From assembly GCA_010909165.1 (NCBI GenBank), contig MU008156.1, positions 806,001 to 870,000 of the forward strand: DNA of 64,000 bases, given 5' to 3'. Shown here in pieces: positions 1 through 64,000 of this stretch. The position numbers and the translations under genes were made by a program. How positions within the stretch are numbered: position 1 is the stretch's first letter; each line of letters opens with the position of its first letter. Under the pieces are notes generated by a model. It was not told the DNA's origin. It saw only the letters and a program-made list of their open reading frames with translations, and searched no databases. The DNA is from Anthoceros angustus. Its lineage: Eukaryota > Plantae > Anthocerotophyta.

Positions 1-2244
1 CTCCGTGACGCTGGTGGATCCAAGGAGGGACTCTAGCAGTATCCATGGTGTTGGAGGATCGTGAAGAGGCGCATGTTTCTGTGAGCCACGGCGAAGGTGG
101 ATATTTCATACGTAATCTACAACGGAGAGTAGCTCAAAATTAGGGCCCATGATAGAGGAGACTCTAGAATTAGAATCGAGTGGAGGAGACTCTAGAATCC
201 ATGCATATGGCGGCGAAGAGTCCAAAATCGACTCCATGGCGGAGGAGAGTCCGAATCAAAATCCACGGTGGAGGAGACTCCACAACCAAAATCCACTAGA
301 AGGAAGGATACAAAATGTATTTTGTCAAATATCCAAAGCCTCTTGAAAGTTCATACAATGGAAAAATTGCATCAAAGGAGCTTGAAGTGAAGTGGTATCA
401 GGAGTGCGAGATGTTTTACATGCTGGAGTTGTATTCAAAAGGTATGAGAAGGACAACGTGCTCACTATGTTGAAAAGCAGTGCAACTAGCTCAACTCATG
501 AGTTAGACCTTGCTAAACTACAAAGACAAAAACTAGCTTAGAACAAGAGATAAAACAGCTTCAACAAGAAGGGAATTAGAAAATGAAAAGCAACAGAAGC
601 ATATCAAGAGCTCCAAGCATTGCATGTGGAGAAGAATGCGGAGCATGAAGCATACAATGAAAATCGCAAAGGGATCGAAATATTATGTTATTGGCAAAAG
701 AAAAGGACAAGGCTGCACTTGAGGTGGAATGTAAAAAGCAAGTCGAAACATTTTTTCCTTGTGGAATGCTAGTAGCTCAACATTTCAAATCGTTATATTT
801 GTGCGAATGAGTTGAGAACATTGTATCGACTAGGCAATCGCAGACGGAAGAACACTATCGGATGAAGAGTTGTTATCTTTGAAATTTGAAATACGGAAGA
901 TCCACCAGTGCTTCCGGACCTTCAATGTATAAAAATATTGATGAATCTGATTCAATAGGCTTAAAATGTTGCACAAGAAGAAGGACTACAGGCATCCACC
1001 GCATTGCCCAAGAAGGGACTACAGCATCCACCGCATTGCCCAAGAAGGATTACAGGCATCCACCACATTGCCCAAAAGGACAACAGCATCAACGACATTG
1101 ACTAGAAAGGGACTACAAACATCCACAATTGAAAGTATACAGTGCATCCACGGCACCGCCATTGCCCAAGAAGGGACTAGGCATCCATAGTTGAAAGTGT
1201 CTGTGCTCCATCCACGGCGCCGCCATTGCCCAAAGAGGGACTACAGGCAGCTGAAAGTATACAAGTCGCATCCACACCCGCCATTGCCCAAAGAGGGACT
1301 ACAGCATCCACAAAAAGTATACAGGCTCCATCCACATCTCCGCCATTGCCCAAGAAGGGATTACAGGCATCCACAACTAAAAGTACACATGCTCCATCCA
1401 CGCCCGCCATTGCCCAAAGAGGGACTACAAGCATCCACAGTTGAAAGTATACAGGCATCCACCGCATTGCCCAAAAGGGACTACAGCATCTATGTTATTG
1501 ATTGGAAAGGGACTACAGGCATCCACGCCACCATTGCCGGGCGCCCAAGAAGGTCTACAGCATCCACGACCCTCATGGAGGAGCTATGACATCCACGACA
1601 CCACTTAGGTTGACTCGCATGGAGAAGCAAAACAAAAAGTCACAAAAGAGCAAAAGTCTATCGATCAACATGGAAAGAAAAGATATGATTACAACTCGAA
1701 TGCCAATATTTTTCGTGCTTAGAAGTTGATGATGGTTGCGAAATGGATGGCATGTCATCAATTCCAAAGCCGGGAGGTTGTGAGAAAAACAACTCATGGG
1801 GTCTCAAAGGCCCATGTTGACAAAGCAAATTCGTGTTTTGGATGCTGATCGGTAAAAATGCAATAATTCACTAGCCTTGAAGATATCAATGCCTATTGGG
1901 GACGAAGATACATTTTTGATAAGGACTCTCAAAAGAACTTCAATGCAATTCTTGGTGCCAACCATTTCCATGACACATGTCTACTTCCTAATGAAGACCC
2001 TTTGAATGCCATGCATTCTAGAGCAATAGCAAGGCCTCATAAGGCAAGTGGTCACAAGGCTTCAAAGAAAAAAGGGAGAGTTGCGCCTGGTCTGGATCAA
2101 GAAAAACAGTCTTCATATGCATGTTTTGGTCCCGATCAAGAAAAAAAGTCTTCATATGCATGTTTTGGAGCACGTGGTTGGATTTTCCTAGCTATTTTTA
2201 TTGTTATTGGTGTGATGATTGCCTATATGTGCTTTTCACGTTAA
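1..2244 (+). CDS. PPI: Array copy 1 (5'-truncated by the window): PPI-like coiled-coil, tail-anchored repeat protein; frameshifted as assembled
   Basis: Fragments MIEETLELES, YKMYFVKYPKP, ...DGRTLSDEE, P/T-rich repeats and RGWIFLAIFIVIGVMIAYMCFSR* (ORF 2002-2244) are collinear on the + strand. Confidence 0.6.
315..869 (+). other. PPI-family core domain (shown for copy 1; present in every copy)
   Basis: Indel-corrected consensus: MYFVKYPKPLESSYNGKIASKELE...AYQELQALHxEKNAEHEAYNENRK...LAKEKDKAALEVECKKQVETFFSLWNASSSTFRNRYICANELRTLYRLGTADGRTLSDEE. This parallels recalled PPI motifs FY(L/F)VKY...ADKELE, EVEKF.SLW...FR.DY and TL.RL.T.DGR.L...E. Needs HMM confirmation. Confidence 0.7.
985..1560 (+). 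repeat. Coding minisatellite (~30-60 bp units) encoding ASTAPPLPKEGLQASTVESIQ-type repeats; present in each copy
   Basis: Recurring ccgccattgcccaaagagggactacaggcatccac and ttgaaagtatacag units. Confidence 0.9.
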
Positions 2245-3313
2245 GTTTTCGAATGACTCAAGCAAGTTTATTTTTTGTAGTACTGTCGCTATGATGTAAG
2301 CAAGTTCACTTGAAAAATACTCCTATGTTCTCAAATTTTTAATTTTATTTTCACCAAGAGATGAGTTTTTTCATATCTTTGTCTTATTACAAATTCCATG
2401 TATTGCTCTGCTTAGTATGGTGCTAGTTTGTTTGAACAACTTAGATGGTTGGGGGATCGGGAGGAGGGTACGCAGAACCATCGAGCTATGCTACCTCCCA
2501 TAGCATCGATCCCACGTGTATTGTCGCTTGTTCAGTATATCCTACATATGGCACGGTGTCAGTAGAATTCTTAACATGCAGATTTTGTTACAAGCATGCC
2601 TTCACATGTAAAGACCATCAAGTAGTAGATCCTCCAAAAGGAAACCTTGTACTTCTAAGTCCATCAAATACTAAGCCCATCCAAGAAAACCAATACCACC
2701 AATATGACCAGTTCACTGGTTTATCATAGAATAATCTTCCAATCCATACATTCTTATTAAATTTGAGCATACATTTCACTTACCTTAAGCTCCAAAGCTA
2801 GCCTTTTCTATAAGCAGACTTGCCATAATTGCATTGCTAATTTTGGGACTCCTTACAACGACACATGTATGGACTACCCCTATAGGCAACATTCTCTATA
2901 AATTACATAGTAATATATATAAGCGTGTTTCCAAGCATATAACTACTTCTATAAGCATGACTTGTTAATGTATATAGTTCTTAGTTTACCTCATTTTATT
3001 TTCTTATTGTATTTCAATCGTTCTTATTTCTAGCTTTATACAACTATTTTAGGGATGGTTCTAAGTTAGAAGTTCATACCCCTATATGAGGATATAGGCT
3101 AGTACAAAGTCAAAGCAAGACTACATACTCCAAGAAAAAATCTCGATAGTTCACACTATTGTGCTATATATGTAAATACAACATTTGATTGAGCTCAAGA
3201 AGCTTTATGAGTTACTTGAGTTTTTCGAATCAAAATTATTCGCCTTCGTCAAATCTCCCTTGTACGTAAATCAAACTTGTGACCTAGTTGCCTAAATCAC
3301 GTGGGGCATCAAG
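2245..3313 (+). promoter_or_regulatory. Inter-copy spacer (3' UTR plus promoter), 1069-1085 bp in all six complete instances
   Basis: AT-rich and near-identical between copies. A TATATA motif at 3165-3170 lies ~145 bp before the ATG. Regulatory function is inferred. Confidence 0.55.
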
Positions 3314-6300
3314 ATGAGCACGATGGAGAAGACTTCAAAAGCCGCGGTGTTAGAGGAGACTACAAGACCCACCGTAGTGGAGGAGACTCTAGCACCCACG
3401 ATGGTGGAGAGACTCTAGCGCCCATGGTGGTGGAGGAGTCAACAGGACCCAAGGTGATGGCGGAGGAGGAGACTGCAAGAGCCATGGCGGTGGCCGAGCT
3501 CAAGACTCTAGCATCCACCGTGGGGAAGAGGAGGAGACTAGTACAACAAGAGCATGCATGGTGGAGAAGGAGGAGCATACTACAGAGCCACGGTCATGGT
3601 GGAGGCGGAGGAGACTCCAGCAGCCACGGTCATGTTGGAGGCGAGGAGGAGGAGCATCTGCAAGAGCCATAGTCATGGTGGAGGAGGAGGAGCATCTGCA
3701 GGAGCCACAGTCATGTTGGAGGCGGAGGAGACTCCAACAGCCTGAGGAGGAGGAGCATCGCACGAGCCATAGTCATGGTGGAGGAGGAGGAGACTACAAG
3801 AGCTACGGTGGAGGAGGAGGAGCATATTGCAGCACCCACGGCCATGTTGGAGGCAGGAGACTCCAGCAGCCACGTGGAGGAGGAGGAGCATCTTGCACGA
3901 GCCATAGTCATGGTGGAGGAGGAGGAGACTACAAGAGCTACGGTGGAGGAGGAGGAGCATATTGCAGCACCCACGGTCATGTTGGAGGCAGAGGAGACTC
4001 CAGCAGCAGCCACGATGGAGGAGGAGGAGACTACAAGAGCCACGGTGGTGGGCGAGGAAACTATAAGAACCACGGTGCAGACAATGAGCATACTACAAGA
4101 GCCCCGGAGAAGAGGAGGAGCATATTGAAGGAGCCACGGTCATGGTGGAGGATGAGGAGACTGCAGGCCACGATGGATGGGGAGGAGACTAGAAGAGCCA
4201 CGTGGTGGAGGATGAGGAGACTACAAGAGCCATGGTGGAGGAGGAGGGGCATCTGCAAGAGCCACGGTGGTGGAGGATGAGCGCAGGCTGAGTGCAGCCA
4301 CGGTGGAGGAGGAGGAGACTACAAGACCCACATTGCATGTGGAGGACGAGCATATTGCGACCACGCTCATGGTGGAGGAGGAGACCTAGTAGAAAACCAC
4401 GGTGGAGGAGTCAACAGGACCCAAGGTGATGGCGAGGAGGAGACTGCAAGAGCCATGGCGGTGGCCGAGCTCAAGACTCTAGCATCCACTGTGGGGAAGA
4501 GGAGGAGACTAGTACAACAAGAGCATGCATGGTGGAGAAGGAGGAGCATACTACAGAGCCACCATGGTGGAGGCGGAGGAGACTCCAGCCACAAGTGGAG
4601 GAGGAGGAGCATCTGCAAGAGCCATAGTCATGGTGGAGGAGGAGGAGCATCGCAGAGCCATGCCATGTTGGAGGCAGAGGAGACTCCAACAGCAGCCACG
4701 GGAGGAGGAGGAGCGATCGCACGAGCCATAGTCATGGTGGAGGAGGAGGAGACTACAAGAGCTACGGTGGAGGAGGAGGAGCATATTGCAGCACCCACGG
4801 CCATGTTGGAGGCAGGAGACTCCAGCAGCCACGTGGAGGAGGAGGAGCATCTTGCACGAGCCATAGTCATGGTGGAGGAGGAGGAGACTACAAGAGCTAC
4901 GGTGGAGGAGGAGGAGCATATTGCAGCACCCACGGTCATGTTGGAGGCAGAGGAGACTCCAGCAGCAGCCACGGTGGTGATTGGAGGAGGAGGAGACTAC
5001 AAGAGCCACGGTGGTGGGCGAGGAAACTATAAGAACCACGGTGCAGACAATGAGCATACTACAAGAGCCCCGGAGAAGAGGAGGAGCATATTGAAGGAGC
5101 CACGGTCATGGTGGAGGATGAGGAGACTGCAGGCCACGATGGATGGGGAGGAGACTAGAAGAGCCACGTGGTGGAGGATGAGGAGACTACAAGAGCCATG
5201 GTGGAGGAGGAGGGGCATCTGCAAGAGCCACGGTGGTGGAGGATGAGCGCAGGCTGAGTGCAGCCACGGTGGAGGAGGAGGAGACTACAAGACCCACATT
5301 GCATGTGGAGGACGAGCATATTGCGACCACGCTCATGGTGGAGGAGGAGACCTAGTAGAAACCACGGTGGAGGAGTCAACAGGACCCAAGGTGATGGCGA
5401 GGAGGAGACTGCAAGAGCCATGGCGGTGGCCGAGCTCAAGACTCTAGCATCCACTGTGGGGAAGAGGAGGAGACTAGTACAACAAGAGCATGCATGGTGG
5501 AGAAGGAGGAGCATACTACGGAGCCACCATGGTGGAGGCGGAGGAGACTCCAGCCACAAGTGGAGGAGGAGGAGCATCTGCAAGAGCCATAGTCATGGTG
5601 GAGGAGGAGGAGCATCGCAGAGCCATGCCATGTTGGAGGCAGAGGAGACTCCAACAGCAGCCACGGGAGGAGGAGGAGCGATCGCACGAGCCATAGTCAT
5701 GGTGGAGGAGGAGGAGACTACAAGAGCTACGGTGGAGGAGGAGGAGCATATTGCAGCACCCACGGTCATGTTGGAGGCAGGAGACTCCAGCAGCCACGTG
5801 GAGGAGGAGGAGCATCTTGCACGAGCCATAGTCATGGTGGAGGAGGAGGAGACTACAAGAGCTACGGTGGAGGAGGAGGAGCATATTGCAGACCCACGGT
5901 CATGTTGGAGGCAGAGACTCCAGCAGCAGCCACAGTGGAGGAGGAGGAGACTACAAGAGCCACGGTGGTGGACGATGAGGAAACTATAAGAACCACAGTG
6001 ACAATGAGCATACTACAAGAGCCCCGGAGAAGAGGAGGAGCATATTGAAGGAGCCACGGTCATGGTGGAGGATGAGGAGACTGCAGGCCACGATGGATGG
6101 GGAGGAGACTAGAAGAGCCACGTGGTGGAGGATGAGGAGACTACAAGAGCCATGGTGGAGGAGGAGGGGCATATCGCACGAGCCACGTGGTGGAGGATGA
6201 GCGATCGCAGTGCAGCCACGGTGGAGGAGGAGGAGACTACAAGACCCACATTGCATGTGGAGGACGAGCATATTGCAGCGACCACGCTCATGGTGGAGGA

Positions 6301-6843
6301 TGAGGAAACTACAGGAGCCAAGATGGAGGAGGAGGAGACTACACGAGCCACGTGGTGGAGGAGGCTGCAGTGCTACCCACACGCTGGTGAAGGAGGAGGA
6401 GACTACAGGAGCCACGGTGGCGGAGGAGACTCCAAGACTACCCAAGATGGTGGAAGAGGAGCATACTACAGGAGCCACGTAATGGTGGACGAGGAGAATA
6501 TTACGACGCTACGGTGATGGAGGAAGAGGAGGAGACTCAACAGCAGCCACAATGGTCAAGAAGGAGGAGGAGACCCTAGTAGAAACCACGGTGGTGGTGG
6601 AGGAGGTGGAGACTCCAACATGCGCAGACCGACGGTGGTGGAGGATGAGGAGGAGTCTCAAACAACATCAACGGTGGTGATTACGGAGGAGGAGACTCTA
6701 GCGGCCGTGGTGGATCCGAAGGAGGGACTCTAGCGGTATCCATGGTGTTGGAGGATCGGGAAGAGGCGCATGTTTCAGAGCCACGGCGAAGGTGGATATT
6801 TCATACGTAATCTACAACGGAGAGTAGCTCAAAATTAGGGCCC
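3314..6843 (+). repeat. GAG-rich coding minisatellite encoding MVEEEETTRATVEEEEHIAAPTVMLEAEETP-type acidic repeats; length varies per copy
   Basis: Repeated gtggaggaggaggagactacaagagc and gcacgagccatagtcatg modules. Confidence 0.92.
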
Positions 6844-9800
6844 ATGATAGAGGAGACTCTAGAATTAGAATCGATGGAGGAGACTCTAGAATCCATGCAT
6901 ATGGCGGCGAAGAGTCCAAAATCGACTCCATGGCGGAGGAGAGTCCGAATCAATCCACGGTGGAGGAGACTCAACCAAAATCCACGGAAGGATACAAAAT
7001 GTATTTTGTCAAATATCCAAAGCCTCTTGAAAGTTCATACAATGGAAAAATTGCATCAAAGGAGCTTGAAGTGAAGTGGTATGTGAGTGCGAGATGTTTT
7101 ACATGCTGGAGTTGTATTCAAAAGGTATGAGAAGGACAACGTGCTCACTATGTTGAAAGCGGCTCGTGCAACTAGCTCAACTCATGAGTTAGACCTTGCT
7201 AAACTACAAAGACAAAAACTAGCTTAGAACAAGAGATAAAACGACTTCAACAAGAAGGGAATTAGAAAATGAAAAGCAATGTAGCATATCAAGAGCTCCA
7301 AGCATTGCACAGGAGAAGAATGCGGAGCATGAAGCATACAATGAAAATCGCAAAGGGATCGTAAATATTATGTTATTGGCAAAAGAAAAGGACAAGGCTG
7401 CACTTGAGGTGGAATGTAAAAGCAAGTCGAAACATTTTTTCCTTGTGGAATGCTAGTAGCTCAACATTTCAAATCGTTATATTTGTGCGAATGAGTTGAG
7501 AACATTGTATGCTAGGCACCTAGCGAAGAACACTATCGGATGAAGAGTTGTTATCTTTGAAATTTGAAATACCGTAAGATCCACTGCTTCCGGACCTTCA
7601 ATGTATAAAAATATTGATGATACAGATTTCAATAGGCTTAAAAATGTTGCACAAGAAGAAAATTATGGACTGTGCATCCACCGCATTGCCCAAGAAGGAC
7701 TCTGAGGCATCCACCGTGCCCAAGAAGGATTACAGCATCCACCACATTGCCCAAAAGGGACAACAGCATCAACGACATTGACTAGAAAAGGACTACAAAC
7801 ATCCACAATTGAAAGTATACAGTCGCATCCACGGCACCGCCATTGCCCAAGAAGGACTACAGGCATCCATAGTTGAAAGTGTGCTCCATCCACGGCGCCG
7901 CCATTGCCCAAAGAGGGACTCTGAGGCATCCGCAGCTGAAAGTACTGCATCCACTCCGCCATTGCCCAAAGAGGGACTGAGCATCCACTAAAAGTATACA
8001 GCTCCATCCACATCTCCGCCATTGCCCAAAGAGGGACTACAGCATCCACAACTAAAAGTACACATGCTCCATCCACAGCCCGCCATTGCCCAAAGAGGGA
8101 CTACAAGCATCCAGTTGAAAGTATACAGCATCCACCGCATTGCCCAAGAAGGACTACAGCATCTATGTTATTGATTGGAAAGGGACTACAGGCATCCACA
8201 GGCGCCACCATTGCGGCGCCCAAAGAGGGACTCTGAGGCATCCACGACAATTCCCGCGGAGGAGCTACAGACATCCACGACACCACTTAGGTTGACTCGC
8301 ATGGAGAAGCAAAACAAAAAGTCACAAAAGAGCAAAAGTCTATCGATCAACATGGAAAGAAAAGATATGATTACAACTCGAATGCCAATATTTTTCGTGC
8401 TTAGAAGTTGATGATGGTTGCGAAATGGATGGCATGTCATCAATTCCAAAGTCGGAGGTTGTGAGAAAAACAACTCATGGGGTCTCAAAGGCCCATGTTG
8501 ACAAAGCAAATTCGTGTTTGGATGCTGATCGACTAAAATGCAGAAGAACACTATCGGATGAAGAGTTGTTATCTTTGAAATTTGAAATACCGTAAGATCC
8601 ACTGCTTCCGGACCTTCAATGTATAAAAATATTGATGATACTGATTCCAATAGGCTTAAAAATGTTGCACAAGAAGAAAATTCGGACTCTGTGCATCCAC
8701 CGCATTGCCCAAGAAGGACTGGCATCCACCGCATTGCCCAAGAAGGGATTACAGGCATCCACCACATTGCCCAAAAGGGACAACAGCATCAACGACATTG
8801 ACTAGAAAGGGACTACAAACATCCACAATTGAAAGTATACAGTGCATCCACGCACCGCCATTGCCCAAGAAGGACTACAGGCATCCATAGTTGAAAGTGT
8901 ACAGGCTCCATCCACGGCGCCGCCATTGCCCAAAGAGGGACTCTGAGGCATCCGCAGCTGAAAGTATACAGTGCATCCACGCCTCCGCCATTGCCCAAAG
9001 AGGGACTGGCATCCACAACTAAAAGTATACAGCTCCATCCACATCTCCGCCATTGCCCAAAGAGGGACTACAGGCATCCACAACTAAAAGTACACATGCT
9101 CCATCCACTCCGCCATTGCCCAAAGAGGGACTACAAGCATCCATGCTTGAAAGTATACAGCATCCACCGCATTGCCCCAAAAGGGACTCTGCATCTATGT
9201 TATTGATTGGAAAGGGACTACAGGCATCCACGCCACCATTGCGGCGCCCAAGAAGGTCTACAGCATCCACGACAATTCCATGAGGAGCTACAGACATCCA
9301 CGACACCACTTAGGTTGACTCGCATGGAGAAGCAAAACAAAAAGTCACAAAGAGCAAAAGTCTATCGATCAACATGGAAAGAAAAGATATGATTACAACT
9401 CAATGCCAATATTTTTCGTGCTTAGAAGTTGATGATGGTTGCGAAATGGATGGCATGTCATCAATTCCAAAGCCGCCGGAGGTTGTGAGAAAAACAACTC
9501 ATGGGGTCTCAAAGGCCCATGTTGACAAAGCAAATTCGTGTTTTGGATGCTGATCGGGTAAAAATGCAATAATTCACTAGCCTTGAAGATATCAATGCCT
9601 ATTGGGGACGAAGATACATTTTTGATAAGGACTCTCAAAAGAACTTCAATGCAATTCTTGGTGCCAACCATTTCCATGACACATGTCTACTTCCTAATGA
9701 AGACCCTTTGAATGCCATGCATTCTAGAGCAATAGCAAGGCCTCATAAGGCAAGTGGTCACAAGGCTTCAAAGAAAAAGGGAGAGTTGCGCTGGTCCGGA

Positions 9801-9945
9801 TCAAGAAAAAAGTCTTCATATGCATGTTTTGGTCCCGATCAAGAAAAAGTCTTCATATGCATGTTTTGGAGCACGTGGTTGGATTTTCCTAGCTATTTTT
9901 ATTGTTATTGGTGTGATGATTGCCTATATGTGCTTTTCACGTTAA
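3314..9945 (+). CDS. PPI: Array copy 2: PPI-like repeat protein with two internal duplications (~965 bp and ~1020 bp); frameshifted as assembled
   Basis: ATG 3314 (MSTMEKTSKAAVLEETT) to TM stop 9945, with the same module order as the other copies. Confidence 0.55.
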
Positions 9946-11015
9946 GTTTTCGAATGACTCAAGCAAGTTTATTTTTGTAGCACGGTGTCGCTATGATGTA
10001 AGCAAGTTCACTTGAAAATACTCCTATGTTCTCAAATTTTTAATTTTATTTTCACCAAGAGATGAGTTTTTCATATCTTTGTCTTATTACAAATTCCATG
10101 TATTGCTCCTGCTTAGTATGGTGCTAGTTTGTTTGAACAACTTAGATGGTTGGGGGATCGGGAGGGAGGGTACGCAGAACCATCGAGCTATGCTACCTCC
10201 CATAGCATCGATCCCACGTGTATTGTCGTTGTCTAGTATATCCTACATATGGCACCTGTCTAGTAGAATTCTTAACATGCATTTTGTTACAAGCATGCCT
10301 TCACATGTAAAGACCATCAAGTAGTAGATCCTCCAAAAGGAAACCTTGTACTTCTAAGTCCATCAAATACTAAGCCCATCCAAGAAAACCAATACCACCA
10401 ATATGACTGTTCACTGGTTTATCATAGAATAATCTTCCAATCCATACATTCTTATTAAATTTGAGCATACATTTCACTTACCTTAAGCTCCAAAGCTAGC
10501 CTTTTCTATAAGCCGCAGACTTGCCATAATTGCATTGCTAATTTTGGGACTCCTTACAACGACACATGTATGGACTACCCCTATAGGCAACATTCTCTAT
10601 AAATTACATAGTAATATATATAAGCGTGTTTCCAAGCATATAACTACTTCTATAAGCATGACTTGTTAATGTATATAGTTCTTAGTTTACCTCATTTTAT
10701 TTTCTTATTGTATTTCACCGGTTCTTATTTCTAGCTTTATACAACTATTTTAGGGATGGTTCTAAGTTAGGAAGTTCATACCCCTATATGAGGATATAGG
10801 CTAGTACAAAGTCAAAGCGATTACTACATACTCCAAGAAAAAATCTCGATAGTTCACACTATTGTGCTATATATGTAAATACAACATTTGATTGAGCTCA
10901 AGAAGCTTTATGAGTTACTTGAGTTTTTCGAATCAAAATTATTCGCCATCGGTCAAATCTCCTTGTACGTAAATCAAACTTGTGACCTAGTTGCCTAAAT
11001 CTGTGGGGCATCAAG

Positions 11016-14000
11016 ATGAGCACGATGGAGAAGACTTCAAAAGCCGCGGTGTTAGAGGAGACTACAAGACCCACCGTAGTGGAGGAGACTCTAGCACCCA
11101 CGATGGTGGAGAGACTCTAGCGCCCATGGTGGTGGAGGAGTCAGACCCAAGGTGATGGCGGAGGAGGAGACTGCAAGAGCCATGGCGGTGGCCGAGCTCA
11201 AGACTCTAGCATCCACCGTGGGGAAGAGGAGGAGACTAGTACAACAAGAGCCTGCATGGTGGAGAAGGAGGAGCATACTACAGAGCCTCATGGTGGAGGC
11301 GGAGGAGACTCCAGCAGCCAAAGTGGAGGAGGAGGAGCATCTGCAAGAGCCATAGTCATGGTGGAGGAGGAGGAGCATATCTGCAGGAGCCACGGTCATG
11401 TTGGAGGCGGAGGAGACTCAGCAGCCACAGTGGAGGAGGAGGAGCGTCGCACGAGCCATAGTCATGGTGGAGGAGGAGGAGACTACAAGAGCTACGGTGG
11501 AGGAGGAGCATATTGCAGCACCCACGGCCATGGTGGTGGAGGCGGAGGAGACTCCATGGCGGTGGTGGTGGAGGAGGAGCATCTTGCACGAGCCATAGTC
11601 ATGGTGGAGGAGGAGGAGACTACAAGAGCTACGGTGGAGGAGGAGGAGCATATTGCAGCACCCACGGTCATGTTGGAGGCGAGAGGAGACTCAGCCACGT
11701 GGAGGAGGAGGAGACTACAAGAGCCACGGTGGTGGGCGATGAGGAAACTATAAGAACCACGGTGCAGACAATGAGCATACTACAAGAGCCCGGAGAAGAG
11801 GAGGAGCATATTGAAGGAGCCACGGTCATGGTGGAGGAGGAGGAGAGACTCTAGCACCCACGATGGATGGGGAGGAGACTAGAAGAGCCACGGTGGTGGA
11901 GGATGAGGAGACTACAAGAGCCATGGTGGAGGAGGAGGGGCATCTTGCACGAGCCACAGTCGTGGTGGAGGATGAGCCGGTACGCAGTGCGGCCACGGTG
12001 GAGGAGGAGGAGACTACAAGACCCACATTGCATGTGGAGGACGAGCATATTGCAGACCACGCTCATGGTGGAGGATGAGGAAACTACAGAGCCAAGATGG
12101 AGGAGGAGGAGACTACACGAGCCACGGTGGTGGAGGAGGCTGCAGTGCTACCCACACGCGTGGTGAAGGAGGAGGAGACTACAGAGCCACAGCAGCCACG
12201 GTGGCGGAGGAGACTCAAGACTACCCAAGATGGTGGAAGAGGAGCATACTGCAGGAGCCACGGTCATGTTGGAGGCAGAGGAGACTCCAACAGCAGCCAG
12301 TGGAGGAGGAGGAGCGATCGCACGAGCCATAGTGGTGGAGGAGGAGGAGACTACAAGAGCTACGGTGGAGGAGGAGGAGCATATTGCAGACCCACGGTCA
12401 TGTTGGAGGCGAGGAGACTCCAGCAGCCAGTGGAGGAGGAGGAGCACTGCACGAGCCATAGTCATGGTGGAGGAGGAGGAGACTACAAGAGCTACGGTGG
12501 AGGAGGAGGAGCATATTGCACCCACGGCCATGTTGGAGGCGAGAGGAGACTAGAAGAGCCACAGTGGAGGAGGAGGAGACTACAAGAGCCACGGTGGTGG
12601 ACGATGAGGAAACTATAAGAACCACGGTGCAGGTGACAATGAGCATACTACAAGAGCCCGGAGAAGAGGAGGAGCATATTGAAGGAGCCACGGTCATGGT
12701 GGAGGATGAGGAGACTGCAGGCCACGATGGATGGGGAGGAGACTAGAAGAGCCACAGGTGGAGGATGAGGAGACTACAAGAGCCATGGTGGAGGAGGGGC
12801 ATATCGCACGAGCCACGCCGTGGTGGAGGATGAGCAGACCGCAGTGCAGCCACGGTGGAGGAGGAGGAGACTACAAGACCCACATTGCATGTGGAGGACG
12901 AGCATATTGCGACCACGCTCATGGTGGAGGATGAGGAAACTACAGGAGCCAAGATGGAGGAGGAGGAGACTACACGAGCCACGTGGTGGAGGAGACTGCA
13001 GTGCTACCCACACGCGTGGTGAAGGAGGAGGAGACTACAGGAGCCACGGCATGGAGGAGACTCAAGACTACCCAAGATGGTGGAAGAGGAGCATACCACA
13101 GAGCCACAAGAATGGTGGACGAGGAGAATATTACGACGCTACGGTGATGGAGGAAGAGGAGGAGACTCAACAGCAGCCACAATGGTCAAGAAGGAGGAGG
13201 AGACCCTAGTAGAAACCACGGTGGTGGTGGAGGAGGTGGAGACTCAACATGCGCCTGCACCGACGGTGGTGGAGGATGAGGAGGAGTCTCAAACAACATC
13301 AACGGTGGTGATTCTGGAGGAGGAGACTCTAGCGGACGCTGGTGGATCCGAAGGAGGAGGAGACTCTAGCAGATCCATGGTGTTGGAGGATCGTGAAGAG
13401 GCGCATGTCTGTGAGCCACGGCAAGGTGGATATTTCATATCTGAATCTACAACGAGAGTAGCTCAAAATTAGGGCCCATGATAGAGGAGACTCTAGAATT
13501 AGAATCGATGGAGGAGACTCTAGAATCCATGCATATGGCGGCGAAGAGTCCAAAATCAGACTCCATGGCGGAGGAGAGTCCGGAATCAAAATCCACGTGG
13601 AGGAGACTCCAAAACCAAAACTCAGAAGGATACAAAATGTATTTTGTCAAATATCCAAAGCCTCTTGAAAGTTCATACAATGGAAAAATTGCATCAAAGG
13701 AGCTTGAAGTGAAGTGGTACTGTGGAGTGCGAGATGTTTTACATGCTGGAGTTGTATTCAAAAGGTATGAGAAGGACAACGTGCTCACTATGTTGAAAGT
13801 ACTGCAACTAGCTCAACTCATGAGTTAGACCTTGCTAAACTACAAAGACAAAAACTAGCTTAGAACAAGAGATAAAACACTTCAACAAGAAAGGAATTAG
13901 AAAATGAAAAGCAACAGAAGCATATCAAGAGCTCCAAGCATTGCACAGGAGAAGAATGCGGAGCATGAAGCATACAATGAAAATCGCAAAGGGATCAAAT

Positions 14001-15558
14001 ATTATGTTATTGGCAAAAGAAAAGGACAAGGCTGCACTTGAGGTGGAATGTAAAAGCAAGTCGAAACATTTTTTCCTTGTGGAATGCTAGTAGCTCAACA
14101 TTTCAAATCGTTATATTTGTGCGAATGAGTTGAGAACATTGTATCGACTAGGCAATCGCAGACGGAAGAACACTATCGGATGAAGAGTTGTTATCTTTGA
14201 AATTTGAAATACCGTAAGATCCACCGCTTCCGGACCTTCAATGTATAAAAATATTGATGATCTGATTCCAATAGGCTTAAAATGTTGCACAAGAAGAAAA
14301 TTCGGACTACAGCATCCACCGCATTGCCCAAGAAGGACTGGCATCCACCGCATTGCCCAAGAAGGGATTACAGTATCCACCACATTGCCCAAAAGGACAA
14401 CAGCATCAACGACATTGACTAGAAAGGGACTACAAACATCCACAATTGAAAGTATACAGTGCATCCACGGCACCGCCATTGCAAGAAGGACTACAGTGCA
14501 TCCATAGTTGAAAGTGCATGTGCTCCATCCACGGCGCCGCCATTGCCCAAGAAGGGATTACAGGCATCCGCAGCTGAAAGTATACAGCCGCATCCACAGC
14601 CCGCCATTGCCCAAAGAGGGACCATGTGCATCCGCCTAAAAGTATGTGCTCCATCCACATCTCCGCCATTGCCCAAAGAGGGACTAGGCATCCACAACTA
14701 AAAGTACACATGCTCCATCCACAGCCCGCCATTGCCCAAAGAGGGACTACAAGCATCCACAGTTGAAAGTATACAGCATCCACCGCATTGCCCAAAAGGG
14801 ACTACAGGCATCTATGTTATTGATTGGAAAGGGACTACAGGCATCCAGGCCACCATTGCCGGCGCCCAAGAAGGTCTGTGCATCCACGAATTCCCCGCGG
14901 AGGAGCTATGACATCCACGACACCACTTAGGTTGACTCGCATGGAGAAGCAAAACAAAAAGTCACAAAAGAGCAAAAGTCTATCGATCAACATGGAAAGA
15001 AAAGATATGATTACAACTCGAATGCCAATATTTTTCGTGCTTAGAAGTTGATGATGGTTGCGAAATGGATGGCATGTCATCAATTCCAAAGTCGGAGGTT
15101 GTGAGAAAAAACAACTCATGGGGTCTCAAAGGCCCATGTTGACAAAGCAAATTCGTGTTTGATGCTGATCGTGGTAAAAATGCAATAATTCACTAGCCTT
15201 GAAGATATCAATGCCTATTGGGGACGAAGATACATTTTGATAAGGACTCTCAAACGAACTTCAATGCAATTCTTGGTGCCAACCATTTCCATGACACATG
15301 TCTACTTCCTAATGAAGACCCTTTGAATGCCATGCATTCTAGAGCAATAGCAAGGCCTCATAAGGCAAGTGGTCACAAGGCTTCAAAGAAAAAGGGAGAG
15401 TTACCGGTCCGGATCAAGAAAACAGTCTTCATATGCATGTTTTGGTCCCGATCAAGAAAAAGTCTTCATATGCATGTTTTGGAGCACGTGGTTGGATTTT
15501 CCTAGCTATTTTTATTGTTATTGGTGTGATGATTGCCTATATGTGCTTTTCACGTTAA
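11016..15558 (+). CDS. PPI: Array copy 3: PPI-like repeat protein, about 1500 aa if indels are corrected
   Basis: ORF 13478-13828 reads continuously from MIEETLELES through KMYFVKYPKPLESSYNGKIASKELEVKWY to KRYEKDNVLTMLK; TM stop at 15558. Confidence 0.6.
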
Positions 15559-16642
15559 GTTTTCGAATGACTCAAGCAAGTTTATTTTTGTAGTACGGTG
15601 TCGCTATGATGTAAGCAAGTTCACTTGAAAAATACTCCCTATGTTCTCAAATTTTTAATTTTATTTTCATCAAGAGATGAGTTTTTCATATCTTTGTCTT
15701 ATTACAAATTCCATGTATTGCTCTGCTTAGTATGGTGCTAGTTTGTTTGAACAACTTAGATGGTTGGGGGATCGGGAGGGAGGGTACGCAGAACCATCGA
15801 GCTATGCTACCTCCCATAGCATCGATCCCACGTGTATTGTCGTTGTCTAGTATATCCTACATATGGCACCTGTGTCAGTAGAATTCTTAACATGCAGATT
15901 TTGTTACAAGCATGCCTTCACATGTAAAGACCATCAAGTAGTAGATCCTCCAAAAGGAAACCTTGTACTTCTAAGTCCATCAAATACTAAGCCCATCCAA
16001 GAAAACCAATACCACCAATATGACCAAAGTTCACTGGTTTATCATAGAATAATCTTCCAATCCATACATTCTTATTAAATTTGAGCATACATTTCACTTA
16101 CCTTAAGCTCCAAAGCTAGCCTTTTCTATAAGCCGCAGACTTGCCATAATTGCACAGCTAATTTTGGGACTCCTTACAACGACACATGTATGGACTACCC
16201 CTATAGGCAACATTCTCTCTATAAATTACATAGTAATATATATAAGCGTGTTTCCAAGCATATAACTACTTCTATAAGCATGACTTGTTAATGTATATAG
16301 TTCTTAGTTTACCTCATTTTATTTTCTTATTGTATTTCAATCGGTTCTTATTTCTAGCTTTATACAACTATTTTAGGGATGGTTCTAAGTTAGGAAGTTC
16401 ATACCCCTATATGAGGATATAGGCTAGTACAAAGTCAAAAGCAAGACTACATACTCCAAGAAAAAATCTCGATAGTTCACACTATTGTGCTATATATGTA
16501 AATACAACATTTGATTGAGCTCAAGAAGCTTTATGAGTTACTTGAGTTTTTCGAATCAAAATTATTCGCCCATCGTCAAATCTCCCTTGTACGTAAATCA
16601 AACTTGTGACCTAGTTGCCTAAATCTGTCGTGGGGCATCAAG

Positions 16643-19600
16643 ATGAGCACGATGGAGAAGACTTCAAAAGCCGCGGTGTTAGAGGAGACTACAGCACCCA
16701 CTGTAGTGGAGGAGACTCTAGCACCCACGATGGTGGGAGAGACTCTAGCGCCCATGGTGGTGGAGGAGTCAACAGGACCTAAGGTGATGGCGGAGGAGGA
16801 GACTGCAAGAGCCATGGCGGTGGCCGAGCTCAAGACTCTAGCATCCACTGTGGGGGAAGAGGAGGAGACTAGTACAACAAGAGCCTGCATGGTGGAGAAG
16901 GAGGAGCATACTACAGAGCCATGGTGGAGGCGGAGGAGACTCTAGCGCCCATGGTGGAGGAGGAGGAGCACTGCAAGAGCCATAGTCATGGTGGAGGAGG
17001 AGGAGCATACTACAGAGCCACGCCATGTTGGAGGCAGAGGAGACTCCAACAGCAGCCACAAAGTGGAGGAGGAGGAGCATCGCACGAGCCATAGTCATGG
17101 TGGAGGAGGAGGAGACTACAAGAGCTACGGTGGAGGAGGAGGAGCATATTGCAGCACCCACGGTCATGGTGGAGGATGAGGAGACTCAGCAGCAAAGGAG
17201 GAGGAGGAGCATACTGCACGAGCCATAGTCATGGTGGAGGAGGAGGAGACTACAAGAGCTACGGTGGAGGAGGAGCATATTGCACCACGGTCATGTTGGA
17301 GGCAGAGGAGACTCCAGCAGCAGCAGCCAAAGTGGAGGAGGAGGAGGAGACTACAAGAGCAGGGACGATGAGGAAACTATAAGAACCACGTGCAGGTGAC
17401 AATGAGCATACTACAAGAGCCCGGAGAAGAGGAGGAGCATCTTGCACGAGCCATAGTCATGGTGGAGGATGAGGAGACTGCAGGCCACGATGGATGGGGA
17501 GGAGACTAGAAGAGCCATGGCGGTGGCCGAGCTCAAGACTCTAGCATCCACTGTGGGGAAGAGGAGGAGACTAGTACAACAAGAGCCTGCATGGTGGAGA
17601 AGGAGGAGCATACTACAGAGCCACACCATGGTGGAGGCGGAGGAGACTCGCAGCCACAAAGGGAGGAGGAGGAGCATCGCAAGAGCCATAGTCATGGTGG
17701 AGGAGGAGGAGCATCTGCAGAGCCACCATGTTGGAGGCAGAGGAGACTCCAAGCAGCCAGGGGAGGAGGAGGAGCGCATCGCACGAGCCATAGTCATGGT
17801 GGAGGAGGAGGAGACTACAAGAGCTACGGTGGAGGAGGAGGAGCAGCAAAGACCCACGGTCATGTTGGAGGCAGAGGAGACTCCAAGCACAGTGGAGGAG
17901 GAGGAGCATCGCACGAGCCATAGTCATGGTGGAGGAGGAGGAGACTACAAGAGCTACGGTGGAGGAGGAGGAGCATATTGCACCCACGGTCATGTTGGAG
18001 GCAGAGGAGACTCCAGCAGCAGCACAGTGGAGGAGGAGGAGACTACAAGAGCCACGGTGCAGGACGATGAGGAAACTATAAGAACCACGTGCAGACAATG
18101 AGCATACTACAAGAGCCCGGAGAAGAGGAGGAGCATATTGAAGGAGCCACGCCATGGTGGAGGATGAGGAGACTGCAGGAGGCCACGATGGATGGGGAGG
18201 AGACTAGAAGAGCCACAAAGTGGTGGAGGATGAGGAGACTACAAGAGCCATGTGGAGGAGGAGGGCATACCGCACGAGCCACGGCCGTGGTGGAGGATGA
18301 GCGCATTGCAGTGCACCAGTGGAGGAGGAGGAGACTACAAGACCCACATTGCATGTGGAGGAGGCATATTGCAGCGACCACGCCATGGTGGAGGATGAGG
18401 AAACCAGGAGCCAAGATGGAGGAGGAGGAGACTACACGAGCCACGTGGTGGAGGAGACTGCAGTGCTACCCACACGCGTGGTGAAGGAGGAGGAGACTAC
18501 AGAGCCACGGTGGCGGAGGAGACTCCAAAGACTACCCAAGATGGTGGAAGAGGAGCATACTACAGGAGCCAGAATGGTGGACGAGGAGAATATTACGACG
18601 CTACGGTGATGGAGGAAGAGGAGGAGACTCCAAGCAGCCACAATGGTCAAGAAGGAGGAGGAGACCCTAGTAGAAACCACGGTGGTGGTGGAGGAGGTGG
18701 AGACTCCAACATGCGCACCGACGGTGGTGGAGGATGAGGAGGAGTCTCAAACAACATCAACGGTGGTGATTGGAGGAGGAGACTCTAGCGGCCGTGTGGT
18801 GGATCCGAAGGAGGAGACTCTAGCAGATCCATGGTGTTGGAGGATCGGGAAGAGGCGCATGTTTGAGCCACGGCGGAGGAGACTCCAGACTACCCAAGAT
18901 GGTGGAAGAGGAGCATACTACAGTGAGCCATGAATGGTGGACGAGGAGAATATTACAGACGCTACGGTGATGGAGGAAGAGGAGGAGACTCCAACAGCAG
19001 CCACAATGGTCAAGAAGGAGGAGGAGACTAGAAACCACGGTGGTGGTGGAGGAGGTGGAGACTCCAACATGCGCTGCACGACCGGTGGTGGAGGATGAGG
19101 AGGAGTCTCAAACAACATCAACGGTGGTGATTCGGAGGAGGAGACTCTAGCGGCCGTGACGTGGTGGATCCAAGGAGGAGACTCAAGATCCATGGTGTTG
19201 GAGGATCGTGAAGAGGCGCATGTTTCAGAGCCACTAAGGTGGATATTTCATACGTAATCTACAACGGAGAGTAGCTCAAAATTAGGGCCCATGATAGAGG
19301 AGACTCTAGAATTAGAATCGATGGAGGAGACTCTAGAATCCATGCATATGGCGGCGAAGAGTCCAAAATCGACTCCATGGCGGAGGAGAGTCCGGAATCA
19401 AAATCCACGGTGGAGGAGACTCAAAACCAAAATCCACTAAGGATACAAAATGTATTTTGTCAAATATCCAAAGCCTCTTGAAAGTTCATACAATGGAAAA
19501 ATTGCATCAAAGGAGCTTGAAGTGAAGTGGTATGTGGAGTGCGATGTTTTACATGCTGGAGTTGTATTCAAAAGGCATGAGAAGGACAACGTGCTCACTA

Positions 19601-21351
19601 TGTTGAAAAGCAGCAACTAGCTCAACTCATGAGTTAGACCTTGCTAAACTACAAAGACAAAAACTAGCTTAGAACAAGAGATAAAACATTTCAACAAGAA
19701 GGGAATTAGAAAATGAAAAGCAATGAAGCATATCAAGAGCTCCAAGCATTGCATGTGGAGAAGAATGCGAGCATGAAGCATACAATGAAAATCGCAAAGG
19801 GATCAAATATTATGTTATTGGCAAAAGAAAAGGACAAGGCTGCACTTGAGGTGGAATGTAAAAGCAAGTCGAAACATTTTTTCCTTGTGGAATGCTAGTA
19901 GCTCAACATTTCGAAATCGTTATATTTGTGCGAATGAGTTGAGAACATTATCGACTAGGCACCGCAGACGGAAGAACACTATCGGATGAAGAGTTGTTAT
20001 CTTTGAAATTTGAAATACCGGAAGATCCACCAGTGCTTCCGGACCTTCAATGTATAAAAATATTGATGATGATTCCAATAGGCTTAAAAATGTTGCACAA
20101 GAAGAAAATTAAGATGACGCATCCACCGCATTGCCCAAGAAGGACTATGCATCCACCGCATTGCCCAAGAAGGGATTACAGCATCCACCACATTGCCCAA
20201 AAGGGACAACAGCATCAACGACATTGACTAGAAAAGGACTACAAACATCCACAATTGAAAGTATACATGCATCCACGGCACCGCCATTGCAAGAAGGACT
20301 ACAGCATCCATAGTTGAAAGTGTACTGTGCTCCATCCACGGCGCCATTGCCCAAAGAGGGACTAGCATCCGCAGCTTGAAAGTATACAAGCCGCATCCAC
20401 AGCCTCCGCCATTGCCCAAAGAGGGACTCTGTGCATCCACAATTGAAAGTATGTGCTCCATCCACATCTCCGCCATTGCCCAAAGAGGGACTACATCCAC
20501 AACTAAAAGTACACATGCTCCATCCACAGCTCCGCCATTGCCCAAAGAGGGACTACAAGCATCCAGCTGAAAGTATGCATCCACCGCATTGCCCAAAAGG
20601 GACTACTGCATCTATGTTATTGATTGGAAAGGACTACAGCATCCACAGCGCCACCATTGCCGGCGCCCAAGAAGGTCTACAGCCATCATCCCCCGCTGAG
20701 GAGCTACGGACATCCACGACACCACTTAGGTTGACTCGCATGGAGAAGCAAAACAAAAAGTCACAAAAGAGCAAAAGTCTATCGATCAACATGGAAAGAA
20801 AAGATATGATTACAACTCGAATGCCAATATTTTTCGCTTAGAAGTTGATGATGGTTGCGAAATGGATGGCATGTCATCAATTCCAAAGTCGGAGGTTGTG
20901 AGAAAAACAACTCATGGGGTCTCAAAGGCCCATGTTGACAAAGCAAATTCGTGTTTTGGATGCTGATCGGTAAAATGCAATAATTCACTAGCCTTGAAGA
21001 TATCAATGCCTATTGGGGACGAAGATACATTTTTGATAAGGACTCTCAAACGAACTTCAATGCAATTCTTGGTGCCAACCATTTCCATGACACATGTCTA
21101 CTTCCTAATGAAGACCCTTTGAATGCCATGCATTCTAGAGCAATAGCAAGGCCTCATAAGGCAAGTGGTCACAAGGCTTCAAAGAAAAAGGAGAGTTGCT
21201 GGTCCGGATCAAGAAAAACAATTCATATGCATGTTTTGGTCCCGATCAAGAAAAAGTCTTCATATGCATGTTTTGGAGCACGTGGTTGGATTTTCCTAGC
21301 TATTTTATTGTTATTGGTGTGATGATTGCCTATATGTGCTTTTCACGTTAA
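16643..21351 (+). CDS. PPI: Array copy 4: PPI-like repeat protein, about 1570 aa if indels are corrected
   Basis: ORF 16643 MSTMEKTSKAAVLEETTAPTVVEETLAPT. This copy keeps tttcgaaatcgttat (F-R-N-R-Y) near 19910. Confidence 0.6.
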
Positions 21352-22425
21352 GTTTTCGAATGACTCAAGCAAGTTTATTTTTGTAGTACGGTGTCGCTAT
21401 GATGTAAGCAAGTTCACTTGAAAAATACTCCCTATGTTCTCAAATTTTTAATTTTATTTTCAATCAAGAGATGAGTTTTTTCATATCTTTGTCTTATTAC
21501 AAATTCCATGTATTGCTCTGCTTAGTATGGTGCTAGTTTGTTTGAACAACTTAGATGGTTGGGGATCGGGAGGGAGGTGCAGAACCATCGAGCTATGCTA
21601 CCTCCCATAGCATCGATCCCACGGTATTGTCGTTGTCTAGTATATCCTACATATGGCACCGGTGTCTAGTAGAATTCTTAACATGCGATTTTGTTACAAG
21701 CATGCCTTCACATGTAAAGACCATCAAGTAGTAGATCCTCCAAAAGGAAACCTTGTACTTCTAAGTCCATCAAATACTAAGCCCATCCAAGAAAACCAAT
21801 ACCACCAATATGACCAAAGTTCACTGGTTTATCATAGAATAATCTTCCAATCCATACATTCTTATTAAATTTGAGCATACATTTCACTTACCTTAAGCTC
21901 CAAAGCTAGCCTTTTCTATAAGCCGCATACTTGCCATAATTGCACAGTTGCTAATTTTGGGACTCCTTACAATGACACATGTATGGACTACCCCTATAGA
22001 CAACATTCTCTCTATAAATTACGTAGTAATATATATAAGCGTGTTTCCAAGCATATAACTACTTCTATAAGCATGACTTGTTAATGTATATAGTTCTTAG
22101 TTTACCTCATTTTATTTTCTTATTGTATTTCACTGGTTCTTATTTCTAGCTTTATACAACTATTTTAGGGATGGTTCTAAGTTAGGAAGTTCATACCCCT
22201 ATATGAGGATATAGGCTAGTACAAAGTCAAGCATTACATACTCCAAGAAAAATCTCGATAGTTCACACTATTGTGCTATATATGTAAATACAACATTTGA
22301 TTGAGCTCAAGAAGCTTTATGAGTTACTTGAGTTTTTCGAATCAAAATTATTCGCCTACCGGGTCAAATCTCCTTGTACGAAATCAAACTTGTGACCTAG
22401 TTGCCTAACCGTGTGGGGCATCAAG

Positions 22426-25400
22426 ATGAGCACGATGGAGAAGACTTCAAAAGCCGGCGGTGTTAGAGGAGACTACAAGACCCACCGTAGTGGAGGAGAC
22501 TCTAGCACCCACGATGGTGGGAGAGACTCTAGCGCCCATGGTGGTGGAGGAGTCAGGACCCAAGGTGATGGCGGAGGAGGAGGCGCAAGAGCCATGGCGG
22601 TGGCCGAGCTCAAGACTCTAGCATCCACTGTGGGGAAGAGGAGGAGACTAGTACAACAAGAGCCTGCATGGTGGAGAAGGAGGAGCATACTACAGTGAGC
22701 CACAGTCATGGTGGAGGCGGAGGAGACTCCAGCAGCGCCACAAGTGGAGGAGGAGGAGCACTGCAAGAGCCATAGTCATGGTGGAGGAGGAGGAGCATCT
22801 GCAGAGCCACATCATGTTGGAGGCAGAGGAGACTCCAGCAGCCACAGTGGAGGAGGAGGAGCATCTGCAAGAGCCATAGTCATGGTGGAGGAGGAGGAGA
22901 CTACAAGAGCTACGTGGAGGAGGAGGCATATTGCAGACCCACGGTCATGTTGGAGGCAGAGGAGACTCAGCAGCAGCCACAAGGGAGGAGGAGGAGCACT
23001 GCATCACGAGCCATAGTCATGGTGGAGGAGGAGGAGACTACAAGAGCTACGGTGGAGGAGGAGGAGCATATTGCACCCACGGTCATGTTGGGCGGAGGAG
23101 ACTCCAGGCAGCCAGTGGAGGAGGAGACTACAAGAGCCACGGTGGTGGACGATGAGGAAACTATAAGAACCACAGTGCGGGACAATGAGCATACTACAAG
23201 AGCCCCGGAGAAGAGGAGGAGCATATTGAAGGAGCCACGGTCATGGTGGAGGATGAGGAGACTGCAGGCCACGATGGATGGGGAGGAGACTAGAAGAGCC
23301 ACAGGGTGGAGGATGAGGAGACTACAAGAGCACGGTGGAGGAGGAGGGGCATCTGCACGAGCCACGGCCGTGGTGGAGGAGACTGCAGTGCAGCCACGTG
23401 GAGGAGACTGCAGTGGAGGAGGAGGAGACTACAAGACCCACATTGCATGTGGAGGACGAGCATATTGCACACCACGCTCATGGTGGAGGATGAGGAAACT
23501 ACAGGAGCCAACCATGTTGGAGGCGAGGAGACTGCAGTGGAGGAGGAGGAGCGATCGCACGAGCCATAGTCATGGTGGAGGAGGAGGAGACTACAAGAGC
23601 TACAGTGGAGGAGGAGGAGCATATTAAAAGACCCACGGTCATGTTGGAGGCAGGAGACTCAGCAGCAGCCAAGGAGGAGGAGGAGCACCGCAGAGCCACC
23701 ATGTTGGAGGCAGAGGAGACTCCAACAGCAGCCAGTGGAGGAGGAGGAGCGCACGAGCCATAGTCATGGTGGAGGAGGAGGAGACTACAAGAGCTACGGT
23801 GGAGGAGGAGGAGCATATTGCAGACCCACGGTCATGTTGGAGGCAGAGGAGACTCAGCAGCAGCCCAAAGTGGAGGAGGAGGAGCACCGCACGAGCCATA
23901 GTCATGGTGGAGGAGGAGGAGACTACAAGAGCTACGGTGGAGGAGGAGGAGCATATTGCAGCACCACGGTCATGTTGGAGGAGGAGACTCCAGGCAGCCA
24001 CAGTGGAGGAGGAGGAGACTACAAGAGCTACGGTGGTGGACGATGAGGAAACTATAAGAACCACAGTGGTGACAATGAGCATACTACAAGAGCCCCGGAG
24101 AAGAGGAGGAGCATATTGAAGGAGCCACCATGGTGGAGGATGAGGAGACTGCAGGCCACGATGGATGGGGAGGAGACTAGAAGAGCCACAGTGGTGGAGG
24201 ATGAGGAGACTACAAGAGCTACGGTGGAGGAGGAGGGGCATATCGCACGAGCCACGGCCGTGGTGGAGGATGAGGATGCAGTGCAGCCAGTGGAGGAGGA
24301 GGAGACTACAAGACCCACATTGCATGTGGAGGACGAGCATATTGCAGCGACCACGCCATCATGGTGGAGGATGAGGAAACTACAGGAGCCAAGATGGAGG
24401 AGGAGGAGACTACACGAGCCACGGTGGAGGAGACTGCAGTGCTACCCACACGCGTGGTGAAGGAGGAGGAGACTACAGAGCCACGGTGGCGGAGGAGACT
24501 CCAGACTACCCAAGATGGTGGAAGAGGAGCATACTACAAGAGCCACGAATGGTGGACGAGGAGAATATGCACGCTACGGTGATGGAGGAAGAGGAGGAGA
24601 CTCCAACAAAGCAGCCACAATGGTCAAGAAGGAGGAGGAGACCTAGTAGAAACCACGGTGGTGGTGGAGGAGGTGGAGACTCCAACATGCGCTGCACCGA
24701 CGGTGGTGGAGGATGAGGAGTCTCAAACAACATCAACGGTGGTGATTCCGGAGGAGGAGACTCTAGCGGTGACGCTGGTGGATCCGAGGAGGAGACTCTA
24801 GCAGATCCATGGTGTTGGAGGATCGTGAAGAGGCGCATGTTTGAGCCACGGTGATGAGGAGACTCAAAGACTACCCAAGATGGTGGAAGAGGAGCATACT
24901 ACAGTGAGCCACAGAATGGTGGAGGAGGGGCATATCGCACGAGCCACGGTGATGGAGGAAGAGGAGGAGACTCCAACAGCAGCCACAATGGTCAAGAAGG
25001 AGGAGGAGACCTAGTAGAAACCACGGTGGTGGTGGAGGAGGTGGAGACTCCAACATGCGCCGTGCCGACGGTGGTGGAGGATGAGGAGGAGTCTCAAACA
25101 ACATCAACGGTGGTGATTCCGGAGGAGGAGACTCTAGCGGTGTGACTGGTGGATCCGAAGGAGGAGACTCTAGCAAGATCCATGGTGTTGGAGGATCGGG
25201 AAGAGGCGCATGTTTCGTGAGCCACTAAGGTGGATATTTCATACGTAATCTACAACGGAGAGTAGCTCAAAATTAGGGCCCATGATAGAGGAGACTCTAG
25301 AATTAGAATCGACGGAGGAGACTCTAGAATCCATGCATATGGCGGCGAAGAGTCCAAAATCGACTCCATGGCGGAGGAGAGTCCGGAATCAAAATCCACG

Positions 25401-27371
25401 GTGGAGGAGACTCCAAAACCAAAATCCACTGGCAGAAGGATACAAAATGTATTTTGTCAAATATCCAAAGCCTCTTGAAAGTTCATACAATGGAAAAATT
25501 GCATCAAAGGAGCTTGAAGTGAAGTGGTATGGAGTGCGAGATGTTTTACATGCCGGAGTTGTATTCAAAAGGTATGAGAAGGACAACGTGCTCACTATGT
25601 TGAAAAGCAGGTAGCAACTAGCTCAACTCATGAGTTAGACCTTGCTAAACTACAAAGACAAAAACTAGCTTAGAACAAGAGATAAACACTTCAACAAGAA
25701 AGGGAATTAGAAAATGAAAAGCAATGAAAGCATATCAAGAGCTCCAAGCATTGCACAGGAGAAGAATGCGGAGCATGAAGCATACAATGAAAATCGCAAA
25801 GGGATCGAAATATTATGTTATTGGCAAAAGAAAAGGACAAGGCGCACTTGAGGTGGAATGTAAAAGCAAGTGAAACATTTTTTCCTTGTGGAATGCTAGT
25901 AGCTCAACATTTCAAATCGTTATATTTGTGCGAATGAGTTGAGAACATTGTATCGACTAGGCACCGCAGACGGAAGAACACTATCGGATGAAGAGTTGTT
26001 ATCTTTGAAATTTGAAATACCGGAAGATCCACCAAGTGCTTCCTGACCTTCAATGTATAAAAATATTGATGATCTGATTCCAATAGGCTTAAAAATGTTG
26101 CACAAGAAGAAAATTCGGACTACAGGCATCCACCGCATTGCCCAAGAAGGACTAGGCATCCACCGCATTGCCCAAGAAGGATTAGGCATCCACCACATTG
26201 CCCAAAAGGGACAACAGCATCAACGACATTGACTAGAAAGGGACTACAAACATCCACAATTGAAAGTATCAGTCGCATCCACGTGACCGCCATTGCAAGA
26301 AGGACTGGCATCCATAGTTGAAAGTATACAGGCTCCATCCACGGCACCGCCATTGCCCAAAGAGGGACTACGGTGCATCCGCAGCTGAAAGTATACAAGG
26401 CATCCACATCCGCCATTGCCCAAAGAGGGACTACAGCATCCACAGCTAAAAGTATACAGTGCTCCATCCACATCTCCGCCATTGCCCAAAGAGGGACTAC
26501 GAGGCATCCACAACTAAAAGTACACATGCTCCATCCACAGCCCGCCATTGCCCAAAGAGGGACTACAAGCATCCACAGTTGAAAGTATACAGCATCCACC
26601 GCATTGCCCAAAAGGACTACTGGCATCTATGTTATTGATTGGAAAGGACTACAGGCATCCACAGCCACCATTGCCGGCGCCCAAGAAGGTCTCTGAGCAT
26701 CCACGACACCCCGCGGAGGAGCCAGACATCCACGACACCACTTAGGTTGACTCGCATGGAGAAGCAAAACAAAAAGTCACAAAAGAGCAAAAGTCTATCG
26801 ATCAACATGGAAAGAAAAGATATGATTACAACTCGAATGCCAATATTTTTCGTGCTTAGAAGTTGATGATGGTTGCGAAATGGATGGCATGTCATCAATT
26901 CCAAAGTCGGGAGGTTGTGAGAAAAACAACTCATGGGGTCTCAAAGGCCCATGTTGACAAAGCAAATTCGTGTTTTGGATGTCGATCGGGTAAAATGCAA
27001 TAATTCACTAGCCTTGAAGATATCAATGCCTATTGGGGACGAAGATACATTTTTGATAAGGACTCTCAAAAGAACTTCAATGCAATTCTTGGTGCCAACC
27101 ATTTCCATGACACATGTCTACTTCCTAATGAAGACCCTTTGAATGCCATGCATTCTAGAGCACAGCAAGGCCTCATAAGGCAAGTGGTCACAAGGCTTCA
27201 AAGAAAAAGGAGAGTTATTGGTCCGGATCAAGAAAAAGTCTTCATATGCATGTTTTGGTCCCGATCAAGAAAAAGTCTTCATATGCATGTTTTGGAGCAC
27301 GTGGTTGGATTTTCCTAGCTATTTTTATTGTTATTGGTGTGATGATTGCCTATATGTGCTTTTCACGTTAA
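22426..27371 (+). CDS. PPI: Array copy 5: PPI-like repeat protein, about 1650 aa if indels are corrected
   Basis: ORF 25282-25614 covers the start of the core; TM stop at 27371. Confidence 0.6.
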
Positions 27372-28439
27372 GTTTTCGAATGACTCAAGCAAGTTTATTT
27401 TTGTAGTACTGTCGCTATGATGTAAGCAAGTTCACTTGAAAATACTCCCTATGTTCTCAAATTTTTAATTTTATTTTCACCAAGAGATGAGTTTTTTCAT
27501 ATCTTTGTCTTATTACAAATTCCATGTATTGCTCTGCTTAGTATGGTGCTAGTTTGTTTGAACAACTTAGATGGTTGGGGGATCGGGAGGGAGGGCAGGT
27601 AAACCATCGAGCTATGCTACCTCCCATAGCATCGATCCCACGTGTATTGTCGCGGTTCAGTATATCCTACATATGGCACCGTTCAGTAGAATTCTTAACA
27701 TGCAGATTTTGTTACAAGCATGCCTTCACATGTAAAGACCATCAAGTAGTAGATCCTCCAAAAGGAAACCTTGTACTTCTAAGTCCATCAAATACTAAGC
27801 CCATCCAAGAAAACCAATACCACCAATATGACCAGTTCACTGGTTTATCATAGAATAATCTTCCAATCCATACATTCTTATTAAATTTGAGCATACATTT
27901 CACTTACCTTAAGCTCCAAAGCTAGCCTTTTCTATAAGCCGCAGACTTGCCATAATTGCATTGCTAATTTTGGGACTCCTTACAACGACATGTATGGACA
28001 CCCCTATAGGCAACATTCTCTCTATAAATTACATAGTAATATATATAAGCGTGTTTCCAAGCATATAACTACTTCTATAAGCATGACTTGTTAATGTATA
28101 TAGTTCTTAGTTTACCTCATTTTATTTTCTTATTGTATTTCACGGTTCTTATTTCTAGCTTTATACAACTATTTTAGGGATGGTTCTAAGTTAGAAGTTC
28201 ATACCCTATATGAGGATATAGGCTAGTACAAAGTCAAAGCAAGACTACATACTCCAAGAAAAAAATCTCGATAGTTCACACTATTGTGCTATATATGTAA
28301 ATACAACATTTGATTGAGCTCAAGAAGCTTTATGAGTTACTTGAGTTTTTTCGAATCAAAATTATTCGCCATCGGTCAAATCTCCCTTGTACGAAATCAA
28401 ACTTGTGACCTAGTTGCCTAAATGTCGTGGGGCATCAAG

Positions 28440-31400
28440 ATGAGCACGATGGAGAAGACTTCAAAAGCCGCGGTGTTAGAGGAGACTACAAGACCCACCG
28501 TAGTGGAGGAGACTCAGCACCCACGATGGTGGAGACTCTAGCGCCCATGGTGGTGGAGGAGTCAACAGGACCCAAGGTGATGGCGGAGGAGGAGACTGCA
28601 AGAGCCATGGCGGTGGCCGAGCTCAAGACTCTAGCATCCTGTGGGGAAGAGGAGGAGACTAGTACAACAAGAGCTGCATGGTGGAGAAGGAGGAGCATAC
28701 TACAGAGCCACAGTCATGGTGGAGGCGGAGGAGACTCAGCAGCACAGTGGAGGAGGAGGAGCATCTGCAAGAGCCATAGTCATGGTGGAGGAGGAGGAGC
28801 ATCAGAGCCACAGTCATGTTGGAGGCAGGAGACTCCAGCAGCCACAGTGGAGGAGGAGGAGACTACAGAGCCACAGTCATGGTGGAGGAGGAGGAGACTA
28901 CAAGAGCTACGGTGGAGGAGGAGGAGCATATTGCAGCACCACGGTCATGGTGGAGGATGAGGAGACTCCAGCAGCAGCCTGGGAGGAGGAGGAGCATCGC
29001 ACGAGCCATAGTCATGGTGGAGGAGGAGGAGACTACAAGAGCTACGGTGGAGGAGGAGGAGCATATTGCACCCACGGTCATGTTGGAGGCAGGAGACTCC
29101 GCAGCCACAGTGGAGGAGGAGGAGACTACAAGAGCCACGGTGGTGGGCGATGAGGAAACTATAAGAACCACGTGCAGACAATGAGCATACTACAAGAGCC
29201 CCGGAGAAGAGGAGGAGCATATTGAAGGAGCCACGGTCATGGTGGAGGATGAGGAGGCTGAAGCCACGATGGATGGGGAGGAGACTAGAAGAGCCAGTGG
29301 TGGAGGATGAGGAGACTACAAGAGCCACGGTGGAGGAGGAGGCATACGCACGAGCCACGGTGGTGGAGGATGAGCATCGCAGTGCACCACGGTGGAGGAG
29401 GAGGAGACTACAAGACCCACATTGCATGTGGAGGACGAGCATATTGCAGCCACGCTCATGGTGGAGGATGAGGAAACTACAGAGCCAAGATGGAGGAGGA
29501 GGAGACTACACGAGCCACGGTGGTGGAGGAGACTGCAGTGCTACCCACACGCGTGGTGAAGGAGGAGGAGACTACAGGAGCCACGGTGGCGGAGGAGACT
29601 CAGACTACCCAAGATGGTGGAAGAGGAGCATACTACAGGAGCCACGAATGGTGGACGAGGAGAATATTACAGACGCTACGGTGATGGAGGAAGAGGAGGA
29701 GACTCCAACAGCAGCCACAATGGTCAAGAAGGAGGAGGAGACCCTAGTAGAAACCACGGTGGTGGTGGAGGAGGTGGAGACTCAACATGCGCTGCACCGA
29801 CGGTGGTGGAGGATGAGGAGGAGTCTCAAACAACATCAACGGTGGTGATTCGGAGGAGGAGACTCTAGCGCCGTGACTGGTGGATCCGGGAGGAGACTCT
29901 AGCGTATCCATGGTGTTGGAGGATCGGGAAGAGGCGCATGTTTCAGAGCCACGGCCAAGGTGGATATTTCATACTAATCTACAACGGAGAGTAGCTCAAA
30001 ATTAGGGCCCATGATAGAGGAGACTCTAGAATTAGAATCGATGAGGAGACTCTAGAATCCATGCATATGGCGTGAAGAGTCCAAAATCGACTCCATGGCG
30101 GAGGAGAGTCGGAATCAAAATCCACGGTGGAGGAGACTCCAAAACCAAAATCCACTGAAGGATACAAAATGTATTTTGTCAAATATCCAAAGCCTCTTGA
30201 AAGTTCATACAATGGAAAAATTGCATCAAAGGAGCTTGAAGTGAAGTGGTATCTGGAGTGCGAGATGTTTTACATGCTGGAGTTGTATTCAAAAGGTATG
30301 AGAAGGACAACGTGCTCACTATGTTGAAAGCTCGTGCAACTAGCTCAACTCATGAGTTAGACCTTGCTAAACTACAAAGACAAAAACTAGCTTAGAACAA
30401 GAGATAAAACTTCAACAAGAAGGGAATTAGAAATGAAAAGCAACAGAAGCATATCAAGAGCTCCAAGCATTGCACAGGGAGAAGAATGCGGAGCATGAAG
30501 CATACAATGAAAATCGCAAAGGGATCGTAAATATTATGTTATTGGCAAAAGAAAAGGACAAGGCTGCACTTGAGGTGGAATGTAAAAGCAAGTCGAAACA
30601 TTTTTTCCTTGTGGAATGCTAGTAGCTCAACATTTCAAATCGTTATATTTGTGCGAATGAGTTGAGAACATTATCGACTAGGCACCGCAGACGGAAGAAC
30701 ACTATCGGATGAAGAGTTGTTATCTTTGAAATTTGAAATACGGAAGATCCACCGGCTTCCCGGACCTTCAATGTATAAAAATATTGATGATCTGATTCCA
30801 ATAGGCTTAAAAATGTTGCACAAGAAGAAAATTATGGACTACGGGCATCCACCGCATTGCCCAAGAAGGGACTACAGGCATCCACCGCATTGCCCAAGAA
30901 GGGATTACAGTATCCACCACATTGCCCAAAAGGGACAACAGGCATCAACGACATTGACTAGAAAGGGACTACAAACATCCACAATTGAAAGTATACAGGC
31001 ATCCACGGCACCGCCATTGCAAGAAGGACTAGCATCCATAGTTGAAAGTGCAGGCTCCATCCACGCGCCGCCATTGCCCAAAGAGGGACTACATCCAGCT
31101 TGAAAGTATACAGGCATCCACAGCTCCGCCATTGCCCAAAGAGGGACTACAGGCATCCACTAAAAGTATATGTGCTCCATCCACATCTCCGCCATTGCCC
31201 AAAGAGGGACTACAGGCATCCACAACTAAAAGTACACATGCTCCATCCACAGCCCGCCATTGCCCAAAGAGGGACTACAAGCATCCACAGTTGAAAGTAT
31301 ACAGCATCCACCGCATTGCCCAAAAGGGACTGCATCTATGTTATTGATTGGAAAGGGACTACAGGCATCCACAGGCGCCACCATTGCCGGTGCCCCAAAG

Positions 31401-32094
31401 AAGGTCTACAGGTGCATCCACGACAATTCCCGGAGGAGCTAGACATCCACGACACCACTTAGGTTGACTCGCATGGAGAAGCAAAACAAAAAGTCACAAA
31501 AGAGCAAAAGTCTATCGATCAACATGGAAAGAAAAGATATGATTACAACTCGAATGCCAATATTTTTCGTGCTTAGAAGTTGATGATGGTTGCGAAATGG
31601 ATGGCATGTCATCAATTCCAAAGTCGCATCGGAGGTTGTGAGAAAAAACAACTCATGGGGTCTCAAAGGCCCATGTTGACAAAGCAAATTCGTGTTTGGA
31701 TGCTGATCGGGTAAAATGCAATAATTCACTAGCCTTGAAGATATCAATGCCTATTGGGGACGAAGATACATTTTTGATAAGGACTCTCAAAAGAACTTCA
31801 ATGCAATTCCGGTGCCAACCATTTCCATGACACATGTCTACTTCCTAATGAAGACCCTTTGAATGCCATGCATTCTAGAGCAATAGCAAGGCCTCATAAG
31901 GCAAGTGGTCACAAGGCTTCAAAGAAAAAGGAGAGTTGCACAGTCCGGATCAAGAAAACAGTCTTCATATGCATGTTTTGGTCCCGATCAAGAAAAAGTC
32001 TTCATATGCATGTTTTGGAGCACGTGGTTGGATTTTCCTAGCTATTTTTATTGTTATTGGTGTGATGATTGCCTATATGTGCTTTTCACGTTAA
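28440..32094 (+). CDS. PPI: Array copy 6: shortest PPI-like repeat protein, about 1220 aa if indels are corrected
   Basis: Same modules as the other copies; the acidic N-terminal region is only ~1.57 kb (28440-30010). Confidence 0.6.
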
Positions 32095-33167
32095 GTTTTC
32101 GAATGACTCAAGCAAGTTTATTTTTGTAGCACGGTGTCGCTATGATGTAAGCAAGTTCACTTGAAAAATACTCCCTATGTTCTCAAATTTTTAATTTTAT
32201 TTTCACAAGAGATGAGTTTTTTCATATCTTTGTCTTATTACAAATTCCATGTATTGCTCTGTTTAGTATGGTGCTAGTTTGTTTGAACAACTTAGATGGT
32301 TGGGGGATCGGGAGGAGGGTACGGTAACCATCGAGCTATGCTACCTCCCATAGCATCGATCCCACGTGTATTGTCGTTGTCTAGTATATCCTACATATGG
32401 CACGGTTCAGTAGAATTCTTAACATGCGATTTTGTTACAAGCATGCCTTCACATGTAAAGACCATCAAGTAGTAGATCCTCCAAAAGGAAACCTTGTACT
32501 TCTAAGTCCATCAAATACTAAGCCCATCCAAGAAAACCAATACCACCAATATGACCAGTTCCTGGTTTATCATAGAATAATCTTCCAATCCATACATTCT
32601 TATTAAATTTGAGCATACATTTCACTTACCTTAAGCTCCAAAGCTAGCCTTTTCTATAAGCCGCAGACTTGCCATAATTGCACGATTGCTAATTTTGGGA
32701 CTCCTTACAACGACACATGTATGGACTACCCCTATAGGCAACATTCTCTCTATAAATTACATAGTAATATATATAAGCGTGTTTCCAAGCATATAACTAC
32801 TTCTATAAGCATGACTTGTTAATGTATATAGTTCTTAGTTTACCTCATTTTATTTTCTTATTGTATTTTCACTTGGTTCTTATTTCTAGCTTTATACAAC
32901 TATTTTAGGGATGGTTCTAAGTTAGGAAGTTCATACCCCTATATGAGGATATAGGCTAGTACAAAGTCAAAAGCGACTACATACTCCAAGAAAAATCTCG
33001 ATAGTTCACACTATTGTGCTATATATGTAAATACAACATTTGATTGAGCTCAAGAAGCTTTATGAGTTACTTGAGTTTTTTCGAATCAAAATTATTCGCC
33101 TTCGGTCAAATCTCCCTTGTCGTAAATCAAACTTGTGACCTAGTTGCCTAAATCGTGGGGCATCAAG

Positions 33168-36100
33168 ATGAGCACGATGGAGAAGACTTCAAAAGCGGTG
33201 TTAGAGGAGACTACAAGACCCACCGTAGTGGAGGAGACTCTAGCACCCACGATGGTGGAGAGACTCTAGCGCCCATGGTGGTGGAGGAGTCAACAGGACC
33301 CAAGGTGATGGCGGAGGAGGAGACTGCAAGAGCCATGGCGGTGGCCGAGCTCAAGACTCTAGCATCCACTGGGGGAAGAGGAGGAGACTAGTACAACAAG
33401 AGCCTGCATGGTGGAGAAGGAGGAGCATACTACAGAGCCACAGTCATGGTGGAGGCGGAGGAGACTCAGCAGCCATGGTGGAGGAGGAGGAGCATCTGCA
33501 AGAGCCATAGTCATGGTGGAGGAGGAGGAGCATCTGCAGAGCCACAGTCATGGTGGAGGAGGAGGAGACTGCAAGAGCCACAGTGGAGGAGGAGGAGCGT
33601 CACGAGCCATAGTCATGGTGGAGGAGGAGGAGACTACAAGAGCTACGGTGGAGGAGGAGGAGCATATTGCAGCACCCACGGTCATGTTGGAGGCAGAGGA
33701 GACTCCAGCAGCAGCCTGTGGAGGAGGAGGAGCATCTTGCACGAGCCATAGTCATGGTGGAGGAGGAGGAGACTACAAGAGCTACGGTGGAGGAGGAGGA
33801 GCATATTGCAGCACCCACGGTCATGTTGGAGGCAGAGGAGACTCCAGCAGCCACAGTGGAGGAGGAGACTACAAGAGCCACGGTGGTGGACGATGAGGAA
33901 ACTATAAGAACCACGTGCAGACAATGAGCATACTACAAGAGCCCCGGAGAAGAGGAGGAGCATATTGAAGGAGCCACGGTCATGGTGGAGGATGAGGAGA
34001 CTGCAGGCCACGATGGATGGGGAGGAGGAGACTAGTACAACAAGAGCCTGCATGGTGGAGAAGGAGGAGCATACTACAGAGCCACAGTCATGGTGGAGGC
34101 GGAGGAGACTCAGCAGCAGTGGAGGAGGAGGAGCATCTGCAAGAGCCATAGTCATGGTGGAGGAGGAGGAGCATCTGCAGAGCCAGTCATGTTGGAGGCG
34201 AGGAGACTCCAGCCAGTGGAGGAGGAGCGTCGCACGAGCCATAGTCATGGTGGAGGAGGAGGAGACTACAAGAGCTACGGTGGAGGAGGAGGAGCATATT
34301 GCAGCACCCACGGTCATGTTGGAGGCGAGGAGACTCCAGCAGCCACAGTGGAGGAGGAGGAGCATCGCACGAGCCATAGTCATGGTGGAGGAGGAGGAGA
34401 CTACAAGAGCTACGGTGGAGGAGGAGGAGCATATGCAGCACCCACGGTCATGTTGGAGGCAGAGGAGACTCAGCAGCCACGTGGAGGAGGAGGAGACTAC
34501 AAGAGCCACGGTGGTGGGCGATGAGGAAACTATAAGAACCACGGTGACAATGAGCATACTACAAGAGCCCCGGAGAAGAGGAGGAGCATATTGAAGGAGC
34601 CACGGTCATGGTGGAGGATGAGGAGACTGCAGGCCACGATGGATGGGGAGGAGACTAGAAGAGCCACAGTGGTGGAGGATGAGGAGACTACAAGAGCCAC
34701 GGTGGAGGAGGGGCATCGCACGAGCCACAGTCGTGGTGGAGGATGAGGAGGCTGCAGTGCAGCCACGGTGGAGGAGGAGGAGACTACAAGACCCACATTG
34801 CATGTGGAGGACGAGCATATTGCAGCCGACCACGCTCATGGTGGAGGATGAGGAAACTACAGAGCCAAGTGGTGGAGGATGAGGAGACTACAAGAGCCAC
34901 GGTGGAGGAGGAGGGGCATCTTGCACGAGCCACGGCCGTGGTGGAGGAGGAGGCTGCAGTGCAGCCACGGTGGAGGAGGAGGAGACTACAAGACCCACAT
35001 TGCATGTGGAGGACGAGCATATTGCAGCCGACCACGCTCATGGTGGAGGATGAGGAGACTACAGGAGCCAAGATGGAGGAGGAGGAGACTACACGAGCCA
35101 CGGTGGTGGAGGAGGCTGCAGTGCTACCCACACGCGTGGTGAAGGAGGAGGAGACTACAGGAGCCACGGTGGCGGAGGAGACTCCAGACTACCCAAGATG
35201 GTGGAAGAGGAGCATACTACAGAGCCACAGAATGGTGGTGGACGAGGAGAATATTACAGGCCTACGGTGATGGAGGAAGAGGAGGAGACTCCAAGCAGCC
35301 ACAATGGTCAAGAAGGAGGAGGAGACCCTAGTAGAAACCACGGTGGTGGTGGAGGAGGAGGAGACTACAAGAGCCATGGTGGAGGAGGAGCATCTGCAAG
35401 AGCCACGGTGGTGGAGGATGAGGAGGAGTCTCAAACAACATCAACGTGGTGATTCGGAGGAGGAGACTCTAGCGGTGGTGGATCCGAAGGAGGGACTCTA
35501 GCAGATCCATGGTGTTGGAGGATCGGGAAGAGGCGCATGTTTGAGAGCCACAGAATGGTGGACGAGGAGAATATTACGACGCTACGGTGATGGAGGAAGA
35601 GGAGGAGACTCAACAGAGCCACAATGGTCAAGAAGGAGGAGGAGACCCTAGTAGAAACCACGGTGGTGGTGGAGGAGGTGGAGACTCCAACATGCGCCGC
35701 ACCGACGGTGGTGGAGGATGAGGAGGAGTCTCAAACAACATCAACGTGGTGATTCCGGAGGAGGAGACTCCAGCAGCCACGGTGGATCCGAAGGAGGGAC
35801 TCTAGCAGATCCATGGTGTTGGAGGATCGGGAAGAGGCGCATGTTTGAGCCACGGCGAAGGTGGATATTTCATATCTGAATCTACAACGGAGAGTAGCTC
35901 AAAATTAGGGCCCATGATAGAGGAGACTCTAGAATTAGAATCCGGAGGAGACTCTAGAATCCATGCATATGGCGAAGAGTCCAAAATCGACTCCATGGCG
36001 GAGGAGAGTCCGAATCAAAATCCACGGTGGAGGAGACTCCACAACCAAAATCCACAGAAGGATACAAAATGTATTTTGTCAAATATCCAAAGCCTCTTGA

Positions 36101-39100
36101 AAGTTCATACAATGGAAAAATTGCATCAAAGGAGCTTGAAGTGAAGTGGTATCTGAGTGCGAGATGTTTTACATGCTGGAGTTGTATTCAAAAGGTATGA
36201 GAAGGACAACGTGCTCACTATGTTGAAAAGCACTCGTGCAACTAGCTCAACTCATGAGTTAGACCTTGCTAAACTACAAAGACAAAAACTAGCTTAGAAC
36301 AAGAGATAAAACAGCTTCAACAAGAAGGGAATTAGAAAATGAAAAGCAATGAGCATATCAAGAGCTCCAAGCATTGCAGAGAAGAATGCGAGCATGAAGC
36401 ATACAATGAAAATCGCAAAGGGATCAAATATTATGTTATTGGCAAAAGAAAAGGACAAATGCACTTGAGGTGGAATGTAAAAAGCAAGTCGAAACATTTT
36501 TTCCTTGTGGAATGCTAGTAGCTCAACATTTCAAATCGTTATATTTGTGCGAATGAGTTGAGAACATTATCGACTAGGCACCGCAGACGGAAGAACACTA
36601 TCGGATGAAGAGTTGTTATCTTTGAAATTTGAAATACCGGAAGATCCACGTGCTTCTGACCATCAATGTATAAAAATATTGATGATACAGATTCAATAGG
36701 CTTAAAAATGTTGCACAAGAAGAAAATTATGGACTACGGGCATCCACCGCATTGCCCAAGAAGGACTACATCCACCGCATTGCCCAAGAAGGGATTACAG
36801 CATCCACCACATTGCCCAAAAGGGACAACAGCATCAACGACATTGACTAGAAAGGGACTACAAACATCCACAATTGAAAGTATACAGCTCCATCCACGGC
36901 ACCGCCATTGCCCAAGAAGGACTACAGGCATCCATAGTTGAAAGTGTGGGCTCCATCCACAGGCGCCGCCATTGCCCAAAGAGGGACTACAGCATCCACA
37001 GTTGAAAGTATACAAGTGCATCCACAGCTCGCCATTGCCCAAAGAGGGACTACAGCATCCACTAAAAGTACAGCTCCATCCACATCTCCGCCATTGCCCA
37101 AAGAGGGACTACAGCATCCACAACTAAAAGTACACATGCTCCATCCAGCTCCGCCATTGCCCAAAGAGGGACTACAAGCATCCACAGTGGAGGAGACTCC
37201 ACAACCAAAATCCACGGCAGAAGGATACAAAATGTATTTTGTCAAATATCCAAAGCCTCTTGAAAGTTCATACAATGGAAAAATTGCATCAAAGGAGCTT
37301 GAAGTGAAGTGGTATCAGGAGTGCGAGATGTTTTACATGCTGGAGTTGTATTCAAAAGGTATGAGAAGGACAACGTGCTCACTATGTTGAAAGCTCGTGC
37401 AACTAGCTCAACTCATGAGTTAGACCTTGCTAAACTACAAAGACAAAAACTAGCTTAGAACAAGAGATAAAACTTCAACAAGAAGGGAATTAGAAAATGA
37501 AAAGCAGAAAGCATATCAAGAGCTCCAAGCATTGCAGGAGAAGAATGCGAGCATGAAGCATACAATGAAAATCGCAAAGGGATCGAAATATTATGTTATT
37601 GGCAAAAGAAAAGGACAAGGCTGCACTTGAGGTGGAATGTAAAAAGCAAGTGAAACATTTTTTCCTTGTGGAATGCTAGTAGCTCAACATTTCAAATCGT
37701 TATATTTGTGCGAATGAGTTGAGAACATTGTATCGACTAGGCACCGCAGACGGAAGAACACTATCGGATGAAGAGTTGTTATCTTTGAAATTTGAAATAC
37801 CGGAAGATCCACGTGCTTCTGACCATCAATGTATAAAAATATTGATGATACAGATTCAATAGGCTTAAAAATGTTGCACAAGAAGAAAATTGGACTACAG
37901 GCATCCACCATTGCCCAAGAAGGACTACAGGCATCCACCGCATTGCCCAAGAAGGGATTACAGGCATCCACATTGCCCAAAAGGGACAACAGCATCAACG
38001 ACATTGACTAGAAAGGGACTACAAACATCCACAATTGAAAGTATCTGCATCCACGGCACCGCCATTGCAGAAGGACTACGCATCCATAGTTGAAAGTGTG
38101 GGCTCCATCCAGGCGCCATTGCCCAAAGAGGGACTACAGCATCCAGCTGAAAGTATACAAGCCGCATCCACCGCCATTGCCCAAAGAGGGACTGAGGCAT
38201 CCACGGCTAAAAGTATAGCTCCATCCACATCTCCGCCATTGCCCAAAGAGGGACTACAGCATCCACAACTAAAAGTACACATGCTCCATCCACAGCTCCG
38301 CCATTGCCCAAAGAGGGACTACAAGCATCCACGGTGGAGGAGACTCCACAACCAAAATCCACGGCAGAAGGATACAAAATGTATTTTGTCAAATATCCAA
38401 AGCCTCTTGAAAGTTCATACAATGGAAAAATTGCATCAAAGGAGCTTGAAGTGAAGTGGTATCAGGAGTGCGAGATGTTTTACATGCTGGAGTTGTATTC
38501 AAAAGGTATGAGAAGGACAACGTGCTCACTATGTTGAAAGCGGCTCGTGCAACTAGCTCAACTCATGAGTTAGACCTTGCTAAACTACAAAGACAAAAAC
38601 TAGCTTAGAACAAGAGATAAAACAGCTTCAACAAGAAGGGAATTAGAAAATGAAAAGCAAGAGCTCCAAGCATTGCAGAGAAGAATGCGGAGCATGAAGC
38701 ATACAATGAAAATCGCAAAGGGATCGAAATATTATGTTATTGGCAAAAGAAAAAGGACAAGGCTGCACTTGAGGTGGAATGTAAAAAGCAAGTCGAAACA
38801 TTTTTTCCTTGTGGAATGCTAGTAGCTCAACATTTCAAATCGTTATATTTGTGCGAATGAGTTGAGAACATTGTATCGACTAGGCACTGCAGACGGAAGA
38901 ACACTATCGGATGAAGAGTTGTTATCTTTGAAATTTGAAATACCGGAAGATCCACCGTGCTTCTCGGACCATCAATGTATAAAAATATTGATGATCTGAT
39001 TCAATAGGCTTAAAAATGTTGCACAAGAAGAAAATTACGGACTACGAGGCATCCACCGCATTGCCCAAGAAGGACTGAGGCATCCACCGCATTGCCCAAG

Positions 39101-42045
39101 AAGGGATTACAGCATCCACCACATTGCCCAAAAGGGACAACAGGCATCAACGACATTGACTAGAAAGGGACTACAAACATCCACAATTGAAAGTATCTGC
39201 ATCCACGGCACCGCCATTGCAGAAGGACTACAGCATCCATAGTTGAAAGTGTCAGGCTCCATCCAGGCGCCGCCATTGCCCAAAGAGGGACTACAGGCAT
39301 CCACAGTTGAAAGTATACAAGTGCATCCAGCTCGCCATTGCCCAAAGAGGGACTACAGCATCCACGGCTAAAAGTATAGCTCCATCCATCTCCGCCATTG
39401 CCCAAAGAGGGACTACAGGCATCCACAACTAAAAGTACACATGCTCCATCCATCCGCCATTGCCCAAGAGGGACTACAAGCATCCACAGTTGAAAGTATA
39501 CAGGCATCCACCGCATTGCCCAAAAGGGACTGAGGCATCTATGTTATTGATTGGAAAGGGACTACAGCATCCACAGGCGCCACCATTGCGGTGCCCCAAA
39601 GAAGGTCTACAGGCATCCACGACAATTCCCGGAGGAGCTACGGACATCCACGACACCACTTAGGTTGACTCGCATGGAGAAGCAAAACAAAAAGTCACAA
39701 AGAGCAAAAGTCTATCGATCAACATGGAAAGAAAAGATATGATTACAACTCGAATGCCAATATTTTTCGTGCTTAGAAGTTGATGATGGTTGCGAAATGG
39801 ATGGCATGTCATCAATTCCAAAGTCGGGAGGTTGTGAGAAAAAACAACTCATGGGGTCTCAAAGGACCATGTTGACAAAGCAAATTCGTGTTTTGGATGC
39901 TGATCGTAAAAATGCAATAATTCACTAGCCTTGAAGATATCAATGCCTATTGGGGACGAAGATACATTTTTGATAAGGACTCTCAAAAGAACTTCAATGC
40001 AATTCTGGTGCCAACCATTTACATGACACATGTCTACTTCCTAATGAAGACCCTTTGAATGCCATGCATTCTAGAGCAATAACAAGGCCTCATAAGGCAA
40101 GTGGTCACAAGGCTTCAAAGAAAAAGGGAGAGTTACTTTGGTGGATCAAGAAAAAGTCTTCATATGCATGTTTTGGAGCACGTGGTTGGATTTTCCTAGC
40201 TATTTTATTGTTATTGGTGTGATGATTGCCTATATGTGCTTTTTACATTTGGAGTTGTATTCAAAAGGTATGAGAAGGACAACGTGCTCACTATGTTGAA
40301 AGCTCGTGCAACTAGCTCAACTCATGAGTTAGACCTTGCTAAACTACAAAGACAAAAACTAGCTTAGAACAAGAGATAAAACTTCAACAAGAAGGGAATT
40401 AGAAAATGAAAAGCAGAAAGCATATCAAGAGCTCCAAGCATTGCAGGAGAAGAATGCGAGCATGAAGCATACAATGAAAATCGCAAAGGGATCGAAATAT
40501 TATGTTATTGGCAAAAGAAAAAGGACAAGGCTGCACTTGAGGTGGAATGTAAAAAGCAAGTGAAACATTTTTTCCTTGTGGAATGCTAGTAGCTCAACAT
40601 TTCAAATCGTTATATTTGTGCGAATGAGTTGAGAACATTGTATCGACTAGGCACTGCAGACGGAAGAACACTATCGGATGAAGAGTTGTTATCTTTGAAA
40701 TTTGAAATACCAGAAGATCCACCAGTGCTTCTCGGACCATCAATGTATAAAAATATTGATGATACAGATTCCAATAGGCTTAAAAATGTTGCACAAGAAG
40801 AAAATTCTGGACTACAGGCATCCACCGCATTGCCCAAGAAGGACTGGCATCCACCGCATTGCCCAAGAAGGGATTACAGGCATCCACCACATTGCCCAAA
40901 AGGGACAACAGGCATCAACGACATTGACTAGAAAGGGACTACAAACATCCACAATTGAAAGTATCTGAGCTGCATCCACGGCGCCGCCATTGCCCAAGAA
41001 GGACTACAGCATCCATAGTTGAAAGTGTCTGTGCTCCATCCAGGCGCCGCCATTGCCCAAGAGGGACTACGAGGCATCCATTGAAAGTATACAAGTGCAT
41101 CCACAGCCCGCCATTGCCCAAAGAGGGACTACTGAGGCATCCACTAAAAGTATCAGGCTCCATCCATCTCCGCCATTGCCCAAAAGGGACAACAGGCATC
41201 CACAACTAAAAGTACACATGCTCCATCCACAGCCCGCCATTGCCCAAAGAGGGACTACAAGCATCCACAGTTGAAAGTATACAGGCATCCACCGCATTGC
41301 CCAAAAGGGACTGCATCTATGTTATTGATTGGAAAGGGACTACAGGCATCCACAGGCCACCATTGCGGTGCCCCAAAGAAGGTCTACAGGCATCCACGAC
41401 AATTCCAGCGGAGGAGCTAGACATCCACGACACCACTTAGGTTGACTCGCATGGAGAAGCAAAACAAAAAGTCACAAAGAGCAAAAGTCTATCGATCAAC
41501 ATGGAAAGAAAAGATATGATTACAACTCGAATGCCAATATTTTTTCGTGCTTAGAAGTTGATGATGGTTGCGAAATGGATGGCATGTCATCAATTCCAAA
41601 GCTGTCGGGAGGTTGTGAGAAAAAAACAACTCATGGGGTCTCAAAGGACCATGTTGACAAAGCAAATTCGTGTTTGGATGCTGATCAGGGTAAAAAATGC
41701 AATAATTCACTAGCCTTGAAGATATCAATGCCTATTGGGGACGAAGATACATTTTTTGATAAGGACTCTCAAAAGAACTTCAATGCAATTCCTGGTGCCA
41801 ACCATTTACATGACACATGTCTACTTCCTAATGAAGACCCTTTGAATGCCATGCATTCTAGAGCAATAGCAAGGCCTCATAAGGCAAGTGGTCACAAGGC
41901 TTCAAAGAAAAAAGGGAGAGTTGCGCCTGGTCCGGATCAAGAAAAAAAGTCTTCATATGCATGTTTTGGAGCACGTGGTTGGATTTTCCTAGCTATTTTT
42001 ATTGTTATTGGTGTGATGATTGCCTATATGTGCTTTTTACATTAA
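33168..42045 (+). CDS. PPI: Array copy 7 (terminal, rearranged): four successive PPI-core/C-terminal segments
   Basis: Back-jumps into the core at ~37185, ~38330 and ~40248. The final ORF 41575-42045 gives the cleanest C-terminus, ending GWIFLAIFIVIGVMIAYMCFLH*. Confidence 0.5.
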
Positions 42046-42354
42046 GTTTTCGAATGACTCAAGCAAGTTTATTTTTTGTAGTGCGGTGTCGCTATGATTT
42101 AAGCAAGTTCACTTGCAAAATACTCCCTATGTTCTCGAATTTTTAATTTTATTTTCACTGAAGAGATGAGGTTTTTTTTTCATATCTTTGTCTTATTACA
42201 AATTCCATGTATTGCCCTTTTTTCATATTATTGAAATTTTAAATGAAAATAGACATATCTAAGATGCATGGAAGGAACATGCATAGATATATCTATGTCT
42301 ATTGCCACATCCTGTCCTTCCATGTCTATCTAAGTAAGGAGGCTTGCTCATAGT

Positions 42355-42502
42355 AGTGGTCGACTCCTTGCAAGGAGTGCCTAGCTTTATCTAACATGTG
42401 CCTGATTATTCCCGAGAAGTATAATGGCAGTGGTTGACTTCCTGCAAGGAGTGCCTACTCTATTTGACATGTGCCTGATTAGCCTTGGGAAGTGTAATTG
42501 CA
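42355..42502. repeat. Degenerate 74-bp direct repeat x2 containing a perfect 16-bp palindrome
   Basis: agtggt..gact..tgcaaggagtgccta units start at 42355 and 42429; ACTCCTTGCAAGGAGT lies at 42363-42378. Confidence 0.8.
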
Positions 42503-42997
42503 AGACCTCAGGGTCCTACGTAGCTTGCCCTATCATGCCAAAGGCGACTGCAAGCAAGGCGCGCATTGGGTAAGCACCTTCACAGCCTGGGCACTTGCAT
42601 GCCTTTCCTTATTTGATACCATGATGCCCAGCAAGCCTGTTGGTCGTGGCCAATTGCTTGTTGGAAGAAAAGTAGAAATAGGGGCCTTCCTTGTGACATG
42701 ACGCTTACATAAATTAGTTTGCAGAAATCGTCTTATGGGCAGCTCAACCTGCCATCTCAATCAAGTTGCAGTAAGTTCACGGAGACTTCGATAAATTCCT
42801 CAAATCGAGTTCACGAAGTTCTATGGCGCAAGGCTGTCCCTTTCCTATTTCACAGCTTATTTTAGACTGCGGGTCTCCATTGCCCTTCAAAGGGCCCTCT
42901 TGACGGCAATCCTTCACAATGCGGCGACAGTAGGTGACGCTTCTTCCTCTTCCTTCGGGGGGGAGGGGGGGAGGGATTGGTTAATGCTAATCAAACA

Positions 42998-44303
42998 CTA
43001 AACCCAAGTGCAGAGATTAGTGTCATACGGCATGACACCAGTTTGAACAAGAAAAATGTGAGATGTCTAAACTACCATATCCACAAGCTGTAGGCTGCTT
43101 AATATATGTTGCTAATTGGACTTGACCTGAAATATAATTCTCGGTCAGCCAAGTTAGTTAATTCGTACACAATTTCGGTACGATGCATTGGGTAGCAGTG
43201 AAGAGTATATATCGATGCTTAAAAGGAAACCCTAGGTTTAGGATATATTATACGAGGAATCCAAAACTACCTATAATACTAATTGGGTGTCTTGATGTCA
43301 ATTGGGGATGTAACCCGATGACCGACAACCAAGTGAGTATAGTGCACTCGATGGCGACCAGACTTAATTTTGGGGAAGAAATTTTCTTGATAGTATATAT
43401 TACACACAAAAGGAACGTACCATTCTATATATCGATAGCCAAGTTGTGATTGCTATGGTGGCTAATCGTCGGTTCCATGGTAGAACCAAACATATCGAGT
43501 TCGAATACCACTTCATACTTGAAGTAGTTTCGGATGGTAAAGCACATCTTACTTATATACTTACCAAAGATAGCGCGGCGATGTGTTGACTAAACCTGCG
43601 CAGAGATTAGTGTCATACGGCATGACACCAGTTTGAACAAGAAAAATGTGAGATGTCTAAACTACCATATCCACAAGCTGTAGGCTGCTTAATATATGTT
43701 GCTAATTGGACTTGACCTGAAATATAATTCTCGGTCAGCCAAGTTAGTTAATTCGTACACAATTTCGGTACGATGCATTGGGTAGCAGTGAAGAGTATAT
43801 ATCGATGCTTAAAAGGAAACCCTAGGTTTAGGATATATTATACGAGGAATCCAAAACTACCTATAATACTAATTGGGTGTGCTGATGTCAATTGGGGATG
43901 TAACCCCGATGACCGACAACCAAGAGTGAGTATAGTGCACTCTCGATGGCAGCCACAGACTTAATTTTGGGGAAGAAATTTTCTTGATAGTATATATTAC
44001 ACACAAAAGGAACGTACCATTCTATATATCGATAGCCAAGTTGTGATTGCTATGGTGGCTAATCGTCGGTTCCATGGTAGAACCAAACATATCGAGTTCG
44101 AATACCACTTCATACTTGAAGTAGTTTCGGATGGTAAAGCACATCTTACTTATATACTTACCAAAGATAGCGCAGCCGATGTGTTGACTAAACCTCTGCT
44201 CAAATTTCTACATTACAAACATTCAGCGAGTTTGAGAGTTCATGTATGTTTAAAAGTTGAGGAAATCAAAACAGTCAAGCTTAACACAAATATGAAAGAC
44301 TAA
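42998..44303 (+). mobile_element. Degenerate Ty1/copia RT C-terminus plus RNase H fragment, tandemly duplicated (period ~590 bp)
   Basis: HWVAVKSIYRCLKG, LIGCADVNWG and FHGRTKHIEFEYHFILEVV...DSAADVLTKPL match the copia RT/RNase H consensus (HW.AVKRI.RYLKG; FH.RTKHI...YHF.RE...ADILTK). Copies start near 43011 and 43601. Confidence 0.9.
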
Positions 44304-44440
44304 GGATTACTTTACAAGTCAGTGGGAGAAGTTGTTCTCTTAAAAACTAAGGATTACTTTACAAGTCAGTGGGAGAAGTTGTTCTCTTAAAAACTAAGGA
44401 TTACTTTACAAGTCAGAGGGAGAAATTATTCTCTTAAAAA
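44299..44440. repeat. 47-bp tandem repeat x3 directly after the copia RNase H stop
   Basis: actaaggattactttacaagtcagtgggagaagttgttctcttaaaa starts at 44299, 44346 and 44393. Confidence 0.92.
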
Positions 44441-45030
44441 CCTACGGTGATCGACAACAACCCCACAACCTCGAATGTGAAGTCTGCATACAAAACTATG
44501 GAGACTTGTTTAAGCTCCAATAACCCGCTACCACGAATGTGAAGTCATATAAGACTATCGAGACTTGTTCAAGCTCCATTGCTTTTCTCTGAGTGGGAAT
44601 GCTGACATAGAAACACACTTAGTATCTGCCAAGTCACACTTGAGACTCTGAATCCACATAACCCTTTACGAGGCCATCTGCTGAGTACATCCAGGGTGCA
44701 CCATGTGGCTGGTGGTGTCACAACCTCAGCTCAAGTGCACATATGCTTGCAAACGGCGCCGAGACTCGAACTATGTTGGGTCATGGTGACCGTATGTGTG
44801 TAATGTGACTATCGCAGTTGCTGAAGACTTAGTTGACGAGCATCATCCTCTAAGTTCCGCATTGGGCATACACATTCGTAGCCTTACACTAGCATAAGCT
44901 CTAAAACAAACGTAACACCGGGATGACATTCCTATTGAAGAAGCTATGCATGAGCCATATGCTTTGAAACGTAGCACCGAAATTTGCCTCTTCAGAAATT
45001 ATACTTGACTCTAGCTGCTACTTCCGCTAT

Positions 45031-45213
45031 TGACTCCCAAACTGGCGCATGCTCAAGAATGTGTCTATGACTGACTCCCATATTGGCACATGGTTAAGAA
45101 TGTCTCTATGACTGACTACTAAACTGGCACATGCTTGAGAATATGTCCATGAATGACTCACAAACTTCTATGACTGACTCCCAAACTGACACATGCTTAA
45201 GAATGTCTCCATG
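45031..45213. repeat. Degenerate 41-bp tandem repeat, about 4.5 copies
   Basis: tgactcccaaactggcrcatgctyaagaatgtgtctatgac-like units at 45031, 45072, 45113, 45154 and 45175. Confidence 0.85.
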
Positions 45214-45941
45214 CCTTGTCTTATGCCTGCCTATTTCAATAGTCTATGTGTATGTGGAGTTCTTCTTCTCTTGTTGCATCACTCCCGCACTTGGTGCGAC
45301 CTTGAACAAGTCATACAAGGATTCTGCTACATGTGGTGCGCCATTGTCTTTTTCACTTATGCTACATGTTCTGTGAGGCATAGAAGGCTTTCTATACGGT
45401 TTTTTAGTTTATAATTGCGGGATGGAATAAAAGAAAACTTCAAATTTCGTTTGGAAAGTCGAAGTAAAGCGGCAATAGGGCGATGGTGCCAATGGCGGAC
45501 TGAAGGAACCTCACACCTTGCAACATTTGTGGAATCTGAGCATGTAGACTTCAGAAGGTGGGGATCCGGCGGTCGCTGTGAAATCACAGGCTTTTTTCCA
45601 TCTTGTTCCTGCTTCTTATTCTGCGTGGTCGCAGGCCTGCAGCCTTGCTGGCGGGAGACTTGGAATTTTGTATCGCTGGTGATCATACTAAACCAGATGT
45701 GACGATCTCGGTTGCAGGGAACCGCGTGGCTGCCTCTTACGTGGGGTCAGGGCGATTGGCCGTTTCGTCTGTTGCCCCGGAATTCTGCGATTGCCTCGCT
45801 TGTTAGAGGCGCAGGCTGTTCGTTCTTGCTTTGCAGCCAACAGGAATGAAGGACGGGCTTTCGAAGAAGCATGAGGGCGTGTTTCCCGCTGGTCAAAGCA
45901 GGCCATTCTGAGAGTGTCATTTTTGTGCAAAGGCGGAAGTC

Positions 45942-47789
45942 ATGGGATCGCTGTCCAAGTGCAAACGTGAGCTTGCAGCCTTCTGGGAGCCCCGGTGGAG
46001 GAGGAATTTGCTTATCGGGTGCACTGCCCTGGCTTTAGGTGGTTACGGGACCTACCGCGTATGCACATCCTCGTATGTTTCTCAAAAAAGGAGTCAAATG
46101 CAGAGTCTTCTGAATACCCTTTCAAATGTTGCTGAAGCTGCAGAGGTTGGGAGTAGCTGCACCAAATTGGTTTGTGCTGATCTGCATAGGTTTCTTGTCT
46201 CTGACGGTGACGAAGTTCCTCAGAGTTTGAGACAGCTGTTGAAGTTGGGGAGGTCAGAGGATGTGAAGGATACTTTGATGACCATGACCGCTGCCATTTC
46301 CCAAGGTATTCTGAAAGCTGGGCTGAGTTCTGGGAAGTCTATGAACGGGGAAACCAAAGCCACGGCTGGCCTGCAAGCAGCCAATGACGATGAAATTTTC
46401 AGACTGTATGTGGGAGGTGTGGGAGACACTGTTAGTCGCTTGGGCAGGATTACAGATATGGACACGGTGGGAACCCCGAAGCCATCTTCGTCTCAAAGGT
46501 CTTCAGTGTTCTCTAACAAGTCGCAGCAGATTGATGCCGCTGAATGTGAACATGTGAACGGAGTGGATCTGTTCAGGGAGTTTGTCAGTGAGTCTGAATG
46601 GATGGATGGAACATGGGGTTCAAGTCATCATAAGAATGCAAGAGATGGGGGAGTAAACTTGGATGACCGGCTTCCTGAAAGGATGCTTGGGAAACTTTTC
46701 AGCCCGGCAGGTACAGGGTTTGCCTCAGCCGTGGTTGGGAGTGCAACCAGAAACTTCATGATGTGTGTTCTTGAGTACTATAAGAGCACCAGTACAAGAT
46801 CAAAACGACATGGAGCTCGCCTTGTAACCAGTTGTAGATATGATGCATCCCCGGACTCAGCGTCGGATGTGTCAGATGGTGAGTTGGATAATTCATGGGC
46901 ACCAGTTGTTGAGAGTATTCTGGATTTTGCATGCAGCAGCAAGGGAAGACCCCTCATTTCAGAGTGCATCGAGACATTTGTGTCGACAGCTGTTACTGCC
47001 TACTTGGAAAAGACGAAAGATGTGAATGTATATGAGGAGTTAGTTGCAGGAATGACAAAACCTCGACATAGGGAGCCTGTGAAAGAAATACTTATATCAG
47101 TATGCTCCAGTGCTGTTCAGACTTTGGTGAGAACTTCCCATGAAGTTTTGTCCATCGGGTCATCAGGTCCTGAGGAAAGTGACCAGAGCCTTGATTCAGA
47201 CCGAGAAATGGTGGATGAGAATTTTCTGCTGGATAATGGCAGCATGAACAGCAAGCTGTACAGGTACAAACGGAGCTTTCTTGAAGATGTTTCAAATGCA
47301 AGGACGTCAGAAATTTCGGATGGAAGTAGGTTCGGGACAGGTTCAAAGGGCAAACGAGAACTTGGGGAGGGCTCTACTTCTCAGCAACACCAGGGTTCAG
47401 AGAGTGCAGGAGGATCACAAAGGCACACACGTGGTTGGGTAGATGGATTGTCAAGGACACTAGCCATCCCGAGCAATCGCAAACTAGTGGTGGAGGTCGC
47501 AGGGACTGTGAGCGCAGAAGCTGTCAAGTCGTTTTGTGAGGCTGCCATTGCGACCTGGTTCTCTGCCTTGAACTCCAGCAGTAGGGGCCAAAGCTCAACA
47601 GGAATCAACCTTTCTGGGCAGAGGATTCTCTCTTTAGTCAGCGGAAATCTGGTACAACTTGAGAAGCAAGTTGGTCGGGTTGCCAAGGTTGCAGCAGCAA
47701 GGGCTTTGGTTGTGATGACGATATGTTTAGCTCTTTGCTTGCATGTTTTGTTGCTTAGTTCGGCTAAGCCTTTCAGCCAGGCTGTGTGA
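45942..47789 (+). CDS. PP2-A10: PHLOEM PROTEIN 2-LIKE A10 family protein, intronless, 615 aa
   Basis: Clean 615-aa ORF with family motifs GGYGTYRV, FLVSDGDEVPQSLRQLLKL, KLFSPAGTGFASAVVGS, YLEKTKDVNVYEEL, CSSAVQTLVRTSH and LSRTLAIPSNRKLV, plus hydrophobic segments at both ends. Confidence 0.85.
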   Translation: MGSLSKCKRELAAFWEPRWRRNLLIGCTALALGGYGTYRVCTSSYVSQKRSQMQSLLNTLSNVAEAAEVGSSCTKLVCADLHRFLVSDGDEVPQSLRQLLKLGRSEDVKDTLMTMTAAISQGILKAGLSSGKSMNGETKATAGLQAANDDEIFRLYVGGVGDTVSRLGRITDMDTVGTPKPSSSQRSSVFSNKSQQIDAAECEHVNGVDLFREFVSESEWMDGTWGSSHHKNARDGGVNLDDRLPERMLGKLFSPAGTGFASAVVGSATRNFMMCVLEYYKSTSTRSKRHGARLVTSCRYDASPDSASDVSDGELDNSWAPVVESILDFACSSKGRPLISECIETFVSTAVTAYLEKTKDVNVYEELVAGMTKPRHREPVKEILISVCSSAVQTLVRTSHEVLSIGSSGPEESDQSLDSDREMVDENFLLDNGSMNSKLYRYKRSFLEDVSNARTSEISDGSRFGTGSKGKRELGEGSTSQQHQGSESAGGSQRHTRGWVDGLSRTLAIPSNRKLVVEVAGTVSAEAVKSFCEAAIATWFSALNSSSRGQSSTGINLSGQRILSLVSGNLVQLEKQVGRVAKVAAARALVVMTICLALCLHVLLLSSAKPFSQAV

Positions 47790-48255
47790 GAGGTGTCCTG
47801 GCTTGGACTACTTGAGTTGCATTGCGTTGCTGTACACAACCAGCATTCCATCGTTCGAAACTGTTTTTGATAATTGGTGAAGGGGGAAAAGGGAGACTTC
47901 GAGTTCCAAAAATTATTCATTTGTGTGATGTCACATTGTTCCAGACCTAGTCCAGGGAAGGTGCCTTGTATTCCAATGCAAAGGGGATCTTGTTGTCTAC
48001 TTTGCTATGGGCTGCACCGTAGCAAGTTGTCGGAAAACAAGTACTGTTCTAGGTGACAAAGAGCGGCAGTCTTAAGCCAGCTCCGAGTTGAGAATTCAAT
48101 GAATCAGCCACGTAAGTTTCAATGACAATTTTGCCTACCACCCAGCAGGGTTACAGGCAGGCTACTGTACAAAGCAAAAATGTAGCTGCAAAACTTCTTC
48201 TTCAATAGAAGAACAACATGAATAAATGGACAAGGCAACAGATGAAGGTACGACA

Positions 48256-52649
<4,394 letters not shown>

Positions 52650-53272
52650 GACTCCTCCCCGCGTCAGGAAGGTGGTGCGGGGCAGCAGAATTCAAAGCAC
52701 AATTGCGCGAGGCCAAGAGCTAGAGATGGTGATGCTGGAGGCCTGACCCGACGACAAGGGTGCAAAGCGATTTCGGAAATCGCAGGTCCACATTATCTGT
52801 GCTGCCGGCCACACAAGTGTCCACTTTGGCAGCCTACATGGCAGCACCTCAAACAGCCCAGCTTCTCCCTTGGACTACCTTCATGAAAGAGACTGCAAGT
52901 TAGAGGGTTGGCAAACCCAAGTCTGATGGAAAGGGCTATTGGTCACTACAAACTTGTATAGGTAATGACTGAGGACACCCGTTTACCTCTCATTTCGGTT
53001 CTTTGTGGGCCTTTATAAATATGTATACGGTGTTGACCTATCTCATTAGAAATTTTTAATACGAGGAAGGCTCCTTTCAACCTCCATCCTACAAGAGTTG
53101 AACACCTTAAAATGGCTTTGATTGATTTTCCATAATTATTAGAATATTTTAAATTTATAATTAGAAATAATTTTATATATTACAATAAATTATAGATTTA
53201 TACAACTCTAATAAAGATTGAGAAATGTAAACCACCTGCTAATCAAACACTTTTCTCACTTTATATTATAGG

Positions 53273-53365
53273 TAACTAGAATAAATTCCTTGCACACCTT
53301 TGTGTAACTAGAACAAATACCTTACACACCTTTGTGTAACTAGAACAAATACCTTCTACACTTTT
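53273..53365. repeat. 32-bp tandem repeat x3; a 17-bp doublet follows at ~53418-53453
   Basis: taactagaayaaatwccttrcacacctttgtg units at 53273, 53305 and 53337. Confidence 0.85.
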
Positions 53366-53503
53366 ATTTAACAGGATATGCAAATCAATGAATTGTCAAA
53401 CTCTGCAAATACCAAGTAGCCCACCATCATTTGAAGCCCACCATCATTTGAAGGGATTTAAAAATGAACGGTCAAACTCTCCATTACATGTTTTCATTCA
53501 CAA

Positions 53504-53859
53504 GAAGAAGAAGAAGAATTTTATTGAAGTCCACTAAGGATGGATTTCCGTCACAAGGATGTATCGATGACCAGTCAAACTGTAACCAATATTTTGTAAA
53601 ATATTTATAATAGAATAAAATTGATCAAATTCTAACAGCAGTGCGCCAACCTTTAAATCCTAGTGAAGGCGCACCCCGCCGCCGGGTAACTCGGAATTGG
53701 GGTGGCTGATTATCATGGTGGGGAGAGCAGGACCAGGGCGGGCTAGTGGTCGAAGGACCCCTTGGGCGTCATTACTTTCACGGTACCACTCGCTCCTGCG
53801 AGATCTCATATGTTGTACCACTATTCTTGCGAGGTCAGATGTGTTATAGGGCACAACGA
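53504..53859 (-). mobile_element. Putative short or 5'-truncated non-LTR retroelement ending in AATAAA + (TTC)5
   Basis: The minus strand ends CTTCAATAAAA(TTC)5. The flanks ttttcattcacaa (53491-53503) and ttttctgtcacaa (53860-53872) match at 11/13 and may be a target-site duplication. Confidence 0.4.
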
Positions 53860-54203
53860 TTTTCTGTCACAAACAGCGACGATGGTACGATCCCAACGGT
53901 CTCATGACAAGACCAAACGAGGAACCACATCACAGTTCATAGGATTGTACAACGATTACGAGGCAAAACGGTGGTTTTTCCCACAGAGTTTTGTTAATCA
54001 ACAAACTCAGGGTTGCCACGCAGAAAATTTTTTCCGTGTGGCACCTTTGAATAATAGCACAACACCGCAAACAAACGAGCCCAAACACGCAGACCTTTCT
54101 AGTCTCACAAGCTGCGACATCTTGACATCAGCAGCAGCTATTCTAATCCTTCTAACCATCTGCCCTTGGTTTCCCCATGCGGCAAGGGGGCTTCTGGATG
54201 ACC

Positions 54204-54688
54204 TTAACGGTACTGCACAAGCACGTGAGAACCATTAGAACAAACAGGGTAAACCCTAAACACAGGCTTCCCCACGCCATGAAACAGTCCAGACGAAAAA
54301 CAGCCACTGTGCGGAAAGACCTCGAGTAACCCTAAAGTAGCCGCGAAAACAAGCACACAGAGAGTCACCCACCTTGACAAAACCAATGTCCTTGGCGTAG
54401 ATTCGGAAACACTGGCGGCACGCCATGATACCATACTTCCTGATCATGCCGTGTCCGTTGCCACAGACCCGGCTGCACCACACACAGAAAAGAACCAGGT
54501 GATTCATCAGTCAGACCCGAACCACGCCAAGCGGCGGCTCCCAAACAAGCCCGAACACAATTGATCCAAAGCCTCGAGCATCAGCCGACACTGCGGTGGT
54601 GAAGCACTCAGCGGCGGATGGCTTACCAGGTGCGGGAGCCGGGCCCGAACTTCTTCGGGTGAGAGTTCCACACCGCTGCGTGACCCAT
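54204..54688 (-). CDS. RPS29: 40S ribosomal protein S29 (uS14), 3 exons, 56 aa
   Basis: Exons 54627-54688, 54373-54472 and 54204-54212 give [56 protein letters not shown], with both CxxC motifs and GT-AG introns. Confidence 0.97.
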
Positions 54689-54819
54689 GTTGTCTAGACG
54701 ATACCGGCCGCAAGCCTGAGAGCGCGAGCAGAGGAAAGCAAGAGCGAAACGAAAAGAAAGCGTCTGTACGACGGCCGACGCCTATATTTCTCAGTGGAAG
54801 ACAGGTACTAGGGTCGGCA

Positions 54820-54826
54820 ATATATA
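54820..54826 (-). promoter_or_regulatory. Candidate TATA box of RPS29
   Basis: Minus-strand TATATAT ~130 bp upstream of the ATG, followed by a pyrimidine-rich leader. Confidence 0.4.
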
Positions 54827-54974
54827 GACCACTCATTCTCGGAACGCATGCGGAGTCTAGTTTGGGGCTATAACAAACATCGATACGAATTTAGGTATTG
54901 AATCGAAAGAGATGACATAAATTTATTTTTCTAACTTATACCAGAATGGGTCATGGAGTGGAGCGCCTTGTTCC

Positions 54975-55106
54975 TTGCCCTCCTCCTTGGGCCACTTCGG
55001 GATAAAACGCACCTACAGCTTGCTGGCCCCGCATTTTTGTTGGCACGGGCTGTACTCTCAGGTTCGGGATTGGCTGGCCAGCTATGAGCCGTGTGACAAG
55101 GTGAAG
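54975..55106 (+). mobile_element. Ty3/gypsy integrase zinc-binding (H2C2) fragment, degenerate
   Basis: LGHFGIKRTYSLLAPHFCWHGLYSQVRDWLASYEPCDKVK matches GH.G..RT...L...(Y/F)W..L...V...V..C..C...K, with the first Cys changed to Tyr. Confidence 0.75.
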
Positions 55107-55154
55107 ACCTCGTTCACCATCCCCTCAAGTCATGCCAATGATGTCCCTAAGGTC

Positions 55155-55458
55155 AGCTCGATCTGGCGGCTGGAACCCTGGACATTGATATTGCAATGTG
55201 GTTGACACTGTGAGCCACTTACAATGAGGTCGACGGTGCCCAACACTGCAATGGTGTTGTAGCGGCCCCAAAATACGTCCGCCAGGAACGCCCCCGGGAT
55301 GGAAGAGAAGAAGACGCATCCCACCCAATTGTTGACGTCTTTGGTAGCCGCTGCCAGGCCTTCTCCCAGCACTTCCGTCAAGCAAGTCACCGGATTAGTG
55401 GCAACGCTGTAGTAGCTCACCTCTCTGTGAAATCGTTCCCTGATCATGCAGCAACATT
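55155..55458 (-). pseudogene. Isolated, frameshifted copy of NPF exon 2 with flanking intron sequence
   Basis: Aligns to ~57920-58220. The exon-equivalent 55223-55439 is 217 nt versus 218 nt (cacctctctg vs caccctctctg), and both intron flanks are retained. Confidence 0.92.
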
Positions 55459-55468
55459 CACCACTCAG

Positions 55469-55772
55469 CAACATTCAATCGCAAACAATCAAGCAATCAG
55501 CAACATTCAATCGCAAACAATCGAACGATCAGCAACATTCTATACTCAGAAATTGTTTACAAAGCAGGGGGCCGGGCAGCATGAAGCTACATTCGATCAT
55601 CAGGTATGTGCAACTTTGCGAGGCTGTGTAATGGTTGATGGCAGTCGTCGAACCCTTGCAGAAATCGTCGTCGAACCCTTGCAGAAATGCAAGTGGTGCT
55701 CCCTACCTTACGAAAGTTGTGTGTTGCCGAATTCGAAAGTTGTGTGTTGCCGAATTCGAAAGTTGTGTGTTG
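55469..55772. repeat. Cluster of short tandem duplications (~32 bp x2, 23 bp x2, 23 bp x2.7)
   Basis: cagcaacattcaatcgcaaacaatc twice; gtcgtcgaacccttgcagaaat at 55644 and 55667; cgaaagttgtgtgttgccgaatt at 55711, 55734 and 55757. Confidence 0.85.
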
Positions 55773-55948
55773 TCATATGACAGGTACCCGAGCGAACTGC
55801 TGCTTAGGGCCTTTTAGTGATGCCGTCAGTGACGGTTACAGCTGACAGACTGTGTAAGAGTGGCCCAAGAAATCTTTTATTTTTTTCTTCTGTGAAATTT
55901 GCTGCATCTCCACAGGCAATTGATATACTGGCCTTCCATCAGCCTTAC

Positions 55949-56145
55949 CTCACACAATGTGCCTCGTCAATCACAAATTTAGGCAACTGCCTAGGGCTGG
56001 ACCGTGCAGCAATTGTTGCATCAAGGTGCTGTTGATAACAGTGGGCAGCAGTTTCTCGTGTGGGTGCCTGTGGTTTGTCATCTTTGAAGGCTCCGCAGCC
56101 ATGTCCCAGGTCGAGCTGTGATGTGCACTCATGAGTGTGATGCAA
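55949..56145 (-). pseudogene. RecQ-type helicase exon fragment (motif II DEAH)
   Basis: RQLPKFVIDEAHCV followed by AG|GTAAGG (donor at 55948). This matches RecQ L..FVIDEAHCVS|QWGHDFR. No other helicase exons were found, and the upstream limit is approximate. Confidence 0.6.
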
Positions 56146-56331
56146 TGCCCTCTGACCAAACTTTGGAAATCACGCAGTTGGAAAACCAATCTAAAGTCTC
56201 TGGCCATTAGGACCTCCACGCTAATCTGAGCACGGATGCGCTTCACGAAGTTTACATCGTGCCTCCAGAGACCTGACAGAAATGTATGAGAGACAGGTTG
56301 CAGGCTGTTCAGGAATCAGCTGCAAGCGGGC

Positions 56332-58531
56332 TTATAGAGGTGGATGATTGTCTTCTAGAGCAAGCTCGGTCCGGCTGACGACACAGGTCTCTACCTGCTT
56401 GTAGCTGTACCTGCAAGCCAGGAACAGGAAGACGATGACATCCACAGTATCAGTGATGGCCAGGAACCAATAGAAGTTATCCAGGCGGGAGGCGTTGATG
56501 TTTGCCCCGACCCATGCGTGATTCCCGTTCCTCTCTGTGAAGTGGGATGTGAGAGAGATGAAGCCGGTGCTGAGAAAGTTCCCGGCTCCCATGGCTGACA
56601 AACTCATGGAAGCACCCACAGTCCCCATGTGATCTGGAGTCTGATCGTAGAAGAAGTCGGCTCCTGCCACCATGGCAAACACCTCCGAAACCCCCATGAT
56701 GAGGTATTGGGGAAGAAGTCGGAAGATGCTGAGAGGCAGCCTGGTGCGAGGGTGAGCTTCGAGGCCGTGGTCCCAGACATACCGCAGCCTGTGCCTCTCC
56801 GTGAGAGCTGCGCAGACCATGGAAAGGCAGGCGAACGTGTATCCTATTCCGAAACGCTGGAGGAGTGTGATCCCTCTGGGGTTGCCAGTGTATTTGCGGG
56901 CGAAGGGCACGAAGAATCTGTCGTAAAGGGGAAGGCCGATCATGACAGTGGCTTGGGAGAAGAACTGGAAGGAGGCTGGAGGGATGTGGAAGTGGGCGCC
57001 CAGCTTGTTGTTCATGGTGCTGCCTTGCTTGGTGAAGAGAGTGCTGAGCTGGGCGTAAGTTGCATAGTAGACGATCTGGGTCACCCAGAAAGGAAGTGAC
57101 CCGAGAAGCAGCTTCACTTCTTCCACTTGTGTCACAGTGCAGACCTTCCAGGCTTTGATTTTCTCGTCGGCCGTGCCCACAGTCGCCGCCTTGTCTAAGA
57201 ATCTGGAGGGTGAACACAGTCCAGATTTTGGTTTAGCCCTGGTGCAGCCGCAAGCTTGTAGAAGCTTGCACGTGGCTCGAAGTCAGGAACAGCATTTGTG
57301 CAACGGAGAGTTGGGACAGGCCAGGACTTACGTGAAGGAGTCGGTGTGCAACATTTGTCTTCTGTGGGGACTAAGATGCTTCCTGCCGGGCACTTCGTGC
57401 AGAAGCTGGGGGTCGTCCGGGATCGGGACCCTCCATTTCCGGAGTGCAGCAACCAGAACCTGGGCGACCTGGGTGAAGGGGCTGCCTTCCACCACCCGGT
57501 TCCTGTACCGGTAGGTTCCAGTGAAGAAGAAGGAGAGAGCAACAGCAAGGGCGAGTGTGGGGATGCCGTAGCCCCAGCCCCAGCTCACGAAATCCTGGAT
57601 GTATACCACCACTGTGACGGACAGCACGATGCCCGCTGCCAGCATTGTGAACCACCAGTTGAAGAATGAGTTTCTGAGCGGGACCTCCTTCGCGTCCTCC
57701 TGGTCGAATTGGGCGGCTCCCAGGGAAGAAATGGACGGCTTCATCATTCCCGCCCCCACAGCCATGACGTAGAGCGAGAGGAAGAAGAAGATGCGTCTCC
57801 TTCCGCCCATGGGCGTGCAGGGAATGGTGGAGTCGGCCAGGCAGGGGGGCCTCAACCAATCCACCGTCACGCTGCACACCAGCATGATATGCCCCTAAAG
57901 CCATGCCATGTCCACCACGGTAAGCTCGATCTGGCGGCTGGAGCCCTGGACATTGCAATGTGGTTGAGAATGTCAGTCACTTACGATGAGGTTGACGATA
58001 CCCAAGACTGCAATGGTGTTGTAGCGGCCCCAAAATGCGTCCGCCAGAAACGCCCCCGGAATTGAACAGAAGAAGACGCATCCCGCCCAATTGTTGACGT
58101 CCTTGGCAGCCGCCGCCAGGCCTGCTCCCAGCACTTCCGTCAAGTAAGTCACCAGATTAGAGGCAACGCCGTAGTAGCTCACCCTCTCTGTCAAGTCGTT
58201 CCCTGATCATGCAGCAACATAAAACCATCAGCAACATTCTTACTCCTAACTACAACAATGTTGTCTACACCTCTGTCGCGTTAAAGCTCGAAACTCGTGG
58301 CCCTCAATCTACAAGTCGTGAACTGCGATGGCTCCCACCCAGGATGAAGAAGCAAGCTTTCCAGCCTCCCGTGCTGGACTTCCTGGCAGGCCTGCCCCTG
58401 TAGTCTACAGAGCCATCCTGAGTGAAGTGTCCTTCAGAACCAAATTCCTCTCTCTGATGCAGGCCATAGCCATTGCGGCCCTCCACAAATTCTGACAACG
58501 GCTCCACAGTAGGAGGCTCAGCGCTCCCCAT
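56332..58531 (-). CDS. NPF: NRT1/PTR family (NPF) transporter, 4 exons, 614 aa
   Basis: Exons 58339-58531, 57985-58202, 57332-57894 and 56332-57202 are GT-AG and in frame (1845 nt). Motifs: QDGSVDYRGRP, TGGWKA, ERVSYYG, FFNWW, VTQVEEVK, RLDNFYW. Confidence 0.95.
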
Positions 58532-58867
58532 TGTCTCTTTCCAGCCTCGGCCAGGCCCAGAGAGAGCAAAGCATCTCTCCCTGAGCACGGCTATCAACAG
58601 ATCTTCATGTGGCCCAAAGCTTATCTAGATAGATCTCAGTGGCTGGAGTTGGCCTCCCTGACTTGCCCGTGCACTAGTACTATGGCCATCCTTTTCCTCT
58701 CTTTCATCATCTCTCCCTCATGCCCTTCCGCCATACCAGTGCACACTAGGCAGCAGAAATGTCTTGTATGTCCCTAGTGCTCCCATCAGATTCCCCGGTT
58801 AAAGATCTCCGTTACCCTCTTGTCGGACCTGTGGAATGGAACGTGGAAGTCCAAGCAAGTCGATCTG

Positions 58868-59085
58868 GCAAAGCTACCCGCTCTGGTCTCGCAGATTCGA
58901 CCAAAACTCTGGAGTATGTATGACACATTCAGTGGCAAACCTACCCGCCCTGGTCTTGCAGATTCGGGATTGACCAAAAATCTGGAGTATGACACACACT
59001 TCGTGGAAAACCTGTCCGCTCTTTCTCTTGCAGATTCGGGAACATTTGACCAGCAATCTGGAGTATGTATGACAACACATTGTAA
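58868..59085. repeat. Degenerate ~70-bp tandem repeat x3 upstream of the NPF gene
   Basis: Recurring cgctctggtctygcagattcg...gacca..atctggagtatg..acac units at ~58868, ~58936 and ~59006. Confidence 0.75.
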
Positions 59086-59172
59086 GACAGCACTACTTTA
59101 TTTTGATGCGAAGGTTCAGCACTGCGCACCAGACCTGAGAAAGAATAGAATACGCATTGTAGACGGGATGAT

Positions 59173-59282
59173 GCACAGCACAGCACAGCACAGCACAGCA
59201 CAGCACAGCACAGCACAGCACAGCACAGCACAGCACAGCACAGCACAGCACAGCACAGCACAGCACAGCACAGCACAGCACA
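59173..59282. repeat. Perfect pentanucleotide microsatellite (GCACA)22
   Basis: 110 bp uninterrupted. Confidence 0.98.
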
Positions 59283-59590
59283 GGAAGCGCATGTCAGCTG
59301 GCTATGAGTGGGAGCTTTGAGTGGGTTGTACCTCCTCTTCGCAGTAGGCTTGCATTTTCCGAGCTGCAGTCTTCACCAGCTGCGGTAGGCACGTTATACA
59401 TATGTGAGTTGTATGACCAACATACAAAGTGAGAGTCATGGCTGTAATTAATCAGCGGATCGTGTGCTCAAAGCGTTATGTACAAGAGCGTGCCTGGTTA
59501 AACGGTGAACGTAACCGCTCATGGATGTCTGGTTGGATCTAACCTAAACAGTAGGTGAAACTTGCCCTAAATTTGATGCTAGTTTAATAA

Positions 59591-60190
59591 CACTCCCACT
59601 TAATGACTCATGGGGCTATGGTCAAGGATTTCTCTAGGTTAATTAAGAAGTGTGCAAAAGCCTATCACAGCCACAGGAATTGGAGGGGCCTCCGTGGTGG
59701 CTTTCTTTCGCCAGCGGGTTTCTATAGCTCAGAGCCGCTAACGCCTGCCATGTGATCGCCACGCGCGCAGGAATAGCGGCTTCTTCGGCACCGGTGGTAG
59801 GTAGGCCCTTCATCATCCCTGATCACGATATCCTTGGTGCAGTAGGTAGTTACGGGAAAGGCATTCGAGGGGACTAGGACTTCCCTTTTTACTATTAGCC
59901 CTTTTTGGGTTGTTCCTTCTCGGTCTTCAGGGGTAGATGGGATTCTCCATCTCGCCTATTAATAACGTCTACTCTTCACACTTAGTGTCTAAATATTGGG
60001 CTTAAGTTTCTGCTTATAGTAAATATTATTAGCAATTTCTGAGACTCTTCTTAGTCCCATATTAGCCATGTGTTCTTGATGCTTGATGCAGCTGACCACC
60101 TTCGTGAGTATGTCAACTCTCATATATTCCGTTGGGCAATATAAAACACTAAACTTGCCGTCATTGACCACTTACCTTGTAAAGTGGAAT
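59591..60190 (-). mobile_element. Ty1/copia remnant: RNase H C-terminus (59989-60171) and a candidate PPT/3' LTR start
   Basis: VNDGKFSVLYCPTEYMRVDILTK...KHQEH...MGL matches the copia RNase H end. Minus-strand AGTGGGAG|TGTTATT at 59600-59586 resembles a polypurine tract followed by an LTR-initial TG; this part is weaker. Confidence 0.7.
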
Positions 60191-62494
60191 TGCAGTTCCA
60201 CATGCTTTGTCCAAGTGTGAAACTTCGGATTATATGTAAGCACGGCGGGTCTTGGCGGCCATCGTGGACGGCATGTTGTGGGGACTCTGCGGTACCGCAG
60301 AGAGGACACAAGACGTGGAGGCCACCTGAAGACGGATGGTGGAACTCCAGGGCCAGGCGGAGGCAGCCCAGGCAACCAGGCGGAAGACGGAATACTTGGC
60401 TCGAATTAAAGAGGAGAAACATCGGGCGGCGGAAAGGGAGGCGAGGTCCGCCCAACACTACTTGTTGCCGCTAGCTGCTCCAACTTGTTGTTGTGCCTCC
60501 AAGTAGGTATACATAGCTACTTGTATTCTTTCTAGCATCGATGTTGCCGGCCTAGTCGGCATCGCTAAAGCCTTCAAGTTGCAGAGCCTCATCTTGTTTG
60601 ATTTGTGACTAGTAGAGCAACCCTCGGTTCACAGCCGCTCTAAAGTATCTAAATATCTTCTTAACAACCTTCCAATGAGCTTGTGTATGAGCTGATAGAA
60701 ACTGTGATAAAGTTCTAACTGAAAAGGATAAATCTGGTCTAGTGCATACCATGAGGTACATAAGACTGCCTACGGCTGAAGGATAAGGAGGAGGATAGAT
60801 ATCTAAAGTTAGAGTATCATATTATTGATCTTCTCCCTTACTAAGCACAAGATTAAGTTCCATGGGTGTAGAGATTAGTAGGCTTAGCCCCTTGCATCTT
60901 GTACTTGGTCAAAACCCCTTGTATATACTTAGATTGATGAATAAGAAGGATCTGTAGGATTGTTGCCGCCTCATAATGGTCTTGCTGGGTTCAAGAATTT
61001 GGTGATTTTGGCAGGAAACTCACACTTTCAGCCTATCATGTTGTCTTCTCTTGCCCTATGTGCAATTCTCAGGATGAGTAGATGTAGGTGGAATAACGGT
61101 CACCGATTCAGTGCTGAAAAAATCTCACCTAACTAGCCAGGACATGCACCTACAGGCATATCGTGGACATAAGCTAGATAGCTAAGGAAGGGGACTTTGA
61201 GTTAACAGTGGTGCTCTCAAGATGTGCCATGAAGTATAACAACCATATGGTGATTCAGAAAGAGGACAACATATTTCTTAAAGCAATGGAGACGTTATAA
61301 CCTCGACATACAAGCTTCCAGAAGCAAGTGAATCTTCAAAAATGATCGTCAGGTTACAATGGCCTATTGCAAACACATCTTCACTTCAAGCCGTTCATGA
61401 ACGACGGAGGCCCTTGAATATTGCAGCTCATATGACTACAAGGCTAAAGCTGTAAAGTTGCGCTGTCGTCCATCAAGCATGATCATCATCCAATCTGGCT
61501 ATGCGCGGCACTTCATTTTCCATCTCTCAAAGGCTCAAAGGATCCTGGAGAAGCATAAAGGATCCTCCACATTGTCAATTTGTTACTATCAAGTTGGCGC
61601 TCACATGCTACTTCTCACAATTCTTACGCTATAGTATTGTACACTAGTGTCTCCTTGAAATTCGCCAGAAAGAAAGAAAGAAAAAAAGAACAGGATCCAT
61701 AGCTTGTTGAAGCTTGCAAACATGATAAACTCTACGTCAACTCTGCAGGCAGTAAAAGACCTCATGATGAGAGCTAGATGTATAATAGTGATGATGGTTA
61801 GAGGCCCTGGCAAACATTGCAACAATAGTACTGAACCAAGCAAGTGATGAGAAAGGCAACACAGGCAGAACTATGTGTTCTGCTGGCACCGCATTCAACA
61901 TGGCCACACTGGCTGCTTCCTGTGGTATGGGAAGGCTGGATTGGGTGATTGGCTGGTTGCACACAGGGCCTTTGGTAGTTTTGGGCACAGGGCAGCGTTG
62001 CATTGAGCATATGTTAGGAACCCATAATGATTCATCAACACATTAAACATTTAAGTTCGGACAAAAATCCTTACATACTGAGAAAAAATTCTAAATGATT
62101 TAAGTTACTTAAAATCTCTAAAAGTTTCTGCATATATGATGTATCTCATATGTGTTGTTGTATTAGATGTTACTATAACATATTAGAGTAAAAACTATAA
62201 AACATAATTAGAAATGTGTTAAATAGTTTAAATACCACATATATATAGAGATAGGTCATAATCCTTGAGACAATACTAAGTTCAAAGACTATATATGTAG
62301 GACATGGTTCAACATACTTGTCAAGACCTTATCAATACTTTGAGTAATACACTTATGCCTTACATACACTATTGCATAGTTACCTTGAGTGTGGTGTACA
62401 TGTACGTGTCTAGAGGCATTGAGCGTAAAAAATAGCTGTTATACTTCAATCCATAGCAAAGACAATTAGTCAAAGGTTCCTTTAGTCAGGAATT

Positions 62495-63433
62495 ATGTGT
62501 TATGTACAGGTGGAATGCGCAAGACAAGATGATGATAAATCTGCCACTGAGGAGAAGGAAATTAAAAGTTGTGGGTGTAGTAATTGTAAGGGTCTTATGT
62601 CAATTGATAAACAATTTTTTAACAGAAAACTTTCAAATGATGCTACTCCTTGGGAGATGAAAATTCCAAGTGAGGATGTTTGGGATTGGAGAAAAATGAA
62701 TGTTTTACCTCCTATTGATGACCAGTTTGAGTGCCAAATATGCTCCCTCTTTGTAGTCGTAACTGCTGTGTGCGCTGCGATTGCTATTAAATATGATACT
62801 CCGCCATCGCAACTTTCAGTGCAAGACTTTATCGACAATCGGCAGCCTCAAACCTTCTATTTATTAGGCAATATAATAGCACACCCCATGAAGTTGCGAA
62901 CAATTTTCAAGAGTTTGAGGCGATTAAATGGGCGGATGGAAGAAGTGAGTATGCCATGCATTTATGGTGCATTAAATCCTACACATGTATTTAAGTATGT
63001 GAAGGAAAATGGAGTAATTTTGGCAAAAGATTGTCCATGGCATCAGGGTTGGGGTGATCAGTGTCGGCGAAATCCTCCTTGCGACCGCAAATATGTCTTA
63101 CCCCATAAAATTGATTTCAAGATCTTTCGACACTTAAACATACAACTAATGAAGAAACTTGTAAGGAGCACACCGGTTGTGGTAGGTTTGAACATTGGAT
63201 ACGATACTACAGAGTTCGAATATCATCTTGACCACAAAGCTAGAAAACCTTATTCTGGCAAGTGGCAAAAGACACTATGGGGACATGCTGCATTAATAGT
63301 AGGATTTGAAAGCAATGTATGGATCGTACGTAACACGTGGGGCGAAATATGGGGTGATGATGGATATTTCAGGATTAGCTTCAATGACAACGCCTCTGGA
63401 ATATATAAAAAGGCATGGGTACCTCTCCTTTAG
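62495..63433 (+). CDS. Atypical papain-like (C1A) cysteine protease, single ORF, no signal peptide or I29 prodomain visible
   Basis: WDWRKMNVLPPIDDQFECQICSLF (Q19 and C25 equivalents), LSVQDFID, GHAALIVGF (His) and WIVRNTWGEIWGDDGYFRI (Asn). A possible splice acceptor tatgtacag| near 62509 makes the start uncertain. Confidence 0.82.
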   Translation: MCYVQVECARQDDDKSATEEKEIKSCGCSNCKGLMSIDKQFFNRKLSNDATPWEMKIPSEDVWDWRKMNVLPPIDDQFECQICSLFVVVTAVCAAIAIKYDTPPSQLSVQDFIDNRQPQTFYLLGNIIAHPMKLRTIFKSLRRLNGRMEEVSMPCIYGALNPTHVFKYVKENGVILAKDCPWHQGWGDQCRRNPPCDRKYVLPHKIDFKIFRHLNIQLMKKLVRSTPVVVGLNIGYDTTEFEYHLDHKARKPYSGKWQKTLWGHAALIVGFESNVWIVRNTWGEIWGDDGYFRISFNDNASGIYKKAWVPLL

Positions 63434-63730
63434 TTTAATCTATGTATGTGTAGATATAATAAATTAATTAATATACATATAATTTTAAAACCTTCAAGGC
63501 CTATTCACAAGATGAACTTGCTGTTATAATATAGGATCGTACGTTACGTAATCGCGCCTCAACCTAAGCTGTAATTAAATGAAAAAAGAATTAAGTGGGA
63601 TTTAAGGTTTTTATAATCTAGTGGCCGTGATAAACCAAAAAAAGGAGCTCTTATACAGGGCCCTCGTAATTTGCGAAAAAGAAAACGAGCCCAGTTATAT
63701 GATAGTATGGGGGTAAAATTTACAATAACC

Positions 63731-63866
63731 TAAAACTCTTAACCAACCTGCGACTAACATCCTTGTTCAATACCTAAAACCTGTTATCGAACCTGCTGTA
63801 ACATCTTTGTTCAGCAACTAAAACCTGTTAACCAACCTGCTGCTAACATCCTTGTTCACCAATACC
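63731..63866. repeat. Degenerate ~44-bp tandem repeat x3
   Basis: taaaacctgttaaccaacctgctgctaacatccttgttca-like units at 63731, 63775 and 63819. Confidence 0.8.
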
Positions 63867-63968
63867 TACTGCTAACTGCTGCTTGAGAAAAATTAAACGA
63901 ACTGCTATTTGAGAATTCCTAGGGCCTTATTGTCATGCCATCACTGACTGTTCCAGGGACAGACTTTG

Positions 63969-63999
63969 GAAGAAGAAGAAGAAGAAGAATTTTATTTAA
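63969..63999 (-). repeat. (GAA)7 followed by TTTATTTAAG; a second candidate AATAAA + (TTC)n retroelement tail at the window edge
   Basis: The minus strand reads CTTAAATAAA(TTC)7, nearly the same as the end at 53504-53529. Confidence 0.45.
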
Positions 64000-64000
64000 G

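Follow-up and report, generated by a model that had tools for sequence, protein, structure and literature searches.

The highly repetitive DNA at positions 1-42045 of a 64,000-nucleotide stretch of Anthoceros angustus contig MU008156.1 (the whole stretch analysed is termed the window) raises two linked questions: whether a true cluster of amplified genes lies beneath its many frame breaks, and whether the encoded proteins belong to the proton pump interactor (PPI) family, as had been proposed from the sequence letters (the sequence-only reading). We favor, with a probability of about 0.6, a very young and real tandem cluster in which one lineage-specific gene is present at least seven times, situated in a repeat that short-read polishing of a Nanopore-based assembly left uncleaned.

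Organization of the tandem array

Self-BLAST and piece-wise BLAST resolved the region into one partial and six full units, arranged head-to-tail on the + strand (Table 1), with unit starts placed by self-BLAST at 3, 6708, 13335, 19154, 25146, 29871 and 35781. Because base 1 of the window falls within a unit, seven units is a lower bound. The six full units range from 4.7 to 8.8 kb in length. Every unit proceeds from Glu-rich 33-bp repeats to a core, a Ser/Thr/Pro repeat of approximately 66 bp, and a tail with a C-terminal hydrophobic anchor and stop; a 1.15-kb spacer follows the stop in unit order. The sequence-only reading had claimed about seven tandem copies sharing one order of parts (acidic repeat, core, Pro/Thr-type repeat, anchor, stop): the array is borne out by self-BLAST and its multi-copy state by variant ratios in reads (below), the order is the same in all units, and the last stop was found as claimed. 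Its view that the gene is inflated also stands, although the coding size per unit spans a wider range (from approximately 1190 to 2900 codons) than the 1200-1650 residues it gave. Individual parts occur in different numbers: there are seven pre-core stretches, ten helical cores that are complete or nearly so, 11 core 3' ends, eight tails and six spacers. Unit 1 contains a 1-kb internal duplication, and the last unit carries four cores and one tail-to-core fusion.

Table 1. Units of the array and selected features, in window coordinates
Feature	Position	Strand	Parts and remarks
Unit 0, cut by window edge	1-3400	+	pre-core repeat 1-300; core 300-960; S/T/P repeat 960-1620; tail 1620-2244 (stop 2242-2244); spacer 2250-3400
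Unit 1	3400-11102	+	acidic repeat 3400-6707; core 6986-7637; S/T/P repeat 7637-8302; partial tail to 8542; duplication, restart at 8543 (unit position 847); second S/T/P repeat 8655-9325; tail 9325-9951; spacer 9951-11102
Unit 2	11102-16729	+	acidic repeat 11102-13334; core 13625-14276; S/T/P repeat 14276-14942; tail 14942-15564; spacer 15564-16729
Unit 3	16729-22513	+	acidic repeat 16729-19153; core 19439-20083; S/T/P repeat 20083-20741; tail 20741-21357; spacer 21357-22513
Unit 4, reference unit	22513-28525	+	acidic repeat 22513-25145; pre-core 25146-25430; core 25435-26088; S/T/P repeat 26088-26757; tail 26757-27377; spacer 27377-28525
Unit 5, shortest	28525-33251	+	acidic repeat 28525-29870 (only 1.35 kb); core 30157-30806; S/T/P repeat 30806-31474; tail 31474-32100; spacer 32100-33251
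Unit 6, last, rearranged	33251-42045	+	acidic repeat 33251-35780; core plus repeat three times (36057-37188, 37220-38332, 38367-39675); tail 39675-40176; fourth core (5' truncated) 40241-40779; repeat 40779-41452; final tail 41452-42045
Unit 6 junction	40176-40241	+	tail, within hydrophobic anchor, fused to core position ~414; recombinant copy
Glu-rich repeat tract, example	3560-6430	+	33-bp (11-codon) repeat, ~80 copies
Only fully open tail	41446-42045	+	199 codons plus stop (42043-42045); adjoins unique DNA
C-terminal hydrophobic anchor	41980-42036	+	19 residues, two codons before stop
Real G>T variant	7575	+	makes TAA in presumed frame of core end

Frame breaks and differences between copies

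None of the units has an open frame across its whole length, and core, repeat and tail together show 13-15 frame changes per 1.9 kb; the proposal of a single ordered gene per unit running from an ATG was not confirmed as it stood, nor could a start codon be placed. The variation between copies is overwhelmingly of one kind. Indels occur at 67 of 80 variable sites and pure substitutions at the other 13, and 63 of the 80 lie at homopolymers or CG/CHG sites, where chance alone would place about 36. Clean, isolated substitutions number just 11 across 2.4 kb of aligned unit, and invariant runs of up to 127 bases separate the garbled spots. One hot spot, at 25606, has seven different spellings among the window copies; a single contig of a DNA run crosses it, with one spelling and a depth of 115, like that of invariant stretches. 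Contigs of this run have a mean length of 165 bases, suggestive of noisy long reads; the run may be the assembly's own source data. The flanking DNA is clean, containing a 615-codon open reading frame (ORF) without any frame change and a PTR2 exon that matches its Pfam profile unbroken over 206 residues, while another duplicate in the window (42990-44190) has the same indel hot spots. In the only fully open tail, homopolymers of at least five bases are one or two bases longer than in inner copies in five of eight cases.

The assembly was produced from PromethION 1D reads with wtdbg and Pilon polishing (PMC7027989). The predominance of indels at homopolymers and CG/CHG sites, together with clean unique flanks, argues for unpolished Nanopore consensus error inside the repeat, and points to such errors as the source of most frame breaks and between-copy differences. 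Those at CG/CHG sites probably reflect cytosine methylation. Short-read polishing probably failed on the array because the stretch is repeated, and the assembled sequence probably makes the true genes look far more broken than they are. Real hypervariable sites were considered and rejected: hardly any substitutions occur, and the hot spots consist of indels in contexts that are problematic for base-calling.

Coding signal and predicted protein

Both repeats, of 33 bp and about 66 bp, have periods close to a multiple of three. The + strand requires 6.7-7.8 frame changes per kb in each of the five units tested, compared with 8.3-10 on the - strand and, on average, 12-13 in shuffled sequence. ORFs of 125-199 codons terminate in the conserved hydrophobic anchor and stop, and the anchor segment is kept in all eight tail copies. 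One frame of the Glu-rich tract reads V-E-E-E-E-T-T-R-A-T, of the same kind as the V-E-E-T-P-Q-P-K-S-T units just before the core. The core cannot be read in a single frame; AlphaFold2 modeled a 54-residue piece as one helix at residues 16-53 (mean pLDDT 60). No intron was detected in the array gene. The encoded protein would begin with a long Glu-rich arm, disordered and built of 11-residue repeats, and continue through a helical core of about 190 residues and some ten 22-residue Ser/Thr/Pro-rich repeats, to end in a tail of about 200 residues whose hydrophobic anchor lies two residues ahead of the stop. This predicted layout, read in part from broken frames, is that of a tail-anchored membrane protein.

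Variant ratios in reads

Two variants allow the assembled copy number to be compared with read depth. The stop-making G>T change at 7575 recurs at 8593 and 14215, and is present in three of 11 core-end copies in the window; in the DNA run the T variant accounts for 20.5 of 72.3 depth (28%). A CT variant, found in four of six window copies, accounts for 64 of 82.8 depth (77%). The agreement of both read ratios with the assembled copy ratios indicates that the locus is truly multi-copy. The sequence-only reading had held that the lack of a significant match to PPI proteins, the lack of transcripts, or a single copy in accurate reads would speak against it; nominally, neither a match nor transcripts were found, and a single copy is contradicted by the reads.

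Alternative explanations

The array might instead consist of dead genes, a frame-shifted founder or a decayed cluster having been amplified by unequal crossing-over, with noise added to real breaks. All ten cores share frame breaks at an A5 run and a T6 run, and nine of the ten are broken at a TTTC/AAATCG site; these shared breaks are either systematic miscalls or real mutations older than the amplification. Against dead genes, the shared breaks lie in the exact contexts in which a Nanopore consensus drops bases (runs of at least five, CpG), the copy best placed for polishing has a fully open 199-codon tail, and the + strand is stop-poor in every unit tested. Breaks also persist in the DNA run, where the contig over 25771-26022 contains only two inserted letters, compared with five needed for the corrected frame of the sequence-only reading, and the unit 4 tail is still broken in at least three places after the changes are applied; this evidence for a broken core and tail is heavy only if the run is accurate. 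No RNA run is listed with the stretch, and the one same-sample RNA run gave no contig on it, which is not proof of absence; homologues were not found either (below). A real stop variant in at least three cores, supported by read depth, and the failure to see RNA suggest that the cluster may be silent or decaying, in part or as a whole. As an account of the whole array we consider dead genes doubtful.

We regard as improbable the proposal that the units are true members of the PPI/BIP131 family, amplified and inflated, and acting on the plasma-membrane H+-ATPase. Their predicted architecture would fit that published for PPI1, with its three coiled-coil regions and one transmembrane domain (PMC11394911), and the conserved anchor supplies a hydrophobic segment at the very C-terminus. 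No search, however, returned a PPI match. Six stop-free pieces had no match in Pfam. A profile of the N-terminal core, which kept 45 of 74 columns and lost the YFVKY part, retrieved from 1.84 billion representatives a single spurious match, a bacterial NHL-repeat protein in which a G-x-x-F-x-x-Y-x...T-M-L-K-A-A stretch within the repeats matched by chance. Word-indexed protein searches with the 199-residue tail, the 112-residue core end and the 85-residue core start were blank within a length window that leaves out PPIs of about 600 residues; a protein atlas gave scores at chance level (0.82-0.84); AlphaFold2 models of two pieces (pLDDT 60-61) found nothing usable among Swiss-Prot AlphaFold models; two metagenome scans were blank; and exact-protein look-ups found none of three window ORFs on record. 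Homology queries comprised only stop-free pieces of 45-199 residues, and their blank results are weak evidence against PPI membership.

The link to PPIs derives from an N-terminal Y-F-V-K-Y and a W..F-R..Y...D-G-R motif, which in frame-corrected form resemble motifs of that family and offer a lead. The motifs quoted in the sequence-only reading can be read only if frames are chosen across breaks, a number of which all copies share, and W..F-R..Y...D-G-R emerges only once three frame corrections, unsupported by the DNA run, are made. The helical region of PPIs spans about 300 residues, compared with about 190 in the array core, and no expression was seen. Within the favored reading of the array, kinship with the proton pump interactors is possible, at roughly even odds judged on these motifs. 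A more ambitious version, to which we give slightly less credence than to outright family membership, would envisage a hornwort-specific burst in which a PPI-type tail-anchored regulator gave rise to a cluster of intact proteins of giant size, above 1200 residues, with a polyanionic arm of 11-residue repeats and a Ser/Thr/Pro-repeat stalk, expressed only at stages or under conditions as yet unsampled, and with a role at the membrane that would involve the proton pump, cation binding or wall binding.

It is very improbable that the array was made by assembly, a locus of one or few copies, itself internally repetitive, having been unrolled into many units by a long-read assembler. The use of wtdbg on noisy reads, the differing lengths of repeat tracts between units, and a contig depth in the DNA run that departs from the 10:8:6 proportion of core, tail and spacer would be compatible with such an origin, but the two variants coexist in reads of a haploid plant at the ratios given above, 232 public contigs in several depth tiers cover the 3.4 kb of the reference stretch (25146-28525, unit 4), and variants common to the cores of the last unit follow its duplication structure. 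A non-coding macro-satellite or transposon-derived repeat lacking a gene is equally hard to credit: its repetitive content and the want of homologues and RNA would suit it, but the near-triplet periods, the paucity of stops on the + strand relative to the - strand (five units) and to shuffles on average, and the ORFs closing in a conserved anchor and stop argue otherwise, and the transposon reading was rejected since neither transposase nor terminal repeats were seen.

Origin, significance and comparison with known systems

On the favored reading, the array is a young tandem gene cluster of an ordinary kind. Spacers resemble one another as closely as coding parts do, repeat-tract lengths vary, and there are internal duplications and one fusion; these features indicate that unequal crossing-over created the copies or keeps them alike. 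The chief worth of the locus is as a caution: repeated genes stay unpolished in the A. angustus assembly, frame breaks and copy differences inside its tandem clusters should not be taken as biology, and any annotation of the array is unreliable. Should accurate reads show intact genes, the array would mean that a repeat-inflated, membrane-anchored protein has multiplied very recently and in a lineage-specific manner, in a genome where tandem expansions are already known, and its significance would be modest unless a proton-pump link were proven.

With the PPI family (Arabidopsis PPI1, At4g27500; rice BIP103/BIP131), whose members bind and stimulate the plasma-membrane H+-ATPase, the predicted protein shares a charged, helical and largely polar character and a single hydrophobic segment at the extreme C-terminus. 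It differs in its shorter core, in its length (approximately 1190-2900 codons with huge Glu-rich and Ser/Thr/Pro-rich tracts, versus 612 for PPI), in its occurrence as at least seven tandem copies rather than a small dispersed family, and in that no intron, RNA or sequence match to the family was detected. Tail-anchored membrane proteins, a class defined by one hydrophobic anchor within about 30 residues of the C-terminus and the lack of an N-terminal signal peptide, offer a likeness in the single hydrophobic stretch of about 19-21 residues located two residues before the stop; this is a likeness of topology and not of homology. The N-terminus of the array protein, and with it any signal peptide, is unreadable in the garbled acidic repeat.

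A further comparison is with tandemly arrayed genes, a term applied to genes of one family that lie within 100 kb and have few or no other genes between them (PMC7027989). In A. angustus, 9.8% of genes lie in tandem clusters (Zhang et al. 2020, PMC7027989), and gene families grew mainly through tandem duplication (PMC7027989). The present array, with seven units in 42 kb and nothing between them, resembles these clusters in having same-family members within 100 kb and no genes in its spacers. It differs from them in the near-identity of its copies, which differ by about a dozen clean substitutions and take in the spacers, in its internal repeats, and in an assembled sequence much noisier than its flanks.

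Layout and copy number of the array

The array is genuine: a tandem cluster of very recent origin, made up of a repeat-inflated gene and lying in a part of the assembly that was left unpolished. Besides the head-to-tail units themselves (see table), searches with pieces of the first unit retrieved seven copies of the pre-core stretch, ten of the 650-base core, eight of the 630-base tail and six of the 1.15-kb spacer. A purine-rich tract of 1.35-3.3 kb, made of a 33-bp unit, lies between spacer and pre-core, and core and tail are separated by a 64-66-bp unit repeated about ten times. Unit 1 contains an internal duplication of 1 kb; the last unit (33251-42045) has four cores and one joint at which a tail is fused, within its hydrophobic segment, directly to a core. 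A stop at 42043-42045 closes the array, with unique DNA beyond it; the length of the array is a lower bound, window base 1 falling inside a unit. Because tandem clusters are common in Anthoceros angustus, where they hold 9.8% of genes (PMC7027989), the array itself is ordinary.

Amplification, as proposed in the sequence-only reading, was borne out by reads of one DNA run from the presumed source sample, in which 45% of sampled words were present. Within unit 4, the reference unit, contigs from this run (134-254 bases, depth 92-139) span core, repeat, tail and spacer. At a G/T site, T accounts for 28% of DNA-run depth versus 3 of 11 window copies, and at a TC/CT site, CT accounts for 77% versus four of six. 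Since one copy in a haploid plant could not yield both variants, the multi-copy state is real, with seven units as the minimum. The pre-core repeat of unit 4 (25146-25371) is the one part of the unit lacking a contig, which may reflect heavier errors there or a repeat filter.

Origin of differences between copies

We read the breakage in the copies as mostly assembly error. Runs that are invariant between copies reach 127 bases, interrupted by short garbled spots; variable spots carry indels in 67 of 80 cases (pure substitutions in 13), and 63 of the 80 coincide with a homopolymer or a CG/CHG site, where chance would give about 36. There are 11 clean isolated substitutions in 2.4 kb of aligned unit, and the true inter-copy identity is therefore probably >99.5%. 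Such a pattern is that of uncorrected Nanopore consensus, unlike real paralogue divergence. Unique flanks in the window are clean, as seen in the 615-codon ORF and in a PTR2 exon matching its profile across 206 residues, and a separate 590-base duplicate at 42990-44190 has the identical kind of indel hot spots. The genome was assembled with wtdbg from PromethION 1D reads and polished by Pilon with Illumina reads (PMC7027989), a pipeline that we would expect to leave repeats unpolished.

Over 3.4 kb of unit 4, window and DNA-run contigs disagree by indels at 68 sites. One hot spot has seven spellings among ten window copies and a single spelling in the DNA run, whose sole contig there has a depth (115) similar to that of invariant stretches. 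Its contigs average 165 bases, which points to noisy long reads as their source; the run may also be the very data behind the assembly, and it therefore cannot decide the true spelling. At 27089, the sole contig (depth 139) lacks one base present in five of eight window copies; the long tail ORF is open with the window spelling and broken with that of the run, which suggests systematic errors in the DNA run too.

Reading frames, intact or decayed

The giant gene envisaged in each unit has its ordered parts, but no copy is open throughout. One frame of the 33-bp tract encodes an 11-residue Glu-rich repeat, similar units of which extend up to the core, and the tail encodes a hydrophobic stretch of 19-21 residues two codons ahead of a conserved stop; the protein is probably tail-anchored. 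Over the 1.9 kb that run from the core to the stop, 13-15 frame changes are needed in each of the five units tested, about half as many as shuffled sequence needs; the opposite strand needs more in every one of them. A stop-poor, coding-like signal therefore exists without an open gene. When the ten cores are reduced to a majority consensus, about eight frame jumps are still required.

Evidence on intact versus dead genes points both ways. Counted for intact genes are the breaks common to all cores, whose sites are two homopolymers (A5 and T6) and a CpG, and the sole tail copy adjoining unique DNA, a position in which read pairs can be anchored; this copy is open for 199 codons up to its stop. 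In that copy five of eight runs of at least 5 bases exceed the inner copies by 1-2 bases, as polishing of under-called homopolymers would give. Counted for decay, the T variant of the G/T site, read-supported, creates TAA in the presumed frame of three cores, and the unit-4 tail stays broken after the DNA-run changes are applied. The corrected core frame of the sequence-only reading needs five added bases over 25771-26022, whereas the DNA-run contig, of uncertain accuracy, adds only two, also counted for decay. Transcripts of the array gene were not found; no RNA run was listed as containing it, and a same-sample RNA run gave nothing on the unit 4 stretch.

Neighbouring features

Features located in the window
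Feature	Coordinates	Strand	Description
Head-to-tail array units	starts 3, 6708, 13335, 19154, 25146, 29871, 35781	+	window self-comparison
615-codon ORF	45942-47789	+	intact, no intron
PTR2/NPF-type peptide or nitrate transporter exons	56332-57180, 57328-57885	-	Pfam PF00854, E = 3e-50
15-bp microsatellite	59200-59290	+	~8 copies; repeated S-T-A-Q-H in one ORF
312-codon ORF	62495-63433	+	C-terminal half matches papain-family protease domain from profile position 71 on

For the 615-codon ORF, neither a Pfam match nor an exact protein record was found; hydrophobic stretches lie close to each of its ends, one about 10 residues ahead of its stop. The clean PTR2/NPF exons act as a quality control on the assembly. 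In the 312-codon ORF, the part expected to carry the catalytic cysteine is unmatched by the papain-family profile. The duplicate beyond the array comprises two tandem ~590-base copies, 97% alike, of a retrotransposon-like fragment, which on visual inspection looks like the terminal part of a copia-type polymerase; their 10 gaps lie at CCCG, CTCG and GCG sites, an error pattern as in the array.

Relation to proton pump interactors

Two short motifs of the array gene presumably resemble those of proton pump interactors (PPIs). On this likeness we put the odds of its being a PPI at about even, and do not file it as one. Homology searches with stop-free pieces as queries were all blank or spurious; the word-indexed protein search admits only proteins 0.55-1.75 times the query length, full-length plant PPIs being out of range, and the N-terminal columns dropped out of the single exhaustive profile search. 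PPI1, at 612 residues, combines three coiled-coil regions with a single transmembrane domain and binds the C-terminus of the H+-ATPase (PMC11394911). Helix is weakly predicted in the array gene, and a C-terminal hydrophobic anchor is present.
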